A stretch of 64,000 nt of DNA. Origin: Eledone cirrhosa. Taxonomy: Eukaryota. Positions within the stretch are counted from its first letter, which is position 1. Each line of letters opens with the position of its first letter. A model generated the notes under the pieces. It did not search any database. It was not told the origin of the DNA and was given only the letters and a program-made list of their open reading frames with translations. The translations under genes and the position numbers were made by a program. Positions 1 to 64,000 of the stretch are shown here, in pieces. The stretch is taken from positions 311,984,001 through 312,048,000 of the forward strand of contig OZ024741.1 in the NCBI GenBank assembly GCA_964016885.1. The letters are read 5' to 3'.

Positions 1-906
1 AAATAAAACTTTAAAAGAATATAGGACAAGAAACTAAGATAAAACTTTAAAGAATTGGACAAGAAATAAAAAATTTTACAATAATATAAATGGCAAAACT
101 TTTGTATTCGTTTCCTGTGCTATGCCCCAGTATCTTCTTGATTAGTGCATAATAATTGTCATGCTCTCATTGTGCGTTGCCCCTGAGCGGTTGGTTCTGG
201 TTGGGGTTGGCTGGCTGAGAAGTTCTGCTCCGTCAGAATGACCAGTGCAAGAAGAATTGGCCGATGCAGCTGCAGGTCTCCTCCAAGAATGCACTTCTGG
301 TCCCGCAACACCAGACGAAGATGGAGAAGACGACCGGGACAAGATGTCGACTCTGACCACCAACTACGGCACCTCCCTCAACCACCGGTCCTCCCTCCCT
401 CTGTCCCGTCATCCCTCCAGTCCACCTGCTCCCCCTTCCTGTACCAGAAAGCTGTGGCACGCATTCATCTGGACTGCCGGACTTGAACTCAAGGACAAGA
501 TGCAAGAAGAAGATGGACAGGTTGGTCAAGATCAAGGATGAGCGGGATGACAAGACCGTCCGCTGCTGCTCAAGATCTGTGCTCATGGGCCCATGGGTCC
601 ATTCACATTATGCATGACACATGAGGCGTGTCGCCGAATGATGAAATAGGGGTATGGTTATGGCCCAATTGGTGTTCAAACCAGGATCAAATGATCCCCC
701 CTGTCTGACGACGACCTCTGAATGTGGAACCCAGAGCCTATGAATGTGGAACTCGATTTTTTACCAATAAAAATTTTGCCACTAATATTATTGTAAAATT
801 TTTTATTTCTTGTCCAATTCTTTAAAGTTTTATTTTAGTTTCTTGTCCTATTCTTTTAAAGTTTTATTTTAGTTTCTTGTCCTGTATGTTTAAAGGTTTA
901 TATTCC
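1..906. mobile_element. Foldback/MITE-like element with long terminal inverted repeats built from ~33-bp subrepeats; left end lies outside the window
   Basis: 1-103 is the near-perfect reverse complement of ~771-870; the right arm has three TTTCTTGTCC...TTTAAAG.TTTAT subunits (806-906); the interior ~150-750 is GC-richer than the flanks. Confidence 0.7.
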
Positions 907-1233
907 AACAATATTACTTTTTTTTTGCTGTACGCATTTTTCTATCTAGTATATATATGTACAGATACATTGTAGGTTGCTTTAAGCCGTCTTTTATTAT
1001 TCAAAAAACTTCTTGCCAATAAACATTAACCCTTTGTGCACCATTCATCTAATTGTAGATCAACAAATATAAAAAAAACGGAGCGTTGACAAGAACGACG
1101 GCTAATGAATGTTCGAGATAAGAAATTTCCTCTCAAGCTGTTAGTTCACGCGGGATTCTCTGCTACACCTTTTCGTAATAATACCGAACAACGTACTGCT
1201 GGTCACTCCTTCCTCCAAAAGCCGTACAAAGCA

Positions 1234-1265
1234 TCTCTCTCTCTCACCCTCTCACTCTCTCTCTA

Positions 1266-1354
<89 letters not shown>

Positions 1355-1420
1355 ATATCTATATTTCTCTCTCTCTCTCTATATATATATAAATATATAT
1401 ATCTCCCTATATATATATAT
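1234..1420. repeat. Compound microsatellite (CT)n/(CTAT)n/(AT)n
   Basis: Directly visible. Confidence 0.95.
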
Positions 1421-1589
1421 ATTATAGACGTATTATCTTCGTTTTTTCCGTTCATTGCCAGAGAACGTCTTCACGAACCAACTAATAGAATATTAGTCTA
1501 CGATTTCATTTATCCCATGAACGTGGTTTTGTCTTTGCGTGTAATTATTTTCACCGCTCCAAATAATGATGTTGTTTTCCCGTTCTTTG

Positions 1590-1860
1590 CCAGGGAACGT
1601 TTCCACGAACCAAAGTATCGTCTTCCTGTCTTCCTTCGGTTGCAACGTTTTTCGAAATATTTACTTCTGTGTTCACAGATTTCTTTTTTTAGTTTCAGAA
1701 GATCCCGTTAAGGGTGAAAGCGGTGATACTTTGCTTAAACTTTAATCTGTTATTTTAATAAATATTCGCTGTACAGTTCTTATATATTTGATATATATTT
1801 ATCCTTATCGAGCCCTCTTTGGATTTTAGTCTTCAAATTTCTCATTATTACTATATATAT
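1590..1860. repeat. Unclassified dispersed repeat
   Basis: ~1600-1680 matches the reverse complement of ~22335-22415; ~1695-1860 matches ~8614-8770. Confidence 0.7.
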
Positions 1861-2149
1861 ATATTCGAAAAGCGTAAAATATCGGTATTTCAGAAAATAA
1901 TACGCAGCAAATAAAGTGACGATTTCGTCGTACCACACAACTTTACTGTCCGCAAAGTCAGTACGTCCCACACTTATGCAAAACATTACTTCTACCTATT
2001 ATTGAAGAGTTTCTCTCGAGCTTAATGCATAAAAAAATCACAGGCATAATTATTAAGATATATCCATTTAGTGATAACAATTTCTCGCCGTAAAGGTGAA
2101 TAACTATCAACGTCCAAAATACTCTAATCCATTATCTCCCGAGTTCTGA

Positions 2150-3130
2150 ATTGTTCATACAATTTATCGAACCAACAGTTGTAAGATATCAATGCTTGAA
2201 TATAATGTGTGTTGCTTTTTTTAAATGAACATATTCAAACATTTGAGTAGATGCTGTTTAGTGATCAATTGTTGATTGACCCTAAAGCACGTCTATTTTA
2301 GATATATTAAAACTATTTTGCAATGAGCATAACGTTCACTGAACAATATTGCTGACAGTGCAATTGATAGAGGGGAGCGTATGTTTCAGTAGGTAAATAT
2401 AGAAGTTTCTCTTCTCTCTTAAAACTTTGATTATGTAATCCTGTTTCAATAGTCAATTGTATGGTTCACAGCTAGTAATTACACAAAATTCATAAAAATA
2501 ACAACGGAATGCTTTGCTGATGTCCTGCAGTTAGTTGTTAAAACTGTGAACAAGCTAAAATCGAATTCTTTGTCTGAAAAAAATTTCCGTCCACTCAGAA
2601 TTGATAATGACGATGACTATGTGAGGCTTTTGTACCATACTGAAGTATGATGATTGTCAAAAGGCAACTGTGTTGTCAATTTTATCGATCTTTTTGATAT
2701 AATATGTTTTAATACACTCCACTATACAGTTCTCTGATTATTTCAAAATGTGATATTTTTTCCTTTCGCAAAATTAAATGATCTCAAGACGTTATTGCAT
2801 GCAAAGTAAAATACGCTTTTCAACTGTAAATCACCCTCAATGCTTTCATTTCTAAAATAACACTATATCAGATAAATGTTTTATTTTTTTGGAGGGGGGG
2901 GGAATCAAGTCCATCAATTTCAACGATTGAACAGCTTGGAAGATGAATTAGTTTATGAGGATGTCATTATATATCACAATTATTTGCTACGATTGCATGA
3001 TGACATGGTACACCGATTTCAGAATATTATCGCATTGTCAGTTCCAGTTTTGGATAACAACTCATTTGAAGTTAGAGTAATCGATTGCAAAAACTATGTG
3101 AATGACGAATTGATTTACAACATGACAATG
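2150..3130 (+). pseudogene. Degenerate hAT (Charlie/Buster; SCAND3/ZBED5-like) transposase remnant
   Basis: Manual translation ~2505-2700: VLQLVVKTVNKLKSNSLSEKNFR..DNDDDYVRLLYHTEV**LSKGNC (family motif LLxHTEVRWLSxG); ORF 2876-3190 gives YHNYLLRLHDDMVHRFQNI (HLxxLxxDFxxRF); stops and frameshifts present. Confidence 0.8.
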
Positions 3131-3539
3131 AAGCCTCAATGCGGTATCGGTTTAAAGGTAACCACGTCTTGTGGTATTATCAAAATATAGTGACACATTT
3201 TCAAAACCTAATAAAATTAATAAAATATAGTTTTAAAAGATCAAGTTTGCTTTCATTTGTTCTATAATATGGTAATAGCAGCCTCATCAGCTGCATAAGT
3301 CAGCGTTATTTGTTACCCCAGTTTGATATGTTTTATGACATTATAAAATGTCAGTTTACGAGCAACTACCAAACTTTTAGCAAACAATTTTGGTATACTT
3401 TTGAACATTTACGATACAGTCGCTTCCATTTGCTGTTGCCGAGACTAAATAAGTGACACAGTCACTACTTTAAAACTCATAGCCAATGGCCTTAAAAATG
3501 TTTTTAATTAAAATTTCAGAGCACTGATACTAATTCCCA

Positions 3540-3830
<291 letters not shown>

Positions 3831-3909
3831 ATATTATCAAAGAAATTGAGATATTATCCAAATAAACTGAATGTGGATGACGTAAGTAGAAAGAATCCCT
3901 TCAATAAAT

Positions 3910-3980
3910 AATTGTTTCTACTATTGGCACAAGGCCAGAAATTACCCAGTACATTACTGGTACTTTATTTTATCGAATCT
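3910..3980 (-). mobile_element. 3' fragment of the tRNA-derived SINE
   Basis: TTGTTTCTAC..TGGCACAAGGCCAG..ATTACTGGTACTTTATTTTATCGA matches full copies such as 42361-42534. Confidence 0.8.
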
Positions 3981-4144
3981 GGGAATAAAATACTCATAGA
4001 CCGAAACAACGATAAACTTAATGGTTTAAATCAGATGCAGCCTTCAAGAAATTGCACAGCAAGGAAATGTTCGTGCCGAAGGTGCACATAATAGTGCTCG
4101 GCAATGCTGTGACGACAATCAAAAATAATAAAACTAATATGTGT

Positions 4145-4262
4145 GTCTATTTTTGGCACAAAGCCAGAAATCTGAAGGGGAATGTGAAAGTGAATTAAAT
4201 CGGCACCAGTGCGTTACTGGTGATGTATGCTATTGACCCTGTAGAGATGAAAGTTAAAGCTA
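4145..4262 (-). mobile_element. Diverged SINE fragment (related subfamily)
   Basis: TTTTGGCACAAAGCCAGAAAT...TTACTGGT...GACCCTGTAGAGATGAAAG. Confidence 0.6.
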
Positions 4263-4665
4263 GCATGGACATCATCCGTCTCTCTACAGCATCATCCCTC
4301 ACATTGAAGACCACCGCACCCACCCACACCTTCTAGATTACGTTCCGCCACCTATTCTAGCACTTAGATGCTCCCCCTTGCTGAGATCGTTCTCAACCTC
4401 AACGGTTTTCCGCTTTTCAGGAAAGAATTACCAACAAATTACTGGGATATCCTTGGTAAATTCAATGTGCCCGAAATATGCCGACTTGTTCGTCAGCTAC
4501 ATCGAAACTCAAATGTTCTCACAGTATACTGCACCTACCCCTGTGCTATACGGCCATTAAATCGAGTATTCTATCGGCGCCATTTCTTTCTCCCATGAAC
4601 AACTTGACTCCTCTTTTTCTTTTGTCCAGTCTCTCCAACCCACCATTACATCCATTATCTCCTTA
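4263..4665 (+). pseudogene. Penelope-like element reverse transcriptase fragment
   Basis: Across frames: MDI..LYSIIPH, LAEIVLNLNGF, FSGKNYQQITGISL, MCPKYADLFVSYIE, typical of PLE RT core motifs. Confidence 0.8.
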
Positions 4666-4719
4666 ACTAGGTTTAATTAGGTATACCTAGCAAGGGCAGA
4701 GGGAGAAAAACTGTTACTC

Positions 4720-5305
4720 ATGTTCTTCGTTGCGTAGATCAGTTGAAGGAAGTATATCGGATTGCAAGAGAGTATGCTAGAGAAAATCGTGAAATGATCG
4801 AAATGGTAGTGGAACACTTACCCTGTCTTATACCGAAAAGAAGGAGACATAGATTACTTACTATGAGAGACTACTGAACGAAGAGAATAAATGGGACAGT
4901 AAGGGCTTACCACATGTAGATCTGACTAAGGGATCAGCTAAGAAGTTGACAGCAGCGAGATAGATAAAACAATTAAGGACATGAATGTAGAGAAGGCCAC
5001 TCGACCATCTGGTATATTTGTTGAGAGGCTAAAAGCACCTGTCATTGTAGGATATGTGCTACTCGGACATATAGTTAATCAAGTAGTACAAGAAAGGTGT
5101 CATACCCAATGACTGGAGCAGCAAAATTATTGTCAACTTCTACAAGGGAAATGAAGATGCACTAGAGAAAATAAGTACGGAAATATCCAGGTGATGGACG
5201 ATGTCATAAAATTTATTGAAAATGTTATAGGATGATTAATTCGGGAGATAATCAAAGTAGATAAGATGCAGTTTGGATGTATGCTAGCCAGAACTACATC
5301 TGGAT
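4720..5305 (+). mobile_element. RTE-clade LINE A, 5' part (interrupted by a nested RTE)
   Basis: IPNDWSSKIIVNFYKG, DKMQFG (RT N-terminal motifs); heavily decayed. Confidence 0.7.
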
Positions 5306-5309
5306 AAAT

Positions 5310-6298
5310 GGTGCTAAATGGTAACCATTCAATGTGGGAGTCGGATTCGGTCAAGGATGCGTCTTTCAGGTAATGTGTTCATTATTTACATGAAAATGAT
5401 TGACATGCGCAGTCGGGCTGGAAGTTGTATCACGACTGGTAAGTGTAAAATCAGTCGGCTAGAATTTTCGGAAGACACGGTATTCCTTAACTCGGCAGAA
5501 GGTAATCACTGAATTGCACTCTGTAGGTTTGATGTGGAGTGTTGCATGGCTGAAATCAAAATCAATGCTGCGAAAACTGAGATACTCGTCGTCTCAAGGA
5601 ATCTTTCGTCGTGCAATCTATATATGAATGGAGTTCCACTGAAACAAGTAGAGAAATTCAAGTATCTCGGAACGATGTTCACAAGTGATGGAACACATGA
5701 GGCTGAATTAAGTCCAAGAATTGCATGAGCTGGTGCAGTAATGCACCAGCTTCATCCGTCGGTAATCAGAAGAAGGGATGTAGGTGAAAATTCCAAACTA
5801 GTTATCTTCAATACGATATTCGTGTCAACACTCATGATGGTCATGTATCTTGGGTAATGACCAAACGAATATGATCGTGAATACAAGCGTTAGAAATGGG
5901 GTTCATCCAAAAATTATTTCGAATAACATTACTCAATAGTGTGCATAGATTGGAGACCAGGTATCCTTTCAGGAAGAGTCGTTACTTCTCCGAATTAAGA
6001 AATTACAGATACGATATTATATGCATGTGCTTAGAATGTTTCGGCAAAAATCGCTAGATAGATTTTTACGTGCAAACGCAACTGGTAGGAATCCCAGTTA
6101 CAGACACCGAACAAGATGGTTGGATAACATCCATGAGCTTGTCTGATCTAGATTGTGGATTTAGCTGGATCATTTGGAGTCGGTTGTTCCTGACAAACCC
6201 ACCGGAAGGAATGGTTAAAGACTCTTCTCCCACCACTACCATCTTAGGAATATGAGGGCGAAGTAGAAGAATAATAATAATAAGAAGAAGAAGAAGAG
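5310..6298 (+). mobile_element. 5'-truncated RTE-clade LINE B nested in LINE A
   Basis: VG..RQGC, KINAAKTEILV, PLKQVEKFKYLG..FTSDG; ends in a (TAA)/(GAA)n tail at ~6270-6298. Confidence 0.75.
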
Positions 6299-6299
6299 T

Positions 6300-8332
6300 G
6301 CCACTTATTCCCCCTTTATAGTACGACAACTGCTTGAGAGGTATTTAGCAAAGTGTAAATCACTATATCTAGATTTTGTAGATAGGGAGAATGCCTTTGT
6401 CAGGGTCCCATTCTCTGTAATATGGTGGACACTTAGGAAGCTAGATCTAGATGAATGTCTTGTGAGAGCAGTGTGGACCATGTATAAAAACACGGGAAGC
6501 CAGTAGAGGGATGAAGTGCAGTTCGATGTCCACCAGGGCTCCGTCCATAGTCAACTCCTATTTGTCACTGCTCTTCACCGTTCTTCCCTGAGTATTTCAA
6601 AACTGGTACTCCGTGGGCGTTACTATAGTACTTAAACTGAATCCGTAGGAGGGTAAGGGAGAAAACTTGAAACATGCAAGAACCTAGTGTTGAAATACCT
6701 AAAACTAGTTGCATCAAAGGCAAAATGGCTAAGTACGAAAGAGGACAAGAAGGTGATACAATCAGGGAGATGGCTGTGTTCGATATGCCAGAAAAGGATG
6801 GGCAGAGTTCTATAAGGTGCACAGAGTGCAATCGATGGACTCACACAAGATGTCGCTGATGCACAGAAGATGAGACCCCTAAGGACTTACGTGAAGGAGA
6901 TTCATTTAATTTCCAGGGATGCTCCTCAGAAATTGTCAATAGCTTTTGTTACTTAGGCGATCGTAATTACAAGTGTGGTGCATACACTGAAAGTGTGACA
7001 GCCAGGATCAGAACAGGCTGGAAGAAGTTTAGAGAGCTGATACCTCTGCTAACAACAAATATTTTCTCACTCGGAGTGAAGAGTAGACAGTAGGATTCCT
7101 GTAAAAAAAGGACAATGCTAAATGGATGGGAAACGTGTACCTTAACTACAGAAGACCTTCGAAGGCTGGAGAGAAATGACGACAGTATGCTCCGATGAAT
7201 GTGTAATACTAATGTGCATGGACGACGTAGAAAAAAATGAACTGAGAAGAAAACAGTATATAAGAGAATTTGGATGAAATGTGTAAAAGAGAGATTACTC
7301 TGGTATGGATATGTGATACGTATGGAAGATAGCAGCTGAACAAAGAAATGCAGAGCAATCGCAGTGGCTGGAACACGAGGAAAAGGCAGAGCAAAAAAAC
7401 TTGTGATGACAAAAGATCGAATGGGCTGACGCTATGCTGTGTTAATGAAGCCCCGACCAGAATCATAAGATATGACCTGACCCAACCATAAACTACCCCT
7501 CCTTCCTACTATTACTCCCCCCATCTGTCCGCCTCAATGCGGCATCCACTTAACATACACCCTCGAGAACCACTCAGCCATTAGACACCTTAGATATCCT
7601 CACCATTGGCCAATAGTAGCTGTTTTCTCTCCCCATTGTTCACGCCACCCCTACTAACAAACCTTATCCCTCACTATCCCCTACCCATCTCTCTAAAACG
7701 ACACCTATCTCCATCGACCACATCCTTCACTATATCCCACATCGCCATACACTAATCAGCTATCCCTAACTCTTTCTCATCACTAACTCCGCTTCCTATC
7801 TCTCCATCACGCCCCATATCACCATGTTGACCACATACCTCACACTCCTACACCCCATACACTAATCAGCAACTCCTACCCCTTACTCATTGCCCTGCCA
7901 AACAAATCCCCACACGTAACTATAACTTCATACTTATCTCCCTTCCTTATTGTCCCTTCTCCAGTCTTGATTTATGTTCAACCTCTCCAGAGTTGTTGGT
8001 GAGTGGAGGTTCACCTGCTGTAGATCCCATACATAACAGAATTGAGATAAACCTCTAGTTGTTTTAAAAACACAACCTCCTTAGTTCTGGTGATCTACAC
8101 AATGAAAGCAATCAGTACACGCTGCAAAGCAGTTGGTGTTAGGACAGGGATACGGTCGTAGAAAGTTTACTAAACAAAGGGTGAGTAGGACATTCAGTTT
8201 GTGTCAAAAAACAACTTCTCGATATGACCGTAGCCTATCTGATAGGTGGCCAAGCTTCAGTACTAATTTGATCTATGTGATCCCACGCAATCCTTGCTTC
8301 CAGATGTAAGCGGGGTGAAATGATGATGATGA
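6300..8332 (+). mobile_element. RTE-clade LINE A, 3' part with long C-rich 3' region ending in (ATG)n
   Basis: Resumes at FIVRQLLERYLAK..LYLDFVD..AF.RVP, the motif that follows QFG; later SIRCTECNRWTHTRC, FCYLGD, RIRTGWKKFREL; TGATGATGATGA at ~8321-8332. Confidence 0.7.
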
Positions 8333-8549
8333 CCTATACACATGTACACACACACACAGACAAACACACAAATATATATATATATACAATGATATTAAAT
8401 ATTTATTATACAATGATTTATTTAATCTCATTGAATATTTACTCCAGTAAATTATTGAGTGTTCTAAATCAGTTATAAACATTTATGTTTGTCGGACTTC
8501 CAATAAATTAAATACCACTTCTCCATTAATATATATATATATATATAAT

Positions 8550-8770
8550 AAAATAACAGATTAAAGTTTAAGTAAAGAATCGTTGCTTTCACCCTTAACG
8601 GGATCTTCTGAGACTCAGAAGATCCCGCAAATTTTGAAAGTAGCGATTTTTTACTTAAACTTTAATTTGTTATTTTAATATATATTTTCTCTACGTTTCT
8701 TATATATTTGATATATATTTATCCCTTTCGAGCCCTCTAAAAGTCTTCGCATTAATTATTATTACTATAT
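8550..8770. repeat. Head-to-head palindromic pair of a dispersed repeat (Penelope pLTR-like arrangement)
   Basis: CGGGATCTTCTGAG-A-CTCAGAAGATCCCG centred at 8613; arms extend imperfectly over 8550-8676; same repeat at ~1695-1860. Confidence 0.7.
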
Positions 8771-9009
8771 ATATATAGAGAGAGAGAGATAGAGAGAGAT
8801 GGGGTGGGAGGTGACACAGATAGACACACATACATACATACTGACTACTACGGGTATTAACTCCACGTCAACTATTATTGTGGACCGCTATTGTTAGGTT
8901 GGAGGATCAGGTGACAACATGACAGTGTTAATGAAAATGAGAAAAATATTTGAGGACAGACAAGTAATTAAATTATTCAATAAGTTGATAAAAGAGTTAT
9001 TATCTTACG

Positions 9010-10737
9010 GACACTGAGATACGGGACGATCTGGGCCGGCGGGAAACGCAAGTCACCCGGTCTAACTGGTCTACCCTATGAATTTTACATAGGCATGCCG
9101 GACTTGTTCTCTGGCGTCCTCGAAGCTGTCTACTGCGATTGTCAGCAGAACGAGAGAATTCCCAGTTCTGCAGGCAAGGCCGTAGTTACACTCATCAGGA
9201 AAGACGAGAACAGGGGGGGGGGGGCAAATTAGCAACTTCAGGCCCATAAACTCTGCTCAACACAGAGTTAAAGATTTTGGCCAAGGTGTTAGCGACGACG
9301 TTGGCGCTTGTCGTCGAGAACCTGGTAGGGAAAGCACAAACGTGTGCAATCCCGACCAGGTCTATACACGACAACTCCACCTCATGCGATAATCATATAG
9401 AGCGTAGGTAGTAAACCCGGCTTCGGTAGGGCTCTGATCAATTTGGATCAGTCTAAGGCATTCGATAGGGTCGACCATCGATACATGGAAGCGGTTCTCA
9501 AGACGGCCGGTTTCTGTCCCGTTTTCAGAGGCTGGATCGAGGCGATGCACACCAGCATCTGCTGGAGGGTCAAGGTGAACGGCTACTTATCGGAACCGTT
9601 CGCAATCACGCGTTCCGTTCGACAGGGGTGCCCTCTCTCCTCCATTCTATATGTATTGACTCTAGAGCCACTACTGCGGAAATTGGAGCTGTTGCAGGGC
9701 ATCGCTCTAGAACCGGGACTGCGCAAAGCGGCGTCGGTTTATGCCGACGACGTCACGGTAATGTTGTCGAGCACCTCGGAAATCGGAGTGATCGGCAACT
9801 TACTGAAAGAATACGAAACGCTGACGGGAGCAAAACTAAACACGGACAAGTCTGTCGGTTTGCAACTCGGTACGTGGAGAGGCAAACCGATGACGTCCGA
9901 CAGTGTAGTTGGACGCTGGGCGGACGGACCGGAGTAATTGCTCGGGGTCTGGTTCGGTCCAGACCACCAGGTAGAAAAAAACTGGAACGAGGTCACGGCC
10001 AAGGTGTTTGCACTCACCCAGAATTGGGCAGTGTGCAAACTGTCCTTGAAAGGTCGAACGGAGGTGGCGAACACTTTCATAGCGTCCGTCATCTACTACC
10101 GCTTGACAGTCGTGCCTTGTCCCCGTGAACACCTCACCAAGATGGAACGCATGCTCTTCCAGTTTCTGTGGAAGAAGCAGGCTACGCTGGTGAGGAGAGG
10201 CGTCTGCTGTCAGCATCCTTCCAACGGAGGGCTGGGAATGCCGTGGCTGATGATACGGAAACATGTGCTGAGGCTGCGACATCTCCAGGTATTCCTCACC
10301 GACCCCCAACCGGTGTGGTCACCGTTTGTGAAACAGGCTTTCCCGCAGCTCGTCTCGCTGACGGAGCTGCAGTCCTGGGTCAAGAAAAGACCGAAACCGA
10401 TGGGCCCCTGGCACATTGAATGCGCTTAGGCACTCACAGTCCCCTGGCAAGCGGGCACAGCAATCAGTGGAGACTCCACTTCGACATTCTATAGAAGGAT
10501 TGTACGTTACAAGGGTGACGACGAAGAAAGGAGCACTTGCACAACACGTTCCTGAAGTTGAGGGTTGTTCTATCTACGGGGTATTAAACAAGCCATTTGT
10601 GAAACTTCCCCCTTATTGGGGATTTCGATTGTTATAATTATTTGTTTTATATTTTTTACACGACTGTATGTAAAATAACCGGTATGACTTTGTATTATCC
10701 CCTTTTCTTGTGCGCCCTTGTGGCAAATAAAGAAATC
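9010..10737 (+). mobile_element. 5'-truncated, internally deleted Tx1/L1-type LINE (RT to 3' tail)
   Basis: KSPG..GLPYEFY, LINLDQSKAFDRVDH, SVRQGCPLS, YADD, GGLGMP; 3' tail CCCTTGTGGCAAATAAAGAAATC at 10715-10737. Confidence 0.9.
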
Positions 10738-11059
10738 TATCTTACCAAAAGTTGACTGCCATGTTAATACTATAATAAATCCAACAATAGAAGGGCGGGA
10801 CATTGCAAGCCGAGTTAAATTATAAATCGAAATTGAATAAATCTCCGAAAATTTTGTCTGAGTAGCGTTCCTCACGACGATGCTAACGGAATTATCGTTA
10901 GCGTTCAGTGCACGAGACGTCGTGTGCACCCTTTGTGCTAAACTTCTGTAGATTACTCTTGTTCTATTTCACTATATAACTTGATTGCGTTTTTCTTTTA
11001 CTTCAGTATTATGTAAGTCTAACCTTTTAATCGTAAAAGATTAAATAAAAGAAAAAGAG

Positions 11060-14000
11060 AATTTATATGTCTTAATCCTTATAGTGAGCAAATGGGGTCC
11101 CACGTGCTAGCCTCCCCGCAGACCCGGCGGACAGAATGGAGAAGGCGTTTCCCAGGGAGAGGGTAAGGGAGATGCGCTGGAAGAGCCATTCCAACTCGCG
11201 AGGTACACACCTGCGGTTGGCCAGTGCAGCACCTATTTTGGTGAATAGAAAGGTAAGCATACGGCCAAGGACACCAGATGTCTCCTTTGTCGGAGAGCGA
11301 CCGGTACTTGGAGAGTTTGGCCTCCTCAGACCAACATGCAGCAGTACCTGGGTTAGTCGCAGACTGCACCAGGTTGCGGCCGGTGAAAGTGGGGCTCCAA
11401 GTGGCATCCCAGACAAGGTGTTTTGCCACCGCGGAACGGGAAGATGGTCATACCGTCTGGCCTTTTGCCGTATCCTCGGTCCAGCCCCACCGGCTCGAGC
11501 TGGGAGCGAAGCTTGCAGCGTCCAAGCCATGATTTATGAACTCGTTGAGGGCAGGATGGCGTGGAAATTGGCCGGTACTGTGGCGACAGGGAAGCGGGTG
11601 GAGGCCGAAAGTGTACATGGTGGATCCAAAGCAGCATTTATGCGGCTCGCAGATCGGGAGTCCAAACAGCAAAGAAACGCTGATGCGCAGGCTATCGTTA
11701 TACATCTACGTGCCAGTGGAGAAAGGAGGGCAAGGCATGGAGCCAGACACCACTGTGTGTTTTGGAGGCCGCGCGAAAACAGGACAGGCGGTACTGGTCG
11801 AATGGGCGCGTGAGCATGTCTGAGGCTCGGCTGCAGAGGATGGCATCCCAAATGCTTTGAGGGGACTTCACTTCAGCAGGGGCGGGGGGGGCGTCTGCTT
11901 GGCTAAATCCCAGCCGGTCCCACATCTCACAGACGGACTCACGTTCCTCGATCACAGAGGGTTCCATTGTGTTTTGTAGAACCCTGCTCACGAGGACGCA
12001 GCATGATCGCAAAGACAGCGAGATCGGGGACCGGAGGCCAAGGCCGCCATATCTGAAAGGTAAAGTGGCCTGTTGCCATCCAATGTCGTCAAAACTGACG
12101 TTGCATATCTCCTCGGCTGCCGATCAGATACAAGTATTGACGTCAGCGAGGAGATATGTGTGGCTGTAGCACGGAGCGCTACGAAGGGTGTAGAGGAACT
12201 TAGGCATGGCGAAGCAGTTCCTCAACAGGAAGAGAGCTGGGAGGCCGTTTATCAAGCCCAGTCGGCTCGTAAGGGTCTGGATTTGTTGGAGCTTGGATGG
12301 ATAGTGGAGCGGATGGCCGGCGGGTAGATCGGCGACCCGGGGATAAGGACATCCTCTTTGTGGGTCACCTGTACGTGGTGGAGAATGGACGTCCTAGAGC
12401 GAAGCTGCAAAGATCTCAGAAACATGGCTGACATTCACCACCTCCGACTTGGATGAGTTGATCTGGAGCCCGATTCCCCCAGGGCAGGAACCACCGATTG
12501 AAAGTCATGGCAGATAACCTCCACGGCCCACCCAGCGTAGCATCATCCAGGTACCAAACGTTGAGATGGGCCGTGATACTACGGGCAATGTGGTCTATGC
12601 CAAGGGCAAAAGGAGGGAGCCCAAAGGGTCACCCTGTTGGCCCCCAGCGGTCGACGTTTTGACCGTATCAGCAGCAAGGAGCATTCTTGGGGCTCCATAT
12701 GAAATGTAGGCCAGTGGTTAGCTGGAGAGGGCTCGGCTGAAACAGGCGTCGAGCAGAAGGTCCCAGCGTATGCAGACAAAGGCATTCTTCATGTTAACTT
12801 GACAATGAGGTGCCTGGAGTCCCTGGATGCCGGTTCCGGTGAGCAGCTGTTGAAGAAATGCCTCGTTGCATGTGGGCGCCTTCACAGCCACCGGTCACGC
12901 CGACACCCAGTTGCACCCGACTGAACTCCTCATCCAGTTCAGGTGTTATGGACCTGCAGACCACCTTAGCAGCTAGCCTCCGGAAGACGTTACCCACAGC
13001 GAAGGGGCTTATGCCACTCTCTTTCTTCCTGAGAGCTGTCAGGCTAGCCGAAAAAAAGAGACCTCGGGCGTGTGGATACAGGGCGCCTAATGGTAAGTGC
13101 CACAATTTATCTCAGAAGACGGCGCCCAGCCTCAGCGGAGAGAGGGGATAGCAACTTCTTGAGGTGGCCAGGTCGGAGATCATCATCATCTCCACTGCGG
13201 CTGCTGCTAGCTAGGAAGGACTTGATGGAAGACAGGATGTCTGTGACGGAAGCCACAAGGAGTAGATGGGGATCGGGTGAGAGTATGGGACGGAGGCCAG
13301 CTGGTGACTCAGGTTGCTTGAGTCGCAGGGCAGCCAGGACCTACTCGGTGGATTGGAGGAAAGTGTCCTCTGAGGCACAACTCTGACTGCGGTCAAGACA
13401 TCACCAAGGATTAGTTTAGTGTTGACGCCGTTACGCAAATGCTTGGTGCTGGCCTCAGAGGTGGAGGATTGGAGGCACCCGAGAGCAGGAGGTGTGGTGT
13501 CCTTCGGCACGCTTGGTATGGTCGCTTGCCCAAAGGACGAAACATTGGCCTTGACAAAGTCTGTTGTCGACAGGCCGCCTAGGTCTTAGCCAGACCTGGA
13601 GAGACCGAGGGAGAGTGGGGCGAAATAGAAGAGGCACTCCCAGTCACTGGCTTCATTGGAGTCCAGGGCACTCTCAATCGAGGAAGCGAGGGCATCGTCT
13701 ACCAACATCCGGGCCACTCTCAGGACCCAGGTATTGTGCCAGACGGCTATGGCTGTGCCGTCGAGTGAAAGAGACAGTTTCTGCATCTGCACCCTGCGAG
13801 GGCACTGGAACCTCGAAGCCAAGTCAACACAGATGAGGTGGTGGAAGCAGCCCCCCCCCCCCAACAGTTCCGGCCCCTCTTCCATCTGTTTGTTCTGCTG
13901 CAATTAATGCAGGTGTCGACTGGTGTGTCTGGATGATGGGGCGTGGGGCTGGGGACTAGGGAACCAAGCGGCATCAGGGGTGAGTGGCTGGTTGTCACCA

Positions 14001-14550
14001 GCCTAGGTGCGAGGCACAACTGTGTGCGAGTAGAAGGGAAAGTTTTGGTATGAGTGAGGCCTCATAGCTCACCTACATCAGATATGGAGGGGACAGAAGA
14101 GAATATACAAGAGAAGGGGCTGCATGGAAGGGGACACACAAGAAAGTAGAAAGTTAGCAAATAAATAAATGAATGAATGGATGAATGTACAAAAAGAAAA
14201 CAAGCGGAAATATTGTTATTGTCACTGATGTTGGAGTTGGCTTCCTCTTGGTAATGGTAGTGGTATTGATTGCTGGTATGATGTTGGTGTATACACATAT
14301 ATGTTGTAGTGATTGTCACTGCTGCTGTCGTATTTTCACTCTTGTTAATGGTAGTGGTAGTTGATACTGATCCCTATTTCGGCTGCCAGGCTGGCTGTGG
14401 AGTTTTGAATGCCTTCTTTCACTGAAGATGCGGTTGATTGTTATTTTCACTGTTGCTGTCGTTGCCTTTCTCTTGTTAATGGTAGTAATAATTGTTGGTG
14501 CTACCTATTTCGGCTGTCAAGCTGGCTGCTGATCAGCTTCTAGATTTAGT
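11060..14550 (-). mobile_element. CRE-clade non-LTR retrotransposon (RT plus restriction-like endonuclease), near full length, frameshifted
   Basis: GI.PFAVGNVFRRLAAK, QLGVGVTGGCE, QQGDPLGS, WYLDD, SGVWLHALP, H.L.C..GQFPRH.ALN, KRPDG, VWDAT, EEAKLSKY, LFQRISL..LGNA; 5' region has a ~130-bp-period duplication (14313-14531). 5' boundary uncertain. Confidence 0.85.
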
Positions 14551-14599
14551 ATTATAAATTTATTTATTTATTTATTTATTTATGATACAGAATGGGAAG

Positions 14600-16350
14600 A
14601 GAAATAATCCTGGCATATTTTGTTCTGGCGTTGCAGATGAAACCGAGAGGAAGAAAGAGTAGAGATGTATTTTCCTGACATGTCCCGAAAAGATCCAAAA
14701 CGACTTATGTCTGGTAAAAGCACACAAATATTAGATGGTGCTCCTACACTAAACATAATTACAATATTTTGTAGTTGTTTCTTCTCTCAACTTCTAATAC
14801 TTGAGATGTATTATCATGTTAGCTGTCCACTACTAGTGAACTGATGTAACACCCCTTATAGTTCGAAAACCCTCCGGGCTACTCGAGCTGTTCCAACCAT
14901 TGTTGTGTTTTCTAAGCTTTCCATCTGTATTGCATTCCCATTTCTTTAATGTAGTTCTCAATATATTTACTCCATGTGCCCAAGCCTCCAACTATTATTG
15001 GTATTACCACCACTTTTTTTCAGTGATCACAACTGCCTATCTTCCTATGCAAACCTGTCATATCTATCAATGTTTTTTTCCTTCTTTACCGCATACCTTT
15101 TAATCAGCTTGACAAGCTATATATATATATATATATATATATCATCCAACACTGTTTGTTTTCTTTCTCAATTAATACAATATCTGGTCTTCTGTGATCA
15201 ATCTCATGGTCACATTGTATCACAAAGTCACCCAGAAACAGGCATTATTAATTTCAATAACGCCCTCATGGTTATGTTCCTACCGAATTTTTACTCTGTC
15301 AAGTGCATATTTGTATCAAGGTGCTCATCTACCTTCCATGCTATGTTGTCTTGACGTCTTTTATATATTCTTTCTGAGCTAGTGGTGCACATTGACAGTT
15401 GATATTTTAGACAGTTTCTCTATTCATGCCACAACTTCTACACTTAACACTTTCTGTTGTGTGGTCTACTCTATGCTTGATGTAGTTAGTTAATAGTGCT
15501 TGTTCTTGAACAGCACAGATTAAGGATGCTTTTTCCGGTTTTAGATAAATTTTAGACATCCATAACTAGCTTGTTTCCTCTGGCTGTCCTATCTTCAACA
15601 TTTCTATGGAATTTTCCACATATTCGTTTTTCTGACCATTTACTTTCAATGTCATCCACCCTCAAATGCTTGTACTAAGTTTTTTTTCTCTTTGTAAACT
15701 TCGAGTTTGTACAGCTGTTCGGTCGAATTTTTTACATACCACGCCAGGATAATTTCTTCTGATATAATGCTGTCTTGGCACCCCGTCAGTCCTCATCTTC
15801 TTCTTTCTCTTGTTACATATAATCTGTCTGTGTCACTCTTTCGGTGAAGTACCCCATATCTAGTCAATATCCTTCTTGTCTACCGTTCTATATAGTCCAC
15901 ATGATCGGCCCTGCTCCATATCTAAGGAGTGATATCGCCCATGAATTGATAAATTCAGTTTCGACTTGAGAATAAATCTCAGTCTGCCCACCTATTACAC
16001 CCTAAATTATTCTTTAATTTCCTCCTGCATTATTTTATCAATTCCAATATACATACGTACTAATAAACTTCCTCTTGTCTTTGCTTCACAAACTTTCAAG
16101 ATGCACGTACATTGATTCTACAATTATTCCAGTCAATAATTTCCACATACAGGTAGGCAGGTTGTCGGTCTACAATTGTCCACTGCATTTCCTTTAGTGA
16201 AATATCTATGAAGAAAAGTGTCCCTCTCTTTGTCAGACACTCCGGTATCACTTGGTCAGCATTTAGCTATATGATAAGTTATTCAGTTATTCGTTCATGG
16301 CTTTGACAAAATCTTTTAACCAAGTAGCTTCGAACTCCATCTAGACCAGG
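14600..16350 (-). mobile_element. Old, 5'-truncated R4/Dong-type RLE LINE
   Basis: Minus-strand PGLDGV, KGNAVDNCRPTTCL and terminal VVIPIIVGGLG; (AT)n insertion at ~15118-15142. Confidence 0.75.
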
Positions 16351-16355
16351 ACACA

Positions 16356-19300
16356 ATTATTATTAAGATGATGATTTAAAACTTGCTTTGAGTTCTGCTT
16401 CTTTCCAAATGAGGGTGGTGTGTATTCTTACAGAGATAGTGCTCTTCTCAATATATGCGCAGTACCAGTCAAAACAACTTTTGCACCTCTTGCAGAGAGA
16501 GTAAACAAGGGAATATTCTCAAATACTGTTCTGCTACTTTCTTGATCATTCTCAGTGCTCCCACAATCACTGGTATTGTAACGGCCTTGAGGTGCCACAT
16601 TTTGTTTCGATCAATTAGCAGATATTTATATTTTGTTAGCTTATCAAATTCTCTTGCCGCGATATTGTGATCACATGGGATGCTCATATCAATCAATAAA
16701 CACACCTTGTAATGTTGGTCTTTTATAATGATAGCTGATCTATTAGATTTCATGGTCCTGTCAGTATATAAAGGAAAATCCCTAAGAATTGTTAATTCTT
16801 CTCTTTAAGTTACAGCCACAGGGTGAGGTTGTCAGCAGTTTTGATTTTATAATGCCGACATACTACCCAATGCAGATATTGGCCACCTCTGTCATGTCTA
16901 TATTTGTACTCAACTGGGGCTAAAACTCTACATCCGGAAACTGGGTAGTCTATGGTTTCAAATTCAACATTGCAAATTCGGCACTTTGGATTTACTCAAT
17001 TTCCCATCACATTGGCCTGGTAATTTCTTGCCAGTAAGGTTTGATCTTGGGCAGGTATGATGAAGCCTTCGCTCTCTGTTTTTAGCTTTGAATTACGTAG
17101 CCACTGATGGGAATGCTTTTAGTCAACATCAGCTTGTTTGCTATGGGCCGCATATTTGCCATATAGAGGTTACTGCTCCCACTTTGAAGCTAATTGTTCT
17201 TGCCCTTTTGTTTTTGCCATTAATTTTATATGATTAGCAGCATCCGTTGCAACAGTTTCCTTAGTTGTGCATCCTTGGGATCACGCATGAGATCAGTAGC
17301 GTATTTTTTAATATCCTTCAAGATTTAATGAAGCTTCTTACTTCCCTCATGTTTTTCAACAGGTTTTTTTATACAGTCGTTTGATGTTACAAGCTATTTG
17401 GTCAGTCCAATAGTGGTGGACCTCAGACCTGCGCGTTCTATCCTGTAATATTCCTTCCTTTTCCTCTCTTTCATACTTGCATGCTGAATGCTAGAACCCT
17501 CATTAATCCCTAGGAATTTATAGGTTTGTTCCTGCTCAAGTTCCTTTATGAATGTTTCAGCATCTAATTCAACTGAGTTTGAGTTGACAAGCTTCCCCTT
17601 TTTGAAAGTGGCTTTGGCACACTTATGAAGTTCAAACTCCATTCTGGTGTCATCACTAAATCTTTTTACTGTCGGCAATGTCTTTGCAATATAGCTTTAA
17701 TTCATCCACATAGAATAGGTGGCTTATTTTCTTGTTGCCAATTTTGGAACCATATCCTGTTCTATTATATTCGGATGTATTGGGTATTGAAGCTATGCAA
17801 AACAGTTGGGGTGAAAGTGAGTCACCTTGGAAAATGCCACATTTGGTGATTATATTCTTAGAATTTTAGTACTCCATAGGAATGATATAATTGGAGGTTT
17901 GTGTTCCACAATGCCATATTGTGTTTTAGGAAATTTGAAATCATAGGTGAGATTTTAAAGATGTCCAGTTATTTCAGAATCTATGAGTGTGGTATGCTGT
18001 CGAAAGCTTTTTTGTAAAGGATCCGTGCGAAACTGACATTTCTGCATTCATTATAACAGTTCTCAAGGATCATACGTCTAATCATGAGTTGACCTTTACG
18101 ACCATATGAAGCTCGTCAATACCCTTTTTGTTCAATGCGAAAAAAACTATTCTCTATAAATACATATGCTTTTTCCATGCGAATAGAGGGTAATACCTTA
18201 CAAGTAGTGGGAAAGCAGGTTATGGGCCGATGCTTTTTTTTCTCCTTAGTTTCATTGTTACTTGGGAGAATCTAAGTAATGTCACTTGCTATCTAGTCAA
18301 GTATTGCTTTTTTATCTTTCATAATTCCGTTGAACAGATTGACTAATATATTGTGAATAAACGGGAGCGAGGAAAGCCAGAAATAGGGCACCCTGTCTCT
18401 ACCAGGAGAGTTCCACTTATGAGCTTTATTGAGTGTCATCCTTAAGTCTGCTATAGAGATGCAATCCCATGCTTGTTCTTGTAAATTTGTGTAGGATTTT
18501 TCCAAGCGACTAATCCAATCTATGTTAGCATTATAATTCTTCTCATCACCCCAAACGTTTTCAACTTCTTCTATGGAAGGGGAGTCTTCAATAATTATTT
18601 TCTTCACTATTCCTCTATAAAATGACTTCGCATTGGATGTGAACAATTTATTTTGCCGGAAGAAATTCTTTCGCTTCTTGAATCTACGAATTCGTTGGGT
18701 TTTCACTTGGTCGTTTTGCTTCAGAGTTTTTCTCTAGAAGAAAGTTCATATTTACTCTTTAGCTTTCTGCCCCTCCTGGATCTTATATCATTTCTAGTGA
18801 TTAGCTCATTCAGTAAACATATTTCCCTCCTCTCATAAGGTTAATCTCGTTTTCAATTCTACTTCTCCAAATTGGTTTACTTCTCAGGTTAGACTTTCTT
18901 TGTATTTTTGGTGGTAAACAACTTGTTTCAATTACTCGAGCAGATCCATAAATGATTTCATTTAACCCAGTAAGATTAGGTTCTAATTCTTCTATGATTT
19001 CTTTTGTTACAGAATTACTAATCATTATTTGTTTTGGATTGTATTTGGTAGTTTTTGAAGTGATTCTCTATCATTTCTACTAGTCTTACAACTGCAAGCT
19101 CATTCAGTATTTTCTGTTTCAATTCCTTCATAGACTCTCTGTGTTCTTCCGAAAAAAGTTTGGTCTTCAAGTACTGTTTCTTTGCTCCATTCCTGTCTCT
19201 TTTCAGCAAGTTCAATACGACTTTTCTATAGGACATTTCTACAAACCTATTTGAAATTTGTTCAGATGGTTGTCTTTCGATAAAGACTTGTGGCTGATTA

Positions 19301-20080
19301 GTATCTCCAGGAGATTCTTCAGATTTTTCATGAATTATATATATGTCATTCTCCACAGCATGCTTGATCGCAGTTATTTCAGTGTCTGTGAGTATATTAT
19401 TTCTGAAAATAACCGTCCTGACATTTGCTAACTTATTTTCATCCAGATAACGTCTGCTAGCTCAATTTCGTGTTTTCCAAATTTTGTGAGAGTTTGCGGT
19501 GTATCTGCCTTGTGATGGCTTATCTAATGCATAGTAATATGCGTATATTACTTATTTATACACTTCTTGGGTTCATTTCATCTTTTTACATTTTCTTTTT
19601 GAGCTTGTTTTGGTGGGGGAGGTGGTGAGGGGGGCAGCTTGAGTAGGGACAATCTCCGTTCAAGTGAACATCTAGGAGAAGAGTTTGTACCAGAGGAAGA
19701 CGTTTCCATCTGAAGTTCGCACCTTCCTGAAGGACGCGCTTTCTGATTAACCATAGAACAAGCGATTTGGTGTTTTGTATTAATTTTTATTTGTTTTCCC
19801 GCAATTCATGCTTGCGTTAACCATGGAGTTGATAGTCCTTGGAGTGTTGCTCGGCTCTTTGTGTAGTGCATTGGGTAGCTATCAGTGAAATCATTATCAC
19901 CATTGTAACAACAATATAGTTATGGCCATTGCAATTGTTGATTGAGGTGATGTTGTGATGGTTGCTGCTGTAAGATGTGTAAGAGAATTTTCTCAACTGT
20001 TCCTGTTGTAAGAATGGTGTTGGTGGTGGTAGTGGGGAGATTGATGTTGGAGGTGAGGGTTTTAGGAGTGGTAGGAGTGG
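16356..20080 (-). mobile_element. Near full-length decayed R4/Dong-type RLE LINE
   Basis: N-terminal DENKLANV..I..NN domain, WRSRIE, FRQNKLF, WNSPGRD, FSDDTRMEF.LHKCAK, YKFLGI, CLLIDMSIP..KLTKY..IPVIVGAL; 3' end abuts an ATT tract at ~16355. Confidence 0.85.
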
Positions 20081-20086
20081 TAGTGG

Positions 20087-20290
20087 TCAAGTCAGAGGGT
20101 GATTCGTTGCTTACGGTGTGTGGGCTGGTTGCTAGAAAGCGCAGCCCAATATTTGACTTTGTTTAATTGGTGTATATGTAAATCTTTATAGTTAATAATC
20201 TCCCATAAGGTACATAGGCACTATTGGGCTGCGCTTTCTAGTAACCAACCCACTCGCCGTAAGCAACCAATCACACTCTTTCTGACTTGA
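20087..20290. repeat. ~65-bp inverted repeat pair with ~70-bp spacer
   Basis: 20087-20151 is the imperfect reverse complement of 20222-20290. Confidence 0.85.
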
Positions 20291-20569
20291 GCACTGCCAC
20301 GTCACAATTCTTAGCCATTTTGAATTCGTGTTTGGTGGGGGCCGCTTCAGAAAATAATCTGTTCTAGCAGGTTTGTCTCCTGACGAGTTCGAAGCTCGAT
20401 ATTTATCCTTAATAGGATATCTCAAAATGCGAACGACCCCAAAGGTAGGGACATTATCCTGGTATGTATAGAAGCATTTCTAACTTAAATTTTATACCTA
20501 ATAGTGTATGGTTGACCGAATATTTAATCGATTTCCACGTGCTGTTGAAATGTTGGGTAAATATTATCT

Positions 20570-20740
20570 GGCGGTTGGCCGCGAAGAGATTGCTGTCGTT
20601 TATTTATTTACTGTTTCTTCATAGGTGCTATTTAATCTTATAGCCTGGTCTAATTGATTTTTTGTGCGGTTAATTATGCTAATTGGTAGAGGAAATGATG
20701 TATATATATTATCAAATGATTCTAGGGACATACTTTATAG
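20570..20740 (-). repeat. Inverted copy of the repeat at 3652-3830
   Basis: Reverse-complement match; abuts (TA)n. Confidence 0.8.
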
Positions 20741-20773
20741 TATATATATATATATATATATATTTTATAGAAG

Positions 20774-20826
20774 GAGCTTCTACAGGACTAGTACTGTTTC
20801 ATTCAGATGAAATCTTCAGGAAGCTC
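20774..20826 (-). ncRNA. Imperfect minimal hammerhead-like motif between (TA)n tracts
   Basis: Minus strand: GAGCTTC CTGAAGA T TTC ATCT GAA T GAAAC AGTACT A GTC CTGTA GAAGCTC; core boxes present, but stem II closes with U.U and stem I is offset by 5 nt. Confidence 0.45.
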
Positions 20827-20857
<31 letters not shown>

Positions 20858-21308
20858 TACAAATACACATACTTGCATATATCTATATATCTATATATAT
20901 ACACTAGCACACACGCATATGTATATATATATATATATATACACACGCACACACATTTATACACACACATACACACGCAAATATACATACACGCATATAC
21001 ATACACATATATACACAGACGCATAGAACTATAAGACTACATTCACACACCCCAGGCACATACCTACACATACGTACACGACTGTATAATATATACATGC
21101 ACATACGTACATATGTAATATGTTAATAAATTGTGTTTTGATTCATCTCTGATTGCTCGTTATCTATAATAATATACTCATATATTATATCTATAATATA
21201 CTCATATATATATATGAGTATATTATTTTAGGTTTGTTTGTTCACCACTGGATAGAACTGGTCATTCCGTATGGTCCACCTCGATGTAATATTATGGAGA
21301 GCTCTGAA

Positions 21309-21508
21309 NNNNNNNNNNNNNNNNNNNNNNNNNNNNNNNNNNNNNNNNNNNNNNNNNNNNNNNNNNNNNNNNNNNNNNNNNNNNNNNNNNNNNNNNNNNN
21401 NNNNNNNNNNNNNNNNNNNNNNNNNNNNNNNNNNNNNNNNNNNNNNNNNNNNNNNNNNNNNNNNNNNNNNNNNNNNNNNNNNNNNNNNNNNNNNNNNNNN
21501 NNNNNNNN
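21309..21508. other. Assembly gap (200 N)
   Basis: Directly visible. Confidence 1.
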
Positions 21509-21509
21509 A

Positions 21510-21672
21510 AGAGCGACAGAGAGAGTAAAGCAGTTAAATTAAAGAGAGGGGGAATGATCTATTATATAGAGAGGGAGAGCAACGGGGAGAGTAAAGCTAA
21601 GAAACTATAGGGAGGTGTGTAGGATACATACATACATAATACACGCGGCACTCAGCTTTATAATATTATAGA
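21510..21672 (-). mobile_element. Helitron-like 5' terminus running into the gap
   Basis: Minus strand A|TCTATAATATTATAAAGCTGA..(GTAT)n, the same architecture as the terminus at ~22790. Confidence 0.5.
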
Positions 21673-21899
21673 TTGTAGTATAAGACATTGTTATATATCG
21701 TTATTTAAAAAAATAAATTATTATTTATTACATAAATGATTACGCAACGTATACCGGCATTTTATATTTTTTCAGGTTCCCCCTCCACTCCAGTGCAAAG
21801 ATACCGCATGCCCTCTCAAGTCGGCAAGGGGGGGGGGGGCGTTAACGTGCTCTGATGTTGAGTTTGAATAGTTTTTTAGGATTCCCCAGTTCAGCAGCC

Positions 21900-22793
21900 A
21901 GTACGTTAAAGAAAATTGATAGTTACAACAATAAAGGCTGAACAGAGAACACATTTTTTAACAAACTTTACAATAATTTGTACAACCATAATGGAAATTC
22001 CAAGTAACAGAAAATACGTAAATTACATTGTTAGAGCCTCAGAGTATACAATATATTTTGTTCGGCCCTCGGGAGAAAAAATAAAGAGATTCTTTCGTGA
22101 GCTCACCCTAGAGCATCCTACATACAATTGACCATGGGAGAAGCATGGTTTTCCCAGATGAAGGCCAGCCATTTTTGGGGTTTGACCCTGAGTTTGTTGA
22201 TGGAATCGCGACGCTTATTCTCTCTGTTGCTCAAGTAACATTTTTTCTTCTGGAAAATCTGATCTTGCGGACAAGCTGGGACTTTTTGGGTGGCATATCG
22301 GCAGTAGCAATGACGATAAGCCGCCTGGGAAATCAATCTGTGAACGCAGAAGTAAATATTTCGTAAAACAGTGCAACCGAGGGATAACAGGAAGGTGATA
22401 CTTCGGTTCGTGAAGACAGACATATATTATCAGCATGCGATGTTATAGCTATGTATCTAATGCAGACAGACAGACATCCAGAGACATATTATAAGGGCGC
22501 AACGTTATAGCTATGTATCTATCTAAAAAGACAGACTAAGAAAGAGAGGGGAATGTCGTATAACCGGAAGTGTTGACATTTGAACATTTTAAAGAAGTGA
22601 ATACTTAAATAAATGATAACATATCTTTAATCTTTTAAAGAAATTTAGAAGAAAAAATTACCCTCACTTTCTTACTTGGTAAAAGTTACATCTATGGTGC
22701 AAACTTGGTGCTGTTTGGTGCAGCCGTTTGGCGAAAGGTTTGTTACATACATACGGCCGTCAGCTTCATAATATAGATATATAGATATATAGA
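21900..22793 (-). mobile_element. Non-autonomous Helitron remnant
   Basis: 5' TCTATA..TATTATGAAGCTGA..(GTAT)n..AAACGGCTGCACC..CCAAGTTTGCAC; contains the RepHel helicase C-terminus; 3' end not located. Confidence 0.7.
22023..22204 (-). pseudogene. C-terminus of Helitron RepHel PIF1-family helicase (absent from the ORF track)
   Basis: Manual translation INK(frameshift)QGQTPKMAGLHLGKPCFSHGQLYVGCSRVSSRKNLFIFSPEGRTKYIVYSEALTM*; matches the TINKSQGQT..FSHGQLYVA.SRV..T.N.VY.E motif. Confidence 0.9.
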
Positions 22794-23744
22794 CATAGAA
22801 TTATAAATGAGCGTAAGATAGATCAAGCAATAATATATATGAATTTTATACATATACTTTAAGAATGTGAAAGTAATTATATGTTTTAATGTAAAGATGT
22901 ATAGTATTATGCATAATCTATTATTGCATATGGTTAGTAAAACGGCTCTTTTCAGTTTTAACGTTATCCTCATTAGCTTCAGTGTTGAACATTTGTACAT
23001 CTCTATTCACTATCGTCACTGAAGATATGTCACTATCTTAACACCAATTATTATATTTTATCTCACGAAAGCTTAGTTAAATATTAGTACACTTGAAATA
23101 TGTATAATAAAATAAATAGGGTTTTATAAAGATATTTTCCATTTATTAATATTATTGATATTAATGATACTCCGGATAAATATTGTTGAGTGCTTCTAAT
23201 CTGTCGTAAAATTAACTTTGTTGAATAATAAACGAACCAAATGAATCATTGTTTATATGTATATATATACATATATTTTTCCTTCCTTTACGTTGCTTCA
23301 CCCTTCGTGTCGCTTTACATGCCCCCCCCCCCCCCCCCTTTGTTTCATCCCAATAACTTATTTTAGTTATTGTTCGCCCTAGGCTGGGGTATCTTGTCTC
23401 GAACGCGAAGAAATACCTATGATTCCTAGCAGACAACTGACGATGGATATTTTTTCAAAAAATTCTAATTTACTCCAGAAATAGCCGTCGAGACGGCTTG
23501 AGCTCTGCTGTAGGAGTTTAACATTTATTACCCACTCTACTACCCTAAGTATTGAGTACTCCGGTGCGTTATGGTCCATCTGGTTCCTTACCACACTTCC
23601 TTCGTTATATATATATGTATATATAATGTTTCTACATTTGGAATAAGGCTGCAATTATCTCAGTGCATTACTGGTACTTTACTTTATCGACACCGTAATG
23701 ATGAAAGGCAAAGTTAATAATAATGATGTGACGGACCCAACATA

Positions 23745-23892
23745 TTTGTCAACGCCAGGACCAGTTGTATCTCAGCGTACTCCATGGGCAATGTAAGATA
23801 CATTCCCAGAGTATACACATAGTTATTCGCTTCAATACAACATACGTAAAACGGGTGCCTATAATAGTTCCCGGACTCGAGTTTCGGCCGCA
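23745..23892. repeat. Unclassified repeat, copy 1 (others at ~24890-25050 direct and 25481-25568 inverted)
   Basis: GTATCTCAGCGTACTCCATGGGCAATG.AAGATACATTCC.AGAGTATACACATAGTTATTCGC core in all three. Confidence 0.85.
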
Positions 23893-24458
23893 CCAATGCC
23901 GCAGTAAGGTGCACTGCACCATCCGTCTGCATATATTATGCAACGATGCACAATCGGCTTATGCGGCTTCATCAGCGAGTATCGCCTAATCAATAACCAA
24001 TCGATCGATAGAATCCAAACACCAGCCCATGCCGGTCATGACTGTTTGTGACAACCGACACGGTAAAGCGATTAGCAACTAGCACCCGATACAACTCTAT
24101 CTCTCGACCGGCCACCGATTTACAAATTTTACGTGGTGGCGGGAGACTAGAAAACCAATATTTTGGTTCCCGTCGAAAGCCCTCAGCCAACGTGTCACAC
24201 ACAAACTATTAAGAGCTGAAAAGATGACTATTAGAAATAGCAGTCCACAGTCCATGTATAATAGAATAGTAGCATTCGGCTCATGTCTCCAACTCATATG
24301 GCTAGAGTAAAGCGAGAGTAACAATGGTAGTGCCAATAACCTTTAACAGACTTTAAATGCGATCATACACTATAGAGCAATAGTGTAGCGAGCTGAAATG
24401 TGTCAGCCGCGTGCGTAGATAACCAGTCTATTTCACAACTTAAGAGAGATTCAATAAT

Positions 24459-24630
24459 TGTTTCTACTTTAGGCACAAGGCCAGCAATTACCAGTGCATT
24501 ACTGGTACTTTATTTTATCGACCCCGTAAGGATGAAAGGCAAAGTCAACCTCGGCGGGATTTGAACTCAGATGGTAAAGGGACGTAACTATGCTGGAAAG
24601 CATGGCGTCCGACCCTCTACCGATACTGCC
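24459..24630 (-). mobile_element. Full-length tRNA-derived SINE
   Basis: Minus strand GGCAGTATCGG (A-box-like), GAGTTCAAATCC (B box), tail CCTTGTGCCTAAAGTAGAAACAATTATT. Confidence 0.9.
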
Positions 24631-24702
24631 AATCCACTTCAATAATAGCAGGAAAATAGAGCGCAATATCAAAACAAAAACAATATTGGGAGTTAATAAG
24701 AA

Positions 24703-24876
24703 TTGTTTCTACTTTTGGCACAAGGCCAGCAAAGACTCAGTACATTACTGGTACTTTATTTTATCGACCCCGTAAGGATGTAAGGCAAAGTTAACCTGGA
24801 CGGGATTTGAACTCAGACCGTAAAGGGACATAAATATAGTAGAAAGATTGGCGTCCAACCATGTACCGATACTGCC
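24703..24876 (-). mobile_element. Full-length tRNA-derived SINE
   Basis: Aligns end to end with 24459-24630. Confidence 0.9.
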
Positions 24877-24889
24877 AATAAGGATTTGT

Positions 24890-25680
<791 letters not shown>

Positions 25681-25929
25681 CACCTATTCAATACAGGTAG
25701 TAGGGTGGTTTGTAGCAGGTTCCTTATGTTTGAAGGTCAGTGACTTTAATCTGTAAATAGATTGGAGGTTGAATTATGTGTGTCTAAATGAGGTGGAGGG
25801 GAGGGATTTGGCGAAAAATGTGGTGATGGTAGCAGAGAATTGTATCTCTAGTGAAACAGAGAGTTGTATCTCTTTTATATGTTTGTTTTCTTTTCAAATT
25901 TTGTATTTAGCCATTTGTATTAAGTCAAT

Positions 25930-26654
25930 TAGAATGATTAAAATGCAACCGGGTGTAAATAAAAAATAAACAACGATTGCATTGAGAAAATATATAAAAA
26001 AACATTTACGCAAATTTTGCCACGTGCAGACGTAGAGTTCCCGCCTTTGCCAATGTCTACAGGTGTTAGGGCTGCCATCTCCACCACCACAATGTCGAAG
26101 AGTACGTCGAATACCAGTGATACCACCAACACCACTACAACCACCACAGCAACTGAAATAAAAAGATTATATCGGGATAACAAAATGGATTCTCCCACTA
26201 GAATCTTCTACATCGAACAACCACCACCACAGCAGCAACTGAAACAAAAATAATAATAACAAAAATAACAATAACAGCAAAAGCAACAATAAGAATAACA
26301 ACAGCAACACCAACACCAGCGCTAAACCATATGTGTCTTTTGCTAATGTTTGCGATCAAGAACAAAACGATTGAGGTAAACCAGGAAGAACTGAATGGGG
26401 TCAGGCGAATGGTGAAGAAAAATGGCTACAGGCTGAGCCTCACACCCACATCAAATACCATGCAACATCACCGCCTATGTACTGTATCATTCCGCTCAAT
26501 GCCCCAATCTTTTTGAGTGTCCTTTTCAAATAACAATGTATGTGCACTTATATACAGTTAACAATAAAAGTTTTCCATAAATGGCAATTTAAATAACTGA
26601 AAATAACAAACCTTTGCGGAGCTCACGATAATACGATTTACTACGTAGGTCGCC
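25930..26654. mobile_element. Rearranged 5' end of a Tx1 family B element: 5'UTR on minus (26500-26654), ORF1 start inverted on plus (~25980-26500)
   Basis: 26500-26654 nearly equals 50026-50179; the plus strand encodes QEELNGVRRMVKKNGY..MQHHRLCTV, homologous to QEELDEAKGMVKKDGY..MEQRRLCTV on minus at ~49390-49520. Confidence 0.8.
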
Positions 26655-26687
<33 letters not shown>

Positions 26688-26689
<2 letters not shown>

Positions 26690-29600
26690 TTTCTTTATTG
26701 GTAACAAGGGCTGACATCAAGAAAAACATTACAGACGGCACAGGACGGCACAGGACGGTACGATGTGGGTTTTGTGCGTGTAAATAATTTTATTATTTAT
26801 ATAAGAAAAGAAAAAGAAAAAGAAAAAGACATAAAACATATATATATATATAAACAATAAAAATGAAAATTGAAACAATGAAAAATTCCCCAAAAAGGGG
26901 GAAACCTCCGAGGGTTACTCGTGGCGAAAACCACACAAAAGACCACGGCCACCCTGACTACCAGAGCAAGCGCCCTCTCTCAACTTTTCGATCTCTCAAA
27001 CTACAGGCGTATATTCAGAGCGGTCCCGTTCACTCGGACCATTCCCACTACATTCACCCACCTTTCAACAAACTTGCTAGAAGGCAGCACTTGCCTCTCT
27101 ACCCTGATTTTCCTCTTCAAGTGAAACTTTAAAAAGTTAAATGGGGATTCGCCGAAGAGGAAAGTGTCTGTCTTTAACCTTTTCAACCTTGTCCACCCCA
27201 CAATCTCTTTCGTCATGGCCACCAGGCAGATGAAAACCGCCTGCCCTTCCTCCTCGAAGGAAGACGGCGAGACCATCTGCACAATGGACTCAGTCGAGAA
27301 CCGGATCAGTCCTACACACGACAGCAACTTTTGGACATAGCTCCACAAGTCAGCAATGCTCGGGCACTAAACGAGTGCGTGCACGACGGTTTCGTCGCTC
27401 TGCGCGCATCTCGCACATGCTTGAAGAGCTTATCTCGAACCCGCAGTGCTCCCCGGTAGCACTGCCAGGCCAGGGATTTTGTGAAGTTATCCATAGGTCC
27501 TGGGCTGAAAGTTCTCTAGAAGAGAGCAAACAGCTGGTCTTCTTCGACGCCCAGGATCTCTACGAGAACGTCGTCGGTCTTCCCCTCCACTAGTCCTCTA
27601 TAGAACGCCGAGGTGGATGTTCTACAGATACTGATGCCCAGCTGGCAGAGGGCAGTGAGCGCCTGGAGATATTCCAGTTTTCAAGCGCTATCCCTCGGTC
27701 TTTTTCTGACCCAGGACTGCAGCTCCGTCAAGGAGACGAGCTGTGGGAAAACGTGCCTGGCTAACGGCGACCACACCTGTTCACCGTCAAGGAAGCACCA
27801 GAGATTTTGCAACCTCAGCGCGTGTTTGCGCATCTTCAGCCATGGCATGCCCAGACCTCCACGCAACGGGTGTTGACAGCAGATGGATCGTCTGACCAAA
27901 GGAGCCCGTCCCTCCCACAAAAAGCGGAAGAGGAGGCCCTCCATTTTGGTGAGAGTTGGGCCGGGGCAAGGGTCGACGGTGAGGCGGTAGCAGATGACGG
28001 ATACAATGTACGCATTCGCCACCTCCGCTCGGTCTTTCAGGGACAGATTCCTCTCGGCCCATTTCTGGGTGAGAGGGGCCACCTTGCTCGTCACCTCGTT
28101 CCAATTTTTCTCCATCTGGAGGTCCGGTCCGAACGAGACCCATGCAATTTAAACGGTCCGTTCATCCAACGCCCCACGACGCTGTCGGACGGCATGGACT
28201 TGCCTCTCCAGGTGCCGAGCTGCGAGCCCACCGACTTTTCCTGTTTTATCTTTGCTCCTGTCACCGCTTCGTATTCCTTGAGAGCGGTGCGAGCATCTGG
28301 ACGCGACTAGTGCTCGACACCACCAAGGTGAATTCGTCGGCGTCAGCCGACTCGGATTTCCCGCATTCTAGTTCGCGTGGGACGCCCCTCATCGCCCCCA
28401 GTTTGTGCAATAACGGCTCGAGGGCCAATACGTACAAGAGGGACGAGAGGATACAACACTGGCGGACTGAGCGCATGATGCTGAACGGCTGAAAACGGGC
28501 CCGAAACCGGCTGCATCGAGGACCGCCGCCAGGACCGATGGTCGACCCTATCGAATGCTTTCGATTGGTCCAAGTTGATCAGGGTCCCACCCGTGCCAGG
28601 TTTCTTAACCACCCTCTCTATGATGTATCGCATGAGGTGTAGGTTGTGTATGGATCTGTCCGTAATGGTGCATGTCTGCGCCTCTCCCACCAGACCCTTG
28701 ACGATAAGCGCCAACCTCGTTGCCAACACCTTGGCCAAAATCTTCAACTCTGCGTTTAGCAGGGTTATGGGCCTGAAATTATCGATAACATCCCCGTTGT
28801 TCGGGGCTTTTCTCAGCAGCGCCACCGCTCTCCGGCTCAAAAAACTGGGAATGCACCCGTTCTGTTGCCAGTTGCAGTAGACGTCTGCCCAGATGTCACA
28901 GAACAGGTCTGGCATAAATGCATAAAGCTCGTAGGGCAGACCATCCAAACCTTGCGAATTACCCCTCGTGCAGTTAGCCATCGCTTCCCATATTTCATCG
29001 GCTGTTATTGTCTTTTCGCAACACTGTGCTGCCGTCATCGAGAGCCGAGGCAGTCCGTCGAATTATGCACTGAAGTCCATGCCCCGATCCGGACCACCGC
29101 TGCTTCCGAACAGTTCAGCAAGGTGCTGCTGAAAATTTCACACATCTTCTCGGGTTCGAGCAATACGCACCCGTTTTGGTCAGACAAAGAGCGAATTGTG
29201 GCTTTGTTACTATGTCGCGCCTCTGCCACCTAGGCCCATTTGACGGCTTTTGTCCCCTCTTGTTTCAGAGCACGCGCTCTAGCTCTGAAAACGCAACCTT
29301 CGTGTTTTGCGTTGAAGAATTGGTCAAGTGCCAATCTCTCCGCAAGCACGTCGGTTATGATGCCTGTCCTAAACGCCTCTTCTAGCTTTCTGACTAGCTC
29401 TCCCTCTACTCTATTTTCCTCTATCACTACTCATTTGCTAAACCTAATCGACTCTACTTTAAATGCCCTTTTCAAGGCGAACCACCACCTGTTGTTGACG
29501 AACGCTCCCGTCAACGCCCGCTTAACTAATACGCTAATCTATTCGATACCTGTCTGACAGTTGAAAACGTCTGAGCAGGTTGGTGATGCTCTTGCACCCT

Positions 29601-31426
29601 CCTCCCCTATCCACTAGCCCAATACAATCCCAGCGTGCATTCAAGATACCGTTCCAGTCGCCCACTAACACTAAAGAGCGGGAGGTTCTCAAAAAGGTCT
29701 CTAGCCGTCTGAAGAAATCTGGCCGAACTGCCCCTGTTGAGGTGTAGACGGCTACTAGCCTGAAAGCATTGCCTTCTCTGCCGGTCTCGTCCAGCACCAC
29801 CGATGTACTTTCTGGGTCTAGGAAGATGGCCCGTATGGCGAGATCCAAGCCTTTCCGAAAAAGGACGGCAACCCCTCCCCCCGATCCTGGACGGCTGGGA
29901 GATGCGTACACATCGTAGCAGTCGAAAATCTGTGCGAAGGCTTGTGCTTCGGAGATTCTGGTTTCACTGATGGCCACCACATCTATGTTTAATCACCTGA
30001 GGTCGTTGAGAAGGTGACCCTGCTTCCAAGATGACCCCAGGCCACGTGCATTTATACTGCTTATTCTGAGTACAGCCATGTTAGATGATAAACGTGGCAA
30101 GTGAGAAAGGGTCACTTACCTTGATCGTGTGGTGAAGGGCCAGGAGAACCGTCCCTTTGGTTGGTCATGGGTGTTTCCAAGAGGATGTCAGTGTATATCC
30201 ACTTGGTAACCGACCCTCTGAAGTCTCCAACTGCGTTGGGGAATTTTTGTTTTAAAGTTTTGTACTGTTCTATTGAGATTTCAATGATGCTTATGTTTGT
30301 CGGGAGAGTTCTTGCTGTTGGTGGGGTGTAGTAGTTTTTTTTCTGTGATATCTGTGTGCTGCTTTATATATTGTATGAGTTCTTTTTTTGCCATTTTTAT
30401 GGCTGTGTACTTTTTGGGGGGAGGGGTGGTTTTGTTGCTGTTTGGTGTGTGTGTGTTTTGTTTTGTTTGTGTTGTTGGTGTTTTTGGTGATGCTGGTGGT
30501 GGTGTGGTTGTTGTTGGCGGTGGTGCTTGTGGTGGTGATGGTGATGGTGGTGGTGTTGTTGCAAGTTTCCTTGCTGCCTTTACCCCTGTTTGTGTGCCTT
30601 CGCTTTTGGAGGGTGAATCTAAGGGTTTATTTTCTTTTTTGTTTTTTGTGGCAGACCGTTTGACACTTCACTCCCGCCTCAAACTCCATGTCGGATTCCG
30701 TGGCGTCTGGGAGGGGTATGCGCTCCACGGCTGTTGGTGGTGGTAGTGGAACCCTCTTCGGCAATTTTGTTGCTGGTGTAGCTACTTCAAATGCAGCTAT
30801 TGGTGTTGCCGCCATGGATGTTGCTACTTTGGTTGTCCGTGGCCTTGGTACGGGTGCCACGGACGTTGCCCTCCTACTCACCGTGGAAGGGGCTTCTGCG
30901 TTTGTTGCCTTCCCTGCGACTTTACCGCTGTTATTTTTGTTGTTACTGTTGTTATTGATGGTGTTGTTGTTGGTGTTGTTGTTGGTATTATTGTTGGTGT
31001 TGTTGTTGGTGTTATTGTTGGTGTTGTTGTTGGTGTTATTGTTGGTGTTGTTTGTGTTAGAAATAGTTGGTAATTTTAAATCTGTAACAATCCTTTTTTC
31101 CTTTGTAATATGTTCGTTTATATTTACCTCCTCTGGAACGCTGTCTTGTTGACATGCTGATAAAGTCTCCCTCTCTCTGTGTTGTCTGACAGCGCTCTCT
31201 CTCTTTCTTGTGTTATCTATGTTGAAATTTTTTTCAAAAGATATTTTTACACACATACGACACCCCGTAAAGGGGTGCCGTATTATTTACGAGTGAACCC
31301 CTGTATTAGGTGGGTCTCTTCTTCTAAACTTTTATCAAATTAAAACTTGAATAAAATCTTTAGAACGGTTGAAAACGAGGTAAAACTTTGAAAAAAACTG
31401 GAAGCGATAAGAAGCGAGGCTTCACC
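26688..31426 (-). mobile_element. Tx1/L1-type LINE family A; both ends present, internal deletions, pseudogenised
   Basis: APE (VAISETR, LVAVY, LVGDWN), RT (NFRPITLLN, LDQSKAFDRVDH), C-terminal WQCYRGAL; AATAAA plus (ATT)n tail; (AAT)n on both flanks. Confidence 0.92.
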
Positions 31427-31450
31427 AACAATAATAATAATAATAATAAT

Positions 31451-31690
31451 TGTTTCTACTTTTGGCACAAGGCCAGTAATAAACCAGTACATTACTTGTA
31501 CTTTATTTTATCGACCCATTAAGGATGAAAGGCAAAGTGAACATCGGCGGGATTTGAACTCAGACCGTAAAGGGACGTAACTATGCTGGAAAATTGTTTT
31601 CTACAATAGGCACAAGGCCAGCAATTAATCCAGGGTATTACTGGTACTTCATTTTATCGACCCCTGTTAGGATGAAAAGCAAAGTTAAAT
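31451..31690 (-). mobile_element. Two tandem 5'-truncated SINE copies (~31451-31592 and ~31593-31690)
   Basis: Match to full copies; B box present in the first. Confidence 0.88.
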
Positions 31691-31832
31691 AGTAATAAAG
31701 AGCTGACATCAAGAAAAACATTACAGACGGCACAGGACGGTACAGGACAGTACGATGTGGGTTTTGTGCGTGTAAAGATGTTTATTATTTATATAAGAAA
31801 AGAAATAAAGACATAGAAATATATATATATAT

Positions 31833-32366
31833 AAACAAATAACGAAACGAAATTAAATTTCGTTTCGTTTGTAACTCACTTTTGTATGACTGACGCTTAA
31901 ACAATTAAGTTAAAAATGTACATCCACATATGTATACTGAAATACTAGTATGCATATGAATACACACACGTGTACATATGTAGATGTACCGAGTTTTTCA
32001 CTGGTCACTTTACTGTGAGTGTCCAGCTATTCTGTATGTAAACACACAGACAAACCGGTTTTTAGAGTCATACTGGTTTTTGAGGAAACACCTTTCCTCT
32101 ATTCTCCAGAAAGCCAGACAAGGAATATTGGACTAGTTTCGATGTTGTTACATCTCATCAGCAATATTTACCTATCTTCCGGCCTTTCTAGAGAATCGTG
32201 AAAGCACATATCGTTATATGCTTTTTCTATGAAAATTAGTAGTGGGCAGACCAATTTGCATAGAGCGTGAGTACGTACCGGTTCAACGGAGACGATAAAA
32301 ACAAATAACGAAACGAAATTAAATTTCGTTTCGTTTGTAACTCACTTTTGTATGACTGACGCTTAA
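31833..32366 (-). mobile_element. Retrozyme-like non-coding insert: one 466-bp unit plus 68-bp terminal redundancy
   Basis: 31833-31900 equals 32299-32366; carries a hammerhead; multiple hairpins; absent from the paralogous 3'UTR at ~26850-26945. Confidence 0.8.
32124..32168 (-). ncRNA. Type I hammerhead ribozyme (canonical core, minimal palindromic stem III)
   Basis: Minus strand AATATTG CTGATGA GATGT AACA ACATC GAAA C TA G TC|CAATATT: 7-bp stem I, CUGAUGA, 5-bp stem II closed by G-C, GAAA, GUC site; predicted cut between 32131 and 32130. Confidence 0.92.
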
Positions 32367-35300
32367 GACCACGGCCAACCTGACCACCAGGGCAAGGGCC
32401 CTCTCTCAATTTTTCCACTTCTCCAACTACAGGCGTATATTCAGAGCGGTCCCGTTCACTCGGAACATTCTCGCTACATTCACCCACATTTCAACAAACT
32501 TGCTAGAAGACAGCACTTGCCTCTCCACTCTGATTTTCCTCTTCAAGTGAAACTTGAAATAGTTAATTGGGGATTCGCCGAAGAGGAAAGGGTCTGTCTT
32601 TAACCCTTTCAAACTTGACCACCACAGAATCTCTTTCACCATGGCCACCAGGCAGATTGAAAACCGCCTGCTCTTCCTCCTCGAAGGAAGACAGCGAGAC
32701 CATCTGCACAATGGACTTAGTCGATAACCGGATCGGTCTTACACGCGACAGCAACTGTTCGACATAGCTCCACAAGTCAGCAATGCTCGGGTACTGAACG
32801 AGTGCGTGCACGACGGTTTCGCCGCTCTGCGAAATTGTTTCAGAGCACGTGCTCTAGCTCTGACAACGCAGCCTTCGTGTTTTGTGTTGATGAATTGGTC
32901 GAGTGCCAATCTCGACGCAAGCACGTCGGTTGCGATGCCTGTTCTAAACGCCTCTTCTGGCTTTCTGACTAGATCTCCCTCTATTCTATTTTCCTCTATC
33001 ACTACTCCTTTGCTAAACCAAATCGACTCTACTTTAAATGCCCTTTTCAGGGCAAACCACCACCTGTTGTTGACGACCGCTCCCGTCAACGCCCGCTTAA
33101 CTAATACGCTAATCCGGTCTCTGTAGGATTTGCGCGCCGGGAAAGACGCGTTCAGCTTCCAGTAACCGGGCCCTTGTCTATGAAGTCTGTCTATGTCGAT
33201 CTCACAGATCACAAATTTGTGGTCTGTGTAGTCGACTATTTTAAATTGTGGACAACTTATACTAGCCTTATCTAGTTTTCTGCAGAATACCCTATCGAGA
33301 TACGATCTGGATGACCCGATACGGTTTATCCATGTCCACATTGGCACATTCGGGTGATCCAGTCGATACCTGTCAGACAGTTGAAAACGTCTGAGCAGGT
33401 TGGTGATGCTCTTGCACCCTCCTCCCCTGTCCTCTAGCCCAACACAATCCCAGCGTGCATTCAAGATACCGTTCCAGTCGCCCACTAACACTAAAGAGCG
33501 GGAGGTTCTCAAAAAGGTCTCTAGACATCTGCAGAAATCTGGCCGTCCTGCCCCTGTTAGGATGTAGACGGCTACTAGCCTGAAAGCATTGCCTTCTCTG
33601 CCGGTCACGTCCAGCACCACCGATGTACTTTCTGGTTCCAGGAAGATGGTCCGTATGGCAAGACCCAAGCCTTTCCGAAACAACACAGCCACTCCGACCC
33701 CCGCTCTCGGACGGCTCGGAGATGCGTACACCTCGTAACCGTCGAAGATCGGTGCGAAAGCTTGCGTTTCGGAAATTCTCGTCTCGCTGATGGCCACCAC
33801 ATCTAGGTTTAGTGACCTGAGATCGTTAAGTTAGGTGGCCCTGCTTCCAAGATGACCCCAGGCCAGGTACATTTATATGAGCTGTTGTAAGTAAGGCCAT
33901 GTTCGGTGAGGAATGGAGTAAGTGAGAAAGGAACATCTACCCTCATCGTATGGGGAGGGGAAAGTTGAACCGTCCCTTTGTCTGGTGATGGGTGTCTCCA
34001 AGATGATGTCGGTATGTATCCTTTTGGTAACTGACCCTCTGAAGTCTCCAACTGCGTTGGGGAATTTTTCTTTTAAATTTTTTTAATGGTCTATTTTAAC
34101 TTCAATAAGGCTTATATATTTCTGGAGAATGTTTCGTGTTGGTGGGGTGTAGTAATTTTTGTTTGTGATGTCTGTGTTCTGCTTTATATGTTCTAAGAGT
34201 TCTTTTTTTGCCAAGATTATGGCTGTGTAATGTTTTTGGGGTGGTTTTGTTTTGCTGCTCTCTTCTTGTTGCTGCTGTTGGGTATGATTGTCTTGTGTTT
34301 GCGATGTTGATGTTTGCGGTGATGCTTGTGGTGGTGGGGTGGTGGTAGTTGGTCGTGATGGTGGTGGCGTTTCTGGGTCTCGCCTTGCAGCCTTTACCCC
34401 TCTTTGTTTGCCTTCGCTGAGGTGGATCTTTAACCCACAGAGATAACATTTTTGCCGTCTTCCTTCCACACTTATATGGAGTTGGAGTCCTTCCTCGTGG
34501 TCTATGATATCGGGGATAGCGATGATACACTTCTGGTCAGTTAGTATAAGCATTTGCATGCCTATACCTGACCAGTTCTCTCTCCCTATTTTCTCTACTG
34601 GCAGCTGGTCGGTCGTCCTATCCTCGCTTCCAGCAAGGACAGACGCGGCCAGCCAAGGTATGGGCACGTCGGATGGGACCTGGGTCACTTGACCCTCACA
34701 ATTTTCTGCCCGCAGTAGGAGGGCAACAAATCTTCTCCTCACTCTTTAGGGTTTCCAAAGAGTGAGATTTCGCGTCTTTGGGGGTAGCGAAATGTACGTC
34801 CACTGTGGCAAACTTTCTGCTCCGGCTGATGTGGGTTTTGTGCGCCCAGACGCACGTTCATGGCCTTTTGGATTTGAGCCTCCGTGGCTCTCTCCACCCG
34901 ATGTGACATTTTGCTTACGGTGCAGTAAGTCACCGTCCGTCGCTGCTGGTTCTTGAAAAACTCGGGTGGATGTTTCAGGGAGACTCTATTGGCGCTTCTT
35001 GTCACCATGGCCCTTGCGACTGCCATCTCCTCTTCTGTGACTAACACTGTCTCGATTATGTCGGGCGACACCTGCAAAAGAAGTGGTCCCTTTTTCAGCA
35101 GCACCACTATTGCTGCTGCTACTGGTCTTACTGGTGGTGCTGAGATCGCTGTTACAGTTATCGATGTCATTGTTGATGTTTAAGTTGGTACAGTTGTTGG
35201 TGTTGTTGTTATTGGTTTCGTTGATACTTTTGCTGTTGTTACTGTTATTGTGGCTGTTGTTATTATTGTTTGTTTTTGTTGATACTGTTCCTACTACTAT

Positions 35301-35844
35301 CGTTGTTGTGGCTGTTGTTATTGTCATTGCTATTGTCGTTCTCGACCTTACCGCTGTTATTTTTGTTGTTGCTGTTGTTAATGATGGTGTTGTTTGTTGG
35401 TGTTATTGTTGCTGTTGTTTGTGTAAGAAATATTTGGTAATTTTAAATCTGTAACAATAACATTAAAAATGATATTGTTCCTCTTTTCCTTCGTAATATT
35501 TTCCTTTATATTTACCTTCGCTAGAACGCTGTCTTGTTGATATGTTGACAAAGTTTCCCTCTCTCTGTGTTGTCTGACAGCACTCTCTCTCTCTTTCTTG
35601 TGTTATCCATGTTGAAAGAAATTTCTTTTTTCAAAATATATTTTTACATAATACGACACCCCGTAAAGGGGTGCCATATTATTTACGAGTGAACCCCTGT
35701 ATTACGTGGGTCACTACTTCTAAACTTTTATCAAGTTTAAAACTTGAATAAAAGGTAAAGAACAGTTGAAAACGAGGTAAACTTTGAAAAAAACGGAAGT
35801 CGATAAGAAACGTGGCTTCCTCTTCAATAATAATAATAATAATT

Positions 35845-36075
35845 TTTTCTGCCTTTGGAACAAGGCCAGCAATTACCAGTGCATTACTGGTACTTTATTT
35901 TATCGACCCCGTAAGGATGAACGACAAAGTTAACGGGATTTGAAATCAGAATAATAATAATAATAATAATTGTTTCTACTTTAGGCACAAGACCAGCAAT
36001 TAACCAGTGTATTACTGGTACTTTATTTTATCGACCCCGTAAGGATGAAAGGCAAAGTTAACCTCGCCGGGATTA
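35845..36075 (-). mobile_element. Two 5'-truncated SINE copies separated by (AAT)n
   Basis: ~35845-35950 and ~35971-36075 match the SINE 3' portion. Confidence 0.88.
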
Positions 36076-36106
36076 ACTTTGCATTTCAATAATAATAATA
36101 ATAATA

Positions 36107-39100
36107 AAACTACGTCTGACATTCAAACATTACAATGAAATTTATGTTTATTTTTTATGTTTTTATTTATTTATTTGTTTATTTATTTATGTTCGTCTAC
36201 AGCGTGATAGTGCCACGCTAAAATCACCGGGCGTGATGAAATTACCGGTGGTTATGTAACCATACATTCATCAATCCTCGATATGAGTGTTTAAATGTCG
36301 AACCTAAACAGTTCGAATAACGGTGAAAAGGAGACTGGAACGTCATGTGAAAGACTCTCACCGAGCAAGTGCTCCCTCGCCCAGCAGCAGAGACCTGGCT
36401 GTCATCCAAATACTGCTTGTGTTGGAGGAAGAAGAAGGAAAGGGTCAAGAAACAACTGGAGGAAAGACTTGAAGAGAACTGTCATGATGAAATGTTACTT
36501 CAAGTGTAACCCCATGGAAAAAGGCTATAGGAAAGGGATGCATAACGTTTGGAACGAGATTGGTCTATTTAAATTAGATGAACAAAAATTGGACGGCCAG
36601 GCTCGGGTAATAAGAATTAATGGATGGATAAGCGAGATGGAACTGGAGGAACTGAGCAGAGAGATTAGGTTGGAAATGGTGAGTGGAGTATGTCAGGCAA
36701 ACGAGCCAGTGGGAAATGAAGGTGAATAGGTTGAGAGCCCTGAGGAAGCATCTGAAGCAGACAATGATCTGAATGCTGAAATAAATAACATCTAGAACAA
36801 AGGTACGGCCATTGAGGAAATGAATGCTGACGGGCAAGGGCGAGATTTGGTTGATATCCTGAACTTAGTGGTAGATGAATTGAACAATGATAGTGAGAAA
36901 CCTATGTACCTAAGATTTGTAGACAGGAAAAAGTTAAATGAAACAACAGCTAAGGTAAACAAAGTCATCCCATACCTTGAGGCGAGGTGCCTTCACCAGT
37001 GCAACAATATCCTCAAAGCAACAGCAAACACGGTGAGGAGATTACTTGGTATAAAAGTGAGAGGAAACAACAAACAAGAAAGATCAGAGCCTTGGTGGAA
37101 GAAACGACTGAGTGCTCAAATCAGGGAAATGAGAAATGACATTGGAAAGCTTGAGTCCCTAATGAATGGAACACTAAAAAACATAGAGACTAAAAATAAA
37201 CTGGAAATAAAGTACAAAACTAAGAGGGAAAAGCTAAATATTATAATAGAGGAACTGAAGCAACGCATTGTAGCAAAGAGTGCAACAATTAGGCGATACG
37301 AGAACAGAGTCAGTCAGTATAGACAGAACCGCATGTTTGAGAACAACCAGAAGATGCTGTTTGGACAGCTTGAAGGGAAAGAAAGAGGCAACGACTTTAT
37401 CCCTGAGGCGGAACAAACTAATACATTATGGAGTGGAATATGGGAGCAGGATGTTAAACATAATGACCAGGCAGTGTGGATTGAGACAGTACAGAAGGAG
37501 ATCAGTGAACAGGCACACCAACAAACTGATTTGAGTATCACAGTTGAAACTCATAAGGGGCAGGCCAAAAAACTAACCAACTGGAAATCAGCAGGCCCAT
37601 ATGGTGTACAGGGGTATTGGATTAAAAATATAACATCCCTCCACCCGAAACTGACAACCATGTTCAATGACTGCTTGATGTCAGTTGAGGTACCAGAGTG
37701 GTTGACAAAAGGTACCACAGTTCTGATAATGAAAGAACGAATCAAGGGTAATGATGTTACCAACTATAGACCAATCACATGTCTGTCCGTAATGTGGAAA
37801 CAGTTGACAAGCATTATGTCTGAGGAAATCTACCATCACCTCCACACAAACAACTTGTTACCGGACGAACAGAAAGGATGCCGAAAGAAGTCCCGTGGTA
37901 CAAAGGACCAGTTACTTATTGATAAGATGGTAATGAGGAATTGCAAGAGGAGACACACTGGTCTTGCCATGGGATGGATAGACTACAAAAAGGCATTTGA
38001 CATGGTGCCTCATTCTTGGATCACCAAAAGCCTAGATATATTCAGGGCGGCAGATAACATCAGACAGTTTTTTGGCAAAAGTATGAAGTCCTGGAAAACA
38101 GAGTTAACATCAGCTGGAGAATCCTTGGGAGGCGTGAAGATCAAGAGAGGTATCTTCCAGGGAGATAGTCTGTCCCCTCTGTTGTTTGTCCTTGCCCTGA
38201 TGCCCCTGGCCATTATACTGCCAAAGGTGAGAGCAGGATACAAGTTGAGAAAGTGAGAGCTTACCATCAATCACCTCCTCTTCATGGACGATCTTAAGCT
38301 CTTCGGGAAGAGTGAGAGGGAGTTGGATGTGCTTGTTGACACTGTCCGTATTTTCAGCAATGATATATGTATGCAATTTGGTATTAGTAAGTGTGGAGTC
38401 CTTGTGATGAAGAGGGGTAAATTGAGCAGAAGTAACGGAATCCAGGTACCAACAGGTGAGATGATAAAGGAGATTGTCACTGAGGAGGGATACAAGTATT
38501 TGGGTGTTCTGGAGGCTGATGACATCAAGAACAAAAAAATGAAGGAATTGATAAGAACTGAATACATTCGGAGAGTAAGCAGCGTATTAAATTCACATCT
38601 GACCAGTATGAATGCCATAAGTGCAGTAAATTCTCGAGCTGTGTCTATTATTAGGTACAGTGCGGGAATACTGAGATGGAATGTTGCTGAACAAAAAGAA
38701 ATGGATAGGAAGACTAGGAAGCTATTGACTATCTACAACATGTTCCACAAGAGGAGTGATGTCGATAGATTCTACTTAAGGAGATCTGAAGGTGGAAGAG
38801 GTCTTATCAGCATAGAGGACTGTGTTCAGATGGAGAAAAACAACCTACACAAATACGTGACTGATAGTAAGGAGCCAATGCTCAGAACTGTACTGAAGGA
38901 GAGGACAATAGACCAGGGGATGTCCAAGGAGGAAATAACATCAAGGAGAAAGAGCAGCCTTCAGGAAAAATCCCTTCATGGTACCTTTTTGAGAAAACTG
39001 AATTCAGAGATCAACAGACATGGAACTGGTTGAAAAGAGGAGACCTTCAAAAGGCTACAGAAGGAAAGTTAATGGCTGCGCAAGAGCAGGCCCTCAAAAC

Positions 39101-39425
39101 GAAGTGGTTGAAACACCATATTTACAAGGAGGAGGCTAGACTACTGTGCAGGATCTGTGGAGAGAGAGAGGAGACTGTGGCTCACATTGTATCCGAGTGT
39201 AAACAGCTAGCCCAGACTCACTATAAGGGCTGGAGACATGATGTGATGGGCAGGGTGATCCACTGGCACCTACGCAAAGTAAACAATTTACCACATGCTG
39301 AGAAGTAGTATGAGCATAAGCCAGAGTCAGTGATAGAAAACGATCAGGTGAAGGTGCTGTGGGATTTTAGGATACAGACGGACAAGAAACTGGAACACAA
39401 TAGACCTGACCTGGTGGTTTTGGAC
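36107..39425 (+). mobile_element. R4/Dong-type RLE LINE family 1, copy 1 (breaks off inside the endonuclease)
   Basis: N-terminal W..CY..GYRK.M..W..EQKL.GQAR.I domain, RT, CRICG..ETVAHIVSEC knuckle, RHD, NRPDLVVLD, then (AAT)n. Confidence 0.93.
36820..38256 (+). pseudogene. Longest open segment (478 aa) of the Dong-type polyprotein, RT N-terminal half
   Basis: PWWKKRL, YRQNRMF, NYRPITCL, EQKGC, WIDYKKAFDMVPH, GIFQGDSLSPLLF; frameshifts into ORF 38284-39033 (MDDLKLF). Confidence 0.9.
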
Positions 39426-39466
<41 letters not shown>

Positions 39467-39486
39467 GAAGAAGAAGAAGAAGAAGA

Positions 39487-42343
39487 AAACGCACATGGTG
39501 GATATATATCGTTATGGAATCGCTCCCGTAAGTTTTTGATTTTTACTTATTTAAAACAACTGTGATAGAATAATTCGTATTACAAATTAAGTATAAGATT
39601 ACATGTTAACGCTCAGCAAGCCATAACGCATCACTTTACGCCATAGGGGCCCAATATTTAATATTTAATTTTGGATCAGAAATGTTATAGTCGAAAAAGA
39701 GAAAATGGCTAAGTGGACAGACAGGTTAATAATTTCACCAACACCACCACCGCCACGATCACCACTACCGCGCCAAAAACTCTAGACAAGTTACCTCAAC
39801 ATCTATTTCTACTTCAACTTCAACACCATCACTACAGTACTACGATCACATCACCACCACCACTGCCTCATTATCGCTACCGCCGCTATTCTCTCCCACT
39901 ACCTCCTGCTAAGTACTACTAGCACAGCACCACCACCACCACCTGCCTCATTATCACCTCCGCCGTTATTCTCTCCCACTACCTCCTGCTAAGACATGCA
40001 TCGTAGTGTCCCCACTAAAAGAGGAAGGCACCAAAAGATATAAATAGACTGATTTGATGACCCGGTCAAAAAATCAAAATAACAAAAATCAAAATCAAAA
40101 CAGCACAGCAACAACGAAAAACGTAAAGAAAAGAAAAATGAAAAGAAAAACAAACAGACAGACAGAGAAGGAAAAAAAACAAAAAAAACTAAGTCAGACA
40201 TTCAAACATTACATTACCATGAAACTTATGCTTATTCTCTTTTTTTTTTTTTTTACCTATTTGTTTGTTTGTTTATTTATGTTCCTCTACAGCGTGATAG
40301 TGTCACACTAAAATCACGGGAGGTGATGAGATCACCGGAGGTGATGAAATCACCGGTGGTTATGTAACCATACATTCACCAATCCTCGATAAGAGTGTTT
40401 CAATGTCGAACCTAAACAGTTCGAATAACGGTGAAGTGGAGACTAGAACGTCATGTGACAGACTCTCACCCAGCAGGTGCTCCCTGGCTCAGCAGTAGGG
40501 ACCTAGCTGTCAACCAAATACTGCTGGTGTCGGAGGAAGAAGAAGAAGGAAAGGGACCAGAACCAACTGGACGAAAGAATTGAATAGAACTATTATGCAA
40601 TGTTACCTGAAGAGTAACCCCAAGGAGAAAGGCTATAGGAAACGGATGCATAACATCTAGAACGAGATTGGTCTACTTAAATTAGATGAACAGAAATTGG
40701 CCGGGCAGGCTCGGGCAATAAGAACTAATGGGTGGATAAGCGAGCTGGAACTGGAGGAACGGAGCAGAGAGATTAGCTTGGAAATGGAGAGTGGAGTATG
40801 CCAGGCAAACGAGTCAGTGGGAAATGAAGGTGAAGAGGTCGAGAGAACGGAGGAACCACCCGAAACAGACAATGATCTGAATGCTGAGATAAATAATACC
40901 TGGAACAGAGATACGGCCACTGAGGAGATGAATGCTGACGGGCTAGGACAAGATTTGGTAGATATCCTAAACTTAGTGGTAGATGAATTGAACAATAATA
41001 GTGGGAAACCTATGAACCTCAGATTTGTAGACAGGAAAAAGTTAAAAGAAACAACAGCTAAGGTAAACAAAGTCATCCCTTACCATGAGGCGAGGAGCCT
41101 TCACCAGTGCAACAATATCCTCAAAGCAACAGCAAATGCGGTGAGGAAATTACTTGGCATAAAAGCGAGAGGAAACAACAAACAAGAAAGATCAGAACCT
41201 TGGTGGAAGAAACGACTTAATGGTCAAATTAGGGAAATGAGAAATGACATTGGAAAGCTTGAGTCCCTACTGAATGGGACACTAAAAACATAGACACTAA
41301 AAATAGACTGGAAATAAAGTACAAAACTAGGAGGAAAAAGCTAAATATTATAATAGAGGAACTGAAGCAACGCATTGTAGCAAGGAGTGCAAAGATTAGG
41401 CGATACGAGAGCAGAGTCAGTCAGTATAGACAGAACCGCATGTTTGAGAACAACCAGAAGATGCTGTTTGGACAGCTTGAAGGGAAAGAAAGAGGCAACG
41501 ACTTGATTCCTGAGGCGGAATAAACTAAGACATTCTGGAGAGGAATATGGGAGAAAACTGAATTCAGAGATCCACAGACATGGAACTGGTTGAAAAGAGG
41601 AGACCTTAAAAAGGCTACAGAAGGAATGTTAATGGCTGCGCAAGAGCAGGCCCTCAAAACGAAGTGGTTGAAACACCATATTTACAAGGAGGAGGCTAGA
41701 CCACTGTGCAGGATCTATGGAGAGAGAGAGGAGACTGTGGCTCACATTGTATCTGAGTGTAAACAGCTAGCCCAGACTCACTATAAGGGCTGGAGACAGG
41801 ATGTGTTGGGCAGGGTGATCCACTGGTACCTATGCAAAGTAAACAATTTACCACATTCTGAGAAATGGTATAGTGGCCAGAGTCGGTGATAGAAAACGAT
41901 CAGGTGAAGGTGCTGTGGGATTTTAGGATACAGACGGACAAGAAACTGGAACACAATAGACCTGACCTGGTGGTTTTGGACAAGGAAAAAAGATCGTGCC
42001 AGATTGTGGATGTGGCCTGCCCATTCAACACGAGAGTGCAAGAGAAGGAGAGGGAGAAAATTAACCGATACCAGGACTTAAAGTGGGAGGTAAAAAGGAT
42101 TTGGAACTGCCATTAAGTCAAAGTGGTCCCGATTGTCATAGGCACACTAGGTACTATCTCAAAAGGTTTCCAGTGATGGTTAAAGAAAATTGGCCCCTTC
42201 ACGCTTTTTGGAACGCTTCAAAAGGCATGCTTGCTGGGAACAGCAAGAACCATCCGATACGTCCTGAATATCTGAGGCTGCAGGTAGAGGCTTGATATTC
42301 ATTTCAACAAACTTTCCAGTTAACTAACTGAGACTCAAAGAAC
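39487..42343 (+). mobile_element. R4/Dong-type LINE family 1, copy 2: long 5' region, RT removed by an internal deletion
   Basis: ~40185-41552 matches copy 1, then jumps to the post-RT region; complete RLE end and 3'UTR; assigning 39487-40185 to the 5'UTR is inferred. Confidence 0.88.
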
Positions 42344-42360
42344 AATAATAATAACAATAA

Positions 42361-42534
42361 TTGTTTCTACTTTTGGCACAAGGCCAGCAATTACCCAGTG
42401 CATTACTGGTACTTTATTTTATCGACCCCGTAAGGATGAAAGGCAAAGTCAACCTCGGCGGGATTTGAACTCAGATCGTAAAGGGACGTAACTATGCTGG
42501 AAAGCATGGCGTCCGACCCTCTACCGATGCTGCC
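42361..42534 (-). mobile_element. Full-length tRNA-derived SINE inside (AAT)n
   Basis: GGCAGCATCGG A-box-like, GAGTTCAAATCC B box, (ATT)n tail; AAT repeats on both sides. Confidence 0.92.
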
Positions 42535-42554
42535 AATAATAATAATAATAATAA

Positions 42555-44276
42555 AACAAAATATGGATATAAAGTCTATGACAAAACCATTAATCAATTG
42601 TTCTACATGGATGACCTGAAACTATTTGCAAAAAGATGATGAATAATTGCACGGGCTATTATCCACTGTGGAGCAGTTCAGTGATGACATTAAAATGGAG
42701 TTCGGACTAGATAAATGCGCCAATGCAACGTTCACCAGAGGAAAGCTGCTGAAAAGTTCAGACATTAATCTTGATCGGGGGAATGTGATAAGAGAACTTG
42801 ATCAAGAGGAAACTTACAAATATCTAGGTGTTTGTGAAGGAGACGGAATCAAGCACCCGACAATGAGGGAAAGGATAAGGAAGGAATGTCGCAGAGTAAG
42901 AGCAATCTTAAGAACGGAATTGAATGCAAGGAATAGGATCGATGCCATAAACACTCTTGCCATACCAGTAGTAACCTACAGTTACAATGTTATCAACTGG
43001 TCAAGCACAGAGATCCGTAGGCTCGATACAACATTTAGAAAATTCTTAACCATGCACAGAATGCATCACCCTAAGGCAGATACAGATATAATATATCTCC
43101 CTAGGAAAGAAGGAGGACGTGGGTTAATCCAGTTAGACATTGCGTTGAAAACTGCAACAATTGGATTATCTACATATCTAAGGGAATCACATGATTGGAT
43201 GATCAAACTCGTTTTGAAACACGAAAGCATCAAAAGATGCACAAGGATACAGTAATGGACTACAAATTTCAGATGTCCCATTTACTGTTGAAATGGAAAA
43301 CACAAAAAAAGCAAAGCAGGTAAAAGTAACTGCAAAGAAAGAACTGCTACAGAAACTGGCTAAGAAATGGCAAGAAAAGCCTCTGTATGGAAAATACCCA
43401 GAACGAGCTATCAATCCTAATGTTGACAAAACTTTAACCCATCAGTGGTTGGCATCCTCTGGACTGAAATCGGAGACTGAAGGTCTGATTATATCAGCAC
43501 AAGATCAGTGTCTGCCAACAAAAAATTACCAAGCCAACATAATAAAAAATGGATGCAGCCCATTATGCCGTGTATGTAAAAAACAACCAGAGACTATTGA
43601 CCATATAATTTCAATGTGCAGTCCTATAGCTCCAACCGAATACCTAAACAGGCATGACAGAGCTGCACAATCCATACATTGGATAATGTGTAAGCATTTT
43701 GACCTGCCACATGAAAAGAATTGGTGGGAGTATCAACCACCTCCCATACTTGAAAAAGATCACATCCCAATCTTGTGAAACTTTACCATCCAAACAGACC
43801 GAAAAATAGATGCAAATAGACCTGATATAATATTGAAGGACTTTAAAAAGAGGGTATGCCTGCTAATTGATATGTCCGTTCCAATAGTCAAGAATGTATC
43901 TATAAAAACATTTGAAAAATTGAGCAAGTATAAGGACCTGGAGATAGAAATTGGAAAAATGTGGAAATTGAGAACTAAAACAATACCACTGGTTGTAGGC
44001 GCTCTAGGAATGATACCTAAAGGGTCTAATGATTACTTATCGCAAATCCCAGGAAACCCGCATCTAGGAGAAATACAAAAGATAGTACTAATGGGAACTG
44101 CCCATATACTAAGGAAGATTCTGTCAATATAAGTACATCACAAGTCTAAACAACTAAAGATGCATGTGTGAGTATGTACTTTCTTTCTTGAACATGGCGG
44201 ACCTTGTTGTCTCTTGAGGTCACTGGTTGTGACTTGGTGATAACTCGTATGAACACAAAGCAAGATAAATGCAGCT

Positions 44277-44277
<1 letters not shown>
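42555..44277 (+). mobile_element. 5'-truncated R4/Dong-type LINE family 2
   Basis: YMDDLKLF, MEFGLDKC, YKYLG, EGGRGL, CRVC..ETIDHIISMC, RHD, NRPDI, KLSKYKDL, PLVVGALG; flanked by (AAT)n. Confidence 0.93.
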
Positions 44278-44308
<31 letters not shown>

Positions 44309-44309
<1 letters not shown>

Positions 44310-47300
44310 TTATTTCTTTATTAACCACAAGGGTTACATAAAGTAGACATTAAGGACAGTACAGGACAATACAGGGCGGTACAAATGGGCATTTCTGCGT
44401 GTAAAAAAAGAAACAGAGGATGTAATAATAGAACAATGAAAACATTCCCCAATAGGGGGAGACTTCCGAGGGACATTGCTGGAGAAAGCCCATTAAAAAG
44501 CCACAGTGACACTGACCACCAGGGCAAGTGCCCTCTCCCAGTTTTCCACCTTTAATTTACAGACACATACTCAGAGTAGGCCCATTCACTCGGGCCATTC
44601 TTGCCTCTCTCACCCATCTTTCAACAAAATGCTGGGAAGAGAGCATTTCCCTTTCTACCCTAATTTTCCTTTTCAAATGAAATTTGGAAAAGTTAATCAG
44701 GGCATCACCGAAGTGGTAAGTGCTCGTCTTCAGCCCTTTCAAACGTGTCCACCATACTATCTCTTTCACCATGGCCACCAGACAGATAAAAACTGCCTGC
44801 CCTTCCTGGCTAAAGGAGGAGGGCGGGGCAATCCTCACGATGGACTCGTGATAGCTGGATCCGTTCTACACGCGACAGCAGGTGTTCGACATAAACACAC
44901 AAGTCAGCAATGCTCAGACACTGGACGAGTGTGTGCAGGACGGTTTCGTCGCCCTGCGCGCATCTTGGACATGCCCGGCTGACAGCACTTCCATGCCTGT
45001 AGAGTTTATCCCGAACTGGCAAAGCTCCTCGGTAGCACTGCCAGGCCAGGGATTTCTGGAAGTTGTCCATAGGCCCCGGCCCGAAATTTCTTCCGAAGAG
45101 ATTGGCTAGTTAATTTTCGTCGACGCCTAGAGTTTCCCCAAGTACGTCGTCGCTCTTTCCCTCCACTAATCCTCTATAGAACGCCAAGGTGGAGTTTCCA
45201 CCGATCACATTGCCCGATTGGACGAGGGCTGTGAGTGCCTGAAGACATTCCAGTCTCCAAGCGCTCCCTCTCGGTCTTCGCTTGACCCAGGACTGCAGCT
45301 CCGTAAAGGAGCCGAGCTGGGGAAAGACGTGTCTAGCAAACGGAGACCACACCTATCACCGTCGAGGAAGAGGTGGAGATGTCGTAGCCTGAGCGCGTGT
45401 CTGCGCATCATCAGCCACGGCATTCCCAGCCCTCCACGTAGAGAGTGTGACAGCAGATGGACCGCCTGACCATCGGAGCGCGTCCTTTCCACAAAAAGCG
45501 AAAGAGCAAACGCTCCAGCGCTGTCAGGCGGGGCTTAGGACAAGGTACGACGGTCAGGCGGTTAGCCACCTCCGCTCGACCTTTCAGGGATAGCTTAATC
45601 TCGGCCCATTTCTGGGTGAGAGAAGCCACCCTGCTCGACACCTCTTCCCAGTTTTTGTCCGTCTGGAGATCTGGACCGAACCAGACCCCGAGCAATTTAA
45701 CTGGTCCATCCGTCCAGCGCCCGACGACGCTGTTGGACGGCATGGACCTGCCTCTCCAGGTGCCGAGCTGCAGGCCCACTGAGTTTTCCTGGTTGATCAT
45801 TGCTCCTGTCACCGCCTCGTATTCTCTTAGTGTAGTGCCGATCGCCTCGATGTGTTTGGCGTTCGACACCACTACGGTGACATCGTCCGCATATGCTGAC
45901 ACGGATCTTCCGCATCCTAGTTCGCGCGGGACCCCCCTCAACGTCTCCAGTTTGTGCAGTAATGGCTCGAGAGTCAATACGTACAAGAGGGACGAGAGGG
46001 GACATCCTTGGCGGACCGAGCGCATGATGTTGAACGGTTCCGAAAGGTGACCGTTCACTCTCACCACAGAGCAGATGTCGCTGTGCATGGCAGCGATCCA
46101 GCCTCTGAAGACGGGCCCAAAGCCAGCCGCCCTCAGGACTGCCTGGGGTACGATGGTCGACCCTATCGAAAGCTTTCGACTGATCTAAATTGATCAAGGA
46201 CCCACCCGTGCCAGGTTCCCTAGCTACCCTCTATACGATGTATCGCATGAGGTGGAGGTTGTCGTGGATGGATCTGTCGGGAATGGCGCATGTCTGCGTC
46301 TCTCCCACCAGACCATCAACGACAAGCGCCAACCTCTTTGCTATCACCTTGGTCAAAATCTTGAACTCTGTGTTTAGCAGAGTTATGGGCCTGACATTAT
46401 CTAATGTTATCCCCCTTGTTTGGATGCTTTCTCAGCAGCGCCACAGCTCCTCGGCTCACAGAGCTGGGAATTCTCCGGTTCTGTTGCCAGTTGCAGTAGA
46501 CGTCCGCCAAGAGGCCTGCGAACAAGTATGGCATGTGTACTAAAGTTCATAGCGCAGACCATCCAAACCAGGCGATTTACCCCTTGTGCAGCTAGTCATT
46601 GCCTCCCGTACTTCAGCGGCTGTTATCGGCTTTTCGCAACACTCCGCCTCAGTGGCCGAGATCCGCATCAGTCCGTCAAGGTAGACACTAAAGTCCATCT
46701 CTCGATCCGGCCCGCCGCTGCCCCCGAACGACTGAGCGAAGTGTCGCTGAAAAGCTTCACACATTTGCCCAGAATCGAGTAGCATGCGCCCGTCGTGGTC
46801 CACCAAAGACCGGATCGTGGCTTTGTTGCCACGATTCGCCTCCGCCACTCGGGCCCATTGAACGGCTTTCGTCCCCTCGTGTCTGAGAGCACGCACCCTA
46901 GCTCTGACAACGCAGCTTTCGTGCTTTGCATTGAAGAAATGGTCAAGGGCCAACTTCGCCGTAAGCACGTCGGTCGCGATGTCTTTGCTAAGCGCCTCGT
47001 CTAATTTTCCAAATAATTCTCCCTCTGCTCTATTTTTCTCTATTGCTAAAGCCTTACCAAACCTAATGGACTCTATTATAATTGTTCTTCCCAGAGCAAA
47101 CCACTACTTGCTGTTGACGATGGCCCCTGTCAACGCCCGCTTAACTAGTTCGCTAATTCGGTCTCTGTAGGCCTTGCGCGCTGGTAAGGACGCGTTTAGC
47201 TTCCAGTAGCGGGGTCCTCGTCTATGAAGCCTCTTAAATCAAGTACACAGATCACGAATTTGTGGTCCGTGTAGCTGACTATCTTGAATTGTGGACAGCC

Positions 47301-50179
47301 TATGCTAGACCCATCTATTTCTCTACAAAATACTCTATCTAGATATGATCTGGATGACCCTATGCGATTTGTCCAAGTCCACATTGGCACATTCGGGAAA
47401 TCCAATCGGTACCTGTCAGACAGTTCAAAACACCTGAGCAGGTTGGTAAGGCTCTTGCACCCTCCTCCCCTATCCGCTAATCTCACACAGTTCCAGCGTG
47501 CATCTTAGATCCCGTTCCAGTCGCCCACTAACACTAAAGAGCGGGACGTTCCAAGAAAGGTCTCCAGACGCCGGAAGAAATCAGGCCGCCCTGCTCCTGT
47601 CGGGGCATAGACGGCCACTAGCCTGAACGCTTGCCCGTCTCCGCTGGTCACGTCTAACACAACCAAATTACCTTCTGGGTCCAGGAAGATGGCCCGTATG
47701 GCGAGATCCAAACCTCTCCGAAAAAGCACAGCAACTCTTCCCTCCGATCCCGGACGGCTGGGAGATGCGTACACATCGTAGTCGCCGAAGATCGGTGCGA
47801 AGGCCCGTGCTTCGGAGATTCTGGTCTCGCAGATGCCCACTACATCTATGTTTAGTGACCTGAGGTCGTTGAGCAGGTGGCCCTGCTTCCATGACGACCC
47901 CAAGCCACGCGCATTTATGCTGCCTATTCTGAGTGAGGTCATATTGAAATGGAGTGGAAAACATGGGAAAGACCACTTACCTTACTTCTCGTAGAGGAAG
48001 GACGGTTTTTCCATCCTTTTCACTTCTTGTGGCCTCCTCAGGAAGGATGTTCTTATAAATCCTCCTGGAGAGTGCTTGTCGGAAGTCTCCGATGTCTTTG
48101 GGGAATTTTTGTTTCAGTGTCATGTACGTTTTCTGTGTGATGCGAGTGATTTGTATGTGTGGAGGTGGTGTGAATTTTTGGGTTGTTGTGTAGTCTTTTT
48201 CTGTGATGCTGGTGTTGTGTTGGATGTAGTGTAATAATTGGTTGTTGTTCAAATTTAATGGTGTGTAGTGTGTATCGTTTTGGTTGTTTTGTTTTGTTTG
48301 CGTTTGTTGTGGGTTTGTTTCTGTTTCGCATTTTCGTGACTTTTGTGGTGTAGGTGATGGTGGTGTTGGGGTTAATGATGGTGATGGTGTTGGTGTTTGG
48401 GGTGATGGGGTTGGTGATGCTGGTGTGGATGGTGGTATATCTGTCCTAACTTTTTTGTTTGTTAATTTATTTGTTTCCCTCTGTATTTTGTTTTTGGAGA
48501 GGGAAGGAAGAGAATTTTTTCTTTTTTGGTTTCTTTTTTTTCTTTTTTCCTGATACTGTTTCCCACTCCTCGTCGTCACAATCTGTCTCCAGTTGTGATA
48601 GGCCGGGGAGTGGAAAATCCTCCACAGGTGTTAGTTTTGGTTGTCGCGTGGTGGATGGTGTAGGCGCTGGTGCTAGTTCTGAAGCGTTGGGTGGTGGTGG
48701 TGTTGGTTTTGCTGGTGGTGATGGTGTTGGTTTCGCTACTGTTGCTGGGGTTGTTGCTGTTATAGTTGCTTCTGTTGTTGCTGCTACAGTTGTTGCTGCC
48801 ATCTCTGCTACTGGTGGTGTTGATAATTGAGTCACTGGGGTGGGTAGGAGAGGTGGCCTCAACCTTTTAGCCTGAAGGCAGAAAGCCTTTAGGTGGGTTC
48901 CTTCACCACAAACGACACACCTAGGCCTTCTGCCCTCGACAATTACGGTGAGGTGGCTACCGTCAGTGAGGTCTATTACCTCTGGGATCTCCTCAATGCT
49001 TTTTTGGTCCGCTTGGATCAGGAGCTCCATCCCAGATCCGGACCAGTTCTCCTACATTTCTTTTGCTATTGCTATTATCTTTGTGTTGGCTTCGATGCCG
49101 GCGAGGACGGCCGCTATTTGCCAGGGAATTTCGATGGCCGGTGGAACGTGGGTCACCCTGATCTTTACCAGTCTCTGGCCACAATAGCTTGGGACGAGTG
49201 TTAAGTCGTCACTTCTTAATGGGGCCATGGAGTGTTCTTTAGCCTCCTCTGGTGTTTCAAAGAACACGTCCACGGTTCCATACTTCTGCCCACGTCTGAT
49301 GTGGGTTTTTCTTGCCCACACATGTCGCTTTTTGGATTTGGGACTCAGATGCCCGTTCCACTCGGCGCGATTTTATGTTTATTGTCCGATAAGTCACGGT
49401 GCATAGGCGACGTTGCTCCATTTTATTAGGTGACGGGGGGGGGGGGGGGGGGGCTGACCATGTACCCATCTTTCTTTACCATTCCTTTGGCTTCGTCTAA
49501 TTCTTCCTGAGTTACCTGAATCGCTTCGCACGTTTTTGCTACTCTGGCAAAACTCAGGGTAGTTTTCTTAATTTTGTTGCTGTTGTTGTTATCGTTATTT
49601 TTGCTATTGTTAATTTTAGTTTCAGTTGTGGTGGTGGTGGTGTCAGTGGTGTTCGGTATGGAATAGTTCATTTTGGTTGAATTCATTTCGATATCATGAG
49701 TTAATTTATATTTTTTTTCTTTTGTTTCTGTTGTCGCTGTGGTGGTGGTGGGGGTGGTGGTTGTCGCGGTGGTGGTGGTGGTGGTGGCGGCTTTAACACC
49801 TGCAGTCATTAGGTAATGGCGGGAAATGAACGTCTGCCTGAGACAAATTTATAATATTGCTACTGCTTACAATTCCAGTGTTGGCAAACGTAGCAATGTT
49901 TACAATGGTGGTGACGGTGTGAGGTGTTGGATTGTGAGGAAGGAGTGAATCTGAGTCATCCATTATTTTTCAAAGAAAAAAATTATTGTTTGATAATTAT
50001 AAAATGTTTAAATTTTGGGCTCAAGGCCCCAATATTTTGAGTGTCCTTTTCAGAAATCAATGTATGTGCACTTATATATAGTTAACAATAAACATTTTCC
50101 ATAAATGGCAATTTTAAATAACTGAAAATAACAAACCTTTGCGGAGCTCACGATGATACGATTTACTACGTAGGTCGCC
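44309..50179 (-). mobile_element. Full-length Tx1/L1-type LINE family B (ORF1 with CCHC knuckle, ORF2 APE-RT), frameshifted
   Basis: ORF1 CVVCGEGTHLKAFC; ORF2 from ATG 47942 (IGSINARGL), YADD, CPRC..ETVLH.L.QC; AATAAA tail; (AAT)n on both flanks. Confidence 0.94.
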
Positions 50180-50215
<36 letters not shown>

Positions 50216-50217
<2 letters not shown>

Positions 50218-53200
50218 TTTCATTTATTGAAACAAGAGCCGACATATAGGGGCAATCCAAAATACTGGGACAGTGGGGTTTTACAGAAAAATCGAGTAAA
50301 CAATATGAATAAACAAAGTAACAATAACAAAGTAACAATAAAGTAACAAGAAAATTACAAGAAAAAATTCCCCAATAGGGGGGATGCCCACCTAGGGTTC
50401 GCTCAGGTACCCCACCAGTCCTGAACGACCCGACACTTCGAGAGCAGTCTGGAAGGGCACCCCTCTCCTCTTCAAATTTACCTACCTACAGCCGCATGAC
50501 CAGAGTAGGCCCACTCACACGGGTCATTCTCGCCACATTCACCCACCTTTCAGCTAATGTACTGGGGGGAAGCACTTCTCTCTCCACCCTCACCTTCCTT
50601 TCCAAGTAAAACTTGAAAAAGTTGATGAGGGATTGGCCGAAGAGAAAAGTGTCTGTCTTCAGTCCTTTCAAGCTCGTCCACCATACAACCTCTTTCGCTA
50701 CTGCCACCAGACAGAGGAAAATTGCCTGCCCTTCCTGGCCAAAAGGCGGCGGGTCGATCTTCACTATGGACTCGGCCGATAGCCGGATCCGTTCTACACG
50801 CGACAACAGCTGTTCAACATAACTCCACAAGTCAGTAATGCACTGAACGGTTTCGTCGCTCTGCGCGCATCTTGGGCAGATCCGTCTGACAGCACTTCCG
50901 TGCCTCTAGAGTTTATCTCGAACCGGCAGTGCCCACCGGTAGCACTGTCAAGCGAGGGATTTTTGGAAATTATCCATCGTCCCCGGCTCGAAATTCCTCC
51001 GGTACAGACTGGTTAGTTCGACTTCGTTGACTCCCAGAGCCTCTCCCAGTGCGACGTCGCACTTGCCCACCACTAATCCTCTATAGAACTCGAGAGTGGA
51101 AGTTCCACTGACCGCATTGCCCGCCTGGTAGAGGGCAGTGAGTGCCTGGCAACATTCCAGATGCCAGTCACCCAGTCTCGGTCTCTTCTTGACCCAGGAC
51201 TGCAACTCAGTCAAAGAAAAAAGCTGCTGAAAGGCCCGTCTGACAAACGGCGACTACACCTGTTCACCGTTTAGGCAGAATATCAGGAGATGCCGCAGCC
51301 TCAGCGCGTGCCTGCGCCTTATTAGCCACGGCATGCCCAGCCCTCCACATAGAGTGTGCTGGCAGCAGATGGACCACCTCACCAGCAGAACCTGACCTCG
51401 CCACAAGAATTTGAAGAGGAGCCTCTCCAAGATGGCGAGGCGCGAACGGGGGCAAGGGACGACAGTCAGACGGTAGTAGTTGACGGACGCGATGTACGCG
51501 TTCGCCACTTCCGCCCGACATTTCAGTGATAGCTTCCTCCCAGCCCATTTCTGGGTGAGACTGACTACCGTGCCCGTCACCTCGTCCCAATTCTTATCTA
51601 CCTGGACGTCTGGCCTGAACCAAACCCCTAGCAACTTTACCGGTCCGTCCGTCCAGCGCCTAACGACGCTGTTGGACGGCATGGACTTGCCTCTCCAGGT
51701 GCCGAGTTGCAAGCCTACTGACTTTTCCGGGTTAAGTTTTGCTCCCGTCAACCTTCCATATTCCTCCAATAAGTTGCCAACCACCTTGATTTCTGAGGTG
51801 TCCGACACCACCACGGTGATGTCGTCCGCATAAGCCGACACAGCCTTTCCACGTCCCGATTCGAACGGGATGCCCTGCAACAGCTCCAGCTTCCGCAGTA
51901 AAGGCTCGAGAGTCAATACGTACAGAAGGGAGGAGAGAGGGCACCCTTGACGGACCGATCGGGAGACCTGAAACGGTTCCGAGAGGTGGCCATTAATTTT
52001 GACCATGTATTGCAGCGATTCAGCTTCTGAAGACGGGGCCGAAGCCAGCCGCCTTCAGGACAGCCTTCAGGTACCGATGGTCGACCCTATCGAATGCTTT
52101 CGATTGATCTAAATTGATCAGAGCCCCACCGAAGCCAGGTTTACACCCTACCCTCTCTATGATGTATCGCATTAGGTGGAGGTTGTCGTGTATGGACCTG
52201 GTTGGGATTGCGCAAGTGTGCGCCTCCCCAACCAAATGCCCGACGACAAGCGCCAACCTCTTCGCTAACACCCTGGCCAAAATCTTAAACTCTGTGTTGA
52301 GCAGAGTTATGGGCCTAAAATTGTCTAATGTGTCCCTCTTGTTCTCGTCTTTCCTTATAAGCGTCACTACGCCCCGGCTCACAGACCTGGGAATACTCCC
52401 GTTTTGCTGCCAGTTGCAGTAGAGGACTTCGAGGAGATTGGAGAACAAGTCTGGCATATTTACGTAAAGCTCGTAGGGCAGACCATCTAAACAGGGTGAC
52501 TTACGCCTCATGCAGCCTACAAGGGCATCCTGAATCTCGGCTGAAGTAATTGGCCTTTCGCAGCGCCCAGCGTAAGCCGTCGAGAGTTGCGGCAAGCCAT
52601 CGAGGTAGGGACTGAAGTCCGCCACCATCTCTGACCCGCCGCTTCCCCCGAACAACCGAGCAAAATGTTGGCGAAAGGTTTCACACATCCTCTTGGAATC
52701 GCTCAGCTCGTGCCCGTCTCGGTCCGTCAAAGACCGAATCGTGGTTTTATTACCACGCTGCGCCTCTGCCACGCGGGCCCATCGAACAGCTTTGGTTTCC
52801 TCGTTTCTCAGAGCACGCGCATTAGCTCTGACAATGCAACTTTCGTGTTTCGCATTGAAGAAATGGTCTCATGCCATTCTCGCCGCTAGCACATCAGTTG
52901 CAATGCCACTACCAATAGCCTCGTCTAACTTATCTACCAACTCCCCCTCCTTTCTATTTTTCTCTAATGCTACTTCTTTGCTAAACTCTATCGACATTAC
53001 TCTAATCTCTCTTTTGAGAGCACCCCACCATCTATTGCTGACGACTCCCCCTGTCAACGTTTTCTTAACTAAATTGTTGACCTGGTCCCTCTAAGCCTTA
53101 CGTGCCGGAAATGACATGTTTAGCTTCCAGTAACCAGGACCTAACCTACGCGTCTTATCTAGCTCGACCATACAGATCACACACTTGTGATCTGAATAGG

Positions 53201-56008
53201 CGACCGTTTCAAAACGTGGACAGCCCACACTATTTCTGTCTATTTTCCTAATGAATATCCTGTCTATATACGATCTAGATAACACTATGCGGTTAGCCCA
53301 GGTCCACACTGGCGCATTAGGTAAATCTAGTCGGTACCTGTCAGACAGTTGGAACTGGCTGATCAGGTTCTTGAGGCTTTTGCACCCCCCGCTCCTATCG
53401 GATACTCCCACACAGTCCCAGCGTGCGTCTAAGATGCCGTTCCAGTCCCCCGCTAACAGTAAAGAGCGAGACGTACCCAGAAAGGCTTCCAGACGTCTAA
53501 AGAAGTCCGGCCGTCCTGCCCCAGTAGGAGCATAGACGGCCACCAGTCTAAAGGCACCACCTTCATTATTGTTCACGTCCAGGACCACCAACTTCCCGTC
53601 CGGGACCGGAAGATCGACCTTACCCAGAGATCCAGGCCTTTCCTAAACAGCACTGCCACCCCGCCTCTCATTCCCGGCCGGCTAACAGATACAAAGATCT
53701 GATAGTCGTCTAAAATGGGGGCTAGTGCGCGCGTGTCGGAAATCCTGGTCTCGCTGACTGCAATTACATCCATTTCTATAGACATGAGGTCGTTGAGCAG
53801 GTGACCCTGCTTCCAGGATGATCCCAGGCCTCGAGCATTTATACATCCTACTCTTAATACGGCCATGTTGGCAGGTTAAACAGAGAGAGAGGAAGGTTTA
53901 CTTACCTTCCGGGCTCTTGTGAAGGTCGGGTTGTTCGACCTCCATAGTTAGTGGGTTTTCTTTTGGGAACCCCTTTAAAAGTCTTGAAGTTGGTTTTACG
54001 TTTGGGGTTCCCACGTCCCGAGGAAACCTGTCTCGTATTTCTTTGAATATGTCAAGCGACATTCGCACCAGAACCAAACCTTCCGGAACGCGAAATGTGC
54101 TCGATTTTAAAATCTCCCCCTCTTTTTGTATATTTTGACTTCGTGCTACGAGGGCAATCAGTTCCTTGTTGGCCCTCCTGACGAGCACGAAGTTTTGTAT
54201 GTTTTGTTGGTGTGATTTTATTTGTTTGCGTGGCTGTGGTGGTGATGGTTTTAGTGGTGTTGTTTCGGTTGTATCTGTGTTTGTTGTGAGTGCGGTGTCT
54301 GTGGTTTCAGATGTTTGTGTGTATATTTGTTCTTGCGTCTGTTTCGGTTGTTTGCGTTTGGGGGATTCTGTTGATGGTGATGGTGGTGTTGATGTTGGTG
54401 TTATTGGAGAGATGTTTGCGTGGGTGGTATCTGCGTTTTTTATTGTGGGTGCTTTTGTGCTTTGTTGAGTTTTTTTTTTCTTTTTGTATTTTGGGCGATT
54501 TTGGATTTCCATCATTTTCACTACTGGTAGATGAGGGGTCTGTGTCTGTAAGTGTGTCTGTATGTATGTTTAAGGTTTTATTGGCGTGTGTATTTTTGGG
54601 GGGAGGGTGAATTTGACAGCTTTCCTCGTTTCCCCCCTTGGTGGTCAATGTTGGTGGTGGTCTTTCTATTGGTGTTGTTGTTGGTGGTTTTGGTCCTCGC
54701 CCCGGCGTCGGCAGCAGTGGAGCCTTTCGGCCCCTTGCTTCTTTCCGCAGTTGAGGGCAGAAGGCTCGCAAATGGGTTTTTTCCCCACAAATAAAACACT
54801 GCGGCCTTTTGCCTTCGGTCATAATGTGAATGACAGTTCCATTCTGAAGGCGGATGTGGTCTGGGATTGTCTTCACATTCTCGGGCCTGATCTGGAGAAG
54901 GATCTCCAGGTCAACCCCGGACCAGTCCTCTCTGGCCGTTCTGGTCACTTCAATAGGGACTGTATCCGTCCCCTCCACAATCACACATCCCAGAAGCCAC
55001 CACATGTCAAGTCCTGGTAGGATTCTGGGAATGCGGAGACGGGCCGTTCTTTTTCCCATGTGGGAGGGGCACATTATGACCTTGCTGGTTTTGCAAGGAG
55101 TCATAGCGTGTTTCTTATTGAGGGCTTCTGACTTGAACAACACCGAAATGGTGCCGTACTGTCTGCCCCTCTCTATGTACTGGGTGTCTTCTCTGATGCA
55201 CCTCAGCGCGACTTCGACATCTTCTTGTGGGATTAGCGCAACCCTTTTGGTTTGTGCTGAGATGCATCTATAATGCACCGTTTTGCGCTCCACTGCCTCA
55301 GTAGCTTCTACCGGGACAGTTAAGTTGGCCCAAGTTTGCTCTTGCTTGATGAGGTTCCATGCCTGGGCCAACTTTTCATCTTTGTTTGAGAGGTCCATGT
55401 TGAAGCATGGCTTCTTTTTTGCTGCTGCCGCAGCGAAAGTGGTCTTGTTTTCGTTGGGGGTGTTGTTGACGTTGTTCTTATTGGTGTTGTTGTTAGCACT
55501 GTCGCTGTTATCATTGTTGTCTTTGTTGCCACCGTTGTTCTCGGTGCAGTTGGTATTGTTGGTGTTGGTGTTGTCGCTATTTGTTTTCATGTTAATCGTA
55601 TTTGTTATTTTTTTTATTTATCTGTAATTTCGTTGTCGCAGTTACTGTCATTTTTTTTCAAAATTAGAGTTTTTATTGGTATCATTGGTGTCTTTGTTTA
55701 CCTTGTTTGTGGTGGTGTTTGTGTTATCAATGAGTGTTAATTTCGCTGTAGCGCTCCTCTCAACTTCTACGCCGTTGTCGCACGACAGCCGACATATCGC
55801 TGTTTTTTTTTCTTCGTAAATTTTTTAACATGTAAAAAAAATGTTCAAATATTTGGGCCAAAAGGTCCAAATATTATACTTTCCCCTTCACGGGGCAAAG
55901 TCTAAGGGCATATATCCCTTACACAACAAGAACTATTTAACAACAAATAATTTAAACAGGCAAATAAAGCGACTTACTGTGAGTGAGCAAAAGACGTCCG
56001 CTTAGACC
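50216..56008 (-). mobile_element. Full-length Tx1/L1-type LINE family C, few disablements
   Basis: ORF1 55590-53898 with one frameshift; ORF2 from ATG 53866 (VGCINARGL) to 50486 in six open segments; (AAT)n on both flanks. Confidence 0.94.
54307..55590 (-). pseudogene. Tx1 ORF1 gag-like nucleic-acid-binding protein (427-aa open segment)
   Basis: Asn-rich N-terminus, TFAAAA motif, C-X2-C-X4-H-X4-C knuckle CFICGEKTHLRAFC; true C-terminus probably in ORF 53898-54521. Confidence 0.85.
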
Positions 56009-56044
<36 letters not shown>

Positions 56045-58959
56045 TGAACAATGATAGTGGGAAACCTATGAACCTAAGATTTGTAGACAGGAAAAAGTTA
56101 AAAGAAACAACAGATAAGGTAAACAAAGTCATCCCATACCTTGAGGCGAGGAGCCTTCACCAGTGCAACAATATCCTCAAAGCAACTTCAAATTCGGTGA
56201 GGAAATTACTTGGCATAAAAGCGAGAGGAAACAACAAACAAGAAAGATCAGAACCTTGGTGGAAGAAACGACTGAATGGCCAAATCAGGGAAATGAGAAA
56301 TGACATTGGAAAGCTTGAGTCCCTAGTGAATGGGACACTAAAAAGATAGACACTAAAAATAGACTGGAAATAAAGTACAAAACTAGGAGGAAAAAGCTAA
56401 ATATTATAATAGAGGAACTGAAGCAACGCATTGTAGCAAAGAGTGCAAAAATTAGGCGATACGAGAGCAGAGTCAGTCAGTATAGACAGAACCGCATGTT
56501 TGACAACAACCAGAAGATGCTGTTTGGACAGCTTGAAGGGAAAGAAAGAGGCAACGACTTGATCCGTGAGGCGGAACAAACTAAAACCTTCTGGAGAGGA
56601 ATATGGGAGCAGGATGTTAAACATAATGACCAGGCAGTGTGTATTGAGACAGTACAAAAGGAGATTAGTGAACAGGCACACAAACAAACTGATTTGAGTA
56701 TCACAGTTGAAACTCTTAAGGGGCAGGCCAAAAAACTAACCAACTGGAAATCACCAGGTCCAGATGGTGTGCAGGGGTATTGGATTAAAAATATAACATC
56801 CCTCCACCCGAAACTGACAACCATGTTCAATGACTTCTTAGTGTCAGGTGAGGTACCAGAGTGGTTGACAAAAAGTACCACAGTTCTGGTAATGAAAGAC
56901 CGAATCAAGGGTAACGATGTTACCAACTATAGACCTATCACATGTCTGTCTGTAATGTGGAAACTGTTGACAAGAATTATGTCTGAGGAAATCTACCATC
57001 ACCTCCACACAAACAACTTGTTACCGGATGAACAGAAAGGATGCCGAAAGAAGTCCCGTGGTACAAAGGACCAGTTACTTATTGATAAGATGGTAATTAG
57101 GAAGTGCAAGAGGAGACACACTGGTCTTGCCATGGGATGGATAGACTATAAAAAGGCAATTGACATGGTGCCTCATTCTTGGATCACCAAAAGCCTAGAG
57201 ATCTTCAAGGTGGCAGATAACATCAGACAGTTGTTGGGCAAAAGTATGAAGTCCTGGAAAACAGAGTTAACATCAGCTGGAGAATCATTGGGAGGCGTGA
57301 AGATCAAGAGAGGTATCTTTCAGGGAGATAGTCTGTCCCCTCTGTTGTTTGTCCTTGCCCTGATGCCACTGACCATTATACTGCCAAAGGTGAGAACAGG
57401 ATACACGTTGTGAAAGGGAGAGCTTACCATCAATCACCTCCTCTTCGTGGACGATCTTAAGCTCCTCGGGAAGAGTTAGAAGGAGTTGGATGTGCTTGTT
57501 GACACTGTCCGTATTTTCAGCAATGATATATGTATGCAATTTGGTATTAGTAAGTGTGGAGTCCTTGTGATGAAGAGGGGTAAATTGAGCAGAAGCAACT
57601 GAATCCAGGTACCAATAGGTGAGATGATAAAGGAAATTGACACTGAAGAAGGATACACGTATTTGGGTGTTCTGGACGCTGATGACATCAAGAACAAAAC
57701 AATGAAGGAATTGAAAAGATCTGAGTACATTCGGAGAATAAGGAGCGTATTAAAGTCACATCTGAACAGTAGGAATGCCATAAGTGCAGTAAATTCCCGA
57801 GCTGTGTCTATTATTAGGTAGAGTGCGGGAATTCTGAGAAGGAATGTTGCTGAACAAAAAGAAATGGATAGGAAGATTAGGAAGCTATTGACTATCTACA
57901 ACATGTTCCACAAGAGGAGTGATGTCGATAGACTCTACTTAAGGAGATCTGAAGGTGGAAGAGGTCTTATCAGCACAGAGGACTGTGTTCAGATGGAGAA
58001 AAACAACCTACACAAATACGTGACTGATAGTAAGGAGCCAATGCTCACAATTGTACTGAAGGAGATGACAATAGACCAGGGGATGTCCAAGGAGGAAATA
58101 ACAACGAGGAGAAAGAGCAGCCTTCATGAAAAATCCCTCATATTACCTTCTTTGAGAAAACTGAATTCAGAGATCCACAGACATGGAACTGGTTGAAAAG
58201 AGGTGACCTTAAAAAGGCTACAGAAAGAATACTAATGGCTGCGCAAGAGCATGCTCTCAAAACGAAGTGGTTGAAACACCATATTTACAAGGAGGAGGCT
58301 AGCCTACTGTGCAGGATCTGTGGAGAGAGGGAGGAGACTGTGGTTCACATTGTATCCGAGTGTAAACACCTAACCCAAACTCACTATAAGGGCTGGAGAC
58401 ATGATGTGATGGGCAGGGTGATCCACTGGCACCAATGCAAAGTAAACAATTTACCACATTCTGAGAAGTGGTATGAGCATAAGCCAGAGTCGGTGATAGA
58501 AAACGATCAGGTGAAGGTGCTGTGGCATTTTAGGATACAGACAGAGAAGAAACTGGAACACAATAGACCTGACCTGGTGGTTTTGGACAAGAAAAAAAGA
58601 TCGTGCCTGATTGTGGATGCGACCTGCCCATTCGACACGAAAGTGCAAGAGAAGGAGAGGGAGAAAATTAACCGATACCAGGACTTAAAGTGGGAGTTAA
58701 AAAGGATTTGGAACTGCCATGAAGTCAAAGTGGTCCCGATAGTCATAGGCGCACTAGGTACTATCTCAAGGAATTTCCAGGGATGGTTAAAGAAAATTGG
58801 TCCCGCCACGCTTTTTGGAACGCTTCAAAAGGCATGCTTGCTGGGAACAGCAAGAACCCTCCGATACGTCCTGAATATCTGAGGCTGCAGGTAGTGGCTT
58901 GATATTCATTTCAACAAACTTCCCAGTTAATTAACATCAATGACTGAGACTCAAAGAAC
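56045..58959 (+). mobile_element. R4/Dong-type LINE family 1, copy 3 (5'-truncated, complete 3' end)
   Basis: Highly similar to ~36880-39425; RT in ORF 56496-57413 and full RLE domain in ORF 58193-58882; flanked by (AAT)n. Confidence 0.94.
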
Positions 58960-58962
58960 AAC

Positions 58963-58998
<36 letters not shown>

Positions 58999-59000
<2 letters not shown>

Positions 59001-59142
59001 TTTCTTTATTGGCCACAAGGGAAGACATCAAGAAAAACATTACAGACGGCACAGGAAGGTACAGGACGGTACGATGTGGGTTTTGTGCGTGTAAAGATTT
59101 TTATTATTTATATAAGAAAAAAAAAAAAAAAAGACAGAAACA
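58999..59142 (-). mobile_element. 3' tail of a Tx1 family A-like element
   Basis: Matches ~26688-26840 and ~31700-31820. Confidence 0.9.
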
Positions 59143-60099
59143 TCTATATATATAAAAGCGAGGATGTGTGTGTGTGTCTGTGAACAAATTTGGATAGCTA
59201 AGGCTTTTGCAATTCCCAACCGAATTTGACCAAATTTTCTGTGCACGTTGCACCTGTCGCTAAGATGGTCACATCAGAAATATTTTTCAAATCGACCCAC
59301 GTTAAACAATAAAAAATCGATAGCAAATCTATCGATAGCAAAAATTATGTTTTCTGAAGTGCATGATGTAAGGGAGATAACAAACTTTATTGCAATCCTT
59401 ATAAAGAAAGTGAGAGAGGGGAGATGTGGAGACCTTCGTTTTCACTTTCAAAACAACAATCATCGTCGGACGAAATTTCAGAAATATAAACATCAGATTC
59501 ATTTGAAGATAAATCACTAATATTATCATTTTTTTCTTGTTTATTCTGAAAGTCGGTATCACTACTTTCATAAGCCATGTTGATACTAAAAAAAAATGAG
59601 TTGCACTTTCAAAGTTAAAAAAACACTACTTGTTTTAACTTATTTCACTATATTAATTGTTGATTTCGCGGTAAGGGCCTAATCTCGCAGCAGTCTCGAA
59701 TTGACGAGATGTTGATGATGGTTTGTTTAGTTTTAGAACAATCCTTTTGGGACTCCCATTCAAACCATTGGGACCTACACCTTTTACATTTTTAAAGTAA
59801 TTTCGTCCACATTTGAGGAAGGCATTATCTATGCTTCCAGCTGTATTCGTACACATAAAACTTTTTTGACAATGAAGGAACATACTGAACATGATGTAGT
59901 TATTCAAAGGATTTTTTAAGTTTTGCCAGTATATTTTTAATTTTACCGTAACGCTTCAATTCATACATTTTGACTTTACAATTTTTCACCAAATATGAAA
60001 GTATGCACATATTGGCTCTCGGACTGTGACCTCTCGGTCGAAGAAAACAATGCGTGTATATGACGCTCCGCCAATAACCGAAAATAGTTTCTAAAATTG
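59143..60099 (+). mobile_element. Helitron-like non-autonomous element (5' end recognisable, right boundary uncertain)
   Basis: A|TCTATATATATAAAAGCG..(TG)n..AACCGAATTTGACCAAATTTT, a common invertebrate Helitron 5' architecture, at an A|T site. Confidence 0.55.
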
Positions 60100-61625
60100 G
60101 CGCTCTTTCTTTTCTTATTGTTGTTGTTGATAGTGGGAGAGTAAGTGATAGGTTGTGAGAAGCCGCTGTTAGCTAACGCCGTGTTATAGTAGGGTGCCGC
60201 CCTGTCAAAGATAGCCTTATTAGAGGAGAGGACTTCCACACTGGAATATACCGCGACGATGGACTGAAGTTATCGAGCCATAAAACTGGTCACGACCTCG
60301 ACCGGTTTAAAAAAGACTTAACTTCAACCTTCAATGTGTTAGGACTTAGGATAACAGTAGCTACCAACCTCTCTAGCGTAGAGTTCTTAGACATTACTTT
60401 AGACCTTCGCACACACACACACACATACCCTTCCATAAGCTAAACGAAAATCTCAATTACATTCACAAGGACTCATGCCACCCTCCCACTGTTTTTAGAA
60501 ACATCGTAAATAATATCAGTACTTGAATCTCAAACCTCTCCTCTAATAAGACTATTTTTGACAGGGCGGCACCCTACTATAACACGGCGTTAGCTAACAG
60601 CGGCTTCTCACAACCTATCACTTACTCTCCCAATATCAGCAACAGCAATAAAAAAAGAAAGCGCAACGATAGACAAACTATCTGGTTCTGTCCTTCCTTC
60701 TCACTCAACGTTAAAACCAATGTAGGCAAACAATTTCTAGCCCCCTTAGATAGACACTTTCCCATAGGTCATAAATACCGCTCTATCTTTAACCGACACA
60801 CAGTAAAACTAGGATACTCCTGCGCTAAGAACATGAAGGCCCACATCACCAGCAGCCTTAGGAGCAACGCCCCACCAGCGTGCTCTTGCCGTAAGCCCGA
60901 AGCTTGCTTCCTTCAACAGCAATGCAACAGACCAGCTGTAATTTATGAAGCTGTGGTCACTTCCAACCGACCAAACCAACCACAGGACGTCAAATCCTAT
61001 GAGAGCATGGCGGAGGGCCAATCTAAGGAACGTTTCCTGAACCATCAGTCGACCTTTAGGTACCCGGAAATACGTTCATCCACGAAACTCGCGAGCCACG
61101 TATGGGGCCTCAAGGACTCAAGTATAGACTACTCCATTCAATGGAAAGCCATCAGTAAGTCCAAGCCAGACGCAAGGGGAAATCCGTCGTGTGGACTATG
61201 TATTGACGAACGAATAAATATTCTAAAGAGATTATGCAATAGTGATTGCCTAAACACGAGAAATGAATTCTTCATAAGTTGTCCACATGTCTCGAAACAC
61301 GTATTGCATAACTACAAGGCTCCGGATTGAATGAATTATTGTAACAGCATCAATATTCTTTCTTATCAACTAAAAACTCTTCGGACTTTGACACTTATTT
61401 CCCTTACACCTCTCGCACGCAATTTAGTATTGCCTGTGTGAAGTGACGGCTTTCTGCACATGCGGGTTCGTAGGTTGTCCGTCCTGTTCCGTATAACCAT
61501 GCCCATTACGAGCTTAGGATCCGCTAAGGTGAAACAATTGATCTCGGTATGGTGAACTAACTGTTGTGTAACCACTTCTACCTAACTCGTCCCATGGACT
61601 GTGTGTTCCACCACTACGGATATTA
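60100..61625 (+). mobile_element. 5'-truncated Penelope-like element (RT C-terminus plus GIY-YIG-type endonuclease) with an inverted 5' segment
   Basis: GIYRDDGL, VEFLDITLDL, IWFCP.FS..VKTNVGK.FL, YSC, CSC..C..C, VIY..Y(ES) degenerate GIY-YIG, KERF.NH, C.LC, LN.R.E..CPH; 60100-60231 is the reverse complement of 60535-60664. Confidence 0.9.
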
Positions 61626-62284
61626 CCTTCCAGTGTTCAACCACTATATATATATATATATATATATAGTTATATTTGGGGAGGGTCATATTTGCGTAAT
61701 ATTGCCAGAATTAATAACAGAACACACTCACTGTTTGGTTGGTTTTCGCTTCTCGCTGTCTTTTATATCTGCGATCTAACTTACTCGGTCCTCAATGTTG
61801 CCATTGACTGACCGACGGTCAAAAATAATACAGATACAATATAGGCACAAACACATATATATAGTTTACATAATTTACATAAATCTTTCGTTGCACATCT
61901 GCAACATCGTCAGTGCTGTTATATTCATTGTTCCTCCTGTTGTGTTGTATGTCTACGCCATTTTTTTGTTCAGTCTGTCTATATATTTATTTATTTATTT
62001 GCTTGTTTGTTTATCTTATTTTATTTTGTCTTCTTTGCGCATGCGTTTGCGTGTGTGTATAGTGTTATGTGTGATGTGTGACTAGTGTGTATAGTGTTGT
62101 GTCTGCTGGGTGACTAGTGTGTGTTTATGTGCTTGTTGTTATTGTGCTTGTGTATGTATTTATTTATCTTATTTTATTTTATTTTATTTACTTATTTATA
62201 CTTCTCTTAGGTCAGTGTTGTTTGTTTGGGTGTTGTTGTTGTTCCACTCATTCTTTCTGTTTAGCTGTGAGTGTGACAATAGGA

Positions 62285-64000
62285 AACGATGAAACATTTC
62301 CAATCGGAGGAGACCTCTGAGGGTTGCTCGTGGAGAAAGCCCATAAGAAAAGCCACAGGCAGCCTGACCGCTAGGGCAAATGCCCTCTTCCAGTTTTTCT
62401 CCCACGATGCTACAGGCACATGCTCAGGGTAGACCCATTCACACGGGCCATTCTTGCCTCTCTCACTCACCTTTATACAAACTGGCTCGAAGTCAGCACT
62501 TCTCTCTCTACCTTGATTTTCATCTTCAGGTGAAACTTGAAAAAAGTTAATAAGGGCATCACCGAAAGTATCCGTCTTCAACACTTTCAGACGTGCCACC
62601 ATACAATCTCATTTACCATGGCCACTAAGCAGATAAAAACTCACTCCCCTTCTCGGCTAAAGGAAGGCGGCGGGGCAATTTTCACGATGGACTCAGCTGA
62701 TAGCCGGATCCGTTCTACACGTGACTGCAGGTGCTGGGCATAAACCCACAAAAGTCAGCAATGCTCGGATACTGGTCGAGTGCGTACACGACGGTTTCAT
62801 CGCCCTGTACGCAGCTCTAACAAGCCCGGCTGACGGCACTTCCATGCCTGTAGAGTTTATCCCGAACTTGAAAGCTTCTCGGTAGCACTGCCAAACCAGG
62901 GATTTCTGGAAGTTGTCCATAGGGCCCGGCCCGAAAGTTCTCCCGAAGAGATTGGCTAGTTGATTTTCGTCGACACCTAGTGTCTTCCCAAGTACGTCGT
63001 CACTCTTCCACTCCACTAATGCTCTATAGAACGACAAGGTGGTGTTTCCACTGATCGCATTGCCCGATTGGTTGAGCGCTGTGAACGCCTGTGAACGTTG
63101 TGAACGCCTGGAGACACCAAGCGCTCCCTCTCGGTCTACACTTGACCCAGGACTGCAGCTTCGTCAAGGAGACGAGCTGGGGAAACACGCGTCTAGCAAA
63201 CGGCGACCACATCTGATATCCATCGAGGAAAAGGTGGAGATGTCGTAGCCTCCGTGCCTGTCTGCGCATCATCAGCCACGGCATGCCCAGCCCTCCACGT
63301 AGCGGGTGTTGAGAGTATATGAACCGCCTGACCATCGGAGCACGGCCCTTCCACAATGAGCAAACCTTCCAGTGCAGTCAGGCTAGGCTTAGGACAAGGC
63401 ACGACGGTCAAGTGGTAGTAGATGACGGACGCGACCACTCGATCTTTCAGGGATAGCTTCCTCTCCTCCTAATTCTGGCTGAGAGAAGCCACCCTGTTCG
63501 TCACCTTCTCTCAGTTTTTGACCGTCTGGAGGTTGTTCCGAAGCAGACCCCTAGCAATTTAATCGGTCGGCACGTCCAGCGCCCGACGACTGTGTTGGAC
63601 GGCATGGACTTGCCTCTCCACGTACCGAGCTGCAGGCCCACCAACCTTTCCTGGTTGATCATTGCTCTTGTCACCGCCTCGTATTCTCTTAGTGTAGTGC
63701 CTTTCACCTCGATGTGTTTGGCGTTCGACACCACTATGGTGACATCGTTTGCATATGCTGACACGGAACTTCCGCATCCTAGTTCGTGCGGGACGCCCCT
63801 CAACGTCTCCGGTTTGTGCAGTAATAGCCCTAGTGTCAATACGTACAACAGGGACGAGGGGGAACATCCTTGGTGGACCGAGAGCATGATATTGAACGAT
63901 TCACTCTCACCACAGAACAGATGTCACTGTGCATCGCAGCAATCCAGCCTCTGAAGACGGGCCCCAAACCAGCCGCCCTCAGGATTGCCGCCAGATAACT
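62285..64000 (-). mobile_element. Tx1/L1-type LINE (family B-like), RT C-terminal half and 3'UTR; continues beyond the window
   Basis: QGCS.SSLLYVLTL, YAND, GGLGMP, MDNFQKSL.WQCY; 3'UTR aligns with ~44440-44530. Confidence 0.92.

Follow-up and report, generated by a model that had tools for sequence, protein, structure and literature searches.

How a chain of retroelements could be strung together on microsatellite tracts that all read the same way, and why each class of element within it faces in one direction only, is the question raised by a stretch of about 32 kb of the Eledone cirrhosa genome lying inside the 64,000 nucleotides analysed here (the window). The chain consists of 15 element pieces and 14 junctions between positions 26494 and 59142, its right end lying at 59142, where an earlier inspection of the letters without database searches (the sequence-only reading) had placed it, and its left end 161 bp further left than had been claimed, at 26494. 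Its parts are as follows.

26494..26654, minus: 161-bp 5' stub of Tx1-like family B, the true left end (93% identical to 50019-50179, terminal base identical)
26655..26687, plus: (AAT)11, between the family B 5' stub and the family A 3' end
26688..31426, minus: Tx1-like LINE of family A with both ends, two internal deletions and a broken ORF2 (RVT_1, Exo_endo_phos; tblastn map; self-BLAST)
31427..31450, plus: AAC(AAT)7 tract
31451..31688, minus: two 5'-truncated SINEs (31451-31592 and 31593-31688), no tract between them, decayed tract (31689-31697) after
31698..35825, minus: second family A copy, A', with RT deleted and a 0.5-kb foreign insert with 72-bp direct repeats at a TA run
35826..36105: (AAT)6, SINE 35844-35949 (minus), (AAT)7, SINE 35971-36087 (minus; 5' end with a fold-back of ~13 bp), (AAT)6
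36106..39425, plus: R4/Dong-like RLE LINE D1, with an ORF starting at 36295, interrupted within the RLE motif and without its final 370 bp
39426..39487, plus: (AAT)13(AAG)7 compound tract
39488..40184: unassigned, either a longer 5' UTR of D2 or the old right flank of a compound microsatellite
40185..42343, plus: Dong-like D2, 1.5-kb internal deletion, 3' end intact (89-96% to D1 and D3); an imperfect inverted repeat spans its start
42344..42554: interrupted AAT tract, near-full SINE 42362-42534 (minus), (AAT)6
42555..44277, plus: R4/Dong-like LINE E, of a second family, 5'-truncated, with RLE motif
44278..44308, plus: (AAT)10, flanked by two 3' ends
44309..50179, minus: Tx1-like LINE of family B, full length, ORF1 and ORF2 broken
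50180..50215, plus: (AAT)12
50216..56008, minus: Tx1-like LINE of family C, full length, CCHC knuckle in ORF1, APE-RT-zinc ORF2 with stops and frameshifts
56009..56044, plus: (AAT)12, flanked by two 5' ends
56045..58959, plus: Dong-like D3, 5'-truncated, with RT, CCHC and PD..D RLE (top solved-structure matches are R2 proteins)
58960..58998, plus: AAC(AAT)12, flanked by two 3' ends
58999..59142, minus: family A 3' stub, cut at a TA run, the right chain end

The 12 tract positions listed by the sequence-only reading are all present with AAT on the plus strand, and its statement that nearly every junction is such a tract holds for 12 of the 14, the remaining two being 31592/31593, which has none, and 31689-31697, where the tract has decayed. 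The tracts measure 18-41 bp. A six-unit AAT pattern matched the window 47 times, overlapping matches included, each time on the plus strand and inside 26655-58998, against a mean of 0.00 over 100 dinucleotide shuffles; the interrupted tract at 42344 falls under six units and is missed by this pattern. Tracts of at least three units outside the chain are balanced (3 AAT versus 3 ATT). Unique DNA between elements is, as had been said, scarce, since identified elements make up 30,895 of the 32,488 bases of the chain interval as first noted, with the qualification that about 0.7 kb after D1 matches no identified element (39488..40184 gave no informative match within the window). The division of strands also stands as described: all six Tx1-like pieces, from three families, and all five chain SINEs lie on minus, and the four R4/Dong-like RLE LINEs, from two families, lie on plus, a polarity expected by chance about once in 8000 by simple arithmetic (2^-13) if orientations are independent. 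All ten SINEs of the window are on minus, five of them beyond the chain, so that a regional strand bias may contribute to this polarity.

The best explanation, which we consider very probable, is that the chain is a pile-up of non-LTR retrotransposons that prefer (AAT)n as target, the Dong-like elements being inserted sense to AAT and the Tx1-like elements and the SINE sense to ATT. With regard to the first class, D3 and E encode an RT followed by CCHC and PD..D/ExK RLE motifs (E and D3 share 35-49% of amino acids in the longer blocks), full-length Dong-like relatives have one ORF with no APE match, and R2 proteins are the best solved-structure matches of the RT profile as well as of the C-terminus (E 0.0035-0.0056), all of which points to the R4/Dong architecture of a single ORF with RT, CCHC and RLE and without APE. 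For the second class, Pfam finds an N-terminal APE and an RT in ORF2 (Exo_endo_phos, RVT_1), the C-terminal zinc region is represented by zf-RVT in the intact relative P0241, and the Tx1-like profile A1 matches L1 ORF2p at E 6.6e-114 versus 1e-35 for R2, in keeping with the L1-group ORF2 architecture (APE, RT, C-terminal zinc region). A separate ORF1 with a CCHC zinc knuckle is a feature of the Tx1 clade; family C ORF1 contains C-x2-C-x4-H-x4-C and aligns at E 1e-15 to the ORF1 of relative L019, in which zf-CCHC scores above cutoff. In an RT tree whose rows carry no clade names, and from which rows with fewer than 150 aligned residues were left out, the copies from the window group with P0241 (96/94) beside an Argonauta protein, and the closest named homologues are octopod. 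The proposal that an APE-type and an RLE-type enzyme are both involved is thus borne out by the Pfam and L1 ORF2p matches on the one hand and the R2 match on the other. No Tx1 relative was found in viral contigs, and a scan with a Tx1 3'-end pattern returned four matches, none resembling the window.

That the tracts are the insertion target, as had been proposed, and not tails is indicated by the three junctions joining two 5' ends, all of which carry a tract (6, 6 and 12 units). Among the Dong-like copies of the chain, sense AAT adjoins 3/3 intact 3' ends and 3/4 5' ends, in agreement with the known preference of Dong/R4 elements for (TAA)n (excerpt of PMC3812793). The sequence-only reading is to be corrected on two copies: D1 is broken at 39425 and lacks its 3' end, and AAT is missing from the recognisable 5' end of D2. 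In the host-derived contigs of another animal (G001), sense AAT follows 20 of 30 Dong 3' ends and antisense AAT 2 of 30, one row being the query itself, in a count from which L011 and L012 (26-33% amino acid identity) were excluded and in which 10 of the 40 matches had no locus. On the 5' side a sense tract lies upstream of only 8 of 38 alignment starts in G001, many of these starts being BLAST breaks. Among the relatives, L005, L006 and L010 have 21-31 sense units on the 5' side, two truncated copies in L102 are flanked by sense AAT at either side, and the 3' end of L009 lacks a tract. Three further loci of the window lie outside the chain, the first two serving as controls.

9009..10737, plus: Tx1-like sister copy to family C, 5'-truncated, with 8-bp duplication TATCTTAC (9001, 10738)
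14933..18724, minus: an old head-to-tail pair of R4/Dong-like copies, joined at element-sense (AAT)3 (16356-16364)
23625..24881, minus: three SINE copies with AATAA at every 5' end

Tx1-like and SINE insertions show 6-8 bp target duplications and no long tail, features seen only outside the chain. The Tx1-like copy at 9009..10737 has no ATT tail and TTATTAT at its site, the SINE duplications include TCAATAAT (24451/24639) and AATAAG (24695/24877), and the outside SINEs end in 0-2 repeat units. The old Dong-like pair shows the relative polarity of the chain on the opposite strand. Inside the chain, the perfect repeat hides any target duplication.

An alternative reading of the same tracts is that they are the elements' own 3' tails, newcomers joining within or next to older tails through RNA-DNA pairing at any nick and with no nuclease specificity. 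It draws on the 8 of 12 clean tracts that touch a 3' end, on the higher frequency of tracts at 3' ends than at alignment starts in G001 (20/30 and 8/38), and on the proposal that 3' repeats guide site choice in RTE-related retroposons (excerpt of PMC6007223); we nevertheless regard it as unlikely, given that a tail origin is impossible for the three 5'-to-5' tracts and for the one beside a broken copy, and that the outside Tx1-like copy is tail-less and the outside SINEs nearly so. A mixed form, with tail pairing aiding priming at a nuclease-chosen site, fits the target-preference explanation.

For the Tx1-like elements, a published standard for target preference is that more than 20% of flanks be of one type (excerpt of PMC4494074), and the intact Tx1-like ends of the chain, which represent one locus, all adjoin AAT or a decayed tract. 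The target is relaxed, short AATAA-like motifs being used by these families outside the chain. AATAA lies within two bases of the 5' end in 4/5 outside SINEs, compared with a background of 0.3% per base. The word strict, used in the sequence-only reading, is upheld for polarity and not for target. Use of ATT is not seen in the related Tx1-like families of G001 and G002, and no ATT-targeting Tx1 family was found in the literature excerpts searched, Repbase being outside that scope.

The SINE, which the sequence-only reading overlooked as a probable dependant of Tx1, is represented by a 185-bp copy and has a head that folds at z -2.9, with motifs, picked by eye, that we take to be box A-like and box B-like, and a presumed likeness to octopus SINEs. 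Neither ARAGORN nor Rfam reported a tRNA gene in it; the head boxes, short length and target duplication suit a tRNA-derived SINE. The new finding is that it shares with the Tx1-like elements a 3' hairpin of about 25 nt with a CUUGU loop. Compared with random 30-mers of the window, the SINE end ranks in the top 0.2-2% against 5/5 Tx1-like ends and scores at background against 2/2 Dong ends. Of 16 distinct rows, 14-15 retain the inner three pairs of the hairpin, both strands of the stem showing changes, and 0 of 500 shuffles attain 70% paired, in a test that favours the hairpin since its structure was drawn from the tested sequences themselves; the outer two of the five pairs are weak, and copies A and C are poor hairpin formers. 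When six 3' ends were folded as whole tails, no z-score was significant, so that it is conservation of the pairs, not stability, that speaks for the hairpin. Tx1-like relatives with 43-44% amino acid identity carry an 11-mer of the SINE at their 3' end. The Tx1-like elements are therefore, judging from these shared ends, the SINE's likely mobiliser, in which case the polarity of the SINE and that of Tx1 amount to one fact. The SINE core pattern had no match in the metagenome or genome contigs scanned, and an Rfam search of 35700-42700 gave five weak matches far below the gathering score. Matches to Kelch designs reflect a short repeat match only.

Considering that the joins consist of simple repeat and that a 200-N gap, the only one in the window, lies 5 kb left of the chain, dispersed elements might have been joined through their flanking AAT tracts during assembly. 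We judge such an artefact highly improbable, as tracts of 18-41 bp are far below any read length, the chain is gap-free, there is no clean tract at two of the joins, microhomology or a fold-back marks several, as in real insertions, and similar Dong-AAT-Dong runs occur at 16356 and at L102, in an unrelated assembly; moreover, flank specificity would be needed even then. Among the sequencing runs searched, none contained more than half of the sampled words (best share 0.50), a result given no weight here. It is just as hard to credit that a smaller unit was duplicated, in tandem or segmentally, or that polarity was selected in a transcribed region. The order of family A 5' end, tract, SINE and SINE is indeed seen twice, and the ten SINEs share one strand; against this, identity between A and A' varies by segment from 80 to 96%, the four SINEs concerned stop at different points and do not pair up as nearest copies, the neighbours of repeated ends differ, and the outside Dong-like copies and one Tx1-like copy lie on the other strand. 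A telomeric array was rejected, the elements being L1-group and RLE, the repeat AAT, and other DNA flanking the chain on both sides within the window. Independent insertion of the chain copies is supported by their 72-96% likeness, their differing truncation points and neighbours, and the two family B copies, whose full-length 5' terminus meets the tract at the identical base.

Under the target-preference explanation, insertion would proceed by target-primed reverse transcription, the RLE enzyme nicking the ATT strand first and the APE enzyme the AAT strand; the opposite-strand nicking proposed earlier is upheld as a deduction from this mode of priming and the element orientations. An insertion within a tract would leave AAT on either side, slippage could then re-lengthen the tracts, and targets would multiply with every insertion. 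The Tx1-like ORF2 may copy the SINE, as the shared 3' end and CUUGU hairpin suggest, which would account for the SINE's polarity. Later deletions and unrelated insertions would have cut both chain ends and broken D1, and no host function would be required. Both chain ends are truncated elements, and an opposite-strand Tx1-like ORF1 piece (26013-26493) adjoins the left one; as the original flanks are gone at both ends, a single founding microsatellite is something we infer, as we do contiguity and a genome-wide specificity in the host. The segment 39426-40184 might represent an old right flank that divides the chain into two runs.

The targeting habit is known and every ingredient has published precedent; the combination is unusual. 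The closest precedent, which the sequence-only reading overlooked as a described case of one simple repeat shared in opposite polarity, is the SART/TRAS pair of Bombyx mori, two LINE families forming arrays in opposite orientation in (TTAGG)n (excerpt of PMC10088271). The chain works alike and is not a member, SART and TRAS both being R1-clade and telomeric, whereas here L1-group APE and RLE elements meet in an (AAT)n microsatellite bordered within the window by other DNA on both sides, and a SINE is the third to use it. Dong of B. mori, DongAg, DongBg and the R4 lineage target TAA microsatellites (excerpt of PMC3812793), and a Dong 5' junction primer carries sense TAA repeats upstream (excerpt of PMC3774820). 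The elements described here resemble Dong in their TAA target and single ORF with RT, CCHC and RLE, and differ in that two Dong-like families share the tract with Tx1-like elements. For the 5' HDV-like ribozyme reported for Dong, a custom descriptor without positive control gave no match in four regions, where the true 5' end may be missing, and Rfam returned nothing relevant. Among Tx1-clade APE elements, Kibi prefers (TC)n, Koshi (TTC)n and crocodilian families (TTCC)n/(TTTC)n (excerpt of PMC4494074), compared with (ATT)n, relaxed to short AATAA-like motifs, in this case. Keno (APE, Tx1) and Utopia (RLE) converge on U2 snRNA genes (excerpt of PMC4640811), with identical 3' flanks and therefore the same orientation, unlike the opposite orientation in a microsatellite seen here. 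SINEU shares its target preference with Tx1-Mar and is found in tandem around a duplication (excerpt of PMC4494074); the SINE described here differs in its tRNA-like head and the shared hairpin of about 25 nt. A variable stem with a conserved loop in shared tails is described for stringent SINE/LINE pairs (excerpt of PMC3747384), and the available parts of the literature name no Tx1 partner for an octopus SINE.

The chain suggests that local pile-ups of retroelements can have a simple cause at the level of sequence, implying no host function; retroelement hotspots have been reported in an octopus genome, with no mechanism stated in the available text, and SINEs make up 11.6% of the O. vulgaris assembly (excerpt of PMC13282606). 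The Tx1 repertoire would gain an (ATT)n target, and the APE and RLE enzymes would constitute a natural nuclease pair, each reading its own strand of a shared trinucleotide repeat. The SINE and its proposed partner LINE would in turn form a testable pair linked by a very small RNA signal. A wider reading, which we offer only tentatively, is that (AAT)n tracts act as self-renewing internal pads throughout the genome in the host lineage, with R4/Dong on one strand and an undescribed ATT-targeting Tx1 on the other, the latter driving a major tRNA-derived SINE through a CUUGU hairpin conserved among elements with only 43-44% amino acid identity. If true, it would name a partner LINE for an octopod SINE expansion and predict many polar chains of like kind.

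The chain, a pile-up of retroelements on plus-strand (AAT)n at window positions 26494-59142, is real and is explained by established habits of target-site choice, here newly combined. Self-comparison together with Pfam and tblastn maps resolved 15 element pieces across this region, with element DNA making up 30,895 of the 32,488 bases of the interval originally delimited (26655-59142). All 12 AAT tracts claimed in the sequence-only reading were found in the plus-strand AAT reading, and a window scan with a six-unit AAT pattern returned 47 matches, restricted to the plus strand and to 26655-58998 (0.00 in 100 shuffles). That a tract occupies nearly every junction holds for 12 of 14 junctions, where it is clean; at one it is decayed and at one absent. 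Class-specific polarity was confirmed as follows:

26494-59142, minus: six L1-group pieces, namely Tx1-like families A (copies A, A' and a 3' stub), B (a copy and a 5' stub) and C
26494-59142, minus: five SINEs with a tRNA head
26494-59142, plus: four R4/Dong-like RLE LINEs, namely D1, D2 and D3 (one family) and E (a second)

The minus LINEs encode an ORF1 with a CCHC knuckle and an ORF2 with APE and RT, the profile of which matches L1 ORF2p (E 6.6e-114). Among named proteins, the nearest hits come from Argonauta hians (identity 64 and 74%) and from a cuttlefish, suggesting an octopod-like host. The three families (DNA likeness 72-78%) and two copies outside the chain form one group in a tree (support 96/94). 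In the plus LINEs a single ORF comprises RT, CCHC and a PD..D nuclease, for which R2 proteins give the best matches among solved structures; the two plus families show a protein likeness of ~40%. Every chain LINE copy of both classes carries stops, frameshifts or deletions. The names Tx1 and R4/Dong are provisional, being based on architecture and target. A TA run in the 3' UTR is the common break point of two family-A copies (31829-32366 and 59142), one of which holds a 0.5-kb insert; direct repeats of 72 bp, with a palindrome within them, frame this insert. A further Tx1-like copy, sister of family B (62272-64000, minus), lacks its last 110 bases, for which reason its flank is uninformative.

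The use of AAT as an insertion target, rather than its supply as a tail, stands. The tracts at 36088, 42535 and 56009 are each flanked by two 5' ends, so that neither neighbour could have supplied them as a tail. Copies outside the chain served as controls:

9009-10737: Tx1-like copy inserted at TTATTAT, lacking an ATT tail and flanked by a perfect duplication of 8 bp
14.9-18.7 kb, minus: two old Dong-like copies with element-sense (AAT)3 between them, repeating the chain's relative polarity on the other strand
Five outside SINEs, minus: AATAA at the 5' end in 4/5 (background 0.3% per base; at 24877 the SINE itself accounts for the initial three bases of the motif) and 6-8 bp duplications including AATAA in 3/5

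In target-primed reverse transcription the nicked strand primes cDNA synthesis, and a minus element in plus AAT would therefore require a nick in the AAT strand, a plus element one in the ATT strand. With a target duplication of 6-8 bp, two to three AAT units would remain per side, which slippage could bring back to length; each insertion would turn one tract into two, and the locus would thus gain targets. The polarity may not be purely a target effect: all 10 window SINEs (3911-42534), five of them outside the chain, are on minus, which speaks against a pure target effect. Against duplication of a smaller unit speak the uneven identity of A and A' (80-96%) and SINE end points that vary among copies. 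Misassembly is unlikely, the joins being only 18-41 bp; the best run in a sequencing-run search shares half of the sampled window words.

The chain's ends are both cut elements, on the left a 161-bp 5' stub adjoining a Tx1-like ORF1 piece of the opposite strand and on the right a 144-bp 3' stub severed at its own TA run, and D1 is broken at 39425, followed by (AAT)13(AAG)7 and ~700 bases without an assigned element. For any founding microsatellite, the original flanks are consequently hidden, and there may be two runs here instead of one. The earlier model of one repeatedly split tract finds partial support: its polarity and its target use hold, while its single origin tract and the contiguity of the chain are presumed. 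Two sites of the window (6270-6297 and 39426-39487) bear compound (AAT)n(AAG)n tracts.

A Dong alignment search gave eight loci, six at 53-58% identity. Among the informative flanks (L005, L006, L008, L009, L010; L007 was uninformative), 23 and 21 sense AAT units abut the truncated coding start in L006 and L010, L005 has 31 sense units ~0.8 kb ahead of the first match, L008 shows sense AAT after each of three 3' ends, and at L009 no flanking AAT tract was seen. In G001, the genome record behind L008, sense AAT came next in 20 and antisense in 2 of the 30 Dong matches (of 40) fetched for the 3'-flank count; a sense tract lay upstream of 8/38 alignment starts, one of the eight also having an antisense run. 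One G001 run, (AAT)17, a truncated copy and (AAT)15(AAG)16, resembles window 39426; a compound (AAT)n(AAG)n also lies at a Dong 3' end in L102 (14425-14517), from an assembly other than the window's. Read by eye, a SINE-like head directly follows (TAA)31 at L005 131-330, ahead of the Dong relative's ORF. Bacterial genome records (G001 C16, C52, C61; L005-L010) contain host contamination in the form of animal-like contigs with abundant Dong-like and Tx1-like LINEs.

In Tx1-like relatives of 43-44% likeness, the units stand head to tail in arrays and no ATT separates them; ATT use is therefore particular to the window's lineage. Many contigs of a second bacterial record, G002 (L013-L058), apparently host DNA, are arrays of this sort, built from intact Tx1-like copies with an ORF2 of 1158 aa and a period of ~6.4 kb, in which several subfamilies each lie beside their own kind without microsatellites at the joins.

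The SINE's final 25-30 bases align to Tx1-like 3' ends; against 5/5 of these ends they outscore all but 0.2-2% of random 30-mers from the window, but against 2/2 Dong ends they stay at background level. The common core is a CTTGT loop with a short closing stem, the inner three pairs of which are kept in 14-15 of 16 distinct rows, with swaps of G-C to C-G and G-C to A-U. Pairing is 70% (0/500 shuffles reached this; slid controls 25-44%), measures which, as the tool warns, are inflated by related rows and by a structure drawn from the same rows; copies A and C pair poorly. Because of this shared end and hairpin, the Tx1-like ORF2 is the likely mobiliser of the SINE. At 36075-36087 a SINE 5' end bears a ~13-bp fold-back copy of its own sequence, which suggests self-priming during insertion. 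A 175-bp repeat following two different SINE copies (23719-23893, 24877-25051), and inverted at 25484-25569 beside a long TA run, reflects either a SINE hot spot within another repeat or local duplication.

In published work, TAA is the Dong target (PMC3812793); Dong, a member of the R4 lineage, carries a ribozyme at its 5' end (PMC3774820); Kibi and Koshi go into TC and TTC repeats, respectively (PMC4494074); and Keno and Utopia have one U2 site in common (PMC4640811). As with the two LINE classes in AAT, SART and TRAS enter one repeat in opposite orientation, theirs being telomeric (PMC10088271). Dong-R4, L1-Tx1 and SINEs are described as recently active in O. vulgaris (PMC13282606, PMC8967140 and PMC10294476); in the available portions of PMC4824008, PMC4758252, PMC3747384 and PMC6007223, no Tx1 element is given as the partner of an octopus SINE. 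No ATT-targeting Tx1 family or such chain was found in the literature searched, and Repbase Reports, the Tx1-paper supplement, Kojima and Fujiwara 2004 and Ohshima and Okada 1994 may hold such families. Further work would best turn to the hairpin shared by SINE and Tx1 and to ATT as a target.

The DNA cutting the chain's right end (59143 onward) has a start which we take to resemble a non-autonomous Helitron; a hairpin-CTRR 3' end was not found within 950 bases after 59143. The segment at 60102-61330, presumably a Penelope-like piece, has no Pfam match and contains a 130-bp inverted repeat (60102-60231 versus 60535-60664).

Follow-up and report, generated by a model that had tools for sequence, protein, structure and literature searches.

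Animal retrozymes without LTRs have been described by Cervera and de la Pena (2020, PMC7229834) and by Li, Clavereau and Pollet (2026, 10.64898/2026.07.22.740005). According to the accessible parts of these sources they are non-coding tandem units of a few hundred bases with low GC content and no LTR, each unit carries one type I hammerhead, and they range from dimers to long multimers and co-occur with Penelope-like elements (PLEs); the family presented here is alike in all of these respects. Its 466-nt unit is slightly above the 150-450 bp given in the accessible part of the 2020 paper (PMC7229834) and lies within the 51-972 bp given in that of the 2026 preprint (10.64898/2026.07.22.740005). 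The same part of the 2020 paper reports larger target duplications, when present, whereas we see none, and expression and circles have been shown for published animal retrozymes, whereas for our family both are putative. The insertion ends, the (TA)n targeting, the inverted arms and the two fixed starts are mapped here and appear in neither PMC7229834 nor 10.64898/2026.07.22.740005 as far as their accessible parts go. Circular templates for the more-than-unit copying of PLEs were proposed in 2014 and the mobilisation of retrozymes by PLEs in 2020, and the accessible part of the 2026 preprint (10.64898/2026.07.22.740005) adds phylogeny and leaves the mechanism open. The retrozyme class and its Penelope link are already in print, the latter from co-occurrence and phylogeny.

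A pseudo-LTR, an inverted 5' copy and a tail are features of endonuclease-bearing PLEs (Craig et al. 2021, PMC8557442); one of these, Poseidon of the anole, has two RT start sites (Frangieh et al. 2024, PMC11167929). Compared with the accessible parts of these papers, our family is similar in its two internal starts that bound a one-ended tail, its inverted copies, its AT-rich or microsatellite targets and a hammerhead near the tail; it differs in having no ORF, a tail of about 68 nt as against 30-40 nt, and arms of many units. In vitro, the start sites of the anole enzyme did not differ between the strands (PMC11167929), whereas here an insertion nearly always has one of each. In an autonomous PLE with an ordinary pseudo-LTR an RT and GIY-YIG ORF is joined to the repeat, which is not so in the arms examined. 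Non-autonomous PLEs of Chlamys such as MRC1 are alike in being multicopy head-to-tail insertions of a non-autonomous PLE; in the accessible part of PMC8557442 their 3' sequence is shared with an autonomous partner and canonical hammerheads are absent, whereas the retrozyme has a hammerhead and no such link was found. Satellite 2 of newt and axolotl (HHR_Amex1 type) is also tandem, with a single-pair helix III and a palindromic tetraloop, but its sequence and host differ. In newt this satellite has been reported, at second hand in the part of PMC2220036 available, to have an snRNA-type promoter, possibly internal, whereas the unit studied here has a conserved octamer only, as a candidate. Plant LTR retrozymes have a type III hammerhead in the LTRs and a 4-bp target duplication, whereas the hammerhead here is of type I and there is no duplication.

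In the present work a locus was analyzed in a window, which is the whole stretch of 64,000 nt from Eledone cirrhosa (contig OZ024741.1, positions 311,984,001 to 312,048,000), together with the family to which it belongs. We are confident that this family is an animal non-LTR retrozyme which behaves as a non-autonomous PLE. It consists of short tandem units, from dimers to multimers, with low GC content and neither ORF nor LTR, and it has two start sites bounding a one-ended tail, tandem and inverted truncated copies and an AT-rich or microsatellite target. The reading that we hold to be probably right is that the insert is a copy of a protein-free hammerhead tandem repeat, likely mobilised by the RT-endonuclease of a PLE, with a unit-length, predicted circular RNA as the template. 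Neither the 466-nt family nor the ends of retrozyme insertions are described in the literature searched, a scope that excludes subscription papers, Repbase, Dfam and preprint supplements.

Structure and target of the insert

The insert and its target are made of the following parts.

31820..31833, plus strand: (TA)7 target tract at the 3' end of the host LINE
31833..32366, minus strand in the ribozyme (RNA) sense: whole insert, a single arm of 1.15 units
31833..32298, minus strand: one 466-nt unit, 36% GC, no ORF of at least 150 aa
32299..32366, minus strand: start of a second unit, whose 68 nt equal those of 31833-31900; the end of the arm falls where site B lies
26858..26938, plus strand: 81 bp in the paralogous LINE copy that are missing at the insertion
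32739..33830, minus strand: endonuclease frame of the host LINE copy (AP-type by Pfam), outside the retrozyme

A sequence-only reading of the window had proposed a 466-nt unit with a 68-bp terminal repeat, and this holds: positions 31833-31900 and 32299-32366 are identical at 68/68 bases and the match ends at both flanks, which gives a period of 466. It had also taken the plus strand as cDNA primed at a target microhomology, AAACAA, at the start of the insert. The left AAACAA was found in the target, and we likewise consider the plus strand of the insert to be presumably first-strand cDNA. As claimed, a segment of the paralogue is missing at the insertion with no duplication, although its size is 81 bp (26858-26938) and not about 85 bp. 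This deletion is flanked by microhomologies (AAACAA on the left, AA on the right), and comparison with the paralogue and the LINE copies gave no target-site duplication. The empty site was seen in 16 of the 20 host-LINE copies fetched, so that it represents the ancestral state.

The host LINE copy (31698-34500) is without the RT part and Pfam finds in it only the AP-type endonuclease (32739-33830), while its paralogue (26700-30500) has the RT part too (28343-29062). An abundant SINE-like repeat has several copies in the window (24448-24845, 31441-31690 and 35823-36000). An abundant SINE that flanks copies in the genome looks octopus-like.

Family size and dispersal

The 3.0 Gb genome contains 2,643 exact copies of a 26-nt ribozyme core and none of the reversed pattern, a count that omits subfamilies at about 96% and 89% identity. 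When the unit was used in a similarity search, the best 40 of 353 candidates gave at least 191 matches. Copies with 99-100% identity are dispersed over many contigs; the family is young and of high copy number, at over two thousand sites that are mostly TA microsatellites. Hammerhead units follow each other head to tail at a spacing of 463-470 nt in arrays of up to about 31 units, in agreement with the retrozyme-type element with tandem multimers that had been predicted. The sequence-only reading had itself raised the option that the 68-bp repeat is a one-off local duplication or an assembly artefact. Against 2,643 core copies and 0 reversed, thousands of copies on many contigs and the presence of the unit in contigs of independent runs as well, this option is refuted and has practically no probability left.

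Two local peculiarities were seen. One insertion is present twice, 17.7 kb apart (L209 and L210; G000:C1:55.97 and 55.99 Mb), as a segmental duplication or an assembly repeat, and at L127:197-3199 an internal deletion (unit 320-433, with part of the ribozyme) is found twice at 816-nt spacing and then no more.

Start sites and two-armed insertions

Two positions of the unit serve as starts.

31833..31838, plus strand: site A, a fixed cDNA start, here the AAACAA microhomology shared with the target
31898..31903, plus strand: site B, the second fixed cDNA start (unit 66-71), which elsewhere is the start of the inverted partner arm

Most insertions of the family have a pair of tandem arms in inverted orientation, both primed in (TA)n, and with few exceptions one arm starts at A and the other at B. 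The two sites are about 68 nt apart in the 466-nt family. At 21 loci, which were picked by the ribozyme core alone in order along C1 and whose starts were counted by eye, 36 of the 38 outer arm starts are at unit 1-3 (A) or 65-74 (B) and adjoin (TA)n nearly always. Genome-wide, exact junctions between (TA)n and site A number 2,250 (control 4), and one form of the site B junction is found 1,131 times (control 18). The varied permutations expected from the sequence alone are not what these loci show (36/38 starts, 21 loci): since arms start at two fixed sites the permutation is fixed, and the inner ends alone vary. The interpretation put forward in the sequence-only reading is upheld as to the retrozyme, the priming and the multimers and fails as to the permutations, while the (TA)n targeting, the inverted arms and the pairing of A with B had no place in it.

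The pairing was counted from both sides. For 59 A-anchored loci the partner arm begins at B in 42 cases and never at A, with 12 single arms, 3 other starts and 2 loci cut by an edge; these were taken from 60 of 100 listed A junctions, up to 91.7 Mb, with 12 junctions examined earlier skipped and one exact duplicate dropped. C1 has 67 B junctions up to 127.7 Mb; of the 64 examined, 53 have an A partner (41 by coordinates and 12 by reading), 1 has a B partner and 10 are single, other, edge or gap cases. A rule of always A and B is refuted by two B+B insertions, L311 and L330, the former beyond 127.7 Mb, and the only facing A/A pair by coordinates turned out to be two separate insertions.

The arms from A have a median length of 570 nt, with 34/59 over one unit, and those from B a median of 494 nt. 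At 79 inner joints we found an overlap of 1-8 bases in 37, a blunt join in 8 and extra bases in 34, and the 158 inner arm ends are variable and spread near evenly round the unit. Ends seemed too frequent at unit 456-466 (9 against 1.7 expected), but this was an alignment edge effect that disappeared when the query was extended (6 against 3.7).

In this family the window copy is atypical: it consists of one A arm, which meets the LINE again beyond the 81-bp deletion. It has one ribozyme only, so we would not expect it to release a unit. Its end at unit 68 was considered as a programmed stop at B, which is not supported, as 4 ends are found there against 5.4 expected (5 against 5.4 in a second count with the extended query); speculatively, the end could be a join at the palindromic TTAA.

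A second hammerhead family (837 candidates; L171:7560-9901 and L241-L270) has a unit of about 470-510 nt (~483 nt) with an internal variable TA tract, the same order of motifs and a 64-nt tail, and at 6 loci it has A and B ends in (TA)n.

A candidate Penelope-like mobiliser

A search for GIY-YIG gave 10,596 candidates, of which the best 150 matches were scored and 50 loci fetched. The genome contains a family with RT and C-terminal GIY-YIG (Pfam) in which 45 of the 60 best matches are without a stop, at 97-98% identity. This young PLE family is located in (TA)n, its two ends are 63 nt apart, and all 7 simple loci with two arms have one end type per side, a count from which the compound locus L303/L304 was excluded. 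This arrangement agrees with the tail and the two RT start sites described for PLEs (PMC8557442, PMC11167929). The tail spacing is 68 nt in the retrozyme, 64 nt in the second family and 63 nt in the PLE. In the 3' region of the young PLE family a hammerhead-like motif with a palindromic helix III loop was read by eye. On the basis of this common footprint a Penelope-like RT-endonuclease is the likely mobiliser, as had been suggested from the window sequence and as the same footprint in the RT and GIY-YIG family supports. When the tail of the retrozyme was compared with the PLE 3' regions tested, no alignment rose above shuffled controls. By eye, 12 nt were found to match the 3' region of one PLE in opposite sense, and this was treated as chance. 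Because the tail matches no tested PLE, the partner is named by geometry only and is a candidate.

Another explanation would make the copies pieces of the pseudo-LTR of an autonomous PLE, truncated at the 5' end, or else an ordinary satellite grown by recombination. The ends and the target are indeed as in PLEs, the accessible part of the preprint relates Xenopus retrozymes to pseudo-LTRs (10.64898/2026.07.22.740005), and the examined loci are a few percent of the total. However, the arms go from unit to unit and not into an ORF (the first 20/20 A junctions fetched run into the unit), ending in TA or flanking DNA, the unit is a terminal repeat in 0/50 GIY-YIG loci (50 of 10,596 candidates), and dispersed copies with precise TA junctions are not expected from recombination. 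Copies attached to a Penelope ORF with fixed ends had been named in advance as speaking for an ordinary pseudo-LTR; the ends are fixed, yet no Penelope ORF adjoins the retrozyme among the copies examined. We regard this explanation as largely refuted and very improbable.

The young, abundant PLE family (L161, L162 and L291-L310) has many open frames of 775 aa, and its hammerhead-like core reads UUGAAAA where CUGANGA is expected. Another PLE family (L160, L164, L165, L168, L174 and L175) has a hammerhead-like motif about 400 nt past the stop, preceded by CCAAT- and TATA-like motifs, and L175 is an inverted two-armed PLE copy with ends that differ by a tail. At L163, L166, L170, L177, L181, L184, L187 and L197 short repeats with hammerhead-like motifs are located beside TA tracts and make up at least two more families.

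Ribozyme and sequence motifs of the unit

Three motifs of the unit were analyzed.

32108..32179, minus strand: type I hammerhead motif, HH9-like, with a full core and a helix I of 6 bp with a bulged extension
31841..31869, no strand assigned: perfect 13-bp hairpin within the tail between A and B, the least variable part of the unit
32254..32261, minus strand: ATGCAAAT, which we take to be an octamer motif and a candidate internal promoter element; kept in the second, diverged family

A type I hammerhead on the minus strand, with a cut far from the insert ends, had been claimed and is found. The Rfam HH9 model matches positions 32108-32179 of this strand over its full length with E 2.3e-8 and a score of 38.9 bits, short of the 52 set for gathering, and in the whole window Rfam gives no match at gathering level. 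The predicted cut (GUC^) is between 32131 and 32130, which is unit 299/298 and distant from both ends. Helix II has 5 bp and helix III consists of one pair, capped by a palindromic loop of four bases (32133-32136). Rfam also matches the unit with sraA, microRNA precursors and DUF3800-I, all far under gathering, and these matches were put down to hairpins.

Folded as a circle, the unit has an energy of -153 kcal/mol, with z -11 for the ribozyme strand and z -4.9 for the other strand against 40 dinucleotide shuffles, and helices I and II have pairing probabilities of 0.66-1.0. In an alignment of 7 hammerhead sequences from both families 6 of 14 pairs are changed on both sides and 96.9% of the cells are paired, compared with 37-49% in slid controls; the 7 sequences are related to each other, and these figures do not stand for a probability. 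The ribozyme core is retained in the commonest variants of 333 units. These compensatory changes suggest that the ribozyme is maintained by selection. The two families share the octamer and blocks of the tail, and an snRNA-type promoter in the 466-nt unit is a guess.

The template for copying

One of the questions regarding this family is which form of the RNA is copied. More-than-unit copying across the cut site had been proposed, and of 154 times that an arm reaches the cut site it continues past it in 147. Within unit 283-313 there are 7 stops against 5.9 expected, and 332 full units have 0 indels at unit 294-303, the joint being exact in 332/332. Since the arms cross the cut site, a plain cleaved linear monomer without jumping is excluded as the template.

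The haplotypes bear on the same question. Among 262 units of 31 arrays there are 24 distinct majority haplotypes, and no pair of units from different arrays shares two or more minor variants. Young arrays are near-invariant inside, with fixed changes between loci. The two arms of one insertion differ by a median of 0.54%, compared with 2.87% to other loci (n=69), and where it is measurable the mean is 0.73% across arms and 0.66% within an arm. The partner arm is the closest or tied closest in 33/69 loci and in the top 5% in 57/69, and a private variant is common to both arms in 4 of the 18 loci with full units in both. Many haplotypes, each fixed over arrays and both arms, favour a one-unit bottleneck. 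The read-through and the haplotype pattern together make rolling-circle copying of a monomer circle the favoured reading but do not prove it, and we consider a circle the somewhat more probable template. Arms could also be alike because a single source dominated at any given time, or through gene conversion afterwards.

One possible option is that the enzyme jumps from the 5' end of a cleaved linear monomer to a 3' end, which would give tandem cDNA with no covalent circle. Template jumping is known for non-LTR RTs, a one-unit bottleneck would be explained by it equally well as by a circle, and the inner ends are slightly in excess near the cut site (12 against 7.1 expected, of 158, p 0.055). 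Yet such jumps usually add or lose bases, while the joint is free of indels in all 332 full units and no clear stop is seen there (7 against 5.9 at 283-313), and we consider this mechanism highly unlikely.

Another hypothesis keeps the same family and PLE machinery and takes as template an uncleaved linear multimeric transcript of an array; the ribozyme would then be of minor importance for copying and the arrays would be kept by local expansion. A helix III of one pair with a palindromic loop is of the type reported, in the accessible parts of PMC7229834 and PMC4209133, to be poor at monomer cutting, so that uncut linear multimers may be common. In the parts available of two other sources, the anole PLE used unprocessed RNA in vitro and ribozyme mutants left insertion unchanged (PMC11167929), and 8/9 Xenopus retrozyme dimers were uncleaved (10.64898/2026.07.22.740005). 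Local turnover in old arrays also fits this hypothesis, which predicts read-through and exact junctions as well. However, from heterogeneous arrays ordered unit variants should be passed on, and 0 such pairs were found in 262 units of 31 arrays; distinct haplotypes that are each fixed through arrays and through both inverted arms point to a bottleneck of one unit, and the compensatory changes in the ribozyme also speak against it. We find a linear multimer less probable than the monomer circle.

In old long arrays 33/156 minor variants recur in scattered units. This suggests that such arrays were reshuffled, and array length is for the same reason not a clean read-out of the processivity of the enzyme; the stop rate drops past 1.4 kb. 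At L110 a 3-base insertion at unit 276 is present in 7 of the 17 full units of one arm and is non-periodic, and in the old long array at G000:C1:5738094-5752739 variants recur in scattered, non-periodic units. The recurring variants at L110 and in the C1 array may stem from exchange within the array or from errors made repeatedly on the same template.

Among the runs listed with the unit none is recorded as RNA. Four runs of unspecified kind were compared with the window, and in X4 and X5, which are labelled as other organisms, the unit is found as one closed contig of a single haplotype, 495 and 496 nt long (window:31872-32337), with the flanking LINE uncovered. Trace RNA or trace DNA may be its source, the contig fits a circle and a tandem array equally, and we do not count it as evidence for either. 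The X4 variants match those of the L130 array.

A model for mobilisation

A path that fits these data would begin at a locus with at least two units, where a promoter that is perhaps internal would drive transcription of the ribozyme strand. Two hammerheads may then pair via the palindromic helix III and excise one unit, and a host ligase would close it, by analogy with published retrozymes. A PLE protein, the presumed enzyme, would bind the ~68-nt tail and cut both strands of the (TA)n target that is observed at the loci. At A and B, where a microhomology of 2-3 nt is available, the two DNA ends would prime cDNA, in line with the fixed sites and the pairing found. Both cDNAs would cross the cut site, as seen in arms whose median length is about 500-570 nt and the longest of which have many units, and their extension would proceed by rolling round the circle. 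The two cDNAs would be joined at arbitrary points, which gives the inverted arms that are observed, and long old arrays would later be reshuffled locally, as the recurring variants suggest.

We also suggest tentatively, as a possibility that we rate below the path itself, that a dimer of the PLE RT-endonuclease grips one circle by the ~68-nt tail, primes both cut TA strands at the two fixed sites and rolls both cDNAs by strand displacement until they are joined head to head. If true, the insertions would document in a genome, for the first time, that a circle made by a ribozyme is copied into chromosomes, and the tail and inversion of PLEs would be the result of two active sites on one template.

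What is added here is evidence for PLE mobilisation at the level of the insertion, from thousands of young copies with a Penelope footprint. The family allows the one-A-one-B rule and the read-through to be counted, and intact candidate enzymes are present in the same genome. With a 466-nt RNA, a TA target and a frame of ~775 aa it becomes testable whether circles serve as template and how the tails and inversions of PLEs originate.

What the first reader, a model, noticed from the sequence alone, without database searches (positions are those of the whole stretch)
31841..32270. The ribozyme-bearing unit is tiled by consecutive stem-loops
Seen: palindrome AACGAAACGAAATT-A-AATTTCGTTTCGTT (31841-31869); 31918-31937 pairs with 31970-31989 (18 of 20); CTGGTCACT/AGTGTCCAG; TCTGTATGT/ACACACAGA; GAGGAAA/TTTCCTC (32082-32099); an extension of hammerhead helix I (32101-32115 with ~32181-32196); TCTATGAAAATT/AATTTGCATAGA (32226-32264). 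Inference: selection on a branched, viroid-like RNA fold rather than random filler DNA; the bulged helix I extension could supply the loop I-II tertiary contact.
Basis: partly seen in the sequence, partly recalled or inferred. Interest (0 to 1): 0.7.

Follow-up and report, generated by a model that had tools for sequence, protein, structure and literature searches.

The report
Hammerhead retrozyme with selected RNA fold
This is one copy of a 466-base non-coding repeat with a predicted self-cutting RNA motif, found about 9,000 times in this animal genome; differences between copies spare its predicted stem-loops, so the fold is likely under selection as RNA, and it likely spreads by borrowing the enzymes of Penelope-type jumping genes, as a new member of a known class.

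Summary
All seven stems listed are in the sequence, but the RNA is the minus strand. That strand carries a type I hammerhead (Rfam HH9, E 2.3e-8, below the gathering score) and folds better (z about -10 to -11 against -6 to -7). The 466-bp unit has 9,274 ribozyme matches genome-wide. Substitutions inherited across insertions break 15 predicted pairs against 30.3±3.4 expected (0 of 5,000 permutations); private ones break them at the chance rate (109 against 111). Fully compensatory pairs are few (3-5). Copies sit in (TA)n with two fixed 3' ends about 70 nt apart; 15 of 17 two-armed insertions use one of each, the Penelope 'tail' signature. Verdict: a metazoan non-LTR retrozyme, likely mobilised by Penelope-like elements. 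The loop I-II contact more likely uses the bulge at 32169-32170 than the distal extension. 'Viroid-like' holds for shape only. Expression, cleavage and circularity are untested, and no autonomous parent was found. This scan has reported the same kind of element many times in this genome.

The parts
31829..32366 (-). Whole insertion: one arm of 538 bp = one 466-bp unit plus 72 bp of the next; one ribozyme only
   Evidence: L001; repeat 31829-31900 = 32295-32366 at 98.6%
31833..32298 (-). 466-nt monomer (period of the tandem arrays elsewhere in the genome)
   Evidence: 465-466-bp spacing; joint 32298 to 31833, goes back 466
31820..31833 (.). (TA)7 target microsatellite joined to the RNA 3' end
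   Evidence: same junction type in other copies
31829..31834 (-). 3' end site 1 (inferred reverse-transcription start), used by this copy
31841..31869 (-). 14-bp 'tail' hairpin between the two end sites (second copy 32307-32335); family B has a hairpin of different sequence at the same place
   Evidence: p 0.95; 99.7% of cells paired
31874..31891 (-). Tail-side strands of two long-range helices (31874-79 with 32267-72; 31884-91 with 32066-73); invariant in 28 of 28 aligned copies, so no covariation either way
   Evidence: (helices 2, 10)
31898..31903 (-). 3' end site 2 (inferred second reverse-transcription start), used by other copies
   Evidence: loose TA ends at 31898 and 31903
31918..31989 (-). 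Long AT-rich stem with inner hairpin 31948-31967; (TA)n-expanded in families B and C
32001..32026 (-). 9-bp stem, 2 compensatory pairs; its A-A mismatch becomes A-U in 8 of 28 copies
32031..32050 (-). Hairpin (TCTGTATGT/ACACACAGA on +)
32082..32099 (-). 7-bp hairpin, one compensatory A-U to G-C pair (2 of 28 copies)
32101..32196 (-). Hammerhead with extended helix I (distal extension 32101-32119 with 32177-32196; one pair seen as A-U 11, G-U 9, G-C 8)
32124..32168 (-). Type I hammerhead core: helix I 32162-68/32124-30, CUGAUGA 32161-32155, helix II 32154-32141 (A-U to U-A in 8 of 28), GAAA 32140-37, 2-bp palindromic helix III 32137-32132; predicted cut after GUC, between 32131 and 32130
32169..32172 (-). 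GGUA with the UA bulge of helix I; likely partner of loop II (inferred)
32201..32224 (-).
32226..32264 (-). Bulged stem; inherited A-to-G changes turn A-U into G-U
32367..33830 (-). Host: degraded LINE with an AP-endonuclease frame (Tx1/L1-type label recalled), whose 3' (TA)n region the element interrupts; about 86 bp present in the paralogue at 26853-26938 are missing here (target deletion inferred)
   Evidence: (PF03372)

Best explanation
This is a solo copy of a non-coding tandem-repeat family whose minus strand carries a hammerhead motif, likely a non-LTR retrozyme with a fold likely selected at the RNA stage and likely copied into (TA)n repeats by a Penelope-like reverse transcriptase. 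Shown: the unit, its copy number, tandem and inverted arrays, TA targets, two fixed 3' ends, and pair-sparing variation. Inferred steps: arrays are transcribed as multimers; neighbouring hammerheads, whose 2-bp palindromic helix III would pair as a dimer, cut out 466-nt monomers that a host ligase may circularise; the branched fold keeps the ribozyme unblocked and presents the tail domain; a GIY-YIG/RT protein nicks both strands of a (TA)n run and starts cDNA at site 1 from one end and site 2 from the other, running past the cleavage site. This copy was primed at site 1, ran 538 nt and was joined to the LINE with loss of about 86 bp. With one ribozyme it could not itself release a monomer.
For: Hammerhead: HH9 match on the minus strand, 38.9 bits, E 2.3e-8; core intact; N17 is A, C or U in 76 of 76 variants, never G, and helices I and II covary between families A, B and C. 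Copy number 9,274 against 0 for the reversed pattern; 40,282 against 1 with sister families. Selection on the fold: 73 inherited substitutions give 15 broken pairs against 30.3±3.4 (0 of 5,000); 226 private ones give 109 against 111.2±6.1; the plus-strand structure gives 19 against 25.6 (p 0.03). Compensatory pairs in helix II, the helix I extension, 32082-99 and 32001-26. Ends: in 26 insertions from the first listed places on contig C1, 41 of 43 arm 3' ends fall at site 1 or 2; 15 of 17 two-armed insertions use one of each and none uses one site twice; 1 of 43 5' ends lies within 5 nt of the cleavage site, as chance predicts. An RT/GIY-YIG family in the same genome (Atlas neighbours carry HTH_animal, RVT_1 and GIY-YIG) also ends in microsatellite, mostly (TA)n, at two sites about 66 nt apart in 29 of 30 copies. 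PMC11167929 shows two internal RT start sites bounding the PLE tail, and cutting and extension of both strands. Keeping the ribozyme core unpaired costs only 1.5 kcal/mol.
Against: No direct evidence of transcription, cleavage or circles. The HH9 score is below the gathering threshold of 52. Fully compensatory pairs are few: 3 of 152 on the window's MFE structure, a count reached by 65 of 500 shuffles, and 5 of 147 in RNAalifold; 359 of 479 columns are invariant. The structure was predicted from one family member. No autonomous element with a homologous terminal repeat turned up in 30 loci of one PLE family, 30 loci with variant ribozyme spacing or the 3' region of a second PLE family (best scores lie in TA-rich low-complexity stretches). 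The tail here is about 70 nt, against 30-40 bp in PMC8557442 and PMC11167929. In vitro, 8 of 9 Xenopus retrozyme dimers did not cleave (10.64898/2026.07.22.740005), and the anole PLE ribozyme was not needed for insertion. Two of 17 two-armed insertions break the two-site rule (L085, L172).
Confidence: 0.85

Rival explanations
1. Same element, but the template is an uncleaved linear multimeric transcript. The ribozyme is a passenger or rarely active, and no circle is needed.
For: 5' ends do not pile up at the cleavage site (1 of 43), which fits either template. PLE ribozyme mutants still insert in vitro, and unprocessed RNA was the main substrate. Source arrays of 30 or more units exist. Older arrays are internally heterogeneous.
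Against: The ribozyme core, N17 and both contact loops are conserved across three families. Very young insertions have arms of up to 17 identical units on both sides (7+12, 5+2, 17+8), which needs an 8-kb transcript with 17 uncut ribozymes.
Confidence: 0.35
2. Satellite DNA whose palindromes act as DNA (hairpins, cruciforms, slippage), spread by recombination; the RNA fold is incidental.
For: Most stems can form on both strands; the long stem is microsatellite-like; background tiles reach z -7.6; older arrays show local duplication of variants.
Against: 17 of 21 pair-keeping inherited changes are one-sided changes to or from G-U on the ribozyme strand. Ends are fixed on one side and scattered on the other, with strand polarity. 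Copies are dispersed over many contigs at 98-100% identity.
Confidence: 0.05
3. An endogenised viroid-like agent that replicates RNA to RNA, with genomic copies as by-products.
For: Size, branched fold with 66% of bases paired, and a hammerhead. Two public runs of unrecorded kind, labelled as other organisms, hold a single closed 466-period contig at low depth (X4, X5).
Against: No ribozyme on the opposite polarity. Thousands of genomic copies in at least three related families, with PLE-type ends. A closed contig also arises from tandem DNA, and no run is on record as RNA.
Confidence: 0.04

Closest known systems
Metazoan non-LTR retrozymes (Cervera and de la Pena 2020, PMC7229834, parts 2-4 of 6 read; Li, Clavereau and Pollet 2026, 10.64898/2026.07.22.740005, parts 1-3 of 5 read)
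   Same: Non-coding tandem repeat of a few hundred bp, GC under 50%, one type I hammerhead per unit with a short palindromic helix III, thousands of copies from solo to multimer, highly paired predicted circle with the ribozyme unblocked, coexistence with PLEs.
   Different: 466 nt is slightly above the 150-450 bp of the 2020 paper and within the 51-972 bp of the 2026 preprint. The parts read do not describe two-armed inverted insertions, two fixed ends, (TA)n targeting or a substitution test of the fold. Expression and cleavage are shown there and untested here.
Penelope-like elements, endonuclease-positive (Craig et al. 2021, PMC8557442, passages seen; Frangieh et al. 2024, PMC11167929, parts 1-2 of 4 read)
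   Same: Tandem and inverted 5'-truncated copies, a tail present at one end only, microsatellite targets, a hammerhead near the terminal repeat, a stem-loop near the start sites.
   Different: No ORF; tail about 70 nt instead of 30-40 bp; the hammerhead keeps helix III and the candidate loop-loop contact, whereas PLE ribozymes are usually minimal (PMC6155905 passage); no sequence homology to a PLE terminal repeat was found.
Hammerhead viroids and viroid-like satellite RNAs (recalled; PMC6155905 passages)
   Same: Size range, branched fold, hammerhead with a weak helix III that would work as a dimer, as in ASBVd and newt satellite 2.
   Different: Genome-encoded, with a ribozyme on one polarity only and retrotransposition marks; nothing shows RNA-to-RNA replication.

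Membership tests
Metazoan non-LTR retrozyme | Short tandem-repeat unit of a few hundred bp, low GC, no protein | tested here: met
   465-470-bp units in arrays; GC 36% (base counts); no ORF of 150 aa or more over the unit
Metazoan non-LTR retrozyme | One type I hammerhead per unit, with intact core and NUH triplet | tested here: met
   (E 2.3e-8, though below gathering); core as listed in PMC3088659
Metazoan non-LTR retrozyme | Dispersed multi-copy, solo to multimer | tested here: met
   9,274 matches; arrays of 30 or more units and solo copies
Metazoan non-LTR retrozyme | Highly self-paired predicted circular RNA with the ribozyme unblocked | tested here: met
Metazoan non-LTR retrozyme | 'Active' copy = at least two consecutive ribozyme-bearing units (2026 preprint) | tested here: not met
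   This copy has 1.15 units and one ribozyme, so it is a solo derivative; the family meets the test at other loci
Metazoan non-LTR retrozyme | Expressed, self-cleaved and circularised in vivo | not testable with these tools
   needs strand-specific RNA and bench assays
Penelope-like element insertion | Tandem/inverted 5'-truncated arms with a tail at one end, microsatellite target | tested here: met
   15 of 17 two-armed insertions; 41 of 43 3' ends at two sites
Penelope-like element (autonomous) | RT plus GIY-YIG ORF | tested here: not met
   no such ORF in the unit or attached to it in the loci examined
Non-autonomous derivative of a particular PLE | Sequence homology to the terminal repeat of an autonomous PLE | tested here: inconclusive
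   none in two PLE families examined; the genome holds more families than were sampled
Hammerhead viroid / viroid-like replicon | Ribozymes on both polarities and no genomic DNA phase (recalled) | tested here: not met
   one polarity only; thousands of DNA copies

The most novel reading that the evidence does not exclude
The unit is a 466-nt RNA circle whose whole branched fold, not only the ribozyme, is a selected substrate. A Penelope-type enzyme enters it at two fixed internal sites that bracket a conserved hairpin domain and copies it round and round from both ends of a cut (TA)n. The family's thousands of natural variants are then a ready-made mutational scan of what such an enzyme needs in a template.
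Probability: 0.4. Interest if true: 0.65.

Novelty: new member of a known kind. Interest (0 to 1): 0.4.

Why it matters
Retrozyme circles are described as highly self-paired from folding predictions (PMC7229834). Here the contrast between inherited and private substitutions gives evolutionary evidence that the pairing matters on the ribozyme strand, including helices outside the ribozyme. Together with the two fixed ends, this makes the proposed but unshown step, that PLE enzymes copy retrozyme RNA, testable with a defined template, defined start sites and a (TA)n target. The class itself is known, and this scan has reported sister families and probably this family in the same genome, which limits surprise.

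Tried and rejected
Rfam at gathering scores over the whole window: 0 matches; the sraA and microRNA hits at the E-value threshold are generic AT-rich hairpins far below gathering. RNA runs: no RNA holder listed, which says nothing on expression; four runs of unrecorded kind were laid as contigs. Single edited-circle test: a triple A-to-G variant in all 18 sampled units of both arms of one insertion looked private, but occurs 70 times at 7 loci, and all complete units in four of those insertions are identical in substitutions, so it does not separate a circle from a long transcript. A-to-I editing signature: private A>G 24 against T>C 14, 30 against 16, with no neighbour preference; suggestive at most and not claimed. 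Search for the autonomous parent: searches found none. Pfam and PDB sequence searches did not recognise the PLE frame; only the Atlas look-alikes did. An LTR/TRIM reading of the 72-bp terminal repeat was rejected, because 5' ends vary from copy to copy. Look-up of earlier notes by sequence: nothing. Literature: searches with retrozyme/hammerhead/octopus, Penelope-like/hammerhead/non-autonomous/microsatellite (14), cephalopod/hammerhead ribozyme/retrotransposon (57) and retrozyme/covariation/compensatory/secondary structure/selection (66) listed no paper on this family or on covariation in retrozymes; only top listings were seen. Supplements of the preprint and of PMC7229834 were not seen and may list related families.

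Full report
Observation. The stems lie in a 466-bp unit (31833-32298) followed by 72 bp of a second copy ending at 32366. The only hammerhead in the unit is on the minus strand. It matches Rfam Hammerhead_HH9 at 32108-32179 with 38.9 bits, E 2.3e-8, below the gathering score of 52 (one search gave nothing at gathering). The minus strand folds at z -11.4 linear and -10.2 circular, the plus strand at -5.9 and -7.0. The signal survives block-wise shuffling (-11.0) and removal of the ribozyme or the AT-rich stem. Fifty background tiles in this window average -2.1 and reach -7.6, and one subfamily scores better on the plus strand, so folding energy alone would not settle the question.

Family. The window lies in a 3.0-Gb animal genome (G000). 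Near-identical units (98-100%) occur on many contigs, solo and in head-to-tail arrays. An exact ribozyme pattern for this family has 9,274 matches against 0 for the reversed pattern. A looser pattern has 40,282 against 1 and brings in sister families B (about 422 nt) and C (about 484 nt and longer), which have the same order of parts and weak sequence likeness. Family A itself has subfamilies down to 88% identity.

Is the fold selected? I mapped 54 stretches of family A (51 insertions after merging split arrays; about 30 were picked for likeness to the window, the rest are first-listed places on contig C1) to the unit. Substitutions were split into 73 seen in two or more insertions (inherited through active lineages) and 226 seen in one (for the mapping). 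On the minus-strand structure predicted from the window copy, inherited changes left 37 at unpaired sites, 21 pair-keeping and 15 pair-breaking, against 30.3±3.4 breaks when the same changes are dealt to random sites with the same base (0 of 5,000). Private changes broke 109 against 111.2±6.1. Fisher's test on kept against broken gave p 2e-4. On the plus-strand structure the deficit was weaker (19 against 25.6, p 0.03). Of the 21 pair-keeping changes, 17 are one-sided moves to or from G-U on the ribozyme strand. On 28 aligned copies (28 chosen from 277 redundant full-length hits, about one per insertion), fully compensatory pairs number 3 of 152 on the MFE structure (65 of 500 shuffles reach that count; 18 cells, 0 of 500) and 5 of 147 in RNAalifold. 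They fall in helix II, the helix I extension, 32082-32099 and 32001-32026. Limits: related sequences, few independent events, a structure taken from one member, and a private set swollen by one old array and probably by sequencing errors.

The ribozyme. Helix I has 7 bp, then a UA bulge at 32170-32169, then further pairs; helix II has 5 bp; helix III is 2 bp within the palindrome ACUAGU; the predicted cut is between 32131 and 32130. Across 76 distinct ribozyme variants from families A, B and C, helices I and II change in step, N17 is A, C or U and never G, loop II is UAAYAA in 69, and GGUA sits 8-11 nt before the core in 55. The HH9 model puts its internal loop at that bulge, and PMC3088659 (passages) describes the contact as loop II with an internal or terminal loop of stem I. 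The proximal bulge, not the distal extension, is therefore the likely partner. Dimeric cleavage through the palindromic helix III is inferred from newt, axolotl and mosquito cases (PMC7229834, PMC6155905, PMC3088659). Keeping the core free costs 1.5 kcal/mol, matching the unblocked ribozymes reported for metazoan retrozymes.

How copies are made. In 26 insertions from the first-listed places on contig C1, 41 of 43 arm 3' ends lie at site 1 (about 31829-34) or site 2 (31898-903), almost all joined to (TA)n. Of 17 two-armed inverted insertions, 15 use one site at each outer end and none uses the same site twice; L085 and L172 are the exceptions. The 5' ends are scattered, with 1 of 43 near the cleavage site. 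Family B shows the same two-site pattern. A family of RT/GIY-YIG elements, with a fragment at window 60232-61650, ends at two sites about 66 nt apart in 29 of 30 copies. This is the PLE tail, which PMC11167929 traced to two internal start sites with both target strands cut and extended; PMC8557442 describes the tandem/inverted structure and microsatellite bias (passages). The window copy was primed at site 1 in a (TA)7 at the 3' region of a degraded LINE, ran 538 nt across the cleavage site, and rejoined the LINE about 86 bp further on, judged from a paralogue. With one ribozyme it is a solo derivative.

What is not shown. No listed run is on record as RNA, so expression, cleavage and circles are untested. 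Long arms exist at birth: a very young sub-lineage has 7+12, 5+2 and 17+8 units without substitutions. But the same sequence is shared across insertions, so a circle and a long uncut transcript both fit. An editing signature is weak. No autonomous parent was found by sequence.

Comparison and verdict. The element meets the sequence-level features of metazoan non-LTR retrozymes, and its insertions meet the PLE pattern that PMC7229834 and preprint 10.64898/2026.07.22.740005 propose as the mobiliser. It fails the two-polarity feature of hammerhead viroids (recalled). I had reached the retrozyme/PLE reading before the look-up (note); earlier notes of this scan report the same kind of element at many places in this genome. 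New member of a known kind; interest 0.4.

Noticed in passing
window 60102-61650: 5'-truncated Penelope-like fragment (+ strand, RT end plus GIY-YIG-like frame 60527-61330) with a 130-bp inverted 5' piece and a (TA)n junction. The family is very abundant (72,302 first-look candidates) and has two 3' ends about 66 nt apart. Its 3' region has a hammerhead-like GAAACAATTG without a canonical CUGANGA.
   Followed up: partly
L005:2395-3354, L020:1-1350, L061, L068: Family B and family A insertions, and PLE copies, are often nested in each other's (TA)n tails; families B and C together outnumber A about 3 to 1.
   Followed up: partly
window 32364-32366: The 5' end of this copy coincides with the second-copy position of site 2. 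It may be chance or AA microhomology with the LINE, or a stop at the second start site.
   Followed up: no
G000:C1:95.64-95.68 Mb (L146-L153): Old family-A3 array with a 6-unit (2,817-bp) higher-order period and some core-mutated ribozymes (CTGATGA to ATGATGA): a retrozyme turning into satellite DNA.
   Followed up: partly
G000:C1:30.83M, C1:322.55M, C6:54.09M, C18:30.95M, C1:85.3M, C410, C744: Very young sub-lineage marked by three A-to-G changes within 6 nt of one stem, all turning A-U into G-U; 70 units at 7 loci. Possibly a fixed editing event.
   Followed up: partly
L161-L163, L165-L167, L170: Scattered single-copy minimal hammerhead-like motifs (CTGATGAA...GAAACTAGT) with unrelated flanks, in excess of the reversed control; possibly old PLE terminal repeats.
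   Followed up: no
window 61870-61920 (-): Second hammerhead-like motif, CTGACGA-TGTTGCA/TGCAAC-GAAA, outside any unit of this family.
   Followed up: no
L184:1950-4260 (-), L010:2344-3470, L088: A second PLE family (about 29% amino-acid identity to the window's) with a 3' region of about 1 kb ending in (TA)n; it shares only a short AT-rich motif with family B.
   Followed up: partly
window 3904-3976, 23620-23720, 24450-24880, 31430-31690, 35825-36100, 42340-42540: A short interspersed repeat of about 70-190 bp starting at (AAT)n, nine or more copies at 82-98% identity, two of them just left of the finding.
   Followed up: no
runs X4, X5: Two public runs labelled as other organisms each hold one closed 466-period contig of this unit at low depth; run kind not recorded.
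   Followed up: no

Follow-up and report, generated by a model that had tools for sequence, protein, structure and literature searches.

Tx1-type retrotransposons nested in (ATT)n tracts of an octopod genome suggest an ATT-preferring lineage sharing its 3′ end with a SINE

Several families of the Tx1 clade are known to be specific for microsatellites, namely Kibi for (TC)n, Koshi for (TTC)n, and crocodilian families for (TTCC)n/(TTTC)n (PMC4494074, PMC3812793). As criterion for a sequence-specific Tx1 family, flanking of >20% of the genomic copies by the target was used (PMC4494074). Also, a SINE can take part in such a system: SINEU, mobilised by Tx1, has the target of Tx1-Mar and forms tandem insertions around duplicated target, while a LINE with the 3′ terminus of SINEU-1 was not found in that study (PMC4494074). 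Another known case is Dong, with the members Dong, DongAg, and DongBg and including a snail family, which inserts in TAA repeats (PMC3812793). Furthermore, the unrelated nucleases of Keno (APE) and Utopia (RLE) converge on U2 genes (PMC4640811). For the L1 superfamily, it is still unsettled if stringent recognition of the 3′ end is the ancestral state (PMC3747384, section 4.4). In O. vulgaris, SINEs account for 11.6% of the genome, and the recently active LINEs include L1-Tx1 and Dong-R4; hot spots of TEs have been mapped as well, for which the text consulted gives no mechanism (PMC13282606). In the literature searched, an (ATT)n/(AAT)n target for Tx1 was not found.

In this study, we analyzed a stretch of 64,000 nt from Eledone cirrhosa (the window; contig OZ024741.1, positions 311,984,001 to 312,048,000), in which Tx1-type copies are nested in (ATT)n tracts. 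Like Kibi, Koshi, and the crocodilian families, these copies are Tx1-clade APE elements inserted in microsatellites; unlike Kibi and Koshi, they have (ATT)n instead of (TC)n/(TTC)n flanks, an octopod host, and a seemingly loose preference. In trees, the window lineage stands apart from the vertebrate TX1-named group, Kibi and Koshi not being among the tree rows. The Dong/R4 clade uses the same microsatellite, and Dong-like copies are present in the same tracts; however, their restriction-like nuclease, single ORF, and opposite orientation separate them from the window Tx1 copies, which are not Dong. As for Keno and Utopia, two unrelated nucleases have a common target, but theirs is a gene and their 3′ flanks are the same, whereas the nest is built on a microsatellite with opposite orientations.

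All eleven tracts with at least five AAT units in the window are on the plus strand between 26,655 and 58,998, none lies outside, and every one adjoins a retroelement boundary (26.6–59.0 kb). These (AAT)6–13 tracts start at positions 26655, 31430, 35826, 35950, 36088, 39426, 42535, 44279, 50180, 56009, and 58963; an imperfect AAT tract at 42344 (plus strand) was counted apart as the twelfth. This arrangement goes far past chance expectation, an element end lying exactly on a tract edge with a probability of ~3.4e-4; the nest is, however, a single locus of 32.7 kb whose tracts are not independent events. The nest contains more than Tx1, as SINE copies and plus-strand RLE elements, which were absent from the original prediction for this DNA, also occupy the AAT tracts.

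The predicted presence of several divergent Tx1 families was confirmed. Three families with APE/RT (A, B, and C; 73–80% nucleotide identity) were found, which behave alike at ATT and share one register. All Tx1 copies inside and beside the nest are on the minus strand. Family C is represented by a full-length copy of 5.8 kb (50216..56008) with a CCHC knuckle in ORF1 and APE, RT, and a zinc finger in ORF2. This copy had been regarded as close enough to intact for a reconstruction, but it is decayed: ORF2 contains two frameshifts and five clear in-frame stops (53093, 52871, 51256, 50950, 50908), a sixth stop sits at the second frameshift, and ORF1 runs on in a second frame. The full-length family B copy (44309..50179; 5.9 kb) has the ORF1 CCHC knuckle, APE catalytic residues, and YADD, with several stops/frameshifts. 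Of family A, copy A1 (26688..31429) kept its two ends with ORF1 and ORF2 internally deleted, while copy A2 (31698..35825) kept the 5′ end and a stop-free EN stretch; its RT is deleted, the last ~22 nt are lost, and the 3′ UTR is broken at ~31830–32366. Smaller remnants are a 161-bp family B 5′-UTR fragment (26494..26654; ~92–93% to B) and a 158-bp family A 3′-UTR fragment (58999..59156). The end at 59156 was rejected as a true 5′ truncation because unrelated sequence cuts the fragment there. A B-like copy (62272..64000; 83% to B) has lost its 3′ end and continues past the window edge.

By Pfam, the ORF2 frames contain PF03372 (APE) and PF00078 (RT), followed by a C-terminal zinc finger; a close database relative (P0001) carries PF13966. 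For ORF1, Pfam gave no domain; a CX2CX4HX4C zinc knuckle is present in C and B, and feature matches (Atlas) were to zf-CCHC and ZCCHC3 RNA-binding clusters (0.90–0.93). In the RT tree (LG+G4), a 42-row clade comprising the window copies, three TX1-named proteins, and two 5S-inserted elements had a support of 98/90, and the equivalent RT group reached an SH-aLRT of 84 under a mixture model, the TX1 names being similarity annotations and the outgroups long-branched and loosely identified. The sequence comparisons thus support a classification as putative Tx1-clade two-ORF APE/RT retrotransposons, grouping with Tx1 rather than L1. Among named relatives, the nearest comes from Argonauta. Cluster look-ups yielded no informative names. 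For the predicted EN fold (AlphaFold pLDDT 91.6), the best PDB match was the L1 EN (E 4e-14, TM 0.79); kelch-repeat matches from single-sequence searches, in which L1 appeared only weakly, were discarded as spurious. The stop-free EN stretch of A2 starts ~20 residues short of the N-terminus, and a database relative (P0286) is slightly shortened there too. The EN of A2 keeps all catalytic residues (E-Y-D-N-D-D-H), and the specificity loops are similar (NRIGSSRS in A2 and B, NRIVLSRS in C). The name TX1 in PMC4176376 denotes a mutant and is irrelevant to Tx1 elements.

The four RLE-type elements are all on the plus strand. D3 (56045..58962) is 5′-truncated, has RT, CCHC, and a PD..D-type nuclease, and is flanked by AAT tracts at each end. 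D1 (36106..39425) has lost its 3′ end at (AAT)13(AAG)7, and D2 (39486..42343) has an internal deletion and shows D1 homology from 40182 onwards; the preceding part, 39486–40181, is possibly a 5′ UTR. Element E (42553..44278), again 5′-truncated and with AAT tracts at either end, belongs to a second RLE family. The architecture of D and E is a single ORF with RT, CCHC, and a C-terminal PD..D-type nuclease, whose motifs RPDLVVLD/RPDIILKD follow CX2C..HXXXXC. Their RT had the R2 RT as best PDB matches, and the APE domain PF03372 was absent from the scanned D/E frames (Pfam). From motifs and flanks, we take D and E to be Dong/R4-like, and the AAT at either flank of D3 and E fits insertion in (TAA)n.

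At the Tx1 boundaries, the predicted junctions were found as described, with GTCGCC|AAT at 26654 and 50179, CACC|AACAAT at 31426, CTTC|AAT at 35825, and GACC|AAT at 56008, and 3′ ends reading AAT|GAT at 26688, 50216, and 58999 and AAT|GTT at 44309. The 5′ ends do lie at the repeat edge, but not all belong to full-length copies, as the one at 26654 is the end of the 161-bp family B fragment. At 31426, the boundary is better placed at 31429 (ATT|GTTGGTG), since the 5′ ends of A1 and A2 then align and AAC is probably element sequence. All five Tx1-type 5′ ends of this one nest thus read ATT|G in exact register and uniform orientation, and the four intact nest 3′ ends (AATAAA...C|ATT) lead straight into ATT. 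Orientation is sorted by class: in the nest, Tx1 and SINE copies without exception share one direction, and the four RLE copies have the opposite one. The tracts at the 5′ ends had been taken as proof of targeting, an argument that fails: four of the five follow directly behind a neighbour's 3′ end, that of A1 (26655), C (50180), or a SINE (31430 and 35826), and the fifth (56009) follows the family A 3′ fragment after removal of the intervening Dong-like insert. When the four RLE inserts are taken out, one head-to-tail chain of Tx1 copies and SINEs results, and therefore every 5′ tract of the nest comes after a Tx1-type 3′ end.

The SINE copies are also on the minus strand. Within the nest, a nearly full-length copy (42362..42534) has a B-box-like motif, ATT tracts at either side, and a Tx1-like 3′ end. 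Two 5′-truncated copies at 35844..36087 (35844–35949, 35971–36087) have ATT tracts between and around them, and two tandem 5′-truncated copies at 31451..31688 (31451–31593, 31594–31688) have no tract in between. Solitary copies are a full-length one (24459..24637) with the 9-bp direct repeat ATTATTGAA, one at the ATT end of a repeat named H (24704..24876), a 5′-truncated one that follows the other H copy (23628..23717), and another 5′-truncated one at 3914..3976. The last ~27 nt of the SINE agree with the 3′ end of Tx1 and include a hairpin with CUUGU loop that is also present in a sister lineage of the window Tx1 elements; the identity is modest (16/24 in one aligned pair). With a matrix made from five Tx1 3′ ends, nine SINE ends ranked directly below the training sites among 127,490 positions in an unfiltered window scan. 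The RLE ends of the window and repeat H were compared as other candidate 3′ partners: four SINE ends outscored shuffles in 1998–2000 of 2000 cases, whereas three RLE ends and repeat H did not. The shared 3′ end and hairpin suggest that the SINE may be mobilised by Tx1. The hairpin stem is missing in A1 and C, and the folding energies of eight 3′ ends were mostly unremarkable (z +0.80 to −1.97), so that the case for the hairpin rests on conservation and not on stability. In the SINE head, only a B-box-like match was found; ARAGORN and Rfam detected no tRNA, and the SINE core had no matches in bacterial and archaeal genomes. In comparison with SINEU, the Tx1 target in common and the tandem insertions are alike, but the window SINE additionally shares ~27 terminal nt and a hairpin loop with its presumed Tx1 partner, and its head is B-box-like, not a U snRNA head.

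The ATT preference is independently supported by solitary insertions, which suggest that it is loose and directed at short ATT sites. Copy G (9009..10737, plus strand) is a solitary, 5′-truncated Tx1 element, sister to C, which shares the 3′ terminus of the nest copies yet has no ATT tail. It had been listed as an exception, and an AAT tract is indeed absent; however, G lies between 8-bp direct repeats TATCTTAC (4 nt of the repeat being microhomology), and its empty site GAGTTAT^TATCTTAC contains a TTATTAT micro-tract. Because of this tail-less insertion with 8-bp duplication at a TTATTAT site, we rejected G as plain counter-evidence; to match the T^A register, however, it needs an additional T. 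TTATT occurs at most 12 nt upstream of the 5′ junction in each of the five solitary insertions whose junction could be defined (background 0.023–0.028). This test is post hoc; four of its cases are SINEs, and two may belong to a single composite unit. A sixth SINE-like copy near 4148, which is diverged and lacks a definable junction, was omitted. The target duplications of solitary copies are about 6–10 bp. In the reading favoured here, a long tract would not be required, and a pair of ATT units or TTATTAT would suffice.

The sister lineage (L001–L039 and L044, host-derived contigs in one MAG; sister clade support 100/100) is ~42% identical to the octopod lineage. It has the same 3′ hairpin loop ahead of AATAAA and head-to-tail chains, but differs by the lack of ATT, by array-specific non-repeat spacers, and by intact ORFs. 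Runs of (ATT)≥4 were absent from 548 kb of its DNA. Its elements stop a few bases past AATAAA without repeat tail, and together with the tail-less copy G this makes the nest tracts more likely target than tail. Between copies, the arrays have locus-specific spacers of ~12–17 nt, in L008 and L035 also at the outer 5′ flank, and at least eight unrelated spacers occur although the ENs are 90–100% identical. Chain formation thus does not need a sequence-specific nuclease. An RNA-gene target for the sister arrays was not found in 11 of 44 loci searched with Rfam at gathering level. The Mutsu-like 5S rDNA elements L040 and L041 (name from PMC3706591) share the 98/90 clade with the window copies, but have a poly(A) tail and a 5S target and share only ~28–32% identity with the query alignment.

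As best reading, drawn from one locus, we favour an ATT-preferring (T^A-nicking) Tx1 lineage combined with re-use of junctions, and we consider it reasonably probable. The octopod Tx1-clade lineage would use target-primed reverse transcription to insert at ATT-type sites, with the APE endonuclease presumably nicking the AAT strand at a T^A step. ORF2p may bind its own RNA via the conserved CUUGU-loop hairpin just ahead of AAUAAA. Insertion would duplicate about 6–10 bp, as seen for solitary copies, and within a pure repeat this duplication would be (ATT)n once more, possibly lengthened through slippage. Thereby, each insertion would provide two new targets, and later copies would be stacked head to tail. 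A putatively tRNA-type SINE with the same 3′ element could borrow the Tx1 machinery and enter the chain, and Dong/R4-like elements with their unrelated nuclease would invade the same tracts in opposite orientation. Of the ATT-specific APE lineage put forward in the original prediction, repeated ATT insertion, the single register, and similar EN loops remain, while the 5′ tracts may not be independent targets. The possibility named there as refuting, that all 5′ repeats are tails of neighbours, fits inside the nest; solitary insertions nevertheless show TTATT.

An unlikely but serious alternative is junction re-use without sequence-specific nuclease, new copies going in directly behind earlier 3′ ends, as it appears in the sister lineage. 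ATT would then be merely the inherited spacer of the chain, or the RNA tail would anneal to AAT at any nick. The position of all five 5′ tracts behind Tx1-type 3′ ends agrees with this, as do the sister arrays with their near-identical ENs and locus-specific spacers. However, the solitary insertions away from Tx1 3′ ends keep TTATT in five of five cases, G has no tail for annealing, and neighbours in the nest belong to different families instead of being repeats of one unit. We regard it as rather improbable that the long tracts were made or kept by Dong/R4-like elements and SINE tails, with Tx1 having accumulated passively where insertions are tolerated, through a weak L1-like taste for AT-rich T^A sites only. 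Published Dong targeting of TAA (PMC3812793) and the location of G outside any tract would fit, and an RLE element touches seven of the twelve tracts (the imperfect one included); yet the tracts at 26655, 31430, 35826, 35950, and 50180 are without RLE contact, and neither the exact register of five out of five ends nor their uniform orientation is expected from a weak preference. Some secondary deletion has certainly occurred in the nest, where the D1 3′ end (39425), the A2 3′ end (31698), and the rearranged left border meet a tract without normal end. Such breaks could be taken for an assembly artefact or recombination among (AAT)n tracts of unrelated loci, but this origin of the nest is highly improbable, as the nest is free of assembly gaps (the sole N run of the window is at 21309–21508), the copies are 5–28% apart, and random joining would not sort orientation by element class.

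If the ATT-preferring Tx1 lineage holds true, (ATT)n joins the list of Tx1 targets, and the octopod lineage together with its ~42% identical, ATT-free sister offers a close pair for studying how APE specificity is gained. An L1-superfamily LINE of animals whose 3′ end recurs in a SINE would also bear on the ancestry of stringent recognition (PMC3747384), and shared microsatellite targeting would be a testable mechanism for the TE hot spots of O. vulgaris (PMC13282606). A wider scenario, which we put forward only tentatively and with some doubt, is that an (ATT)n-directed EN evolved from a chain-forming nonspecific ancestor with stringent 3′-hairpin recognition and mobilised a common octopus SINE, and that Tx1, SINE, and Dong/R4 share AAT from opposite strands and regenerate each other's targets, giving genome-wide hot spots. 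Since Tx1 families specific to microsatellites are already known, the surprise is limited; new here is a SINE 3′ end of ~27 nt that matches Tx1 and includes the hairpin.

Runs of at least five AAT units occur 11 times in the window, all on the plus strand within 26,655-58,998 and none in the remaining 31 kb, and a retroelement boundary lies at every one of these tracts. The junctions quoted in the original prediction were all found. In element sense, the minus-strand Tx1-type elements begin with ATT|G in 5/5 cases (31429, 35825, 26654, 50179 and 56008), and AATAAA…C|ATT is seen at the four intact 3′ ends; the copy at 26654, listed as full-length, has the junction but is only a 161-bp fragment. 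After removal of plus-strand inserts, the nest (26,494-59,156) becomes a single head-to-tail chain in the order A fragment, C, B, three short interspersed elements (SINEs), A2, two SINEs, A1, B fragment, where A1 and A2 are copies of Tx1-type family A, and B and C are further families. Therefore, each 5′ tract comes after a Tx1-type 3′ end. The argument that a 5′ repeat cannot be the element's own tail holds, but such a repeat can be the tail of a neighbor. The ATT|G phase may partly reflect microhomology; in this regard, the full SINE head contains ATTGGCAG. Also, the junction of the plus-strand element D3 is placed at an AAT belonging to D3 itself.

The nest has a rearranged left border, and an inverted B-like ORF1 piece (26013-26447, plus strand; 69–72% to B) faces the B 5′ fragment. 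At the other end, a plus-strand sequence beginning TCTATATATATAAAAG (59143-59400), which we take to resemble a Helitron 5′ end, interrupts a family-A 3′ fragment. Compound (AAT)n(AAG)n tracts are present at 39426-39485 and 6270-6296, the latter matching no other repeat in the window.

In the minus-strand elements, ORF1 contains a CCHC knuckle, and ORF2 contains endonuclease and RT domains. The A2 endonuclease, modelled with AlphaFold (pLDDT 91.6), best matched human L1 EN (E 4e-14, TM 0.79), with no loss at the seven catalytic positions checked. ORF2 DNA identity among families A, B and C is 73–80%; Argonauta hians supplies the nearest named protein, with a value of 68% to P0001, a close database relative, so an octopod is the probable host. 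Family C had been regarded as close enough to intact to be reconstructed; its ORF2 has two frameshifts and five clear stops. For the RT tree, 47 rows were hand-picked (four window copies, 12 of 44 loci from a prokaryotic-assembly scan and 31 of 389 retrieved proteins), without curated Tx1 references and with long branches as outgroups. The window copies and four database proteins form a clade (100/100) nested in a 42-row group (98/90; only 84 for a comparable group under a mixture model) with three TX1-named proteins, the names being similarity annotations, and a pair of poly(A)-tailed elements that sit in 5S rRNA. The minus-strand elements of the nest are members of the Tx1 clade. Inside 31829-32366, a ~470-bp insert in the A2 3′ UTR, flanked by a 72-bp direct repeat, carries a hammerhead ribozyme (32108-32179, minus strand; Rfam HH9, 38.9 bits, below the gathering threshold of 52, E 2.5e-6); the insert is possibly a retrozyme or Penelope-related piece.

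Tx1 elements had been recognized as tract occupants, while two further classes, RLE-type (restriction-like endonuclease) elements and the SINE, had been missed. The plus-strand elements D1, D2, D3 and E encode an RT and a CCHC motif, followed by a C-terminal PD..D-type nuclease; their best PDB match is R2, and AAT flanks D3 and E on both sides. From motifs and flanks, we assume the four elements to be Dong/R4-like. An older E-related RLE-type element (~14584-20100, minus strand) terminates in (TAAA)6, not (TAA)n, and its 3′ part is present twice (about 14900-15600 and 16400-17300).

The SINE (~180 bp) is present in five copies in the nest and four outside, 88–98% identical to the copy at 42362 and all on the minus strand, i.e. 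oriented like Tx1 and opposite to the RLE elements. Its 3′ end is common with Tx1. A matrix built from five Tx1 3′ ends and scanned over 127,490 window positions placed nine SINE-type ends at ranks 6–14 (10.2–14.5 bits), with 8.8 bits for the top remaining site and 8.2 for one further SINE end. Four SINE ends outscored dinucleotide shuffles in 1998–2000 of 2000 cases; three RLE ends and the 175-bp repeat H had no such advantage in this comparison. The common core is a CUUGU-type loop whose closing stem is GGC/GCC in the SINE and in the sister lineage, GCC/GGC in the solitary Tx1 copy G and AACC/GGUU in B; in A1 and C the stem is absent. Over 19 rows, including nine locus rows retrieved with a stem-containing pattern, 76.8% of cells were paired vs 62.6% after shuffling (0/500), and covariation was 0.253 (1/500 shuffles; 0.215 for a +3 slide). 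In one SINE copy (36073-36087, minus strand), the 5′ 15 nt are an inverted copy (14/15) of sequence 11 nt inward, and this fold-back junction joins the tract at ATT|G. Repeat H ends in ATT and occurs at 23719-23893 and 24877-25051 (minus strand, 91% between copies), each followed by a SINE, with a partial inverted copy at 25484-25569; it is either another ATT-ended element or a composite SINE.

Insertions outside the nest back ATT as target and point to a short-site preference, a signal that is real but soft. G (9009-10737, plus strand), sister of C in the RT tree (99/98), has the same 3′ terminus as the nest elements and is flanked by an 8-bp direct repeat TATCTTAC, from which the empty site is reconstructed as GAGTTAT^TATCTTAC. 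As noted originally, it lacks an ATT tail, but given this repeat and site it is no plain exception. A solitary SINE (24459-24637) has a 9-bp repeat ATTATTGAA. In 5/5 solitary insertions whose 5′ junction could be defined, TTATT was found at most 12 nt upstream (random expectation 0.023–0.028; nominal p 1.6e-8, or 2e-5 counting only three as independent), the motif being picked post hoc, four of the five being SINEs, two lying behind the same repeat H and one more copy, diverged, being omitted.

The sister lineage cuts both ways. Forty of the 44 loci (L001-L039, L044) are eukaryote-like contigs within one MAG labelled Arenicella, an assembly with host contamination in which Tx1 tandem arrays are intact. 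These head-to-tail arrays have a period of about 6.4–6.9 kb. Their elements share 41–44% identity with the query, and those sampled for the RT tree make up a clade sister to the window copies (100/100). The elements terminate a few bases past AATAAA without a repeat tail, which makes the ATT tracts more likely a target than a tail; runs of four ATT or AAT units were absent from the 548,337 bp of the 44 overlapping loci. Although the nine endonucleases sampled share 90–100% identity, the arrays have eight unrelated spacers, which suggests junction re-use in these arrays; chains lacking a common target show that stacking in this group does not require sequence specificity. Mutsu-like poly(A)-tailed elements in 5S rRNA were seen on two bacterial-MAG contigs (L040:4422-4534, L041:2726-2844).

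Taken together, an ATT preference of the Tx1 lineage is the reading we favor, with some reservation. The reported junctions stand and their interpretation is borne out in part, but strict specificity does not follow from a single nest. Re-use of existing junctions, for which the MAG arrays speak, is a less probable sole explanation, although both can act together. We regard passive accumulation of copies as unlikely, and an artefact as very improbable. Direct support exists for domain content, register, orientation, short duplications and the common 3′ end. The first nick would fall at AAT^AAT and so at a T^A step, which resembles the L1 consensus TTTT/AA (PMC1950540), the RNA may be recognized through its 3′ hairpin, and the SINE would be mobilized in trans; tracts may lengthen by slippage, and the RLE elements would nick the opposite strand. 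The β-hairpin loop of L1 EN, examined for its role in target selectivity (PMC1950540), corresponds to NRIGSSRS (A2, B), NRIVLSRS (C) and DSSPSAKVGS (most sister copies).

The window elements work like Kibi and Koshi and belong to the Tx1 clade, but they lie outside these two families. In the sections available of PMC4494074, the Tx1 targets named are (TC)n, (TTC)n, (TTCC)n and (TTTC)n, tandem SINEU-3 insertions are described, and no LINE with the SINEU-1 3′ terminus was found. A precedent is provided by Keno/Utopia (PMC4640811, excerpt), and a TAA target is given only for Dong families in the consulted part of PMC3812793. Among recently active families of O. vulgaris, 13 L1-Tx1 and 5 Dong-R4 are given in PMC13282606, with no target analysis in the text consulted. 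Neither an ATT-specific Tx1 nor a Tx1-tailed octopus SINE was found in the literature searched, partly seen as excerpts; entries in Repbase/Dfam or older papers are quite possible for both.

Among other repeats, a decayed GC-rich element (~11080-14000, minus strand) resembles an RLE-type retrotransposon by eye, and a decayed Penelope-like element (~60200-61600) is accompanied by a 130-bp inverted repeat (60102-60231/60535-60664); both gave zero Pfam matches in the frames scanned. Two long palindromes, 8541-8685 (145 bp) and 20077-20300 (232 bp), are possibly MITEs.
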